This document shows positions 1 through 64,000 of a DNA stretch of 64,000 bases, piece after piece. The notes below the pieces were generated by a model. The model worked only from the letters and a program-made list of their open reading frames with translations. It was not told the DNA's origin and ran no database searches. Source of the stretch: an uncultured Gemmataceae bacterium (GTDB taxonomy: Bacteria; Planctomycetota; Planctomycetia; Gemmatales; Gemmataceae); NCBI GenBank assembly GCA_963750165.1, contig CAVVPN010000003.1, positions 3,200,001-3,264,000 of the forward strand, given 5' to 3'. Within the stretch, counting starts at the first letter, position 1; every line of letters begins with the position of its first letter. The position numbers and the translations under genes are program-made.

Positions 1-2
1 TC

Positions 3-3000
3 GGCATTAACAGCGCCAGCACCTTCCTGCTGACGAACACCGTCTTCGTCAACGGCACCACCACCGGCACCGCGTTGACGCTGACCAACCAACCGCTGCC
101 GGCCGGCAACGCCACCCTGACCAACACCGGCACCCTGGCCATCCAGAACACCGACTCCGCCGGCCCGATCACCGTCAACGCCGGCACGCTGGTCGTCGGC
201 GGCAACGGCGCGCTGACGGGGGCCGCCAACACGAACGCGGCGCAGACCATCACTTTCGGCGGGACCAACACCATTGGCGGCATGTTCACCCTGACCGTCC
301 TGGGCCGCACCACGGCGCCCATCTCCTGGGACTCGACCACCGCCAACCTGCAAGCCAACATCCAGACCGCCCTCGACACCCTGCTCGGCGCCGGCACCAC
401 TGTGGTTTCCAACTCCGCCAACCCCACCGTCACATTCCAGGGCGTCCTGGGGGGCCAGCCCATCCCCTTGATGACCGCCAGCGGCGTCGGCCTGACCGGC
501 ACCAACCCGACCGTGACGGTCACCAACACCACCAACGGCGCCTCGGCCATCACCATCAACACCGGAGGCACGCTGGTCCTGGACAACTCCAGCACCAACA
601 ACGCCAACCGCGTCAGCGACACGGCCAACATCCTGCTCAATGGCGGCATGCTCATCTACCTGGGCAACGGCACCGCCGCCTCGACCGAGACGGTGGGGAA
701 CCTGAACCTCGGCGCCGGCAACTCGACGGTCAACGTCGTCCCTGGCTCGGGTCAGGCCGCCACGCTCACCTTCAACAACCTCGGCAACCGCCTGCCGGGC
801 GGCCTGGTCAACTTCAACGGCGCCAACCTGGGCGGCTTCACCGGCACGAACAGCCAGATCGTCTTCACGAACGCGCCGACGCTGGTCAACGGCATCCTGC
901 CCTACGCGCTGGTCAACGGAAGCGACTTCGCCACCATCGGCGGCAGTGGCATGACCATCCAGGCCCTCAGCGCCACCAGCCCCAACAGCAGTAACTTCGC
1001 CACCTCGTTGCCGACGGACGGCACGGCGGTGGCCACGGTGAACTACAAGCTGACCGACCCCGGCACGCTCACCCTGACGGGCGCCACCGCCATCAACGGC
1101 CTGCTGATCGTCGGCGCCACAATGCCGACCGTGCTGAACCAGGGGGGCAACAGCCTGACGCTCGACACCCTGGCCTTCAGTGGTACGCAGGCCGCGACGA
1201 TCTCGGGCGGCAGCATCGCCCTGGGCATGACCGAGGGCGTCTTCATGACCGCCCCCGGCGCCACCGCGACCCTGTCCAGCAACGTCACCGGCAGCGGCGG
1301 CCTGACCGTCGGCGGCGCCGGCACGCTCACCCTGAGCGGCACCAACACCTACACCAACAGCAGTTCCAGCCAGACCCTGAACATCATCGGCGCGCCCACC
1401 GCCGGCACGTTCACGCTAACCTTCAACGGCCAGACCACGACCGCCCTGAACTACAACGCCCTGGCGAGCGACATCCAGAACGCCCTGCAGGCGCTGCCGA
1501 ACATCGGCAGCGGCAACGTGCTGGTCACGGGCACCAACCCCGGCCCCTTCACGGTCACCTTCACCGGCGCCCTGGCGGCCACGCCGCTGGCGACGCTGGC
1601 ACTGGGCACCAATAGCCTCACCGGCGGCACCACCCCCACCGTCCTCGTGGAGGTGGCGACCGCCGGCCTGGTTGCCACCACGTTGGCGGGCGGCACCCTG
1701 GTCCTGGGCGGCACCAACGCCCTGGCCGCGGGCGGTTTGCAGGCCATCGCCGGCACCCTCCAGGGCGGCATCGCCCCAACCACGGCGCCGCTGACGCTGA
1801 CCAATTCGCTGCTGCTCAGCACCAGCACCGTCACCTTCGGCGGCACCCACCCGTTCGTGGTGACCGGCGGCGTCACGCTGAACGGCATCAACAACCTGCT
1901 CACCGTCAACACCAACACGACCTTCGCGGGCCAGGTCAGCAACGGCATCACGGCGGCCACTCTGACCAAGCAGGGCACCGCCACGCTGTACCTGACCAGC
2001 AACGTCAATAACTTCACCGGCCAGACGACAGTCGCCAGCGGTTACCTCAACGTCCAGGCCGCCAACGCCCTGGGCACCAGTTCCGCCGTGACGGTCGCCA
2101 GCGGCGCCGCGCTCCAGCTGCAAGCCTCGCTCAACGCCAACGGCAGCTTCACCTTCTCCCGGGCCCTGACGCTCTACGGCAACGGCCCGACCGGCAACGG
2201 CGCCCTGGAGAGCGTGCTCGGCACCAACGTCGTCTCGGGCACCATCACCCTGAACACCGCCGCGACCATCGGCGTCACCTCCGGCGCCCTGACCCAGACT
2301 GGCGTCATCAGCGGGCCCGGCGACCTGACCAAAGCCGGTGGCGGCACCTTCAACATGACCGCCGCCAACAGCTACACCGGCAACACGATCCTGGCCAACG
2401 GCATCACCACCGTGGCCACGAACGCCTTCGTCCTTGGCGCGAGCACCGGCAACGCGGTCGTCAACAGCGGCGCCACACTGGCCATCGTCAACGGCTCGGG
2501 CGGCATCTTCGCCGCCAAGACGCTGATCCTCAACGGCACCGGCTACGCCGGCTACAACCTCGCCGGCGCCCTGGTCAGCACCACCGTGAACGCCACGCAG
2601 ACCTGGATGGGCAATGTCGTCCTCAACCCCGGCGCCACCATCGGCGTCACCACCGGCGGCAACCTGATCCTCGACGGCATCGTCAGCGGCACCGGCGACC
2701 TGACCAAGGTCGGCCCCGGCACCCTGACCCTGCCCGCGGCCGAGACCTACAGCGGCAACACAGTGGTCAACGGCGGCACGCTCGTCCTGCAGATCGCCGG
2801 CACTGCCCTGAACTCGCCGAACTTCATTGTCAACCCCGGCGCCACGCTGACCATCGACAACAACCAGAACGGCAGCACCACGTCGGTGCTGCTGACCAAC
2901 CGCATCGCCGACACCGCGGGCGTCACCCTGAACGCGGGCACGTTCAACTTCATCGCCAACCCGGGCACGGGCGGCGTCCTCAACGGCTTCCAGGTCGGCG

Positions 3001-6000
3001 GCGCCCTGGCCAACACCGAGACCATCGGCACCCTGACCCTGGGCGCCGGCTCCTCGACCATCCAGACCGGCTACACCTCGGCCCCGAACGCCGCCACCTC
3101 CTCGACGCTGACCGCCGCCAGCCTGGTGCGCAACGCTGGCGCCACGGTCAACTTCCAGTCCAACGCCGGCGGCCTGAGCACCGCCCTGCTCGGCAGCACC
3201 TTCAACAAGGTGACGTTCACCAGCGCTCCCACCACGGTCGGCAACGGCGGCGGCATCCTGCCCTACGCCCTGGCGAGCAACAACTTCACCAGCGGCGAGG
3301 ACTTCGCCACCTATGACCAGGTTGCCAACAGCATTGCTGCGTTCACCAACTACGCGACCTCCCTCGCCACCGCGGGCGCCGGCGACACCGTCAAGCTGGC
3401 CGCCGTCGAAACGCTGACCGGCAACAAGACGATCAACGGCCTGCTGCTGGTCGGCGGCACGGTTGGCCTGGCGGGCAACACCCTGACGATCACCAGCGGC
3501 GGCCTGGCCGCCACCGCGACCAACGCTGCCACCACCAGCACGGTCATCGGCGGCACGGTGGCGTTCGGCAGCGCCGAGGGCGTCATCAACACCGTCAACA
3601 ACGGCGGCAACGCGGCCAGCCTGGTCTTCCAACCCCTGACCACGGGCAGCGGCGGCCTGACGGTCGGCGGCAACGGCGTCGTCACACTGCCCAACGCCAG
3701 CACCGTCACCGGCCCCTCGACCTTCGCGGGCGGCACCCTCAACCTGGGCAACGGCACGGGCCTGGGCACCGGCACGCTCAGCCTCATCAGCGGCACCCTG
3801 CAGGGCCTGGCCGCGATCACGATCAACAACCCGCTGGCCCTGAACAACAGCAACGTCACGCTCGCCGGCAACCAGAACCTGACCTTCACCGGCAGCGGCA
3901 CGCTCAGCGACACCGGTACGGCCGCGGGCACGTTCGCCAGCACCGTGAACGTTACCGACACGGCCCTGACCGTCTTCTCGGGAGCGCTCGGCGGCAGCGG
4001 CAGCCTGTTCCTCAGCGGCACGGGCAACGTGGTGCTGTCCGGGGCCAACACGTACTCCGGCGGCACGTTCGTGACCGGCAACCTCATCGTGGTGGTCGGC
4101 AGCAACAGCGCCTTCGGCACCGGCACCCTGGCTCTGACGACCGGCACACTCCTGGCCGACGCCGCCGGGCACACCCTGGCCAACAACTTCGTCCTCAACG
4201 GCTTCGGCTTCGTCTTCGGCGGCAGCAGTTACAACGGCGCGAGCAGCGGCTCCACGGCGAACAGCAACCTGACCTTCAGCGGCACGGGCGTGCTCGCCTA
4301 CGTGAACACGACGATGTCGATCTCGACGACTCTCGTGGTGTCCAACACGACCACGTTCGGCGGCACGATCAGCGGGCCGGGCGGCCTGCTGGTGACCGGG
4401 CCGGGCAACCTCGTCCTGGCGGGCACGAACACCTATGCCGGCGGCACCGCCCTCAACTCCTCCGGCATCGGCCTGGCCGCCGTCCAGTTCACCACGTCCG
4501 CCACCTCGACGGTGACGGGGATCAACTTCCCCGGGTTGACGCCGCTGTTCGCGCACCTCGACCCGGTCGTCAATTACGTGACGCAGAACGGCTTCATCCC
4601 GCCGGTCGGCTTCCTCAACCCGCCCCCGGTCCCGGGCGGCCTGCCGATCGCCGGTGACGCCCTGACGGAGAGCGGCTACCTGAACATCGTGACGCCGGGC
4701 AACTACACCTTCCAGTTCCTCGGCGACGACGGCGCCGTGGTGTATCTGGACGGCGTCCTCATCACCCACGGCGACGGTGTGAACCAGACGGCGACCAGCG
4801 TCACCCTGCCGCTGGCCGCGGGCCTGCACAGCCTGCAGATCCGCGTGAACAACAACACCGGCGGCGCGCAGGCGGTCCTGAACTACTCTGGCCCGGACAC
4901 CAACAACGTCAACGTGCAGGTCCAGCCGGGGGCGCTGTCGAACCCACTGGGCACGGCCGGCACGCTCCAGGTCACGAACGCCAGTTCCCTGGGCACCGGC
5001 CCGGTGGCGCTGTCCAACGGCGTCCTGCAGGCCACGAATGCGGTGACGATCAGCAACCCGGTGTCGATTACCGGCGGAGCGCTGCCGCTGGTGTTCGCCG
5101 GCAGCAACATCACCATCGCTAACTCGGCCACCCTGACCGGCAACGTCAACCTGTCGGTGAACAACACGACCACCTTCAACGGCGACCTCGCCAACGCATC
5201 CGGCCTGGTCCCCGCAATCCAACTGCTGGCCGCCGGACTGACCCTGACCAGCCAGCCAGTGACCGTCGGCACCACGACCTACACCGGCAACGGCAACCTG
5301 GTGTTCACCAACTCGGTCAGCTACTCCGGCCCGACCAGCGTCAGCGCCGGCACCCTGACGCTGAGCGGCAACGGCGCCCTGACGCAGACTGCCGGGGCCA
5401 ACGCCACGCAGACCGTCAGCATCATCAAGGCCGCCAGCGGCACGTTCACGCTGACCTTCAACGGCCAGACCACCGGGACCATCACTTACAGCACGACGCC
5501 GACCGTCACGGCCCAGAACATCCAGGCCGCCCTCGCCGGGCTGTCCAACGTCGGCATCGGCAACGTCACTGTCAACTTCGTGCCGGGCAGCAGCGCCAAT
5601 AACCAGCAGATCCTCGTCGCCTTCGTCGGTGCCCTGGCCGGGCAGGCCCTGCCGACGATGTCGATCAACATCAGCGGCATGACCGCGTCGGCGCAATTCG
5701 TCCTCGGCAGCGTCGCGACGACGACGGTCGGCGCCGCCGGCCTGACGATCAATACCGGCGGCACCGTCGTGCTGGACAACACCACGGTCAACAACACCAA
5801 CCGCCTGAACGACGCCGCCACCGTCGCCCTGGGCGGCGGCACGTTCAAGCTGCTCGGCAACGCCAACGCCCCGTCGTCCGAGACGCTCGGGGGAGTCGGA
5901 CTGGTGAGCGGCAACTCCACCATCTTCACGCAGGCCGGCACCGGCCAGTCCGTCAAGCTGACCGCGCCCACCGCCCTGCGCCTGCCCGGCGCCACGGTCA

Positions 6001-9000
6001 ACTTCGTGGCCGGCGGCGGCCAGGTTCTGGGCAGCGCCACCAACCAGGTGCTGCTCAGTGGCGTGGCGTCCGCATCCCTGTTGATCGGCGGCATCGTGCC
6101 GTTCGCCACCGTCACCGACGCCAGCACGGTCACCGGCAACACCACCGGCTTTAACCTGGCCACGGCCACCGACACCACCAGCGGCGCCAGCATCCAGGCC
6201 CTCACCACCTACGACACCAGCAACGTCCTCGTCACCAGTTCGCAGGCCCTGACCGGGATGGTCAACGCCGTGCTGATCGTTGGCGACGGCATCAACGTGA
6301 GCGGCGCCGCGCTGACCGTGAGCAGCGGCGTGGTGGCCAGCAGCGGCGGCAACACGACCGGCAATACGGTGTCCGTCGCCGCCCTGACGCTGGGCTCGAC
6401 CGAGGGCATTTTCACCGCCTACACCCATGCGACGACGGCCGCGCCGGCTGGCGGCAACCTGAAGTTCACCGGCACCATCACCGGCACCGGCGGCCTGACC
6501 TTCTCCGGGCCGACCTCGACCGCGTCCACCACCGCCGGCGTGGTGGCCGTGAACGGCGCCAACAGCATCATCGGCGCCGTGAACCTCAACAGCGGTACGC
6601 TCAGCCTCGGCAACAGCCTGGCCCTGGGCAGCGTCCCGGTCGCGGCCTCGGTCATCGTCCCCAACTTCAGCTTTGAAACGCCCGCCCAGGGGACCGGTTA
6701 CGTTTATAACCCGACCGGCGGCTCCTGGACCTTCCTGGGCCAGAGCGGCCTTGCCGGCAACGGCAGCGCTTTCGGCCCGCCCAACGCGCCCAACGGCGTC
6801 CAGCAAGATTTCCTCCAGAACCTGGGGAGCTTCTCGCAGAGCCTCACCTTCCCGGTCGCGGGGACATACGCCATCACCTTCTATTCCGCCGGCCGCAACG
6901 GCTACGGCTCGAACCCCTTCCAGGTGCAGATCGACGGGGTGCAGATCGGCTCGACGATCACTCCGGTGGTCAATGTCTACGGTGCGTACACCATTACCTT
7001 CACGGTCTCGTCCAGCGGGGCCCACACCCTGGGCTTCGTGGGTACGAACTCCACCAGCAGCGACTTCACGTCGTTCATCGACAACATCTCCATCGTGCAG
7101 GTGCTGGTCGGCACCCAGGAGGCCACGGTGTACCTCAACGGCGGCACGTTGCTGGCGAGCACTGCGGTGACGCTGCCCCAGCCTGTCGTCCTGAACAGCA
7201 GCAACGTCACTCTGGGCGGGAGCAATTCCCTGGTGTTCACGGGAGCGGTCACACTGGCCGGCCTCAACAACACCCTGAACGTCACCAACACTGCCCCGAC
7301 CATCATCACCGGCGTTGTGAGCGACGCCGCCGTCAGTCCCGCCCAATCGCTGACCAAGACGGGCGCCGGCACCCTGATCCTGACCGGCGCCAACACCTAC
7401 TCGGCCCAGACCAACATCCTCGCCGGCGTCGTCAACGTCCAGAGCGCCACGGCGCTCGGCGCCACGCCCGACCAGCCCCCGGTGTCCTCCTTGGCCAACG
7501 CCGCCGTCGCGAACGCGGGCGGCACCATCGTCGGCGCCGGCGCCACGCTGCAGGTGCAGGGCGGCATCACCGTCAACGAGGCGGTGGCGCTCAACGGCGG
7601 CACGCTGGAGAGCGTGACCGGGACCAACACCTTCGGCGGCTCGATCAACCTCCTGGCGTCCAGCACCATCGCGGTGGACGCGGGCCAGCTGACGGTGAGC
7701 AGCCAGGTCGCCGGCAGCGCGGACCTGACCAAGACAGGCGGCGGCACCCTGGTGCTGACGGACAACAACACCTACACCGGCCAGACCAACGTCAACGCCG
7801 GCATCTTGACGCTCGGCAGCATCGGCGGCACCGCCGGCCCCAACACGCTCGGGGCGGCGACGGGCAGCGTCGTCGTCGCCGCCGGCGCCACCCTGCAGCT
7901 CAACCCGGGCGCCGGCACCACCTACACCAGCAAGCAGTTGATCCTGAACGGTTCGGGCCTGGGCCTGACCACCTCCGGCCTGCTGCTGCCCACCGGCGCC
8001 CTGGAGAACATCACCAACGCCACCAGCGTCTGGACCGGCAACATCATCCTGAACACGCCGGACGCCACGGTCAGCGGCACGACGGGCACCCTGGTGCTGG
8101 CCGGCACCGTGAGCGGCACGGGCAGCCTGACCAAGGTGGGGACCGGCACCGTCGTCCTGGCCGCGACCGACACCTACACCGGCGCCACCACGGTGAGCGC
8201 CGGCACACTGACCCTCGGCAGCGTCGGCAGCATCCAGACCACCGCCAGCGTCACGCTGAACAATTCGTACGCGTCCGGCGCCAATCTGACCGTGGACAAC
8301 CAGAACGCCTACGCCGGGGCGGCCAGCGGCTACAACGTGCCCAACCGGCTGGGCGGCACGGTCGGCGTGACGCTGAACAACGGCGTGTTCAACCTGATCG
8401 GCAACAATACCTCAGGCTCCGGCAGCGCCGAGTCGGTGTCTACCCTGACCGTCAACAGCGGCGCCTCGTTCATCAACCAGACCAGCGGCTCGGGCCTGAA
8501 TGCCTCCGCCGTCCTGACGGTCGGCACCCTGACCCGCAACCAGGGGGCGACCCTCGGTTTCGTGCCGGGTGGCAGCGCCGGGGTCAACAACAGCTTTAAC
8601 AGCGCCTTCAACAAGGTGCTTATCAACACGCTCGGCACCGGGGTGGCCATGGTCAACGGCATCCTGCCGTGGGCGACGGTCGGCACCCTCGGGGCGACGA
8701 GCGGCACGCCCGGTGGCTCGGCCATCGTCGGCCAGTACGACTTCGTGACCCTGGTCCCCAGCGGCACCGCCAGCAGCGTCGCAGCCTTCACCAACTACAA
8801 GACCTCGCTGGCCGCCGCCGGCCCGACCGACACTGTCCGCCTGACGGCCAGCGAGACCCTGACGTCCAACAAGGTGGTCAACGCCATCATGGTCGCCGGC
8901 ACCACCGCCGGGATCAACGTCACGATCACGCAGAACAATTTCACCCTGGGCGTGACCGCCGGCGCCATCATGTCGATGGGCAACCAGCTGCTAACCATCA

Positions 9001-12000
9001 GCGGCGGCACGGTCGATTTCGGCACGTCCGAGGGCATCCTGAACCAGAACAACGCCAACATCACGGTCAACAGCACGCTGTCCGGCAGCGGCGGCCTGAC
9101 CGTGACCGCCACCACCGCGGGCAACATCACCCTGAACGCCGCCAACAACCTGACGGGCAGCACCTACCTCAACTCGACCGGCAGCACCACGCTGACCGTG
9201 GGCAACCTCAGCGCGCTCGGCAGCGGTGCCCTGACGCTGACGAGCGGCTCGTTGACCAACAGCGTCGGCAACAACTTCGTCGTGGCCAACCCGGTCAACT
9301 TCAACGACAGCGTGTTCACGTTCGGCAGCTCGGCCAACCGCTTCGTCCTCACCGGCCCGATCGCGTTGACGGGCAACAACCAGATCACCGCCGATTCCAA
9401 CGCCACCGTCGGGCAGGCGACCTTCTTCAGCGGCGTCATCAGCGGCACCGGTTCGCTCAACCAGCTCGGCGGCGCCCTGGTGATTCAGAACCCGAACAAC
9501 ACCTACTCCGGCGGGACCAACCTCGCCGCCGGCAACCTGATCGTGACGGCCAGCGACACCGTCAGCGGCGGCAACGTGACCAAGGGCCCGCTCGGCACCG
9601 GCGCCGTCAACCTCACCGGCGGCCTCTTCCAGGCCGCCGCCAGCAACGTTTCGGATTACACGGTCAACGCCATCACCCTGCACAACGCGATCATCCTGGC
9701 CAACGCGAACACCATCGTCGCGGGTGGTGCCCAAACGAACGCCGGCGGAGGTGGCAACATCACCCTGGCGGGCCCTGTGACCCTCTCCGGCAACAACACG
9801 CTGGGCGTCACGGCCGGCTTCAACTTCATCATCTCGGGCACCATCAGCGGCAGCGGTTCGCTGACCAAGACCAACAACGGCTCCTTGCTCCTCAACGGCA
9901 ATAACACCTTTACCGGCGGCCTCACGGTCGGCTTCAGCGCCGGCGTCCTCGGCAACGTCGGCAACGTGATTATCGGCAACAACAATGCCCTGGGCAGCGG
10001 CGTGCTCACGCTGGCGGGCGGCGCCTTCCAGGACGACGGCAACAGCGCGCTCACCGTGAGCAACAACGTGATCCTCGCCGCCGGCACCACCAGCACCATT
10101 AACGCGATCAACCCGAGCCTCCCGTTCACCTTCACCGGCTACGTCGGCGGCACCGGCAACCTGGTCAAGGGCTTCGCCAGTTTGACCACTTACGAAAGCA
10201 CGATGGACGATGTCCTGACGCTCAATTTCCTGAACAACTCTCTGATCACCGGCGGCACCTTCACCTTGACGCTCAACGGCGCCACCACCGGCACCATCGC
10301 GTGGAGTTCGACCCCGGCCATGCTGGTCACGAACATCCAAAACGCGCTGAACCTCCTGCCGAGCGCCATCGTCGGCCCCTATCAGCCCGTCGTCAACGGC
10401 ACCAGCCTCAGCGCCATTTCGATCACGTTCCAGACGCTCACCCCCAACGCCAACGGCGGGGCCACCCCGACCGTGTCCTTCAACGGCGCGGGCCTGACCC
10501 TGGCCGGCACTGGCGTCGCCACGATCGCCGCCTCTCCGAGTGGCGCCACCGAAGCGACCAATACCGTCACCATCACCACCACCGCTGCCCACGGCTTCCT
10601 GGTCGGCCAGTACGTCACCATCACCGGTGTTGGCGTCACCGGCTATAACGGCACCTACCTCATTACCTCGGTCCCGACCGCGACCAGTTTCACCTACATC
10701 GATCCGACCACCGGCCTGGCGGCCTCGGGCGGTGGTTCGGCGGCGGTTGTCTCTTCGATCAGCCCGACCCTGGGTTCCGGTACGCTCAACCTGCAAGGTG
10801 TGTCGCTCTACACCGGCACCACTACCGTCAATCAGGGCAAGCTGAGCCTGAGCGGCGGCGGCCAACTTGTGAACACGACCGCGGTGACGGTCAACCCCGG
10901 CGCCACGCTGACCCTGGACAACACCGGCGCCAATAACTCCAACCGCATCAACGACGCGGCCAACCTCACCCTGAACGGCGGCAACTTGACCTTGCTGGGC
11001 ACCGCCAACGCCGCCTCGTCCGAGACCCTGGCGGCTCTCATCCTGGGCGCCGGCAACTCGACCATCACGACCACGGCCGGCACCGGCACCGGTTCGGTCG
11101 CCCTGACGCTGGCGAACTTCGTCCGCAATACAGGCGGCATCGTCAACTTCGTCGCCGGCGGCGGTCAGATTCTCGGCAGCGCGACGAACCAGGTGATCGT
11201 TAACCAGATGGCGGCGACCATCTTGACCGGTGCTGCCACGGGCATCCTGGCGGGCGCGACGGTGACCGACGGCACCACCACCGTCAATGTCGATGCGGGC
11301 ACCGCCAACTCCGGCGGCTTCAACCTGGTTACGGCCGGGGCTTTGTCCACCGGCTCCACTACCAGTTTGGCCGCGCTGACGACCTACGTAAGTTTGAACC
11401 TCACCGCCGGCAACAACCCGACGGACAACGTCTTCGTCAACTTGACCGGGGCTCAGGCGCTGGGCACCGCGAACACGGTGAACGCCATCCTGTTTAACAC
11501 CGACGGCCTCAACCTCACCGGGACCTCGCTCACGTCCGCCTCGGGCATGTACGTGTTCGCCGACACCGGCAACACCGGCAACACCATCGCCGTCAGCCCG
11601 AGCGTGACCGGCGAAGGCATCTTCATCACGAACAATAGCCCCGGCACCACGGGCGTCACCAACATCACCGGCGTCATCCCGGCCACGGCGACGGCCCTGA
11701 CCATCGGCGGCACTGGCTCGCTCGCCCTGAGCGGGGCCAACCTCAACACCGGCACGGTCAATCTCGATTCCGGCAACCTGATCCTTGGTAATGCCACGGC
11801 CATTGGCCCTGCCGCCACGATCCTCGCCGCCTACGGCGGCACCATTTCGACCGCCGCCGCCCTCACGATCGCCAACCCGCTCCAACTGCGGACCGGGGCC
11901 GCCTACCTGACCTTTACCGGCGCCAACAACATCACCTGGTCCGGCGCCATTTCCCTTGGCGGTTCGCTCGCCGTGGATATGAACACGAGCACGACGACTT

Positions 12001-15000
12001 TCGCGTTCGGCGGGCAGGTCAACAGCTACTTCGGCATCACCAACGTCATCGAAGGAACGCTCACCATCACCTCCACGGGCGACGGTGCCTGGAACAACAA
12101 CCAGATCGCCAGCAACGGCGGCCAGGGCGATTTGCTCATCATCGGCAACGGCCAGGCCGGCACGCAAGCCACCGTGAACGACAATACGAACTCCCTGCCC
12201 AACAATACCAACACCACCATCAACAACACCGGCAACTATTTCGTCGGCCCCACCTCTGGCGACGCCGTGGGTGGCTTCATTCTCAACGGCGGCACCCTGT
12301 CGCAGCTCATCCTGAACCTTGAGGACGCCATCGTGGCTCTGCCCAGCGCCATCCCCTCGAGCATTTCCGGCAGTTTCTCGCTCGCCCGAACCGGTGGCGT
12401 CACCGCCAGCGTGGGCGCCGGCTACAACGTGATTAACGTGTTCCCCGGTGTTGGCGCCGCGGCAGGGGACGAATTGACCATCAGTTCCGCAATCGCATCT
12501 GGGTCTTCCGGCAACGGCTTCACGGTCACGAAGATCGGCGCGGGCACGCTCATCTACGCGGGCTCCAGCGCCAGCAGCTACACCGAACCGACCAACGTGG
12601 ACGAGGGCACCCTGGTGCTCGCCAAGACCGCGGCCGCCTTCGCCGGCCCGCTGGTCGTTGGCGATTTCAACGGCGCGGACGTGGTTCGCGTCCTGAGCAA
12701 CACCAACCAGCTCAACAGCCAGGCGGTCACGGTCAGCGGTTCCGGCACCTTGAACGCCGCGTCGGGCGGGTCGGTCTATCAACTCATCCTCAGCGGCCTC
12801 ACGTCCGGCACGTTCACCATCACCGTGAACACCATCGCCGGGTCGCAGACGACGGCGGCCCTGCCGTTCAACGCGACCCGGGCCCAGGTGCTGGCCGCCC
12901 TGCAGGCGTTGACCACGGCCATCCCGAACCCCGCGACCGACCTCCAGGTGGTTGTCAGCGGCGTCCTGGCCACCGCCACCGCGGGCGGCGTCTACGACCT
13001 CTTCTTCCAGGGCACCCTCGCCAACCAGAACGTCACCGTCAGTCTGAGCGCGGGGACCGCGACGGTCGTCTACGCCGGCGCCAGTTCCGTGGTCGGCACG
13101 ACGGGCACTCTGGACCTGCGCGGCGGCCTGGTGTCGCTCGGCAACGCCAACCTGAGCGTCGGCGGCACCATCCAGGGCACCCCCTACAACGGCACCACGA
13201 CCAGCCAGATTGTCAACGACTACAGCCACATCGCCGCCTCCCCGACCGGGGCCACCGAGTCGGGCACCACCGTGACCATCACCACCACGACGCCGCACGG
13301 CTATCAGGTTGGGCAGCTGGTCCAGATCGCCGGCGTGGGCGTGGCGGGCTACAATGGCCCGTTCACGATCACGGCCGTGCCGTCCGCGACCACCTTCACC
13401 TACACGGCGGCCTCCGGCCTGACCGCCTCGGGCGGCGGCTCCGTCCTGGCCATCAACGCGGTCATCACCGCCACCGGGGCCAGCGAAACCGGCAACACCG
13501 TCACCATCACGACCACGGCGGCCCACGGCCTGCAAACCGGGCAGGTCGTCTCCATCGCTGGCGTCGGCGTGAAGGGCTACAACGGCATCTTCACGATCAC
13601 CTCGGTCACGGCGATGGGCTTCACCTACACCGACCCCTTGAGCGGCCTGGCCGCCTCGGGTGGCGGTACGGTGGCCGTCGCCCCGGCCACCGCCACGGTC
13701 CTGACCGGCAACAACGGCCTGTTGACCCTGACCACCTCCACGGCCCTGAACACCGCCGATGCCGGTGGCACCCCGGCCCTGAACATCGGCGCCGTCATCG
13801 CCGGCGGCGGCAACGCCGTCACCAAGGGCGCCAACGGCACGGTCATCCTCAGCGCCGGCGCGCCCGACACCGGCACCGGCACCTGGACTGTCAACAGCGG
13901 CACCCTGCTCCTGAGCGACACCGGCGGCCTCGCCCTGCCGGGCAACCTGACCGTCGGCGACCTGCTCGGCGGCTCCGGCGCCACCAAGGGCGACGTGGTC
14001 CGCCTGACGCTTCCGAACCAGCTCGTCTCGACCGCCGCGGTCACGGTCAACAATTCGGGCTTGCTGGACCTGAACGGCAACAACCAGGCAGTCGGGCAGT
14101 TGACCCTCACTGGCGGCGCCGTCACGACCGGCACCGGCACGCTGACGCTGAACGGCCCGGTGTTCGGCACCTGGAACGTCGCCAACCAAACACCGGCGAC
14201 GATCAGCGGCAATGTCTCGCTGGGCGGCGGCGTCCGCCAGTTCGACGTGCAGCCGGGCAGCCTGCCCAACAGCCAGAACGACCTGATCGTCAGCGCAAAC
14301 ATCAGCGGTGTCACCAGCGGCGACGGCATCACCAAGACCAACGGCGGCAAGCTGGCGCTGACGGGCACCAACAGTTACACCGGCCCGACCACGGTGAACG
14401 GCGGCACCCTGCTCGTGGACGGCACGCAGCCGAATAGCCCAGTCGTGGTCAACTCCGGCGCCACCCTGGGCGGCACCGGCACGGTGGGCATGTTGACCGC
14501 GCTGGGCGGCACGGTCAACCCCGGCGACCCGGTGTCCAGCACGGGCACGCTCAGCGCGACGACCAGCGGCAACCTCAGCAGCGGCAGCCTGACCGTTGAG
14601 ATTGCCGGTTCGACAGGCCACTTCACCAAGGACGTGCTCAACCTGGGCACCGCCGTACTGACGCTGGGCGGCACCTCGACGTTGAACCTCGACCTGGCCG
14701 GCCTGACCTCCGCCACCGGCGGCCCGATCACCATCATCCAGGACGGCGGCACCACCGGGACGTTCACCACCGTCAACCTCCTCAACAGCCCGAACGGCGT
14801 CACGGCTGTTTTGGGCTACACGGCCAACACGGTGACGGTGAACATTGTCGCGTCCATCACACACCTGGGCATCAGCGCCCCGGCCACGGTCACGGCCAAC
14901 ATCCCCTTCACGTTCACGGTGACGGCCCTGGACGCCTTCAACAACCCGGTCTCGGGTTACCTGGGGACGGTACACTTCACCAAGAGCGACAGCGGCACCG

Positions 15001-18000
15001 GCTCGGCCGTGCCCGCCGACTACACCTTCGTGGCCGGCGACCACGGCGTCCACACCTTCACGGGCGGTGCCACCTTCGTGACCCTCGGCAGCCAGACGCT
15101 GACTGCCACCGACACCGTCACCAGTTCCATCACCGGCACCACTTCCGTCACCGTCAGCAACACTGCCAACCCCGCCACCCACTTCCTGGTCAGCGCCCCG
15201 AGCAGCGCCAGCGCCGGGAGCGCCTTCAGTTTCACGGTGACGGCCCTGGACGCCTCCAACAACCCGACCGCGGGCTACACGGGCACGATCCACTTCACCA
15301 GTTCGGACGGCGCCGCCACGCTGCCGGCCAACGCCATGCTGACCAACGGCACCGGCACCTTCACTGCCACCCTGAACACCGGCGGCAGCCAGACGATTAC
15401 TGCCACCGATACGGTGACCAGCAGCATCACCGGCACCAGCAACATCATCAACGTCAGCACTGCCGCCAACCCCGCCACGCATTTTGTGGTCAGCGCCCCG
15501 AGCAGCGCCATCGCGGGCAATGCCTTCCTGGTCATGGTGACGGCACAGGACCAGTTCAACAACACCGCCACGGGCTACACGGGGACGGTCCACTTCACCA
15601 GCACCGACGGCACCGCCACGCTGCCGGCCAACGCCATGCTGACCAACGGCGTCGGCTACTTTGTCGTCACGCTGAAGACCGCCGGCAGCCAGACCGTGAC
15701 CGCCACCGACACGGTGACCAGCACCATCACCGGCACCAGCAGCGCCATCACGGTCAGCGCCGCCGCGGCCACGCACTTCGGCGTCACCGCTCCCGCCACG
15801 GCCACCGCCGGGACGGCCTTCAGTTTCACGGTGACGGCCCTGGACGCCTACAACAACACGGCGACGGGCTACAGCGGCACCGTCCACTTCACCAGCACGG
15901 ACGGCAGCGCCGTATTGCCGGCGAACGGCACGCTCACCAGCGGCACCGGCACCTTCAGCGCCACGCTGAAGACGGCGGGTAGCCAGACCTTGACCGCCAC
16001 CGACACCGTCACCAGTTCCATCACCGGCACCAGCGGCGCCATCACGGTCAGCGCCGCCGCCGCCAGCCACTTCAGCGTCACGGCCCCGGCCACGGCCACG
16101 GCAGGCAGCGCCTTCAGCTTCACGGTCACGGCGCAGGACGCCTTCAACAACACCGCCACGGGTTACAGCGGCACCGTCCACTTCACCAGTAGCGACGGCC
16201 AGGCCGTGGTCCCGGCCAACAGCACGCTCACCAGCGGTGTGGGCACCTTCAGCGCCACGCTGAAGACGGCGGGTAGCCAGACCCTGACCGCCACCGACAC
16301 GGTGACCAGCAGCATCACCGGCACCAGCGGCACGGTCACGGTCAGCGCCGCCGCCGCCAGCCACTTTAGCGTCACCGCCCCGGCCACGGCCACGGCGGGC
16401 AGCGCCTTCAGCTTCACGGTCACGGCCCTGGACGCCTTTAACAACACCGCCACGGGTTACAGCGGCACCGTCCACTTCACCAGCACCGACGCTCAGGCCG
16501 TGGTCCCGGCGAACAGCACGCTCACCAGCGGCACCGGCACCTTCAGCGCCACGCTGAAGACGGCGGGTAGCCAGACCCTGACCGCCACCGACACCGTCAC
16601 CAGTTCCATCACCGGCACCAGCGGCGCCATCACGGTCAGCGCCGCCGCCCTGAGTCGCTTGCTGGTCAGCACCCCGGCCGGCGCCACCACCGGCACCCCC
16701 ATCAGCTTCACCGTCACCGCCGTGGACGCCTATGGCAACGCCGCCGCCGGCTACAGCGGCACCGTCCACTTCACCAGTTCCGACGCCGCCGCCACCCTGC
16801 CCGCCGACAGTCCCCTGACCAGCGGCACCGGCACCTTCAGCGCCACCTTCGCCACCAGCGGCGCCCAGACCCTGACCGCCACCGACACGGTCACCAGCAG
16901 CATCACCGGCACCAGCACCGTTGCGGTACGCGGCCTGGTGGTCACCGCCTTCACGCCCACGCCCACCGGCTTCACCGTCGCCTTCAGCAAGCCGTTCGTC
17001 AACAGCAGTGCCAGCCCGCTCAACCTTTACGACGCCGGCTCCGCCGGCTACGGCGCCGCCGATGTCACCCTGGTCGGCTCCGGCGGCATTGGTACGGTCA
17101 AGGGTTCGCTGCTCATCGACCCGAGCAACCAGAGCTTCACCTTCCTCAAGACCGACCTGGTCACCGGCGGCGGCACCTCCGGCCTGCTGGCGGCCGGCAC
17201 CTACACCGTCACCCTGGTCAGCGGCGCCACTGCCTTCAAGGACGCCACCGGCGCCCCGCTCGACGGCAACAACGACGGCGTCAACGGCGACAGCTACGTC
17301 ACCACCTTCACCGTGGCGGCCAACACCGCGGTGGTAGTGACCGTGCCCGACTTCGCCCGCGGCCCCGACGCCACCGACCCGATCAACCTGCCCAACAGCG
17401 GCACCAATGGCATCCCCATCGCCCTGAATAACGGCGCCGGCGTCACCGACGGCACCTTCGTGCTCAACTACAACTCCAACCTGCTGACCATCACCGGCGG
17501 CACCGTCAACTCCGCGCTCACCGGGGCCACCTTCACCGTCAGCACCTCCGGCAGCGGCACCAGCGCTCAGGCGACCATCACCTTCCACACTCCGACGGCG
17601 CTGGCGTCCGGGGTGGTGCGGCTCGGCGGCCTGACGGCCACCGTGCCGGCCAACGCGCCATACAAGTCCAAGGAACTGCTGCACTGGGCGAGCCTGTCGC
17701 TCAACAGTGGGGCCATTGCGGCGGTGGGCGACGATGCCGTCCATGCGGTGGCGTTCCTGGGCGATGTCTCGGGAGACGGCACCTACACCAGCGCCGACAG
17801 CGTGTTGATCTCGAACGTGGCGGCGGCCAAGGACAGCGGTTTCGCCGCCTACCCAATCCTCGACCCGGCGGTCGTCGGCGACATCACCGGCGACGGCCGC
17901 ATCACCTCGGCGGACGCCACGGCGCTGAACCTGTACCTGGGCGGGTCCATGTCCACCCTGGTGCCGCCATACCCCGGCGCGCCGAGCAACAACCCGAGCG

Positions 18001-18928
18001 GCCCCGACCCGGCGCTGAGCATCCCCACCGACCTGCGGGTGGGCTCGGGCGGGTCGGTGACGGTGCCGGTGAACATCGACGACCCGCACCCCAAGGGCAG
18101 CACGGGGCTCACGCAGGCGCTGCTGGCGCTGACCTACGATCCGGCGGTGTTCGCCGTGTCGGCGGCAGACATCCAGCTGGGCAGTGTGCCGGCCGCGGGC
18201 ACGGGCTGGACGCTGCAGGCACACGTGGACGCGGCGACAGGCCAGATCGGCATCGTGCTGTTCAGTGACGTGCCGATCACCAGCGCAGCGGGCGGCAGCC
18301 TGGTAACCATCGACTTCCACGTGCAGCCAGGGGCGCTGGCGGGAGCGAGCGCGATCAACCTGGCAGCACAGGTTAACCCGAACGGCCAGGGGGTGATCGC
18401 GACAGCGCTGGACGACGACCAGGGGCCGCTGACGCTGCATCCGGCGCCGACCGACGCGGCAACCGACACAGGCGTGGACGGCCAGGTGACGGTGGTTGCC
18501 GCGACCGCCCCGGGGAAGCCGGCGGTTGGTGCCGGCAAGAACGAGGTGGTTGTGGACGGCGGGTCGGTGACCGACGTGTCCACCGCAGCTGTGGCGGTCA
18601 AGCCGGTGCTGGTCGTGACCGCGCCGGTAGCGAACGGCCTGCTGCCGTTCGCCCTGCCGTCCGTCGGGGCGCCCGGGGCGTGGCGGATCAGGTGTTTCTC
18701 GCCCTGGCCGCGAGCACGGGCGCGGCCGCGCCGGCGGGCGACGGCAACCCGGCCGGCCAGTCGGGAGCGGCGTGGGTGAATGAGGCGCAGTTGTGGGCGG
18801 AGGTGGAAGCCGAGCCCGACTGGCTCACGGGGTTGGCGGGGGCGTCGGCAGATGGGGCCGGCCAGCCGTGGGGCCTCGATTTCACGGCCGCAGCTGGGCG
18901 GATCCCTGGCTCTCCGGATCTCTCGTGA
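3..18928 (+). CDS. Giant secreted adhesin-like protein, 5'-truncated by the window: autotransporter-associated beta-strand repeats, PA14 domain, jelly-roll/CBM-like domain, 7 Ig-like repeats, cohesin-dockerin-cohesin C-terminus
   Basis: Frame is open from position 3, upstream of the called start at 75. Many LTKxGxGTLxLxxxNTYTGxTxVNxGTL repeats. PA14 motif GYLNIVTPGNYTFQFLGDDG at ~4670-4735. Dockerin-type twin loops GDVSGDGTYTSAD and GDITGDGRITSAD at ~17757-17942. Probable 1-bp frameshift near 18679, with the true tail in ORF 18680..18928 (ADQVFLALAA...). Confidence 0.85.
4480..4945 (+). other. PA14-like carbohydrate-binding domain inserted in the beta-helix
   Basis: ESGYLNIVTPGNYTFQFLGDDGAVVYLDG...LAAGLHSLQIRVNNNTGGAQAVLNYSGP matches the PA14 pattern, including the DD pair. 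Confidence 0.8.
17380..18495 (+). other. Cohesin-like, dockerin, cohesin-like domain block of protein 1
   Basis: IPIALNNGAGVTDGTFVLNYNSNLLTI (cohesin-like, ~17380-17750); duplicated Ca-binding loops (dockerin, ~17757-17942); GGSVTVPVNIDD...LALTYDPAVFAV...GGSLVTIDFHV (cohesin-like, ~18010-18495). Confidence 0.7.
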
Positions 18929-19014
18929 ACGGCAACCCAGGGCACGGTGTCACTGGCAATCCGGAGTTGGGTGGTTCGGTTGTTCCTGCCGTGCCGGTAA
19001 AGGGGGGAAGCTGC

Positions 19015-19095
19015 GTAAAAAAAACCGCCCAGAACAACCGACACTTTTTACTTGAGGATGGCGTATAGTCATTATAAAGGTTAATTTATGTGAGA
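19015..19095 (+). promoter_or_regulatory. AT-rich putative promoter region for protein 2
   Basis: AT-rich island in GC-rich DNA with TTGAGG (19052) and TATAAA (19073). The 15-nt spacing is suboptimal. Confidence 0.35.
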
Positions 19096-19198
19096 TGCGT
19101 TTCGGGCAACCGGAGCGCACGGGGGCTGAGCTGTCTTGGCAACCCCGGGTCCGCGTGCGGCTCTTCGTTTCTGAGTCCTGACACAAGTGAGTGGCAAC

Positions 19199-22100
19199 AT
19201 GTTCTTCTTCAGGTGGCGCGGCCCAGCAAAACGGGGTCATCGGGTTCCTTCGATGCGCGGCGTGGCCGGGCGGCCACGCAAGCGGCTGGGGGTCGAACTG
19301 CTGGAGAGCCGCGTCCTGCCGGCCAATTCCGCCTATATCAGCATGCCGACGAACCTGTCGGCCAACCAGGGCACGGTGGTGACCGTGCCCGTGACCATCA
19401 ACCACCTGTTCGACGCCGCCGGCAACCAGGGCCTGGCCGGGGCCGATGTCACCCTGACCTACGACCCCAACGTCTTCACCGTGGGGGACGCAGACATCAC
19501 CGTGGGCTCCCTGCTCACCAACCCGCCCCCCAACGGCACCTGGAATTTCGTGGAGAACACCGCCACACCGGGTGAGGTGGACCTGTCCGTGTCCACGTCC
19601 AGCGCCACCGCCTTCGTGACCAGCATGACGGGCGGCATCCTGGCCGACATCAGCTTCCACGTCAAGGGCGCGGCCCCGACCGGCAACAGCACCATCCAGG
19701 TCGTGACCCCACCCGCTTCCTCCCCCAACGGCAACAGCACCGACGCCCTGCCCGCCACCGGCCCCAACTCGCCGTCCGGCGACTTCGCCGGCTACACCCT
19801 GAGCGCCGCTGACCAGGTGAACGGCGTGGTCAACATCCAGAACTTCTCCCCGGTCACGACCCTGAGCCTGCCCGTCAACCTGCCCGCCATCCCGGGGCAA
19901 ACCATCACCGTGCCGGTGAACATCGCCAACCCCGACCCGGTCGGCAGTGCCGGCATGATCTCGGCGGACACGGCCATCATTTACGACCCGAACGTGCTGA
20001 CCGTGGCCAGCGCGGGTGCCGTGGCCCTGGGGAGCGACGTGCCGGCCACCGGCTGGTCGTTGACCTACGGGGTGGACACCAGCGGCAACAACACGGTGGA
20101 TTCGACCAAGGCCGCCCTGGGTCTGCACCTGACCAACACCAACTCGACGCCCCTGACCAGCACCAGCGCCGGCAGCCTGTGGCTGGTGACGTTCACGGTC
20201 AACGCCGCCGCCCCCACGGAGACGACGATCCTGAACCTGGTGCCGAGTGCCCGGGTGGGCGCCTCGATTACCACCACGAACGTCACCGGCGCCAACAAGG
20301 TGTATCAGTTGACCCCGGCGCCGACGAACGCCACCACGGACACGGTGGACGGCAGTGTCCAGATCAGCGGCAGCACCACGGGGGCGACGCACTTCAGCGT
20401 CAGCGGCCCGGCCACGGCCACGGCGGGGACGGCCGCCAGCTTCACGGTGACGGCGTTGGACGCCAGCAACAACCCGGTTTCGGGTTACACGGGCACGGTG
20501 CATTTCACGAGCACGGACGGCCAGGCGGTGCTGCCGGCGAACGCCATGCTGACCAACGGTGTCGGCACGTTCAACGTCACCTTCCACACGTCGGGCAACC
20601 AGACCGTGACGGCCACCGACACGGTGACCAGTAGCATCACCGGCACCAGCGGCCCGGTCGCCGTCAGCGCCGCGGCGGCCACGCACTTCAGCGTCAGCGC
20701 TCCCAGCAGTGCCACGGCGGGCAGCGCCTTCAACTTCACGGTGACGGCGCAGGACCAGTTCAACAACACGGCGACGGGCTACAGCGGCACAGTCCACTTC
20801 ACGAGCACGGACGGCCAGGCGGTGCTGCCGGCCAATAGTACGCTCACCAGCGGTGTCGGCACCTTCAGCGTCACGCTCAAGACCGCTGGCAACCAGACGC
20901 TCACGGCCACTGATACGGCGACCAGCACGATCACCGGCACCAGCGCCGCCATCGCCGTCAGCGCCGCCGCCGCCACGCACTTCAGCGTCACCGCTCCGGC
21001 CACGGCCACCGTTGGGACGGCGTTCAGCGTGACGGTGACGGCCCTGGATCCGTACAACAACACGGCGACGGGCTACACCGGCACCGTCCACTTCACCAGC
21101 ACCGACGGCAGCGCCGTGCTGCCGGCCAACAGCACCCTGACCAACGGCACCCACACCTTCAGCGCCACCCTGCAGACGGCCGGCAACCAGACCCTGACCG
21201 CCACCGACACGGTCACCAGCACCATCACCGGCACCAGCGCCGCCATCAGCGTCAGTGCCTCGACCGCCAGCTCCGCCTACATCAGCATGCCGACGAACCT
21301 GTCGGCCAACCAGGGCACGGTGGTGACCGTACCCGTGACCATCAACCACCTGTTCGACGCCGCCGGCAACCAGGGCCTGGCCGGCGCCGATGTCACCCTG
21401 ACCTACGACCCCAACGTCTTCACCGTGGGGGACGCAGACATCACCGTGGGCTCCCTGCTCACCAACCCGCCTCCCAACGGCACCTGGAACTTCGTGGAGA
21501 ACACCGCCACACCGGGCGAGGTGGACCTGTCCGTGTCCACGTCCAGCGCCACCGCCTTCGTGACCAGCATGACGGGCGGCATCCTGGCCGACATCAGCTT
21601 CCACGTCAAGGGCGCGGCCCCGACCGGCAACAGCACCATCCAGGTCGTGACCCCACCCGCTTCCTCCCCCAACGGCAACAGCACCGATGCCCTGCCCGCC
21701 ACCGGCCCCAACTCGCCGTCCGGCGACTTCGCCGGCTACACCCTGAGCGCCGCTGACCAGGTGAACGGCGTGGTCAACATCCAGAACTTCTCCCCGGTCA
21801 CGACCCTGAGCCTGCCCGTCAACCTGCCCGCCATCCCGGGGCAAACCATCACCGTGCCGGTGAACATCGCCAACCCCGACCCGGTCGGCAGTGCCGGCAT
21901 GATCTCGGCGGACACGGCCATCATTTACGACCCGAACGTGCTGACCGTGGCCAGCGCGGGTGCCGTGGCCCTGGGGAGCGACGTGCCGGCCACCGGCTGG
22001 TCGTTGACCTACGGGGTGGACACCAGCGGCAACAACACGGTGGATTCGACCAAGGCCGCCCTGGGCCTGCACCTGACCAACACCAACTCGACGCCCCTGA

Positions 22101-25100
22101 CCAGCACCAGCGCCGGCAGCCTGTGGCTGGTGACGTTCACGGTCAACGCCGCCGCCCCCACGGAGACGACGATCCTGAACCTGGTGCCGAGTGCCCGGGT
22201 GGGCGCCTCGATTACCACCACGAACGTCACCGGCGCCAACAAGGTGTATCAGTTGACCCCGGCGCCGACGAACGCCACCACGGACACGGTGGACGGCAGT
22301 GTCCAGATCAGCGGCAGCACCACGGGGGCGACGCACTTCAGCGTCAGCGGCCCGGCCACGGCCACGGCGGGGACGGCTGCCAGCTTCACGGTGACGGCGT
22401 TGGACGCCAGCAACAACCCGGTTTCGGGTTACACGGGCACGGTGCATTTCACGAGCACGGACGGCCAGGCGGTGCTGCCGGCGAACGCCATGCTGACCAA
22501 CGGTGTCGGCACGTTCAACGTCACCTTCCACACGTCGGGCAACCAGACCGTGACGGCCACCGACACGGTGACCAGCAGTATCACCGGCACCAGCGGGCCG
22601 GTCGCCGTCAGCGCCGCGGCGGCCACGCACTTCAGCGTCAGCGCTCCCAGCAGCGTCGCGGCGGGCAGCGCCTTCAACGTTACGGTGACGGCGCAGGACC
22701 AGTTCAACAACACCGCCACCAGCTACACCGGCACGGTCCACTTCACCAGCACGGATGGCCAGGCGGTGCTGCCGGCCAACAGCACGCTGACCAACGGCAC
22801 CGGCACCTTCAGCGTGACGCTCAAGACCGCCGGCAACCAGACCCTGACGGCCACTGATACGGCGACCAGCACGATCACCGGCACCAGCGCCGCCATCGCC
22901 GTCAGCGCCGCCGCCGCCACGCACTTCAGCGTCACTGCTCCGGCCACAGCCACGGCGGGCAGCGCCTTCAACGTTACGGTGACGGCGCAGGACCAGTTCA
23001 ACAACACCGCCACCAGCTACAGCGGCACCGTCCACTTCACGAGCACGGACGGCCAGGCGGTGCTGCCGGCCAATAGTACGCTGACCAACGGCACCGGCAC
23101 CTTCAGCGTGACGCTCAAGACCGCCGGCAACCAGACCCTGACGGCCACTGATACGGCGACCAGCACGATCACCGGCACCAGCGCCGCCATCGCCGTCAGC
23201 GCCGCCGCCGCCACGCACTTCAGCGTCACCGCTCCGGCCACGGCCACCGTTGGGACGGCGTTCAGCGTGACGGTGACGGCCCTGGATCCGTACAACAACA
23301 CGGCGACGGGCTACACCGGCACCGTCCACTTCACCAGCACCGACGGCAGCGCCGTGCTGCCGGCCAACAGCACCCTGACCAACGGCACCCACACCTTCAG
23401 CGCCACCCTGCAGACGGCCGGCAACCAGACCCTGACCGCCACCGACACGGTCACCAGCACCATCACCGGCACCAGCGCCGCCATCAGCGTCAGTGCCTCG
23501 ACCGCCAGCTCCGCCTACATCAGCATGCCGACGAACCTGTCGGCCAACCAGGGCACGGTGGTGACCGTACCCGTGACCATCAACCACCTGTTCGACGCCG
23601 CCGGCAACCAGGGCCTGGCCGGCGCCGATGTCACCCTGACCTACGACCCCAACGTCTTCACCGTGGGGGACGCAGACATCACCGTGGGCTCCCTGCTCAC
23701 CAACCCGCCTCCCAACGGCACCTGGAACTTCGTGGAGAACACCGCCACACCGGGCGAGGTGGACCTGTCCGTGTCCACGTCCAGCGCCACCGCCTTCGTG
23801 ACCAGCATGACGGGCGGCATCCTGGCCGACATCAGCTTCCACGTCAAGGGCGCGGCCCCGACCGGCAACAGCACCATCCAGGTCGTGACCCCACCCGCTT
23901 CCTCCCCCAACGGCAACAGCACCGATGCCCTGCCCGCCACCGGCCCCAACTCGCCGTCCGGCGACTTCGCCGGCTACACCCTGAGCGCCGCTGACCAGGT
24001 GAACGGCGTGGTCAACATCCAGAACTTCTCTCCGGTCACGACCCTGAGCCTGCCCATCAACCTGCCCGCCATCCCGGGGCAAACCATCACCGTGCCGGTG
24101 AACATCGCCAACCCCGACCCGGTCGGCAGTGCCGGCATGATCTCGGCGGACACGGCCATCATTTACGACCCGAACGTGCTGACCGTGGCCAGCGCGGGTG
24201 CCGTGGCCCTGGGGAGCGACGTGCCGGCCACCGGCTGGTCGTTGACCTACGGGGTGGACACCAGCGGCAACAACACGGTGGATTCGACCAAGGCCGCCCT
24301 GGGTCTGCACCTGACCAACACCAACTCGACGCCCCTGACCAGCACCAGCGCCGGCAGCCTGTGGCTGGTGACGTTCACGGTCAACGCCGCCGCCCCCACG
24401 GAGACGACGATCCTGAACCTGGTGCCGAGTGCCCGGGTGGGCGCCTCGATTACCACCACGAACGTCACCGGCGCCAACAAGGTGTATCAGTTGACCCCGG
24501 CGCCGACGAACGCCACCACGGACACGGTGGACGGCAGTGTCCAGATCAGCGGCAGCACCACGGGGGCGACGCACTTCAGCGTCAGCGGCCCGGCCACGGC
24601 CACGGCGGGGACGGCCGCCAGCTTCACGGTGACGGCGTTGGACGCCAGCAACAACCCGGTTTCGGGTTACACGGGCACGGTGCATTTCACGAGCACGGAT
24701 GGCCAGGCGGTGCTGCCGGCGAACGCCATGCTGACCAACGGTGTCGGCACGTTCAACGTCACCTTCCACACGTCGGGCAATCAGACCGTGACGGCCACCG
24801 ACACGGTGACCAGTAGCATCACCGGCACCAGCGGGCCGGTCGCCGTCAGCGCCGCGGCGGCCACGCACTTCAGCGTCAGCGCCCCCAGCAGTGCCACGGC
24901 GGGCAGCGCCTTCAACGTTACGGTGACGGCGCAGGACGCCTTCAACAACACCGCCACCAGCTACAGCGGCACCGTCCACTTCACCAGCACGGACGGCCAG
25001 GCGGTGCTGCCGGCCAACAGCACGCTGACCAACGGCACCGGCACCTTCAGCGTGACGCTCAAGACCGCCGGCAACCAGACGCTGACCGCCACCGACACGG

Positions 25101-28100
25101 TGACCAGCACGATCACCGGCACCAGCGGCACCATCGCCGTCAGCGCCGCGGCGGCCACGCACTTCAGCGTCAGCGCTCCCAGCAGCGCCACGGCGGGCAG
25201 CGCCTTCAACGTCACGGTGACGGCGCAGGACGCCTTCAACAACACCGCCACCGGCTACAGCGGCACCGTCCACTTCACCAGCACGGACGGTAGTGCCACG
25301 CTGCCGGTCAACAATACGCTCACCAACGGCGTCGGCACCTTCAGTGCCACCCTGCAGACGGCCGGCAACCAGACGTTGACCGCCACCGATACGGTGACCA
25401 GCACGATCACCGGCACCAGCAACACGATCACGGTCAGCACCTTCCCCGCTACGCACTTCGCCGTCAGCGCCCCGAGCAGCGCCACGGCGGGCAGCGCCTT
25501 CACCTTCACGGTCACGGCCCTGGACGCCAGCAACAACCCGACCACAGGGTACAGTGGCACGGTGCATTTCGCCAGCAGCGACGGCCAGGCGGTGTTGCCG
25601 GCAGACACCACCCTGACGAACGGCACCGGCACCTTCAGCGTCACGCTCAAGACGGCCGGCAGCCAGACCCTCACGGCCACCGACACCACTACCAGCACGA
25701 TCACCGGCACCAGCGCCGCCATCGCCGTCAGCGCCGCCGCCGCCACCCACTTCAGCGTCACCGCCCCGGCCACGGCCACGGCGGGCAGCGCCTTCAACTT
25801 CACGGTGACGGCGCAGGATGCCTTCAACAACGCCGCCACGGGCTATACCGGCACCGTCCACTTCACCAGCAGCGACGGCCAGGCCGTCCTGCCCGCCAAT
25901 AGCACCCTGACCAACGGCACCGGCACCTTCAGCGTCACGCTCAAGACGGCCGGCAACCAGACCGTGACCGCCACCGATACGGTGACCAGCACGATCACCG
26001 GCACCAGCGCCGCCATCGCCGTCAGCGCCGCCGCCGCCACCCACTTCAGCGTCACCGCCCCGGCCACGGCCACGGCGGGCAGCGCCTTCAACTTCACGGT
26101 GACGGCGCAGGATGCCTTCAACAACACGGCGACGGGCTACAGCGGCACCGTCCACTTCACCAGCTCCGATGGCCAGGCGGTGCTGCCGGCCAACAGCACG
26201 CTGACCAGCGGTGTCGGCACCTTCAGCGTCACCCTCAAAACCGCCGGCAACCAGACGATTACGGCCACCGATACGGTGACCAGCACGATCACCGGTACCA
26301 GCGCCGCCATCGCCGTCAGTGCCGCGGCGGCCACGCACTTCAGCGTCACTGCTCCGGCCACGGCCACGGCGGGCAGCGCCTTCAACTTCACGGTGACGGC
26401 GCAGGATGCCTTCAACAACGCCGCCACGGGCTACAGCGGCACCGTCCACTTCACCAGCAGCGATGGCCAGGCCGTCCTGCCCGCCAATAGCACGCTGACC
26501 AACGGCACCGGCACCTTCAGCGTGACGCTCAAGACCGCCGGCAACCAGACCGTGACCGCCACCGATACGGTCACCAGCACGATCACCGGTACCAGCGCCG
26601 CCATCGCCGTCAGTGCCGCGGCGGCCACGCACTTCACTGTCACGGCCCCGGCCACGGCCACGGCGGGCAGCGCTTTCAACTTCACGGTGACGGCGCAGGA
26701 TGCCTTCAACAACACCGCCACGGGCTACAGCGGCACCGTCCACTTCACCAGCAGCGACGGCCAGGCCGTCCTGCCCGCCAATAGCACCCTGACCAACGGC
26801 ACCGGCACCTTCAGCGTCACCCTCAAAACCGCCGGCAACCAGACGTTGACCGCCACCGATACGGTGACCAGCACGATCACCGGCACCAGCGCCGCCATCG
26901 CCGTCAGCGCCGCCGCCGCCACCCACTTCAGCGTCACTGCTCCGGCCACAGCCACGGCGGGCAGCGCCTTCAACGTTACGGTGACGGGCAGGACGCCTTC
27001 AACAACACCGCCACCAGCTACAGCGGCACCGTCCACTTCACGAGCACGGACGGCCAGGCGGTGCTGCCGGCGAACAGCACGCTGACCAACGGCACCGGCA
27101 CCTTCAGCGTCACGCTCAAGACCGCCGGCAACCAGACCGTGACCGCCACCGATACGGTGACCAGCACGATCACCGGCACCAGCGCCGCCATCGCCGTCAG
27201 CGCCGCCGCCGCCACCCACTTCAGCGTCACTGCTCCGGCCACAGCCACGGCGGGCAGCGCCTTCAACTTCACGGTGACGGCGCAGGATGCCTTCAACAAC
27301 GCCGCCACGGGCTACAGCGGCACCGTCCACTTCACCAGCAGCGACGGCCAGGCCGTCCTGCCCGCCAATAGCACCCTGACCAACGGCACCGGCACCTTCA
27401 GCGTGACGCTCAAGACCGCCGGCAACCAGACCGTGACCGCCACCGATACGGTCACCAGCACGATCACCGGTACCAGCGCCGCCATCGCCGTCAGTGCCGC
27501 GGCGGCCACGCACTTCACTGTCACGGCCCCGGCCACGGCCACGGCGGGCAGCGCTTTCAACTTCACGGTGACGGCGCAGGATGCCTTCAACAACACCGCC
27601 ACGGGCTACAGCGGCACCGTCCACTTCACCAGCAGCGACGGCCAGGCCGTCCTGCCCGCCAATAGCACCCTGACCAACGGCACCGGCACCTTCAGCGTCA
27701 CCCTCAAAACCGCCGGCAACCAGACGTTGACCGCCACCGATACGGTGACCAGCACGATCACCGGCACCAGCGCCGCCATCGCCGTCAGTGCCGCGGCGGC
27801 CACGCACTTCAGCGTCACGGCTCCGGCCACGGCCACGGCGGGCAGCGCCTTCAACGTCACGGTGACGGCGCAGGATGCCTTCAACAACGCCGCCACGGGC
27901 TACAGCGGCACCGTCCACTTCACCAGCAGCGATGGCCAGGCCGTCCTGCCCGCCAATAGCACGCTGACCAACGGCACCGGCACCTTCAGCGTGACGCTCA
28001 AGACCGCCGGCAACCAGACCGTGACCGCCACCGATACGGTCACCAGCACGATCACCGGTACCAGCGCCGCCATCGCCGTCAGTGCCGCGGCGGCCACGCA

Positions 28101-31100
28101 CTTCACTGTCACGGCTCCGGCCACGGCCACGGCGGGCAGCGCTTTCAACTTCACGGTGACGGCGCAGGATGCCTTCAACAACACCGCCACGGGCTACAGC
28201 GGCACCGTCCACTTCACCAGCAGCGACGGCCAGGCCGTCCTGCCCGCCAATAGCACCCTGACCAACGGCACCGGCACCTTCAGCGTCACCCTCAAAACCG
28301 CCGGCAACCAGACGTTGACCGCCACCGATACGGTGACCAGCACGATCACCGGCACCAGCGCCGCCATCGCCGTCAGTGCCGCGGCGGCCACGCACTTCAG
28401 CGTCACGGCTCCGGCCACGGCCACGGCGGGCAGCGCCTTCAACTTCACGGTGACGGCGCAGGATGCCTTCAACAACGCCGCCACGGGCTACAGCGGCACC
28501 GTCCACTTCACCAGCAGCGATGGCCAGGCCGTCCTGCCCGCCAATAGCACCCTGACCAACGGCACCGGCACCTTCAGCGTGACGCTCAAGACCGCCGGCA
28601 ACCAGACCGTGACCGCCACCGATACGGTGACCAGCACGATCACCGGCACCAGCGCCGCCATCGCCGTCAGCGCCGCCGCCGCCACCCACTTCAGCGTCAC
28701 TGCTCCGGCCACAGCCACGGCGGGCAGCGCCTTCAACGTTACGGTGACGGCGCAGGACGCCTTCAACAACACCGCCACCAGCTACAGCGGCACCGTCCAC
28801 TTCACGAGCACGGACGGCCAGGCGGTGCTGCCGGCCAACAGCACGCTGACCAACGGCACCGGCACCTTCAGCGTGACGCTCAAGACCGCCGGCAACCAGA
28901 CGCTGACCGCCACCGACACGGTGACCAGCACGATCACCGGCACCAGCGGCACCATCGCCGTCAGCGCCGCCGCCGCCACCCACTTCAGCGTCAGCGCTCC
29001 CAGCAGCGCCACGGCGGGCAGCGCCTTCAACGTCACGGTGACGGCGCAGGACGCCTTCAACAACACCGCCACCGGCTACAGCGGCACCGTCCACTTCACC
29101 AGCACGGACGGTAGTGCCACGCTGCCGGTCAACAATACGCTCACCAACGGCGTCGGCACCTTCAGTGCCACCCTGCAGACGGCCGGCAACCAGACGTTGA
29201 CCGCCACCGATACGGTGACCAGCACGATCACCGGCACCAGCAACACGATCACGGTCAGCACCTTCCCCGCTACGCACTTCGCCGTCAGCGCCCCGAGCAG
29301 CGCCACGGCGGGCAGCGCCTTCACCTTCACGGTCACGGCCCTGGACGCCAGCAACAACCCGACCACAGGGTACAGTGGCACGGTGCATTTCGCCAGCAGC
29401 GACGGCCAGGCGGTGCTGCCGGCGAACAGCACGCTGACCAACGGCACCGGCACCTTCAGCGTCACGCTCAAGACGGCCGGCAGCCAGACCCTCACGGCCA
29501 CCGATACGGTCACCAGCACGATCACCGGCACCAGCGCCGCCATCGCCGTCAGCGCCGCCGCCGCCACCCACTTCAGCGTCACCGCCCCCAGCAGTGCCAC
29601 GGCGGGCAGCGCCTTCAACTTCACGGTGACGGCGCTGGACGCCTTCAACAACACGGCGACGGGCTACAGCAGCACCGTCCACTTCACCAGCACGGACGGC
29701 CAGGCCGTGCTGCCCGCCAATAGCACCCTGACCAACGGCACCGGCACCTTCAGCGTGACGCTCAAGACCGCCGGTAGCCAGACCCTGACGGCCACCGACA
29801 CGGTGACCAGCACGATCACCGGTACCAGCGCCGCCATCGCCGTCAGCGCCGCCGCCGCCACCCACTTCAGCGTCAGCGCCCCGGCCACGGCCACGGCGGG
29901 CAGCGCTTTCAACTTCACGGTGACGGCGCAGGACGCCTTCAACAACACCGCCAGTGGCTACAGCGGCACCGTCCACTTCACCAGCAGTGACGGCCAGGCC
30001 GTCCTGCCCGCCAATAGCACCCTGACCAACGGCACCGGCACCTTCAGCGTGACGCTCAAGACCGCCGGCAACCAGACCGTGACCGCCACCGATACGGTGA
30101 CCAGCACGATCACCGGCACCAGCGCCGCCATCGCCGTCAGTGCCGCGGCGGCCACGCACTTCAGCGTCACGGCTCCGGCCACGGCCACGGCGGGCAGCGC
30201 CTTCACCTTCACGGTGACGGCGCAGGACCAGTTCAATAACACGGCGACGGGCTACAGCGGCACCGTCCACTTCACCAGCAGTGACGGCCAGGCCGTGCTG
30301 CCGGCGAACAGCACGCTGACCAACGGCACCGGCACCTTCAGCGTGACGCTCAAGACCGCTGGCAACCAGACCGTGACCGCCACCGACACGGTGACCAGCA
30401 CGATCACCGGTACCAGCGCCGCCATCGCCGTCAGTGCCGCGGCGGCCACGCACTTCAGCGTCACTGCTCCGGCCACGGCCACGGCGGGCAGCGCCTTCAA
30501 CTTCACGGTGACGGCGCAGGATGCCTTCAACAACGCCGCCACGGGCTATACCGGCACCGTCCACTTCACCAGCAGCGACGGCCAGGCCGTCCTGCCCGCC
30601 AATAGCACCCTGACCAACGGCACCGGCACCTTCAGCGTCACGCTCAAGACGGCCGGCAACCAGACGTTGACCGCCACCGATACGGTGACCAGCACGATCA
30701 CCGGCACCAGCGCCGCCATCGCCGTCAGTGCCGCGGCGGCCACGCACTTCAGCGTCACGGCTCCGGCCACGGCCACGGCGGGCAGCGCCTTCACCTTCAC
30801 GGTGACGGCGCAGGACCAGTTCAATAACACGGCGACGGGCTACAGCGGCACCGTCCACTTCACCAGCAGTGACGGCCAGGCCGTGCTGCCGGCGAACAGC
30901 ACGCTGACCAACGGCACCGGCACCTTCAGCGTGACGCTCAAGACCGCTGGCAACCAGACCGTGACCGCCACCGATACGGTGACCAGCAGCATCACCGGTA
31001 CCAGCGCCGCCATCGCCGTCAGTGCCGCGGCGGCCACGCACTTCAGCGTCACTGCTCCGGCCACGGCCACGGCGGGCAGCGCCTTCAACTTCACGGTGAC

Positions 31101-34100
31101 GGCGCAGGATGCCTTCAACAACGCCGCCACGGGCTACAGCGGCACCGTCCACTTCACCAGTAGCGATGGTCAGGCGGTGCTGCCGGCTAATAGTACGCTC
31201 ACCAGCGGTGTCGGCACCTTCAGCGTCACGCTCAAGACGGCCGGCAACCAGACGATTACGGCCACCGATACGGTGACCAGCACGATCACCGGCACCAGCA
31301 GCGCCATCACGGTCAGCGCCGCCGCCGCCACGCACTTCAGCGTCACGGCTCCGGCCACGGCCACGGCGGGCAGCGCCTTCACCTTCACGGTGACGGCGCA
31401 GGACGCCTTCAACAACACCGCCACGGGCTACAGCGGCACCGTCCACTTCACCAGCTCCGATGGCCAGGCGGTGCTGCCGGCGAACAGCACGCTGACCAAC
31501 GGCACCGGCACCTTCAGCGTGACGCTCAAGACCGCTGGCAACCAGACCGTGACCGCCACCGACACGGTGACCAGCACGATCACCGGCACCAGCGCCGCCA
31601 TCGCCGTCAGCGCCGCCGCCGCCACCCACTTCACCGTCACTGCTCCGTCCACGGCCACGGCGGGCAGCGCCTTCAACTTTACAGTGACGGCCCTGGACGC
31701 CTTCAACAACACCGCCACGGGCTACAGCGGCACCGTCCACTTCACCAGTAGCGACGGCCAGGCCGTCCTGCCCGCCAATAGCACCCTGACCAACGGCACC
31801 GGCACCTTCAGCGTGACGCTCAAGACCGCTGGCAACCAGACGCTCACGGCCACCGACACGGTGACCAGCACGATCACCGGCACCAGCAGCGCCATCACGG
31901 TCAGCGCCGCCGCCGCCACCCACTTCAGCGTCACCGCCCCGGCCACGGCCACCGCCGGGACGGCGTTCAGCGTGACGGTGACAGCGCAGGACGCCTTCAA
32001 CAACACGGCCACGGGCTACACCGGCACCGTCCACTTCACCAGTAGCGACGTCCAGGCCGTGCTGCCCGCCAATAGCACCCTGACCAACGGCACCGGTACC
32101 TTCAGCGTGACGCTCAAGACCGCTGGCAACCAGACCGTGACCGCCACCGACACGGTGACCAGCACGATCACCGGCACCAGCGCCGCCATCACCGTCAGCG
32201 CCGCCGCCGCCACGCACTTCAGCGTCACTGCTCCGTCCACGGCCACGGCGGGCAGCGCCTTCAACTTTACAGTGACGGCCCTGGACGCCTTCAACAACAC
32301 CGCCACGGGCTACAGCGGCACCGTCCACTTCATCAGTAGCGACGGCCAGGCCGTGCTGCCGGCTAATAGTACGCTCACCAGCGGTGTCGGCACCTTCAGC
32401 GTCACGCTCAAGACCGCTGGCAACCAGACCCTGACGGCCACTGATACGGCGACCAGCACGATCACCGGCACCAGCGCCGCCATCGCCGTCAGCGCCGCCG
32501 CCGCCACCCACTTCAGCGTCACCGCCCCGGCCACGGCCACGGCGGGCAGCGCTTTCAACTTCACCGTGACGGCGCAGGACCAGTTCAATAACACGGCGAC
32601 GGGCTACAGCGGCACCGTCCACTTCACCAGCAGTGACGGTCAGGCCGTGCTGCCGGCGGACGCCACCCTGACCAGCGGCACCAGCACCTTCAGCGCCACG
32701 CTCAAGACGGCCGGCAGCCAGACGCTCACGGCCACCGACACCACTACCAGCACGATCACCGGCACCAGCGCCGCCATCACGGTCAGCGCCGCCGCCGCCA
32801 CGCACTTCAGCGTCACTGCTCCGGCCACGGCCACGGCGGGCAGCGCCTTCAACTTCACGGTGACGGCGCAGGACGCCTTCAACAACACCGCCACGGGCTA
32901 CAGCGGCACCGTCCACTTCACCAGCAGTGACGGTCAGGCCGTGCTGCCGGCGGACGCCACCCTGACCAACGGCACCAGCACCTTCAGCGTCACGCTCAAG
33001 ACGGCCGGCAGCCAGACCCTCACGGCCACCGACACCACTACCAGCACGATCACCGGCACCAGCGCCGCCATCACGGTCAGCGCCGCCGCCGCCACGCACT
33101 TCAGCGTCACTGCTCCGGCCACGGCCACGGCGGGCAGCGCCTTCAACTTTACGGTGACGGCGCAGGACGCCTTCAACAACACCGCCAGTGGCTACAGCGG
33201 CACCGTCCACTTCACCAGCAGCGACGGCCAGGCCGTGCTGCCGGCGGACGCCACCCTGACCAACGGCACCGGCACCTTCAGCGTCACGCTCAAGACGGCC
33301 GGCAACCAGACGCTCACGGCCACCGACACGGTGACCAGCACGATCACCGGCACCAGCGCCGCCATCGCCGTCAGCGCCGCCGCCGCCACGCACTTCAGCG
33401 TCACGGCTCCGGCCACGGCCACGGCGGGCAGCGCCTTCAACTTCACGGTGACGGCGCAGGACGCCTTCAACAACACCGCCACGGGCTACAGCGGCACCGT
33501 CCACTTCACCAGCAGTGACGGTCAGGCCGTGCTGCCGGCGGACGCCACCCTGACCAACGGCACCAGCACCTTCAGCGTCACGCTCAAGACGGCCGGCAAC
33601 CAGACCCTCACGGCCACCGACACCACTACCAGCACGATCACCGGCACCAGCGCCGCCATCGCCGTCAGCGCCGCCGCCGCCACGCACTTCAGCGTCACCG
33701 CCCCGGCCCCGGCCACGGCGGGCAGCGCTTTCAACTTCACGGTGACGGCGCAGGACGCCTTCAACAACACGGCCACGGGCTACACCGGCACCGTCCACTT
33801 CACCAGCAGTGACGGTCAGGCGGTGCTGCCGGCGGACGCCACCCTGACCAACGGCACCGGCACCTTCAGCGTGACGCTCAAGACCGCTGGCAACCAGACC
33901 CTGACGGCCACCGATACGGTGACCAGCACGATCACCGGCACCAGCGCCGCCATCGCCGTCAGCGCCGCCGCCGCCACCCACTTCACCGTCACTGCTCCGT
34001 CCACGGCCACGGCGGGCAGCGCCTTCAACTTCACGGTGACGGCGCAGGACGCCTTCAACAACACCGCCACGGGCTACAGCGGCACCGTCCACTTCACCAG

Positions 34101-37100
34101 CAGTGACGGCCAGGCCGTGCTGCCGGCGAACAGCACGCTGACCAACGGCACCGGCACCTTCAGCGTGACGCTCAAGACCGCTGGCAACCAGACCCTCACG
34201 GCCACCGACACCACTACCAGCACGATCACCGGCACCAGCGCCGCCATCGCCGTCAGCGCCGCCGCCGCCACGCACTTCAGCGTCACGGCTCCGGCCACGG
34301 CCACGGCGGGCAGCGCTTTCAACTTCACCGTGACGGCGCAGGACCAGTTCAATAACACGGCGACGGGCTACGGCGGCACCGTCCACTTCACCAGCAGTGA
34401 CGGCCAGGCCGTGCTGCCGGCGGACGCCACCCTGACCAACGGCACCAGCACCTTCAGCGCCACGCTCAAGACGGCCGGCAACCAGACCCTGACGGCCACC
34501 GACACGGTCACCAGCACGATCACCGGCACCAGCGCCGCCATCGCCGTCAGCGCCGCCGCCGCCACGCACTTCAGCGTCACGGCTCCGGCCACGGCCACGG
34601 CGGGCAGCGCTTTCAACTTCACCGTGACGGCGCAGGACGCCTTCAACAACACCGCCAGTGGCTACAGCGGCACCGTCCACTTCACCAGCAGCGACGGCCA
34701 GGCCGTGCTGCCGGCGGACGCCACCCTGACCAGCGGCACTGGTACTTTCACCGTCACCCTCAGGACGGGCGGCAACCAGACGCTTACCGCCACCGACACG
34801 GTCACCAGCACGATCACCGGCACCAGCGCCGCCATCAGCGTCAGTGCCGCGGCGGCCACGCACTTCAGCGTCACCGCCCCGGCCCCGGCCACGGCGGGCA
34901 GCGCTTTCAACTTCACGGTGACGGCGCAGGACGCCTTCAACAACACGGCCACGGGCTACACCGGCACCGTCCACTTCACCAGCAGTGACGGTCAGGCCGT
35001 GCTGCCGGCGGACGCCACCCTGACCAACGGCACCGGCACCTTCAGCGTGACGCTCAAGACCGCTGGCAACCAGACGCTTACCGCCACCGACACGGTCACC
35101 AGCACGATCACCGGCACCAGCGCCGCCATCAGCGTCAGTGCCGCGGCGGCCACGCACTTCAGCGTCACTGCTCCGGCCACGGCCACGGCGGGCAGCGCCT
35201 TCAACTTCACGGTGACGGCGCTGGACCAGTTCAACAACACCGCCAGTGGCTACACTGGCACGGTGCATTTCACCAGCACCGACGGCCAGGCCGTGCTGCC
35301 CGCCGACAGCACCTTGACCAACGGCACTGGTACCTTCAGCGCCACGCTTGAGACCGCTGGCAGCCAGACGCTGACCGCCACCGATACGACCTCCAGCAGC
35401 ATCACCGGCACCAGCGCCGCCGTCACGGTCAGCGCCGCCGCCGCCACCCACTTCAGCGTCACCGCCCCGGCCACGACCACCGCCGGGACGGCGTTCACCT
35501 TCACCGTGACGGCGCAGGATGCCTTCAACAACACCGCCACGGGCTACAGCGGCACCGTCCACTTCACCAGCAGCGACGGCAGCGCCGTACTGCCGGCGGA
35601 CACCACTTTGACCAGCGGCACTGGTACTTTCACCGTCACCCTCAAGACTGCCGGCAATCAAACGATTACCGCCACCGACACCGTCACCAGCACGATCACC
35701 GGCACCAGCGCCGCCATCGCCGTCAGCGCCGCCGCCGCCACCCACTTCGCCGTCAGCGCTCCGAGCAACGCCACGGCGGGTGGCGCCTTCAACTTCACGG
35801 TCACGGCCCTGGATCCGTTCAACAACACGGACACGAGCTACACCGGCACGGTGCATTTCACCAGCAGCGACGGCCAGGCGGTATTGCCCGCCGACAGCAC
35901 CTTGACCAACGGCGCTGGCACCTTCAGCGCCACGCTCAAGACCGCTGGCAGCCAGACGCTGACCGCCACCGATACGACCTCCAGCAGCATCACCGGCACC
36001 AGCGCCGCCGTCACGGTCAGCGCCGCGGCGGCCACGCACTTTAGCGTCACCGCCCCGGCCACGGCCACGGCCGGGATCGCCGCCAGCTTCACGGTCACGG
36101 CCCTGGACCCGTTCAACAACACGGACACGGGCTACGGCGGCACCGTCCACTTCACCAGCAGCGACGGCCAGGCGGTGCTACCGGCCGACACGACGCTGAC
36201 CAACGGCACCGGCACGTTTAACGTCACGTTCCAGACGGCGGGCAGCCAGACGCTGACCGCCACTGACACGGTCACCAGCAGCATCACCGGCACCAGCGCC
36301 GCCGTCACGGTCAGCGCTGCGAAAGCCACGCACTTCAGCGTCAGTGCCCCGAGCAATGCCACCGCGGGCAGCGCCTTCAGCTTCACGGTCACGGCCCTGG
36401 ATCCGTTCAACAACACCGCCACCGGCTACACCGGCACGGTGCATTTCACCAGCAGCGACGGCCAGGCCGCCCTGCCCGCCGACAGCACCTTGACCAACGG
36501 CACCGGCACCTTCAGCGCCACCCTCAAGACCGCCGGCAGTCAGGCCCTCACCGCCACCGACACGGTGACCAGCAGCATCACCGGCAGCAGTGGCACCGTC
36601 AACGTGAGCCCCGCCGCCGCCAGCCACTTCAGCGTCAGCGCCCCGGCCGCGGCCACGGCGGGCAGCGCCTTCACCTTCACGGTCACGGCCCTGGACGCCT
36701 TCAACAACACCGCCACCGACTACACCGGCACCGTCCACTTCACCAGCTCCGACACCGCCGCCACCCTGCCGGCGGACGCCACCCTGACCAGCGGCACCGG
36801 CACCTTCAGCGCCACCCTGCAGACGGTCGGCGCCCAGACGCTGACCGCCACCGACACCGTGACCAGCAGCCTCACCGGCACCAGCGCCGCCGTCACGGTC
36901 AGCAGCACCAACCCCAACACCACCTTCCTGGAAAACGCCTACCTGGACCTGCTCGGCCGGCCCATCGACCCGGTCGGCCTGTCGTACTGGTCGTCCGTCC
37001 TCGATCAGGGCTACTCCCGCACCTACGTCCTCGCGGGCATCCAGGCCAGCAACGAGTACAAGACGGATCTCGTCAATAAACTGTTCACGCAACTGCTCGG

Positions 37101-38834
37101 CCGCGCCGCCGACGCCACCGACGTGGCCAACTGGGTGTTGTTCCTCAACCAGGGCGGCACCGTGGAAGAACTCAAGGCGGGCATCATGGGCAGCGCCGAG
37201 TTCCTGGCCCACAACGGCGGCACCGACACCGGCTTCCTGCAGGGCGTCTACCAGGCCGCCCTCGGCCGCACTGGCTCCACGACCGAGCAGGCCGGCTGGC
37301 TAGCGGAACTGACGGCCGGGAACTCGCAGTACGACGTCGCGCTGCAAATCCTGACCACTCCCGAGGCCTACCAGTTCTACGTCAAGAGCGAGTTCGCCAG
37401 CCTGCCGCACGCCACCGCCCCCGCCAGCTCTGCCAGCCAGTACGTCACCCTGCTCCAGCAGGGGGTGCGCGACGAGTCCATCGTCGCTGGCATCTTCATC
37501 AACAACCTGGCCGGCTCGGCCAATTACGACGCGATCACCAAGACCGTGGCCTCCAGCAGCACGCCGCCGGACACGGGAAATGGCTTCCTGGCGCAGGTCT
37601 ACCAGGACGTGCTGGGCCGGGCCATCGACGCGACCGGTCTGGCGAGCTGGTCGCCGCTGCTCGACGAGGGCATCTCCCACCAGGACGTGGCGGCGGACAT
37701 CCTGGCCACACCGGAGGCGAACACGCACCTGGTGCAGGGGCTGTATACGCAGTTGCTGGGCCGGCCGGCGGACCCGACGGGCCTGGCGGGCTGGGTGGGG
37801 GTGCTGGCGCAGGGCGGGACCGTCGAACAGGTCAAGGCGGGCATCATGGGCACGGACGAGTTCCTGGCCCACAACGGCGGCACCGACACCGGCTTCCTGC
37901 AGGGCGTCTACCAGGCCGCCCTCGGCCGCTCCGCCTCCGCCAGCGAGTTGGCCAACTGGCAACAATTGCTGAACGCCGGCACGTCGCGTTCCAGCGTCGC
38001 GTTGTTTATCCTGACCTCCGACGAGGCCCACGGTTACCTGGTGCAGACCTACTACCAGGACCTGCTGTTCCGCGACGGCCAGAGCGCCGAGGTGATCGGC
38101 AACGCCCTGGCCCTGAAGGGAATCGGGACCGACCAGTCGGTCGAGGCCGCGGTGCTGGGCTCGGCGGAGTATCTCTCCTACACCGACAGCAGCACGCTGA
38201 ACAATCCGGTGCTGTCCACGGAGTCTGCCTTCCTGGGGCAGTTGTACCAGGACGAACTGGGGCGGGCGATCAATGCGTCGGAGGAGGCGGGCTGGTCGTC
38301 GTTCCTGGCCCAGGGCACCACGCGCGAGATGGTGGCCGAGTCGGTCGTGAACTCGACGGAGGCGCAGACATATCTGGTGCAGGGGCTGTACCAGCAGTTG
38401 CTGGGTCGGGCGGCGGACCCGACCGGGCTGGCCGGTTGGGTGAACGCGCTGGCCGCGGGGGCGACGGTCGAGCAGGTCAAGGCGGGGATCATGGGCAGCG
38501 ACGAGTTCCTGGCGCACAACGGCGGCACCGACACCGGTTTCCTGCAGGGCGTCTACCAGGCGGCCCTCGGCCGCTCCGCCTCCGCCGCCGAACTGGCCGG
38601 TTGGCAGCAACAGTTGGCGGCGGGTACGTCGCGGACGAGTGTCGCCCTGCAGATTCTGACCACCACGGAGGGCCGCGGCTACCTGGTGAGCAGCCTCTAC
38701 CAGTCCCTGCTGCACCGCACTCCCAACCCCACCGAGCAGCGCAGGGGGCCGCCGCCCTCCAGAGCGGCGCCACCGACCAGGTGCTGGAGACGGCCATCCT
38801 CTCGTCGCGGGAATTCGACGTGAACCTGCAATGA
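19199..38834 (+). CDS. Giant scaffoldin-like surface protein: LEPR-XLL-type leader, 6 cohesin-like domains, ~49 Ig-like 98-aa repeats, C-terminal DUF4214-like domains (two apparent frameshifts)
   Basis: N-terminus RPRKRLGVELLESRVLPA. ORFs 19187..27085 and 27061..38823 join if one C is restored at ~26987 (gtgacgggcaggac versus repeat consensus gtgacggcgcaggac). A second shift at ~38741 gives the tail AQGAAALQSGATDQVLETAILSSREFDVNLQ* ending at 38834. Confidence 0.85.
19322..24560 (+). repeat. Three near-identical ~1.06-kb cohesin-pair cassettes (starts ~19322, ~21266, ~23504) separated by 3 and 4 Ig repeats
   Basis: SAYISMPTNLSANQGTVVTVPV...DTVDGSVQI occurs three times almost identically. Spacings are 1944 and 2238 bp (1944+294). 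Confidence 0.92.
24563..36906 (+). repeat. Tandem array of ~42 x 294-bp (98-aa) Ig-like repeats
   Basis: Unit ATHFSVTAPATATAGSAFNFTVTAQDAFNNTATGYSGTVHFTSSDGQAVLPANSTLTNGTGTFSVTLKTAGNQTLTATDTVTSTITGTSAAIAVSAAA. The span of ~12.34 kb divided by 294 gives 42. Confidence 0.95.
36920..38834 (+). other. DUF4214-like helical repeat region (three units), probable cell-surface anchor
   Basis: Repeated F[LV]xxxYxDxLGRxxDxxGLxxW...S.E motifs and three copies of GIMG[ST]xEFLAHNGGTDTGFLQGVYQAALGR. Confidence 0.75.
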
Positions 38835-38882
38835 CCCGGGCCGGTGTATCACATCCGGCAGACCCTGGAGTTGCGGATTTCC

Positions 38883-38922
38883 CCGCGAGCGCCTCCGAGC
38901 CGCGCACGGAGCGTGCTCGCGG
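38883..38922 (+). terminator. Stem-loop downstream of protein 2
   Basis: ccgcgagc..ctccg / cggag..gctcgcgg inverted arms about 50 bp after the stop codon. No U-tract. Confidence 0.4.
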
Positions 38923-38927
38923 AGTAA

Positions 38928-38998
38928 GTGACTATATTGGCGTCGAGGGCCTTGAATTCACCGTAAGTCCTGATGGCCCTTGACGCCAATATAGTCAC
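38928..38998. repeat. 71-bp MITE/REP-like element with 24-bp inverted arms
   Basis: gtgactatattggcgtcgagggcc (38928-38951) versus ggcccttgacgccaatatagtcac (38975-38998): one mismatch, 23-nt spacer. Confidence 0.8.
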
Positions 38999-39203
38999 AA
39001 ACGTCTCCTACGGAGATACCAGGCGGGCTGGAACCCGGACGCCGTGATATGGATGCTCTGCGCCTTCGCCAACGACTTCGAGAACCTTTAGAATTGCCAG
39101 TACACCCACAGATGCCAGAAGTGCAGGCGCATGGTGGGGCGCGTCAGGAACTCACGGAAACCGCGGCCAGCATCAACCACCTAACGCGGGCGATTGCCCA
39201 AAT

Positions 39204-39390
39204 TCAATCCTCCAGGAGTCGCTTGAACTCTCGCCGCTGCGCCGGGGTCAACTTCTTCAACAATTGTTCCACCCCCACCTCGTCAACGACCCGCGGCAAC
39301 CCGAATTGCTCAACGACCCGCTTGAGGCCCAGTTGCTCGACGACCCAGGTCATGCCCATCAACTCGACGATCGGATTCAGGTCGATCGTT
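39204..39390 (-). pseudogene. Small ORF or C-terminal gene fragment with 9-aa helical repeats
   Basis: TIDLNPIVELMGMTWVVEQLGLKRVVEQFGLPRVVDEVGVEQLLKKLTPAQRREFKRLLED* is protein-like, but the sequence upstream of it in frame is not. Confidence 0.45.
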
Positions 39391-39486
39391 CGGTAGTGGC
39401 TCTCCACCGCTGGAGCGGTTCGCACGCGGATCGCGCACGCGGTGGGACGGCGGGCACAGCTTGACCAGCAGGGGCCTGCGCTGTCG

Positions 39487-39660
39487 CAGCAAGGGGGCCA
39501 AGGAGGCCAAGGGGGCCAACTTTTTCATACGTCGAGATGCGGCGCCCTGGCCCCGTTCGGCTGGCACGGCGCGACCACCACCGGCGGCGGTTGCCACAGC
39601 AAGGACGCCAAGAACGCCAAGAACGCCAACGTTTTCATACGTCGAGATGCGGCGCCTGGC
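39487..39660. repeat. Two direct copies (~65 bp, 110-bp period) of a 9-mer triplet plus conserved tail
   Basis: cagc(aagggggcc/aaggaggcc/aagggggcc)aactttttcatacgtcgagatgcggcgcc and cagc(aaggacgcc/aagaacgcc/aagaacgcc)aacgttttcatacgtcgagatgcggcgcc. Confidence 0.8.
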
Positions 39661-39833
39661 AGCGCCGGCCTGCCGTTTGTGGGCCACGCGACTGCGAACC
39701 GCGCTGGCCGCAGTAACTCAGCGAACACCGGGTGCCATTGCTTCTTCGCGGCCAACACCCACCTCCTTGCAGAACCGCCGTCAAAAATCGATATTACACC
39801 TGGGGCCGCCCCGATGCCACCCGAGTCCCCGCG

Positions 39834-41027
39834 ATGAGCATTTACGACGACCTCGGCCTGGAACCGATTATCAACGCCGCCGGCGCCGTGACCCGCCTGG
39901 GCGGCGCCCCGATGCCGGACGCGGTGCTGCAAGCGTTCTGCGCCGCGGCCCATGAATCGGTGCCGCTCGACGCGCTGCAGGGCGTCGCCGCGCGCGCCAT
40001 CGCCGCCGCTACCGGCGCCGAGGCCGGGCTGGTGACCGCCGGCGCCGCGGCCGCGCTGACGCTGGGCACCGCCGCCATCCTCACCGGCTACGACCTGGGA
40101 CGCATGGAACGGCTGCCGCACTGCGACGGCTTCGCGCACGAGTTCGTCGTCGCCCGGGAGCAGCGCAACGGCTACGACCATGCGGTGCGCGCCGCCGGGG
40201 CGCGGCTGGTCGAGATCGGCTTCAATGAAATCGCGGCCGGCGCCGGCGTTCGCCGCACGGAGGGCTGGGAGTACGCCGCTGCCTTCGGGCCGATGACCGC
40301 GGGCGTGCTGTACGTCCACGACCCCGAATCGCGGCCGCCGCTGGCCGAGGTGGTCGCCGTCGCCCACCGCCACCACCTGCCGGTGCTGGTGGACGCCGCC
40401 GGGGAACTGCCGCCGCGCGCGAATCTGCGCGACCTGCTGGCGAGCGGCGCCGACCTGGTATGCTTCAGCGGCGGCAAGGCGATCCGCGGGCCCCAGGCGA
40501 CCGGCATCCTGTGTGGCCGCCGTGATTTGATCGGGGCCGCGGCCGTGCAGATGCTCGACCTGGACGACCACTGGGAACTGTGGGAGCCGCCCGCGGACCT
40601 CATCGACAGGGGCCGGCTCCCAGGGCTGCCGCGCCACGGCATCGGCCGGGCCATGAAGGTGTCGAAGGAGCAAATCGTGGCGCTGCTGACGGCACTGCGG
40701 TTGTTCGCCGCCGGGGCGTACAGTGCGGAACTGCCGGCCCAGCGCCGCCGGCTCGAACAGCTGGCCGCCGACCTCGCCGGGCTGCCGGTGCAGTGCCGCG
40801 TCTGCGCTCCGGCGGACGGCGAGAGTCTGCCGCTTCTCCTCATCACCCTGGACCGGCCGGACGCGACGCTGGCGGTCTGCCGGCGACTGCGGCGCGGCCA
40901 ACCACCGGTCCACGTCGGTCACGGTCTGCTGCACCAGGGCAAATTGACGATCAACCCGCTGCACCTGAATGACGAGCGCACGGCCGCGTTGACCCTGCGC
41001 CTGCGGGAAGAGCTGGGAAGATTATGA
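39834..41027 (+). CDS. SelA-like / DgaE-family PLP-dependent enzyme
   Basis: MSIYDDLGLEPIINAAGAVTRLGG start, VLVDAAGE, PLP lysine motif FSGGKAIRGPQ, GIGRAMKVSKE. Lacks the N-terminal extension of true SelA. Confidence 0.8.
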   Translation: MSIYDDLGLEPIINAAGAVTRLGGAPMPDAVLQAFCAAAHESVPLDALQGVAARAIAAATGAEAGLVTAGAAAALTLGTAAILTGYDLGRMERLPHCDGFAHEFVVAREQRNGYDHAVRAAGARLVEIGFNEIAAGAGVRRTEGWEYAAAFGPMTAGVLYVHDPESRPPLAEVVAVAHRHHLPVLVDAAGELPPRANLRDLLASGADLVCFSGGKAIRGPQATGILCGRRDLIGAAAVQMLDLDDHWELWEPPADLIDRGRLPGLPRHGIGRAMKVSKEQIVALLTALRLFAAGAYSAELPAQRRRLEQLAADLAGLPVQCRVCAPADGESLPLLLITLDRPDATLAVCRRLRRGQPPVHVGHGLLHQGKLTINPLHLNDERTAALTLRLREELGRL

Positions 41028-41179
41028 GAAGCGGTGGCAAAGAAGCACCTGTCGCGGGGATTTTCTATGGCAGCCCGGCGGCCGACGGGTATACTAAATC
41101 ATCAGTCCCGCCCGGATTCCCGCAACCATTCCCGCCCGGACGACCTCTCACGTCTGCGCGGCCCCAACCTGGTGCGATC

Positions 41180-43428
41180 ATGCCAGCGCTGCCTGCACAC
41201 CCTCGGCCCTTGCTGCGTCTCACCCTGGTGACCCTGGCCGCCCTGGCGTGGTTCGCCCCGGCTGCGACCGTCCGCGCCGATGAGGTGAGCTTTCGCAACG
41301 AGGTCATGGCGGTGCTGTCGCGGGCCGGCTGCAATCAGGGAACCTGCCACGGCAACCTGAACGGCAAGAACGGCTTCAAACTGTCGCTGCGCGGCCAGGA
41401 TCCCGACTTCGACCTGGCCGTGCTGACGCGCCAATCGTTCGGCCGCCGCACCAACCCGCAGCGGCCCACCGAGAGTCTGCTGCTGCTCAAGGCCACCGCG
41501 ACCGTGCCGCATGAGGGCGGCAAACGCTTCGCCGTCGGCAGCCGTGAGTACAACCTCCTGCGCGCCTGGATCAGCGCCGGCCTGCATCCCGACGCGCCCG
41601 GCACGCCGACGCTGCAGCGGCTCGACGTGACGCCAACCGAGGCGGTGCTGGTGATGCCGGCGCGGCAGGTGGCCGTGCGGGCGAAAGCGCTGTTTTCCGA
41701 CGGCAGTCGTCGTGATGTGACCGGGCTGGCGGTGTTCGAGACCAGCAACCCGGACGTGGAGGTCGGCGGCGACGGCGTGGTGCGCGTCGAGAAGGCGGCG
41801 CAAACGACCGTGGTGGTGCGCTACCTTGACCAGCAGGTGAGCGTGCCACTGGCGTTCGTGCCGGCCCGGCCCGATTTCGTCTGGAGCAACCCACCCACGG
41901 TCAACTACATCGACCGGCACGTCTTCGCCCGCCTCAAGCAGCTGCGCATGAACCCGTCCGCGCTGGCGGCCGACGAGGTCTTCGTGCGCCGCGCCTACCT
42001 CGACGCCCTCGGCGTGCTGCCGACCGCCGCCGAGACGCGCGCCTTCCTCGCGGACAAACGGCCGGACAGGCGCGCCCGCCTCATCGACGCCCTGCTGGAG
42101 CGGCCGGAGTTCGCGGACCTGTGGGCGCTGCGCTGGTCGGACCTGCTGCGCAACGAGGAGAAACAGCTCGACCGCCGCGGCGTGAAACTGTTCCACCAGT
42201 GGATTCGCCAGAGCGTCGCCACCAACAAGCCGCTCAACGAGTTCGCCCGTGAGTTGATCGCCAGCCGCGGCAGCACCTACACGCGCCGGCCAGCAACTAC
42301 TACCGGGCCCTGCGCGACCCGCAGATTCGCGCCGAGGCGACGGCGCAGGTGTTCCTCGGCATCCGCATGCAGTGCGCCAAATGCCACAACCACCCGTTCA
42401 ACCAGTGGACGCAGACGGACTATCACCGGTTGGCGGCGTTCTTCCCGCGCGTGCAGTACAAGATTCTCGGCAACAACCGCCGGGACAAACTCGACAAGCA
42501 CGAGTTCGACGGCGAACAGGTCGTGTGGATGGACCGCGAGGGTGAGGTCAAGCACCCCGTCACCGGGGCGGTGCTGGCGCCGCGCTTCCTCGGCGCCGAC
42601 ACGCCGCCGTTGAAGGCTACGGACGACCGGCTATTGCTGCTGGCCGACTGGGTGGCGCGGCCGGACAACCCCTTCTTCGCCCGGACCCAGGCCAACCGTA
42701 TCTGGAGCTACCTGCTGGGCCGTGGCATTGTCGATCCGAACGACGACTTCCGCCTGTCGAACCCGCCCGTCAACGGCCCGCTGCTGGAGGCGCTGGCCCA
42801 GGACCTCGTCAAGCACAAGTTCGACCTGAAACATCTGGTGCGAACGATCATGAACTCGCGGACCTACCAGCTGTCGGCGGTGCCCAACGACACCAACCGC
42901 GACGATGAGGTGAATTTCAGCCGCGCTGCTGTGCGGTCGCTGCCTGCGGAGCAGCTGCTCGACGCGATCGCGCAGGTGACGGGCGTGCCGGCCCAGTTCG
43001 AGGGGTATCCGCCGGGCACGCGCGCCGGCCAACTGGCGGGGATGCGCATCGTGCGGCGCGGCGACGCCAGATCGACGGACGGCGAAAAATTCCTGAAACA
43101 GTTCGGCAAGCCCGAGCGTCTGCTAAACTGCGATTGCGAGCGCAACGACGACCCGACGCTGGGCCAGGCGCTGCAGATGATGACCGGGGCGCTGGTGAAC
43201 AAGGCGGTCAGTGCGAAGGACAACCGCGTCGGTAAGCTGCTGGCGGCGGGCAGGACGAACGCGGAGATTGTGGAGGAGTTGTACCTGGCGGCGTTCAGCC
43301 GGCGGCCGACGGCGGCGGAACGGGCGGGGTTGGTGGCGCGCGTGGAGCGGGCGGAGGATCGGCGGACGGCGCTGGAAGATTTGCTGTGGGCGCTGGTAAA
43401 CGCCAAGGAGTTTCAGGTGCGGCAGTGA
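41180..43428 (+). CDS. DUF1549/DUF1553 planctomycete protein with Ig-like domain (frameshift ~42283)
   Basis: Signal peptide, GCNQGTCHG, FVRRAYLDALGVLPT, FLGIRMQCAKCHNHPF, NRIWSYLLGRGIVDPNDD, EDLLWALVNAKEF. ORFs 41024..42613 and 42349..43428 are halves of one gene. Confidence 0.85.
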
Positions 43429-43478
43429 CCTGGCGGAATTGGCCCTGTTCGTTGACCGTGGCGGAGAAGGGACTCATC

Positions 43479-43775
43479 ATGTTACTCTTACTGGACATCT
43501 GGGGCATCCGTGGCCCGGCCTGCTTTGACCGCATCCGTAACCTCCTCCTGGCCACCCCCGGCGTGCTCGGTGCCCGCGTGTTCGCCGAGGCCAACCAGGC
43601 GGAAGTGCTCCTGGACGGCGGGCCGTCGGCGTCGCTGGAGTTGGTGGTAGAGCGATTGCGGGCCGCGGGGTATCCGGCGCAGGCCAGCCTGGTGCCCGAC
43701 CCGGACGAGAACCCGGTTTACGCCCGCTATTACCACGCGGCGTCCGACTCCTCGGACGCCCTCTGGGTGGACTGA
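43479..43775 (+). CDS. Small HMA-like (heavy-metal-associated fold) protein
   Basis: SD-like GGAGAAGG upstream. LDIWGIRGPACFDRIRNLLLATPGVLGARV...VVERLRAAGY follows the HMA beta-alpha-beta-beta-alpha-beta pattern with only one Cys. Confidence 0.6.
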   Translation: MLLLLDIWGIRGPACFDRIRNLLLATPGVLGARVFAEANQAEVLLDGGPSASLELVVERLRAAGYPAQASLVPDPDENPVYARYYHAASDSSDALWVD

Positions 43776-43805
43776 GTTTTGCGATACCGACGAACGGGAG
43801 TCACC

Positions 43806-44408
43806 ATGAAACGCAGCCTCCTGGCATTCGCTCTCGTCGCCCTGCTGCTGGCCATCGCCCCGGCCCCCGGCAGACCGTCCGGGGAGCAGAAGAAGGCCGC
43901 GACCGGGCCGCAGTACAACGACAAGGGCGAACTCCTGCGGCCCACGGGCTATCAGACCTGGGTGTTCGTCGGCTCCAACCTCGGCATCCAGTACGGCAAG
44001 GAAGTGATCGACAAGGAACGCGCCAACAGCAACCCCGGGACGTTTCACAACGTCTACATCAACCCGGAAGCGTATCAGACTTATGTGAAAACGGGCAAGT
44101 TCCCGGACAGGACGATCCTGGTGATGGAGGTCTACGAGGCGGTGGAACGCGGGCCGCAGAAGATCGTCTCCAAGGGGTTCTTCCCCGGCAAGCTCCTGAG
44201 TGTTGAGGCGGCGATCAAGAACAGCAAACGGCCGGACGGCGCGAACACCGACTGGGCCTATTACGACTTCGGCACCAAGCGCACGAGCGCGAAGGCGTTC
44301 GCGGACGGGGCCTGTTACCAATGCCACCGCAAGCACGCCAGCGACGATAACGTCTGGGTACAATTCTATCCCATCCTGGGCCAGCACAAGAAAACGCCCG
44401 CACCGTGA
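43806..44408 (+). CDS. Cytochrome P460 / cytochrome c'-beta family protein
   Basis: Signal peptide, GELLRPTGYQTWVFVGS, FHNVYINPEAY, GKFPDRTILVME, C-terminal heme motif CYQCH followed by VWVQFYPIL. Confidence 0.85.
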   Translation: MKRSLLAFALVALLLAIAPAPGRPSGEQKKAATGPQYNDKGELLRPTGYQTWVFVGSNLGIQYGKEVIDKERANSNPGTFHNVYINPEAYQTYVKTGKFPDRTILVMEVYEAVERGPQKIVSKGFFPGKLLSVEAAIKNSKRPDGANTDWAYYDFGTKRTSAKAFADGACYQCHRKHASDDNVWVQFYPILGQHKKTPAP

Positions 44409-44420
44409 ACGGCGGCGTGA

Positions 44421-45575
44421 TCAGCGTGTGGCCAGAATAACCGCACGGTTAAAGGTCTGCCAGGCGCGGCGGAGGACGCCAGAGTAATTGCCGACGACCG
44501 AAACGTTCTGGAACCCCAGGCGGCGCAGGATCAACTCGACGCAGGGCACGTTGAGCTGCCACCACACCCGACAGTGTTTGGAACTGCCGATGAAGCCCAT
44601 CATCGGAAACGGACCCGGCCCTCCCAGGAACGGCACTTCGACGGTCACCATGAGGGAGCCGCGGCACAACCCCGCCAGCACGTCCAGCGCCTTCAACGGG
44701 GAGAACAGGTGGACGAGGATGTCGCCGGCGTAGATGAAATCGAACTGGGTCTCGCCCAGGGGGGTCTTCCCCAGGTCGTAAATGGTGGAATAGCAGCGCT
44801 GCACCCGGGACTTCAGGATGGAGTGGCAGAACTGGAACGGCCCGTCCAGGTGGTTTTGGTAAGCCAGTCTCCGGGTGTCGGCCCCGGAAGCTGCAACCAG
44901 ATCCTTTAAGTGTCGTTCCCGGTCGCACGTGAGCATGTCCCAGTCTTCGAGCGAGGGTAGCTCGACGGAGGTGACCTCGGCCCCACGCCGCTCGAACTCG
45001 AACGCGAAAAAGCCGGTCGCCGAGCCCACGTCCAGGGCGCGCAGCCCCTTCATGTCGGCCGGGAAGCTGAACGCGGCGATCTGGTCGCGAAAGTCGTAGT
45101 CACCCGGGGTGATCAGCCCGTTGCCCAGGTCAATCGTGTGGTACCAGTAATAGTCGTCAAAACCCTTGGGGTTGGGGCCCCGCGTCCGTTCACGAAAGGC
45201 CTGGACCTGCTGTCCGTACACGATTTTCTGCGCCTCAAGTTGGCGCTGCCGCTCCTGCTCGGCCTTCTGGGCGGCCTGCGCCTGGAGGGCGGCTTGCGTT
45301 TCCGCCCGGCGGGCCTCCTCCAACCGCTGCGCGTCCGCCCGGCGGATCTCCTCCAACTGCTGCGCGTCGATCCGGCGGGTCTCCGCCAACCACAATTCGT
45401 CCGACCGGCGGAGTTCGGACACCTGGCGATGCACTTCCTGGGCCATGGCCGCTCGCCGTTGCTCCACCCCGAAGGGGTCGCTGACCCGGCGTTGGATTTT
45501 CCTGGAAACCCGGCGCACCAGGCTCCCCAGGCCTTCATCCGCGACCACGCGCATTGCTCGCTGCAATGAACTCAT
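44421..45575 (-). CDS. Class I SAM-dependent methyltransferase (DUF1698/CmoB-like) with N-terminal coiled coil
   Basis: WYHTIDLGNGLITPG and ALDVGSATGFFAFEFERRGA motif I. The N-terminus has repeated 11-aa helical segments. Confidence 0.75.
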   Translation of the reverse strand: MSSLQRAMRVVADEGLGSLVRRVSRKIQRRVSDPFGVEQRRAAMAQEVHRQVSELRRSDELWLAETRRIDAQQLEEIRRADAQRLEEARRAETQAALQAQAAQKAEQERQRQLEAQKIVYGQQVQAFRERTRGPNPKGFDDYYWYHTIDLGNGLITPGDYDFRDQIAAFSFPADMKGLRALDVGSATGFFAFEFERRGAEVTSVELPSLEDWDMLTCDRERHLKDLVAASGADTRRLAYQNHLDGPFQFCHSILKSRVQRCYSTIYDLGKTPLGETQFDFIYAGDILVHLFSPLKALDVLAGLCRGSLMVTVEVPFLGGPGPFPMMGFIGSSKHCRVWWQLNVPCVELILRRLGFQNVSVVGNYSGVLRRAWQTFNRAVILATR

Positions 45576-45770
45576 CCTGAATTCCTGGTACTCGGTTGGA
45601 GGACTCCCTTCCCCTGGCTTTAATCCGTGAGCCAGTCAATCTGGCGAGCAAGGGAATGTGTTAGCCATCGCCCCCCAACGATCCCAACTTGAGTACAGCC
45701 CGGAATCGTTGGAGGGGCCGATGATTATCACATTCCCTGAGCTGAGTACAGGGCAAAACGCGCCGCGGCC

Positions 45771-46030
45771 CAGGGCGACTGAAAGGTTGATCTTGAGTCA
45801 ATCGGGCAGAATGTGCATGAGGGGACAAGTCCATGTCCCGGAGGATGCCCTATGCCCCTGTTTGCTCCTGGCAGCCTGTTCGCCGCGCTGGCCGACCTGC
45901 CCGACTCCCGCAGCCCCCACGGCCGGCGCTTTACCCTCAGCTCCGTGCTCGCCTCCGCTTGCGCCTCATCCCCGTCACGCCCGAGCAACTCCGCCTCTCG
46001 CCCCTGGACGGCAAGACCCTGTGTGGCAGC
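45771..46030 (+). mobile_element. Internally deleted ISAs1-family transposase remnant
   Basis: CAGGG end motif at 45771. ATG at 45852 gives SLFAALADLPDSRSPHGRRFTLSSVL (ISAs1 N-terminal DPR..GRR.L motif). In another frame, PLDGKTLCGS (first catalytic-Asp motif) follows much too soon. Confidence 0.65.
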
Positions 46031-46060
46031 GATGACCGCCGCGACATCGCGTCGGCAGTG

Positions 46061-46096
46061 CTTCGTGGGACGGCTCTCCAGAGCCGTCCCACGAAG
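46061..46096. repeat. Perfect 17-bp palindrome, REP-like
   Basis: cttcgtgggacggctct-cc-agagccgtcccacgaag. Confidence 0.85.
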
Positions 46097-46257
46097 ATAA
46101 TTCGCTGCTCCTGCAACTACGGAGTTGCACCCCCTGGCGTGGTCCATTGATTCCGGATATACTGGGGATTAATGGGCGGCATCCTTGGCCGTCCGACGCG
46201 TTGCCCTCACCCCCGGCAGACACCCCTAAAACAAGGCAGCGGTCGGAGGAAGACTCC

Positions 46258-47657
46258 ATGAACTGGTCGGGAACATGTGCGAACGGACGGGCGGCCCTGT
46301 CGGGCCTGACGCGGCGCCAGGCGCTGCAGGTCGGCGGCCTCGGTCTCCTCGGGCTGAGTCTGCCAAACTTCCTCCGCGTGCAGGCCCAGCAGTCGGGCCG
46401 CCGTGCCCGCGCGAAGTCCGTCATCTTCCTGCACCAGTACGGCGGCCCCAGTCAGCTCGACAGCTTTGACATGAAACCGGACGCCCCGGCCGCCATCCGC
46501 GGCGACTACCGGCCCATCGCCACCCGCGCCCCGGCATTCAGATTTGCGACCGCTTGCCGGCCATGGCGCCGCACATGGATAAAGTCACGCTGATCCGTAG
46601 CCTGTGGCACGGTATGCGCAACCACAACTCGGCGGGCTATTACAGCCTGACCGGCCACGCCCCGGCCATCGACGACCAGCGCCTGCGCGACTCGCGCGAG
46701 CTGTTCCCCGCTTACGGCTCCGTCGTGGACCGCTTCGCGCCGTGCCCGGCCGGCGTGCCAACCTTCGTGTCCTACCCGCACGTCATCCGCGATGGCTCCA
46801 TCACGCCCGGCCAGCACGCCAGCTTCCTCGGCCAGGCTCATGACCCGTTCTTCATCAACCAGGATCCCAACAGTCCAGAATTCCGCCTGCCCGAACTCAG
46901 TCTGCCCGGAAACGTCACGCCGGCGCGGCTGGGCAATCGTGAGGAGATGCTCAGCCTGGTCGAAGGGCAGTCGCGGCTGCTCGACTACTCGGCGCAGGCG
47001 CGCGGCATTGACACCTTCCACCAGCGGGCGATCGCGCTGCTGACCTCGACGGCGGTGCGGCGGGCGTTCGATCTGTCGAGCGAACCGGCGGCGGTGCGCG
47101 ACCGCTATGGCCGCACCACCTATGGTCAGGGCTGCCTGCTGGCCCGGCGGCTGGTTGAGGCCGGCGTCAAGTTCGTGACGGTCTACTTCGCGGCCAGCAT
47201 CGGCGGTCAGAGCTTCACGTCCGGCGGCTGGGACACACACGGCTTCAACAACAACCCGATGTACCCGGTGCTGAACAACTACCTGATGCCGATCACCAAC
47301 CAGACGCTGCCGGCGCTGCTGACCGACCTGCAGGAGCGCGGCCTGCTGCGCGACACCCTCGTCGTCTGGGTCGGCGAGTTCGGCCGGTCGCCGCGCATCA
47401 ACAACATGGCCGGCCGCGATCACTGGCCGCAGTGCTACACGGCGCTGCTGGCCGGCGGCGGCGTCAAGGGCGGCCATGTCCACGGCGCCTCCGACCGCAT
47501 CGGCGCTTTCCCGGCGCGCGACCCGGTGCGACCGGACGACCTGTCCGCGACATTGTTCCACCTGCTTGGCATCGACCCGCGCACGGAGGTGCGCGACGCC
47601 TTGCAACGACCGCTGCCGATCAGCTCCGGCTCGGTCATCGAGGGCATCCTGGCGTAG
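46258..47657 (+). CDS. DUF1501 family protein (frameshift ~46530)
   Basis: Tat-like TRRQALQVGGLG, GGPSQLDSFDMKP, YGQGCLLARRLVEAGVKFVTV, WDTH, GEFGRSPRIN...GRDHW. Confidence 0.88.
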
Positions 47658-47693
47658 CGGTGCCCCGGTCTCGCTTGGAACTGCCGGAACGAT

Positions 47694-47749
47694 GGAGCCC
47701 CGTTGACGTTTCGCGTGGCCCACCCCGCGCGAACCATCAACGGGGCTCC
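47694..47749. repeat. Hairpin (REP-like or terminator) after the DUF1501 gene
   Basis: ggagccccgttga / tcaacggggctcc 13-bp arms with an inner ttcgcg/cgcgaa stem. Confidence 0.6.
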
Positions 47750-47922
47750 GGCTTTCGTGGTCCGCTTACCGAAATTCTATTATCTATCCAAATTGCCTTA
47801 TTGCCAGGCGAGCGCCAGAGTCCCCATAATGAATCTATTGGTTCAATGGTGAACGCCGGCGGCGCCCGGAGGGCGTTCGGCGGTCAGAACCTTCCCCCCC
47901 CAGTGCGCCCAGGTAAGTCATT

Positions 47923-50900
47923 ATGTCCCCAGGCTTTCGCGTCATCATCCTCGATGACAACGCGGCATACGCACAACACCTGGCGCAGGAACTCCGGAGT
48001 GCCGGCTTCGCCCACGACTGGCAATGGGTGAACTCCGAGGCCGACTTCCGCGCCCGCCTCGCCGCCGCGCCCGACCTGATCCTGTCCGATTACCATCTGT
48101 CCCGGCTGACCGCCCTGCGCGCCCTGGAGATGCTGCGCGAGGCCGGTCACGACGCGCCGTTGATCGTCGTCTCGGGCAGTGACGGCGTGGACCAGGCCGT
48201 CACCGCGCTGCAGCACGGCGCGGCCGACTACCTGCGCAAGGACCGCCTCGACCGCCTGGGGTTGGCGATCACCGGGGCCCTGGAGCGGCGCCGCCTCGGC
48301 GCCGAGCGCCGCCGGACCGAGATCAACTACCGCCGACTGGTCGAGACCGTCCCCGACGGCATCTGGACCATTGACGCCGACAGCAACACCACCTTCGTCA
48401 ACCGGCCGATGGCGGAGATGCTCGGCTACACCGTGGATGAGATGCTCGGCCGTCACCTGTTCGCCTTCATCGACACGGAGAACCGGCCGCTGGCGGCCAC
48501 AAAGGTCGAGCGCCGCCGCCAGGGCATCGCCGAGCACCACGACTTCAAGTTCCGCCGCAAGGACGGTGGCGAACTGTGGGCGCACCTGGCCACCAAACCC
48601 ATGTTCGAGGGCGACCGCTACGCCGGCGCCCTGGCCGTGGTCACCGATGTCACCGAGCAGCGCCGCCGGGAGGAGGAACTGCGGCAGAGCGAGGAGCGTT
48701 TCCGAATGGCCTTCGCCTACGCCGCGGTTGGCATGGCGGTCAGCACGCCGGAGGGCCGCGTCGTCCAGGTCAACCCCGCCTACTGCGCCATCACCGGCTA
48801 CGGCGAGGCGGAACTGCTGGACGGCAGCGCCGGCAGCCCGACTCATCCCGACGACCGGCCGGCCCAGCACGAGGCCGTGGCCCGGCTCGTGGCCGGCGAG
48901 GCGCCCGCCTTCCTCCTGGAAAAGCGCTACCTGCGCAAGGACGGCAGCATCGTCTGGGTGCTCAACAGTGTCTCACTGGTGCGCGACCGTGCGGGCCGGC
49001 CGGCCCACCTCGTCACGTTGGTGCAGGACGTGACCGAGCGCCATCTGGCGGAGCAGCGGCTGCGCGAGGAGACCGAGGTCGCCGAGACGCTGCACCGCAT
49101 CGGTGCCATCCTGGCGGCCGAGCTGAACCTGTACAAACTGGTGCAGGCGATCACCGACGCGGCGACCCGACTGGTCAACGCCCAGGTCGGCGCCTTCGTC
49201 TCCCCTGACCTGGGCGAAGGGGTGTCCTGGAGCCAGTTCACACTGGCGGAGGCTCTGGCAGGAGTGGTGCCCGAGGCCAGCCGCGGTTGGGATCCCGGCC
49301 TGGTGGTTCAGGTCTGCCGCGAGGGCCAGCGGGCCCGCGTGGACGACGTGACCGGCGACCCGCGCTTCCGCCAGCGGCCAGCGTTCTTCGGCCTGCCCGA
49401 AGGCCATCCGCCGGTGCGCAGCTTCCTGGCAGTGCCGGTGGTCTCACGGGACAATGTGCTGCTGGGCGGCCTGTTCTTCGGCCACACCGAGCCGGGCCAC
49501 TTCAGCGCCCGCGATGAGCGCGTCATCACTGGCCTGGCTGGCCACGCTGCGGTCGCCATCGACAACGCCCGGCTGTACCAGCAGGCCCAGGACGCCGGTC
49601 GGCTACTGGCGGCGCTGGTGGAAAGTTCCGAGGACGCCATCATCGGCCTGTCGGCGCAAGGAGCGATCACCAGCTGGAACCCCGGCGCCGAGCGGCTCAC
49701 CGGCCTGCCGACCGCGGCCGCGCTCGCCCGGCCGGTGACATCCCTGGTCGCCCCGGATTGCCTTGCCGAGTTCCACCAGGCCCTGGCCCGGCTGCAAAGC
49801 GGCGAGCGCGTCTCGTCCTTCGAGAGCACCTGGCTGTATCGCGACGGCCGCCGCGTCGAGGTAGCCGTCAGCCTGGCGCCGCTGCGCGACCGCGACGGCC
49901 GCGACCTCGGCGCCTCCGCCATCGCCCGCGACACCACCGAGCGCAAACACCTGGAGGAGCAGTTCCGCCAGGCCCAGAAGATGGAGGCCATCGGCCGGTT
50001 GGCCGGCGGCGTGGCCCACGACTTCAACAATCTGCTGACGGTCATCAACGGCTACGGCGAGATGCTGCTGGCCAGCCTGCCGCCAGGCACCGCGACGCGC
50101 GAGCTGATCCAGCAGATCACCGCCGCCGGCGACCGGGCGGCGGCGCTGACGCGGCGAGCTGCTCGCCTTCAGCCGCAAGCAGGTCGTGGCGCCGCGGGTG
50201 CTGGACCTCAAGGCGCTCGTGGCCGACATTGGGCAGTTGCTGCGCCGGCTGATCGGCGAGGACATCGAACTGGTGACGGTGATGGCCCCGGACCTGTGGC
50301 TGGTGCGGGCGGACCCGGGCCAGATGGAGCAGATCATTATCAACCTGGCGGTCAACGCCCGCGACGCCATGCCGCGGGCCGGCAAGCTCACCCTGGAACT
50401 GCGCAACGTCGAACTGGACGAGCACTACGCCCGGACGCACGCCGAGGCCCGGCCCGGGCCGCACGTGCTGCTGTCGATGAGCGACACCGGCGTCGGCATG
50501 GACGCCGCCACGCAGGCGCGGGTCTTCGAGCCGTTCTTCACCACCAAGGGCGACAAGGGCACCGGCCTGGGGCTGGCGACGGTCTACGGCATCGCCCGGG
50601 GCCACGGCGGCCACATCGCGGTCTACAGCGAACCTGGCCTCGGCGCCACCTTCAAGGTGTACCTGCCGCGCGCCGAGGAGCGGCCGGCGGCGGCGCGCAA
50701 GTCGAGCGTCGGGGCGCCGGTCCTGCCGCGCGGCACCGAGACGCTGCTGTTCGTCGAGGATGAAGAGGCGGTGCGGGCGCTCGTGCGGCACGTGCTGAAG
50801 GCTTGCGGCTACACGCTGCTGGAGGCGGCCGACGGCCAGGAGGCGCTGCGCCTGGCGGGCCAGCATGCTGGATCGATCGACATGTTGGTGACGGACGTGG

Positions 50901-51115
50901 TGATGCCGCAGATGGGCGGCCGGGAAGTGGCGGAGCGGCTGACCGCGCTGCGGCCGAGGCTGCGCGTGCTGTACCTGTCGGGCTACACCGACGACGCGGT
51001 GGTGCGGCACGGCATCCTGCAGGCGGACGTGCATTTCTTGCAGAAGCCGTTCACGCCGACGGCGCTGGCGCTGCGCGTCCGCGAGGTGCTCGACGCCGAG
51101 GCCCCGCGGGCGTGA
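47923..51115 (+). CDS. Hybrid sensor histidine kinase REC-PAS-PAS-GAF-PAS-HisKA-HATPase-REC (frameshift ~50156)
   Basis: H-box [54 protein letters not shown]-terminal REC. Removing one G at 50156 restores [10 protein letters not shown]. Confidence 0.9.
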
Positions 51116-51123
51116 CGTGTGCC

Positions 51124-51147
51124 TTCTGGTTCCTGGTCGGAGCCCGA
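51124..51147. repeat. Partial copy of the REP element found at 63733-63806
   Basis: ttctggttcctggtcggagcccga matches the reverse complement of 63783-63806 at 23 of 24 positions. Confidence 0.75.
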
Positions 51148-51160
51148 AAAACAAGGACCC

Positions 51161-51787
51161 CTATTCCCGGCCGTCGTCCGGCGGCTGGGCGGCATACCGG
51201 CTCAGCTGCGGCTTCACTTCTGTCTCCCAGCAGTCCGGACAGATGCCGTGGCTGAAGCGCATCTGCGTGTGTCGCGATACGTAGGTTTCCACCTGCTGCC
51301 AGTAATTGCGGTCGTCGCGGATTTTCTTGCAGTACGAGCAGATGGGTAGCAGCCCCTGCAACTGCTGCACCTGCGACAGCGCTTCCTCCAATTCGCGCAC
51401 CCGTTGCGCCAGGCTGCGCTGCAGTTCGACCACGTTCTGGCCGACGCGCACCCGGGCCTGCAACTCGGCGCGGTCGAACGGCTTGATGACGTAGTCGTTG
51501 GCCCCGCTCTGCAAGCCGGCGACGACGTCCGCCTTGGCGTCGCGCGCGGTCAGCAGGATGACGTAGACCGGCTCGGAGGTCGGCTGCGCGCAGCCGCCGG
51601 CACACCTCCACGCCCTGCAGCCCCGGCATCACCCAGTCGAGCACGGCCAGGCGCGGCGCCTGCGGCCCCGACAGGATCTCCCAGGCGTCCAGGCCGTCGT
51701 TGACCACGACGACGTCGTAGCCCCAACTCTCCAGGGCCCCCTGCAGCATGCGCCGCGGGATCAGGTCGTCGTCGGCAATCAGCACCC

Positions 51788-51791
<4 letters not shown>
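51161..51791 (-). CDS. Response regulator with coiled coil and C-terminal Cys4 (zinc-ribbon-like) tail (frameshift ~51588)
   Basis: MRVLIADDD...[34 protein letters not shown]...FSHGICPDC. Confidence 0.85.
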
Positions 51792-54996
<3,205 letters not shown>

Positions 54997-55013
<17 letters not shown>

Positions 55014-57270
55014 GGAAAATCACCTCGAAGTGCGGGGCGCAGCGCAGGAAGACCTGAACCAGCGCGGGGTCAAACTGGCCCTGACAGCCCTCGGCCATCA
55101 CCTGCAGGGTGGCGGCGTGCGACAGCGCCGGTTTGTAGACGCGCCGCGACCGCAGCGCGTCGTACACGTCGCCGATGGCCACCAGGCGGGCCGCCAGCGG
55201 GATGTCGGTGCCGGTCAGCCGGTCGGGGTAACCGCGGCCGTCCCAGCGCTCATGGTGGTGGCGGGCGATGTCCGCCGCTGTCTGCAGAAACGCCAGCGCG
55301 AAGCCGTGCTGTTTGGCCACCGCCCGCAGCGTGTCGCTGCCGATGACCGTGTGCGTCTGCATGATGACGCGCTCATCGGCGTCGAGCTTGCCCGGCTTCA
55401 TCAAAATGTGATCTGGCAGGCCGACCTTGCCGATGTCGTGCAGCGGAGCGCAGCACTCCAGCATCTCCAGGAAGCCCGGGGTGATCTGGGTGGCGAAGTT
55501 CGGGTTGCTGGCCGCCTCCTCCGCCAGGCAGCGGCTGAAGCGCTGCAGGCGGTGCAGGTGGGAGCCGGTCTCGCTGTCGCGGTAGGACACGAGCTTGGCC
55601 AGGGCCAGCACCAGGGCGTTGCGGGCATGCACCAGATCGCTGTCGCGGTGGTTGAGATTCTTCTCCAGTTCCTGGTTGACCGTCAGCAGGTGGCGCGTCA
55701 TCAGGTCGGAGCGGTCCTGAGCTTCCTTGAGCCGCAGCGCCGCCTTGACCCGCGCCCGCAGCTGCATGACACTGAGCGGCTTGGTCAGGTAGTCGTCGGC
55801 GCCGGCGAGCAGAACCTGGGCCATGTCATCGCCGCTGACGCGGCCCGAGCACAGAATGATCTTGAGATGGGCGCTGGGCGGCTGCTCGCGCAGACGGCGG
55901 CACAGGTCCGGCCCCTTCAGCTCGGGCATCTCGAAGTCGCTGAGCACCAGGTCGTAGGGCTTGCGGTGCAGCGTTTCCAGGGCGACGCGGCCGTTCTCGG
56001 CCTCGTCGCAGGCCAGTCCCTCGGCCTGCAACGCGAAGCGGCAGAACAGGCGGATGGACGGCTCGTCGTCCACGACCAGCACGCGGGCTTTGCGTACCGA
56101 CTCGGCCACTTCCAGCGACGGCAGGCCGCCCGCAGGGGTGCCGTCGGCGGACAGCTGCAGGTGCTCGCGCAGCTCCGGCTGGAAGAACGGCAGCAGGGCG
56201 CGCATGACGGCCTGTGGTGTTGGGAAGCGGTCGTCGGGCCGGACAGCCATCATGCGGGCGAGGAGGGCGTCGAGGTCGCCGGGCAGCTCCGGCCGCCACT
56301 GCCGCGCGGAGGGCGGCGGTTGCGTCAGGCGGGCGCTCACCTGCTGGACGATGTTGTCCTTCCACTCGAACGGCGGCCGGCCGGTCAGGCACCAGAACAG
56401 GGTGCCGCCCAGGCCGTAGATGTCGGCGCGGATGTCCACGGAGCCGGCGTCCTGGGCCTGCTCGGGCGCCATGTAGTCCAGGGTGCCGAGCATGGTGCCC
56501 GCCTCGGTCTGGCGATGGCGGAAGTGGCGGGCCAGGCCGAAGTCGAGCAGTTTGGCCTGGCCCTCGGGCGTGATGAGGACATTGGACGGCTTGATGTCGC
56601 GGTGGACCAGGTTGTGCTTGTGGGCCTCGGCCAGCGCCGAGGCGACCTGGTGGATGAGATCGCAGGCGAAGCTGGGCTCCAGCGGGCCGCGGCCGTTCAC
56701 CAGGTCCTCGAGGTCCTGGCCGGGCACGTATTCCATGACGAAGTAGTGCAGCACCTGGCCGTCCGGCCCCGGCGAGACGGCCTTGCCTGCCTCGACGGCA
56801 CCGACGATGTTGGGGTGCTGCAACTGGGAGATGGCACGCATCTCCGTGTAGAAACGGCGCACCAGGAAGGTCGGGTCGTCCGGCGAGGCGGCCAGTACCT
56901 TGATGGCGACCACCCGGCGCATGAGCAGGTGCTCGGCCCTGAAGACCACGCCCATGCCGCCGGCGCCGATGCGCTCCAGGATGCGGTAATTGCCCAGCAG
57001 CAGGCCGAAGGTTTTGCCAGCCTCGATGCGGGCGGCCTGGTAATCGGTCAGCAACCGCTGCTCGACCAGCAGCGTCAACACGCCCAAACGATCAACGCGG
57101 TGCAGCAGGAGTTCGCGCACCGCGTCGGGCAGGGCCTCCCAGTCCTCGGTCAGCACCAGCGACGTACCAAGCAGGTCTTGCAGCAGGGCCTGGCCAGACG
57201 AAAGGGTGGTCGTCCCGATGGTAAACTGGGTGGGGTGCGATGACGACCGGCCGTTGGACACGCCCTTCAT
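54997..57270 (-). CDS. Ser/Thr protein kinase - receiver - HD-GYP phosphodiesterase fusion
   Basis: Kinase motifs GAGGMGVV, VAIK, HRDIKPSN, DFG, YMAPE. REC VLVVDDE..LVLSDFEMP..KP. HD-GYP ETGSHLHR, LHDIGK, HHERWDGRGYP, DVYDALRSRRVYK. Confidence 0.9.
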
Positions 57271-57493
57271 GGAGAATTCCTGGGTAACGAGAGCAAGGTT
57301 CCGTGCGGACAATCCGGCGGCGCGGCATTACGTTCCTGCCAAACTATAGAACGCGAACCTCGCCCCGGACGGCGGTGGCGCTGTGAAAATCCCGCCACGC
57401 ACGGCGGCGACCGGCTCGTTGAGGCCGGGACGGAAGAATCGTGGCCAGACCGGAAGGGGGTGAAGGGATGGGTAAGAAGGCCTGACGGAAAGA

Positions 57494-57561
57494 GGCGAGC
57501 GGCGCGGCGTCAGCCCGCCGGTGCTTCCGAGTACCGGCGGGCTGACGCCGCGCCGCTCGCC
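57494..57561. repeat. REP-like palindrome with 32-bp arms
   Basis: ggcgagcggcgcggcgtcagcccgccggtgct-tccg-agtaccggcgggctgacgccgcgccgctcgcc, with one G-T pair. Confidence 0.88.
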
Positions 57562-57604
57562 AGCGCCCGTTTCCGTTTCGGGCCGGCATGGGCGGCGGCT
57601 GCGG

Positions 57605-57856
57605 TCAGCCCTGCGGGGACTCGCCGCGGCCGTTGCGACCGCGGGAGTGCTGGCCGCCCCGGCGGCCGATCGCGGCCATGTGTCCGCGGTCGCGGCTGAC
57701 CGCCTCACCGCCGCGCCGGCCAGCCTCGCGCGCCTCCTGCGGCGTAAATTCGTGGGCCGTGCCGCGTTCGTGCGCCGCCCGCCCACCCTTACTGGCAATC
57801 GCGCGCTGGCGCTCCGCGTCCATGGCCGCGAACCCTCGCCTGTTCTTTTCTGGCAT
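57605..57856 (-). CDS. KGG-motif general stress protein (YciG/GsiB-like)
   Basis: RGFAAMDAERQRAIASKGG..AHEFTPQEAREAGRRGG..HMAAIGRRGG. GGAG SD upstream. Confidence 0.9.
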   Translation of the reverse strand: MPEKNRRGFAAMDAERQRAIASKGGRAAHERGTAHEFTPQEAREAGRRGGEAVSRDRGHMAAIGRRGGQHSRGRNGRGESPQG

Positions 57857-58216
57857 GATTACGCTCCCTGGGGCACCTGCCCGGCGTCCGAATATCAGAC
57901 GAGATCCGGGAAATGGTAGGTTTCTGGCAATGGCGGTTGCACATCACGTGCCAGGCGACCGGGACGGCTCGCTTTTCGTGCCAGGGTTGCTCCGCGAGCA
58001 AAAACGCTGGCGTGGGGGGTGGAAAACGGCACGCGCACCGGCAGGTGATGGACCTGTGGATGCGCAGTCGTGAACCATCTCGTGCGCAGGGGTGCGGAAC
58101 TGGCGCCAAAACGGGTCTGGTTCCTGGCATTGGAGTTGCATAGTCTGGAGGTGTCCGGAGGAGGTGGGGCAGCGGTTGCCCTGCGCACCAAGCATCACAC
58201 GGGAGGAAGGGACACG

Positions 58217-59026
58217 ATGAACACTCGCATTGGGTCGATCGCCGGGATGGTGGCCCTGGCCGGGGCACTGGTGCTGCTCTGCCCTGGGAAGAGCGAAGCG
58301 CAGCGGCGTGGCTTCTACGGCGGATTCGGAGGCTATCCAGGCTACGGCTACGGCGGCTATGGCGGCTGGGGCAACCCGGGCAGCAGCGGTTGGGGCTACG
58401 GCGGCTACGGCGGCCTTGGCGGCTTTGGTGTCGGCGGCTACGGCAGCGGCATGGGCAACTACCTCGGCAACGTTTCCGGCTACGGCTATCTCAACTCGCC
58501 GTACTACAACTACCTCGGCTACGGCTACGCCCCGGGGATCTACGGCTCTTCCAGTTCGCCTCCCTACAACTACCTCGGCTATGGCTACGCCTCAGGGATC
58601 TACGGCTCGTCCAGCTCGCCTATCTCCAACTACACCCACTACAGCCCGGAGTCCTACAGCCACAATTTCGCCCCGACTTTTTACTACGGCGGCACCTACA
58701 CCAGCCCGCCGAGCTACGCTTACAACTCGCCGACGAACGCCTACCTGTCCTACTACCCGGCGACCAGCGGCCAGCAGCTGGGCAACAGCGCCGAAATCCG
58801 GGTGACGGTGGCGCCGGACGCCGAGATCTGGTTTGACGGCACCAGGACGAAGCAGACCGGTTCGGTACGCGAGTTCATCACGCCGCCGCTGACACCTGCT
58901 CACACCTACACCTATCAGGTGCGTGCCCACTGGACCCAGAACGGCAAGGCGATGGACCAGACGCGCACCGTGACGGTCCAGCCAGGCCGCCACTCGTTGG
59001 TGGACTTCACCATCCCACAGAAGTGA
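58217..59026 (+). CDS. TIGR03000-domain secreted protein with Gly/Tyr-rich low-complexity region
   Basis: SD GGAAGGG, signal peptide, GYG repeats, C-terminal AEIRVTVAPDAEIWFDG..TKQTG..REFITPPL...YTYQVRAHW. Confidence 0.85.
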   Translation: MNTRIGSIAGMVALAGALVLLCPGKSEAQRRGFYGGFGGYPGYGYGGYGGWGNPGSSGWGYGGYGGLGGFGVGGYGSGMGNYLGNVSGYGYLNSPYYNYLGYGYAPGIYGSSSSPPYNYLGYGYASGIYGSSSSPISNYTHYSPESYSHNFAPTFYYGGTYTSPPSYAYNSPTNAYLSYYPATSGQQLGNSAEIRVTVAPDAEIWFDGTRTKQTGSVREFITPPLTPAHTYTYQVRAHWTQNGKAMDQTRTVTVQPGRHSLVDFTIPQK

Positions 59027-59046
59027 CCGGCGGTGCCCCCAGGTGT

Positions 59047-59089
59047 GCCCGGCGAACCAGGGCCCGTCCCCGGTTCGCCGGGCTTTTTT
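59047..59089 (+). terminator. Rho-independent terminator
   Basis: 12-bp stem gcccggcgaacc / ggttcgccgggc followed by T6, about 20 bp after the TIGR03000 stop codon. Confidence 0.75.
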
Positions 59090-59115
59090 CAGGACTTTGC
59101 GACGGAACTACCGCG

Positions 59116-60030
59116 ATGAACGCCAGGGCACTGTTCGGACTGATCAGGGACACCTTCATTGAGTGGAACAACGACCGGGCGCCGCGGATGGGCGCGGCGC
59201 TGGCCTATTACACGGCGTTCTCCCTGGCGCCGCTGATGGTCATCGCCATCGGCATCGCCGGTCTGGTGTTCGGCGAACAGGCGGCGCGCGGCGAGATCGT
59301 CACGGAGCTGGCGGCCACCCTCGGCCGGCCCGCGGCGACGGCCATCGAAAACATCCTGCGTGAGAACGACCAGACCGGCAACTACCTGGCGTCCCTGCTC
59401 GGACTGGTCATGCTGCTGGTCGGCGCCTCCGGCGTGTTCATGGAACTGGAGGACGCCCTGAACACCATCTGGAAAGTGCCGCCGAGCAAGAGCGCCACCT
59501 GGCTCGCGTTCCTCCGCGACCGGGCGCTGTCGTTCACACTGGTGCTGTGTACCGGTTTTCTGCTGCTGGTGTCGCTGCTCATCACCGCGGCGCTGGCGGC
59601 CGTCGATCACCTGTTGACGCCGGCGTCGGTCCCCGGCGGCGTGCTGCTCTGGCGGCTCAGCAACGCCGCGGTCACGTACCTGTTTATCACCCTGCTGTTC
59701 GCGCTGCTCTTCAAGTATGTGCCCCACGCCCGCGTGGCCTGGAAGGACGTGTGGCTCGGCGCCGCGGGGACGGCCCTGCTGTTCACGGCTGGCAAGTATT
59801 TGCTGGGGCTGTATCTGGGGGTGAGCACCATCGTGTCCGCCTTCGGCGCCGCCGGCTCGCTGGCAGTCGTGCTGGTGTGGGTCTACTTCTCGGCGCAAAT
59901 CCTGCTGCTCGGCGCCGAGTTCAGCCACCTGTACGCCCAGCGTTTCGGCTCGCACCGCGGCGAGCCAGAACCCAAGCCCTGCCCCGCGCCGCCGGCGACG
60001 CCGCAGCAGGCCGACAAGGTGACGGTGTAA
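59116..60030 (+). CDS. YihY / virulence factor BrkB family membrane protein
   Basis: RMGAALAYYTAFSLAPL, LEDALNTIW, FGAAGSLAVVLVWVYFSAQILLLGAEF. Confidence 0.9.
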   Translation: MNARALFGLIRDTFIEWNNDRAPRMGAALAYYTAFSLAPLMVIAIGIAGLVFGEQAARGEIVTELAATLGRPAATAIENILRENDQTGNYLASLLGLVMLLVGASGVFMELEDALNTIWKVPPSKSATWLAFLRDRALSFTLVLCTGFLLLVSLLITAALAAVDHLLTPASVPGGVLLWRLSNAAVTYLFITLLFALLFKYVPHARVAWKDVWLGAAGTALLFTAGKYLLGLYLGVSTIVSAFGAAGSLAVVLVWVYFSAQILLLGAEFSHLYAQRFGSHRGEPEPKPCPAPPATPQQADKVTV

Positions 60031-60043
60031 CTGTGTCCCTTCT

Positions 60044-60134
60044 TTTCTGTCGCTTGCGGCTTGGCGCGTTCGGAAGAAAAGAGCGCCTCCGAGTCGTCTT
60101 TGTTTCCGAGCGCGCAAGCCGCAAGCGGCAGAAA
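60044..60134. repeat. REP-like inverted repeat between convergent genes (possible bidirectional terminator)
   Basis: tttctgtcgcttgcggcttggcgcgttcggaa ... ttccgagcgcgcaagccgcaagcggcagaaa imperfect arms. Confidence 0.75.
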
Positions 60135-60145
60135 GAACAACCGGG

Positions 60146-63602
<3,457 letters not shown>

Positions 63603-63732
63603 GGCATGATCTCCGTTTCCCAGGTTGCGCGGGCGCGCTAATGAGGCTGCGTGCTAGTTCTGTACCGGGTATTTTGTGGCACTGGATTTGCCTGACAAGC
63701 GGCAAGGTGATTCTCAGGCGGAGAACTTGATG

Positions 63733-63806
63733 GGTCCGAGCCCGAGCGCCAGCGCGGGGCCAGCGCTGCCCCGCGCTGGCGCTCGGGCTCGGACCAGGAA
63801 CCAGAA
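63733..63806. repeat. REP-like element: perfect 28-bp palindrome plus flank
   Basis: ggtccgagcccgagcgccagcgcggggc-cagcgct-gccccgcgctggcgctcgggctcggacc, followed by aggaaccagaa. Confidence 0.88.
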
Positions 63807-63845
63807 TCGCCAAGGCACTGTTGTATTGGGAAAAAGGATTTCGGT

Positions 63846-64000
63846 ATGAAACGAAGGAAGTTTCCCATCGGGGCGGAGGTGCAGGAGGGCGGCGTCCATT
63901 TCCGCGTGTGGGCGCCCGAACGGCGGCGCGTGGAAGTGGTGCTGGAATCGGCGGACGGCGGCGAAAGCCAGGTCCACGAGCTGGCGGCGGAGGCGGACGG
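63846..64000 (+). CDS. treZ: Malto-oligosyltrehalose trehalohydrolase N-terminus (runs off the window; missing from the ORF track)
   Basis: MKRRKFPIGAEVQEGGVHFRVWAPERRRVEVVLE is a CBM48-like GH13 start, divergent from treS. Confidence 0.65.
   Translation, partial: MKRRKFPIGAEVQEGGVHFRVWAPERRRVEVVLESADGGESQVHELAAEAD

Follow-up and report, generated by a model that had tools for sequence, protein, structure and literature searches.

The window, a 64,000-nt stretch (positions 3,200,001 to 3,264,000) of contig CAVVPN010000003.1 from an uncultured Gemmataceae bacterium (source genome, G000), contains two adjacent, co-oriented giant genes, the first of which is cut by the window's left edge (Table 1). 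The ATG of protein 1 is located at G000:C3:3184607 (window position -15393), 15.4 kb before the window start, and the protein is about 11,440 residues long, provided that a break in its tail, a single-base loss near 18670, is an assembly error; an earlier note, made from the letters of the window alone, had missed this extent. The frame of protein 2, treated there as one, is interrupted twice in the assembly, where single bases are lost near 26987 and 38738. Breaks of this kind were counted in 5 of 86 conserved genes, a rate of 0.05 per kb, at which about 2.7 would be expected in the 54 kb of the two genes; three are seen. Because the break rate fits and intact homologues exist, we rejected the possibility that protein 2 represents two real genes or a pseudogene, and its frameshifts are probably assembly errors. 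A search of the stretch between the two genes detected no sigma-70 promoter, and its single terminator-like site is no better than chance. The basic N-terminal leader of both proteins is presumably of the planctomycete type; PF07595 gave no score for either of them, and the assignment follows their general pattern.

Table 1. Features of the two giant genes (window coordinates).
Feature	Position	Strand	Evidence or remark
Protein 1, part in the window	3..18928	+	open frame stops at 18779
PATR (autotransporter passenger-type) repeat region with small inserted domains	3..14840	+	PF12951, TIGR02601
PA14 lectin-like domain	4530..4952	+	PF07691, 32.1 bits (cut-off 24)
Seven Big_1-like Ig repeats, same family as those of protein 2	14859..16928	+	sequence; PF02369, 6 stretches
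Cassette domain 1, SbsC/CopC-like Ig	16929..17324	+	model vs 2ra1_A
Cassette domain 2, cohesin A	17325..17750	+	model vs 2jh2_B; tree; couplings
Cassette domain 3, type I-like dockerin, two calcium loops	17751..17966	+	PF00404; model vs 2ccl_B
Cassette domain 4, cohesin B, after a short Pro-rich linker	18006..18500	+	model vs 4uyp_A; PF00963
Protein 2, stalk-type scaffoldin, about 6,545 residues	19199..38834	+	intact paralogue and homologues
Cohesin pair 1 (Coh1, Coh2), cohesin-B type	19325..20365	+	PF00963
Cohesin pair 2, after three Ig repeats	21269..22309	+	PF00963
Cohesin pair 3, after four Ig repeats	23507..24547	+	PF00963
42 contiguous 98-residue Ig repeats	24548..36900	+	PF02369
DUF4214 repeat region, putative envelope anchor	36901..38834	+	PF13946; Atlas feature matches to DUF4214 clusters

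The bulk of protein 1 consists of PATR repeats, overlooked in the earlier note, for which Pfam finds 30 PF12951 stretches (10 + 5 in the window, 6 + 9 upstream) and which display a weak match to the IcsA passenger. Among the lectin-like modules claimed before, only the PA14 domain is recovered by Pfam in the window, whereas an L-type lectin, a second PA14 and MAM-like modules lie upstream of it. As in PATR autotransporter adhesins (PF12951, TIGR02601), passenger-type repeats extend over most of the protein. Unlike in these adhesins, no C-terminal β-barrel translocator is matched by Pfam or NCBIfam within 14823–18680, the tail remaining beyond 18680 is about 80 residues long, and a four-domain cassette occupies the barrel's place. 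No barrel domain being detected, an autotransporter with its own barrel was rejected. The Pfam scan of protein 1 found no glycoside hydrolase domain.

The cassette has the order Ig–CohA–Doc–CohB and is followed by a low-complexity tail. The cohesin–dockerin–cohesin end of protein 1 had been recognized correctly, but the Ig domain ahead of cohesin A is a fixed fourth part that had escaped notice. The predicted folds of both cohesins and of the dockerin match type I cohesins and dockerins. Domain 1 has no Pfam match, and its model is similar to 2ra1_A (Z 11.1, rmsd 2.4, 95 aligned). Cohesin A, which scores slightly below the PF00963 cut-off (21.3 against 24.1 bits), resembles the cohesin-like module 2jh2_B (Z 13.9, rmsd 2.5, 125 aligned) and forms a separate clade in a quick cohesin tree. 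The dockerin passes PF00404 (32.0 bits, cut-off 22.9) and aligns over 62/62 residues with 2ccl_B (Z 8.9, rmsd 1.6), while cohesin B scores 32.7 bits with PF00963 and matches 4uyp_A (Z 16.8, rmsd 1.9, 137 aligned). AlphaFold returned intermediate pTM values, 0.69 for all four domains and 0.72 for CohA–Doc–CohB. Cohesin A is joined to the dockerin without a linker, and pLDDT is high throughout this junction in the three-domain model; the Doc–CohB linker is the sole segment with pLDDT below 50 in both models. Mean-field covariation across 211 cassettes places a CohA–dockerin coupling, A143–V315, at rank 7 and also couples cohesin A to domain 1; dockerin–cohesin B couplings do not rise above noise (best rank 67). 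Cohesin A is likely to be a structural partner of the dockerin, and the missing linker, the rank-7 coupling and the model confidence at the junction might fit an arrangement like the X-dockerin dyad, in which a preceding β-sandwich packs against the dockerin and stabilizes it. Since cohesin A looks like such a partner, protein 1 probably offers one socket and not two.

Protein 2 had been described as bearing six N-terminal cohesins, some 49 Ig-like spacers and a DUF4214-like C-terminus. Indeed, it has six PF00963 matches (Coh1 53.5 and Coh2 38.8 bits, cut-off 24.1), assigned from sequence alone, the fold matches above referring to protein 1 domains; they are not clustered, but distributed as three pairs among the Ig repeats. 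The three Coh1–Coh2 pairs are near-identical (3–11 differences per 1,041 nt). The Ig repeats, which share their repeat type with protein 1, number exactly 49 with a 294-nt period, and the C-terminus contains nine PF13946 stretches (E 6e-88), both in agreement with the description. Sequence comparison finds no solved structure related to the DUF4214 region; the available part of one preprint treats DUF4214 as an anchor on the basis of modelling and gene context (10.64898/2026.09.02.748959), and we infer that these repeats are the envelope anchor of protein 2. The parts of protein 2 that were scanned contain no cellulose-binding module, the remainder being copies of the same repeats, and the scanned parts of both proteins are free of catalytic Pfam domains, as had been supposed.

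The cassette dockerin has the two calcium-loop/helix repeats of type I dockerins, with Asp1 and Asp12 of the loops present in at least 205 of 211 rows. Type I dockerins display a two-fold binding symmetry, and the strand-3 Asp of the C. thermocellum cohesin has a contact role (PMC5772552). As expected from this symmetry, the two dockerin repeats match each other at positions 10, 11 and 17 (0.52, 0.40 and 0.46, against 0.26, 0.13 and 0.14 in shuffles that ignore the relatedness of the rows; n = 211), and symmetry is also seen at position 9. The protein 1 dockerin has Ser-Ala at positions 10/11 in both repeats and lacks the Arg18 of the dockerin family. In the alignment to the C. thermocellum cohesin, the strand-3 contact residue, which we take to be Asp39 there, is kept in all protein 2 cohesins. 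This Asp is found in 104 of 211 cohesin B rows against 42 of 211 cohesin A rows and in 7 of 17 free or extra cohesins; protein 1 has Leu at this position in cohesin B and Thr in cohesin A. Among the source-genome cohesins tested, those of protein 2 have their nearest counterparts in the cohesin B domains of the subtype to which protein 1 belongs and of one related cassette. A complex prediction for CohA–Doc with Coh2 of protein 2, run without controls, scored 0.15 against a mark of 0.32 and carries no weight.

At E ≤ 1e-30 the cassette module is found in 2,032 protein clusters; a sample of 300 genomes spread over the phylum gave no CohA–Doc match at E ≤ 1e-20. Exactly one Ig–CohA–Doc–CohB cassette is present in 126 of the best 150 representatives, and the Doc-to-CohB gap measures 12–15 residues in about 90% of 154 cases. 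Cassettes are fused to adhesins or enzymes, the latter comprising peptidases, GH10 and phosphoesterase. The role in adhesion rather than cellulolysis suggested before fits this gene pair but not the system, since 7 of the 33 cassette proteins scanned have enzyme domains; GH10 occurs in 1 of these 33 representatives, and no glycoside hydrolase domain was detected in 14 other frames of the source genome that were scanned. The source genome encodes 15 cassettes and two stalks, as well as six Pfam dockerin matches outside cassettes, in five other giant frames. Its cassettes include two subtypes, one combining dockerin Ser-Ala with cohesin B Leu (4 members) and the other Gly-Leu with Asp (10 members). 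Cohesin B is absent from the cassettes of G378, G074, G180 and G188 and from one in G418; a neighbouring gene supplies a cohesin downstream in G188 and divergently in G378 and G074.

The giant and stalk pair recurs in the source genome at C3:3402049-3444474, where the Coh-Coh of the stalk is 67% identical to that of protein 2. In G023, which belongs to another genus, the cassette closes a frame of 10,631 codons whose passenger is different, and the gene after it has Coh-Coh, Big_5 repeats and FG-GAP; the gene after a G446 cassette gene carries a Coh-Coh pair 45% identical to that of protein 2. Intact Coh-Coh stalks end in DUF4214 (P0156, P0157, P0159) or FG-GAP (P0158). Overall, the next co-oriented gene encodes a free cohesin at 9 of 46 cassette loci, in 9 of 30 genomes (one frameshift continuation dropped), against 0 of 605 background frames outside the locus in the same test; several of these cohesins were in the scoring profile, and 5 of the 9 passed the Pfam cut-off independently. 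Six of the nine are single cohesins with a PEP-CTERM-type tail. The idea of a stalk scaffoldin, raised in the earlier note, has thus gained comparative support from the recurrence of the pair here and in G023, from the intact homologues that join Coh-Coh to DUF4214 or FG-GAP and from the free cohesins, with putative anchors, in 9 of 30 genomes, while the anchoring by DUF4214 stays a matter of inference.

With confidence little above even, we favour the reading that protein 2 is a cell-anchored scaffoldin with cohesins that bind, in trans, cassette dockerins from both protein 1 and its paralogues, and that the cassette is a portable docking tag. Binding of the protein 2 cohesins to the cassette dockerin is predicted as likely by fold, gene context and contact positions. 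Both proteins would be exported by means of their leaders, and the DUF4214 repeats would keep protein 2 on the envelope. An Ig domain is 3.5–4 nm long, which gives an estimate of about 150 nm for the height to which the run of 42 would raise the cohesin pairs above the surface. The Ig domain, cohesin A and dockerin may form one rigid plug, in which, to judge from couplings and phylogeny, cohesin A would prop the dockerin in the manner of X-modules; the calcium-loaded dockerin, given its fold and the conserved contact positions, would then dock on cohesin-B-type sockets. The PATR rod of protein 1 could bear its lectin-like domains outward for adhesion, and in other members the tag would carry peptidases, GH10 or phosphoesterase instead. 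Two observations count against docking in trans: 37 of the 46 cassette loci have no adjoining cohesin gene, and the dockerin–cohesin B couplings are at noise. The patchy Asp of the free cohesins, the Leu in cohesin B of protein 1 and the missing Arg18 would also speak against it.

The excess of cassettes over stalks in the source genome, 15 to 2, would also suit self-extending chains, in which the cassette dockerin binds cohesin B of another protein head-to-tail and protein 2 nucleates and branches the mesh. The nearly fixed domain order and the conserved Doc–CohB gap are consistent with such chains, as are the best type I fold match and more frequent contact Asp of cohesin B and the joint shift of dockerin and cohesin B signatures between the two subtypes. 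However, block duplication alone could produce the subtype pattern, and no coupling signal links dockerin and cohesin B. Moreover, cellulosomal proteins with both cohesin and dockerin are specificity-switching adaptors in the available text of PMC4081043, so that chain growth would stop after one step. Although chain formation through cohesin B is plausible, chains as the explanation of this pair seem unlikely. Their full extension, in which each tagged adhesin or enzyme would dock and provide a socket as well, so that calcium-linked chains would grow from six-socket stalks into a programmable, sub-micron coat or biofilm mesh around Planctomycetia, with orthogonal subtypes as separate networks, is offered as a tentative conjecture. 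The short, conserved linker would also suit a lock in cis, the dockerin clasping its own cohesin B (or A) for folding or mechanical reasons, in which case protein 1 never docks on protein 2. The pTM of CohA–Doc–CohB exceeds, on a rough reading, the value suggested for a fully free third domain, and couplings between domain 1 and cohesin B appear at ranks 21 and 43. Yet the linker is the one poorly predicted segment, some cassettes have no cohesin B, free cohesins with sorting tails adjoin cassette genes and the symmetric dockerin repeats fit an external partner, which makes this arrangement distinctly unlikely.

Alternatively, protein 2 might serve other dockerin proteins of the genome and not the neighbouring cassette. 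The six non-cassette dockerins could be its real partners, and in the source genome PEP-CTERM cohesin-like genes come after giants with another kind of dockerin-like module at the C-terminus, implying at least two plug types; nevertheless, a cassette gene stands immediately before both stalk genes here and before those of G023 and G446, and we regard this option as quite improbable. We give very little credence to the view that the cohesin and dockerin folds are non-docking spacers or calcium-binding modules of genes brought together by shared giant-repeat recombination. It would agree with the Ig repeat common to both genes, with the ongoing homogenization of the repeats and with the presence of cohesin-fold domains, at lower Z, in many adhesins and pilins, but not with single-cohesin PEP-CTERM proteins that adjoin giants yet have no repeats in common with them, nor with the near-invariance of both calcium loops.

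Anchoring and adaptor scaffoldins of the cellulosomes of anaerobic Bacillota are described in the accessible parts of PMC12484212, and cohesin-plus-dockerin adaptors in those of PMC4081043. The present pair resembles these systems in its type I-like folds, in the multi-cohesin, non-catalytic scaffold of protein 2 with a putative C-terminal anchor and in the co-occurrence of cohesin and dockerin in protein 1. By contrast, the host is a diderm planctomycete, cellulase, CBM3, SLH and sortase motif were not detected in protein 1 or 2, the cargo is an 11,400-residue PATR rod, the dockerin is part of a fixed four-domain cassette with a cohesin-fold domain in the X-module position, and the putative anchors vary among DUF4214, FG-GAP repeats and PEP-CTERM. 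The 'Planctosome' hypothesis for Nemodlikiaceae (class Phycisphaerae) in the available sections of PMC6461901 is likewise a proposed non-cellulosomal cohesin–dockerin assembly with anchor, adaptor and peptidase cargo; both are hypothetical. That assembly, from another class, has a lamin-tail anchor, P-domains and a Doc-HYR-Coh adaptor, none of which the Pfam scan found in proteins 1 or 2. The scaffoldin-like Coh2-Doc1-Coh1 protein of Limihaloglobus sulfuriphilus, noted once in a PVC bacterium, has the same domain order, and the accessible part of PMC11557425 presents it as a single protein, with neither mechanism nor partner proposed. Ca. [quoted passage not shown] The literature searched contains no description of the cassette or of the gene pair, although older surveys of non-cellulosomal cohesins may list such proteins.

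On how planctomycetes keep their numerous giant secreted proteins attached to a diderm cell, the sole published cohesin–dockerin model that we came across for the phylum is hypothetical and derives from genomes of uncultured members. The locus defines a widespread, unannotated four-domain tag and a class of stalks with exchangeable spacers and tails. Moreover, the same pair occurs in G023, where the protein is assigned by NCBI to a named species, which we take to be culturable, making the proposal testable with recombinant domains and in a cultured organism. If docking in trans is true, DUF4214 and FG-GAP tails would gain a testable anchoring role, new orthogonal pairs would become available for protein engineering, and the cohesin–dockerin logic would reach beyond the degradation of cellulose and serve Gram-negative bacteria as a general means of surface display.

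The domains of the giant cassette gene (protein 1) and of the adjacent co-oriented gene (protein 2) are what the sequence suggested, namely, cohesins and dockerin. The cassette, comprising an Ig domain (domain 1), cohesin A, the dockerin and cohesin B, was modeled with a mean pLDDT of 91. The cohesin B model is similar to type I cohesins (4uyp_A, Z 16.8, rmsd 1.9, 137 aligned), cohesin A to a cohesin-like module of Clostridium perfringens (Z 13.9, rmsd 2.5, 125 aligned), the dockerin to 2ccl_B (Z 8.9, rmsd 1.6, 62/62 aligned) and domain 1 to an SbsC Ig domain (Z 11.1). Cohesins of protein 2, identified by sequence only, score above the Pfam cut-off, and a profile led by Coh2, the second cohesin of its Coh1-Coh2 pairs, retrieves type I cohesins (E 2e-14). 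The predicted folds thus bear out the earlier note, according to which protein 1 ends in cohesin-dockerin-cohesin; an Ig domain precedes them. Protein 1, encoded in a 9.6 Mb genome (G000; 12 contigs, ~66% GC) whose contig C3 holds the window at 3200001-3264000, starts 15.4 kb upstream of the window. Its frame of 11,390 codons stops at 18779 and, as in paralogues, the natural tail resumes in another frame up to 18928, for a total of ~11,440 aa. PATR repeats make up most of the protein (30 Pfam stretches) and are interrupted by two PA14 domains, an L-type lectin and MAM-like modules; then follow seven Ig repeats, the Ig domain, cohesin A, dockerin and cohesin B of the cassette, and a low-complexity tail. 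Inserted several times into the PATR rod is a small domain (1353-1655, with similar ones near 282, 5439, 10254 and upstream) that resembles repeats in the tail-tip cage protein of a phage (9d93 gp23, E 1e-26), with weak matches to a major capsid and a tail tube protein from related entries. Further inserts (10533-10760, 13272, 13500) are small E1_FCCH-like beta domains, a motif that other cassette proteins have close to their C-terminus.

Protein 2, which starts at 19199, has the six cohesins, Ig repeats and DUF4214 end described earlier, with exactly 49 Ig repeats and nine DUF4214 stretches, but the cohesins form three pairs split by 3 and 4 Ig repeats rather than one N-terminal block, and 42 more Ig repeats follow. 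The pairs differ from each other by 3-11 nt per 1,041 nt. Within runs the Ig period is 294 nt, with a single interval of 293 nt that marks where the gene is broken. Frame breaks affect 5 of 86 conserved genes tested, or 0.05 per kb, a rate that predicts ~2.7 breaks over the genes of proteins 1 and 2 versus 3 seen. In one intact paralogue and three intact homologues, a single chain opens with this same Coh-Coh and ends with DUF4214 in three cases and FG-GAP repeats in one. Protein 2 is read as one protein of ~6,545 aa. DUF4214 has 100 matches in G000. The DUF4214 end (36801-38900) and that of the paralogous stalk (G000:C3:3442400-3444600) share 96% DNA identity, and the Coh-Coh starts only 67% protein identity, which points to a tail recently converted or exchanged as a module and to sockets that have diverged. 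An inverted repeat of 24 nt (38928-38998; 96% complementary, 23-nt loop), located 94 nt past the stop of protein 2 and with one other near-identical copy (C12:1228174-1228266), is a candidate REP-like element or terminator. Ordinary window genes also seem frame-split (41024-43428, 47923-50763, 52063-54951), namely, DUF1549/DUF1553 and two histidine kinases with the ATPase domain separated or missing. The signalling cluster at 47923-57312 comprises PAS/GAF kinases, Hpt, receivers and a Ser/Thr kinase-receiver-HD domain fusion, and 60720-63602 encodes a maltokinase cap fused to an alpha-amylase-family catalytic domain, which we take to be TreS-like.

Domains, predicted folds and their order are established, and so is the recurrence of the pair. 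A second pair in G000 (C3:3402049-3444474) consists of a giant PATR gene with a cassette, split into four frame pieces, and a Coh-Coh/Ig/DUF4214 gene. In G023, a single-contig relative of the same family with a protein that NCBI assigns to Tuwongella immobilis, which puts the window organism among the Gemmataceae planctomycetes, a 10,631-codon frame with RTX and propeller domains, PKD and a terminal cassette is followed by a gene with Coh-Coh, Big_5 repeats and FG-GAP; relative to the G000 pair, the ends are conserved and everything in between is swapped. In a further relative, G446, the gene after the cassette gene encodes two adjacent cohesins (Coh-Coh) that share 45% identity with the pair of protein 2. 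Before exclusions, the next gene scored at least 20 bits for cohesin at 16 of 64 cassette loci. Three of the 16, frameshifted continuations of their own cassette, were struck from the hits, and the exclusion of 18 loci selected for cohesin matches leaves 46 loci from 30 genomes. A cohesin is found in the next gene at 9 of these 46 loci (9/30 genomes), a set including non-independent kin and a few loci chosen after the neighbouring match was known. Among 605 G023 frames scored as background, the sole scorers were those at the cassette locus itself. Five of the nine next genes pass the Pfam cohesin cut-off, two fall below it and two have no match; six encode a single cohesin with a PEP-CTERM-type tail. 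Exosortases are present in G000, and the top four cohesin-profile scores among its 80 PEP-CTERM pattern candidates (many false) belong to genes, two of them identical copies, directly 3' of dockerin-bearing giants. Three of the four are followed by opposite-strand apparent DUF1559-type gene pairs or unrelated genes. Other arrangements among relatives include tandem genes whose free cohesins are N-terminal and whose cassette is C-terminal (G434, L192 and L193), a Coh-Coh stalk with a dockerin-like segment at its end (G446, L183), a cassette protein with a DUF4214 end (G462, L188) and a single cohesin joined to cadherin repeats and terminating in FG-GAP (G328, L196).

Small PEP-CTERM genes of G000 adjoining dockerin-tipped giants
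Location	Feature	Cohesin-profile score	Preceding gene
G000:C12:111925-112665	small PEP-CTERM protein	weak	dockerin-tipped giant
G000:C12:555420-556160	small PEP-CTERM protein	weak	dockerin-tipped giant
G000:C3:2972658-2973506	small PEP-CTERM protein	weak	dockerin-tipped giant
G000:C3:555322-556053	small PEP-CTERM protein	weak	dockerin-tipped giant

A quick tree places all 20 cohesin A rows in a single clade (support 96), separate from cohesin B and free cohesins, including those of protein 2. Covariation across 211 cassettes couples cohesin A both with domain 1 (D76-D141, rank 5; L73-V271, rank 8) and with the dockerin (A143-V315, rank 7), which suggests that the three domains form one rigid plug. 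Two pairs that connect domain 1 with cohesin B (ranks 21 and 43) may be either signal or noise, and the best dockerin-cohesin B coupling ranks only 67; in the predicted models, the linker between these two domains is the sole segment with pLDDT <50, and pTM is intermediate. The second-ranked coupling overall connects position 10 of dockerin repeat 1 with position 10 of repeat 2. The repeats are identical at positions 10/11/17 in 52%/40%/46% of rows versus 26%/13%/14% in shuffles, which take no account of kinship, and position 9 is symmetric too. Symmetry at positions 10, 11 and 17 fits the two-fold recognition symmetry outlined for type I dockerins (PMC5772552). Asp aligned to the contact residue of C. 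thermocellum is present in 104/211 cohesin B and 42/211 cohesin A rows, in every cohesin of protein 2 and of the paralogous stalk, and in 7 of the 17 free or extra cohesins in the alignment; cohesin B of protein 1 has Leu at this position.

The simplest reading, which we cautiously favour, is that the plug would bind in trans to free cohesin-B-type sockets on an anchored partner, at the window locus the six-socket stalk, protein 2. Counting against trans docking, no cohesin gene adjoins 37 of the 46 cassette genes and the family Arg18 is lost from the dockerin of protein 1. Cassette proteins could instead be joined into chains, dockerin to cohesin B, a less probable reading, and a dockerin held by a cohesin of its own chain is unlikely. 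G000 also encodes other dockerins, a further point against trans docking of the plug; that such proteins are the partners of protein 2 seems less likely still, and that these cohesin and dockerin folds do not dock is very improbable. For trans docking on protein 2, we infer export, anchoring by DUF4214, the stalk length, binding and adhesion. A surface role of DUF4214 is suggested by a Pseudomonas RTX-DUF4214 protein reported to act at the cell surface, with modelled O-antigen binding (10.64898/2026.09.02.748959), and by proposals in PMC11970703 and 10.1101/695007.

The window pair works like an anchoring scaffoldin and an adaptor-type partner of cellulosomes. However, it is not a cellulosome, because neither a cellulase nor a cellulose-binding module was found in it. 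Planctomycete prior art includes the planctosome, a hypothetical cohesin-dockerin system made, as PMC6461901 presents it, of other domains, and a Coh-Doc-Coh protein of Limihaloglobus to which PMC11557425 devotes a single line; the literature searched gave no account of the cassette or stalk. The cassette is a separate family in its own right. G000 has 15 copies in 14 frames, belonging to two main subtypes, and the cassette is present in 8 of 60 relatives. Searched across the class, its profile matches 49 of 400 genomes (E<=1e-8; three candidates scored per genome; some matches partial), and the CohA-Doc part was not found at E<=1e-20 in 300 genomes sampled phylum-wide. In a 50%-identity cluster library, 2,032 clusters match at E<=1e-30. 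Among the best 150, 126 have exactly one Ig-CohA-Doc-CohB, 88% of cassettes are less than 250 residues away from the C-terminus, and 12-15 residues separate the dockerin from cohesin B (5th-95th percentile, n=154). Of 33 of these 150 representatives scanned for cargo, seven carry enzyme domains (two S8, M10, M23, GH10, metallophosphoesterase and GSDH), and the others Ig, Calx-beta or propeller repeats or no recognised domain. Thus, the cassette tag serves adhesins and enzymes alike.
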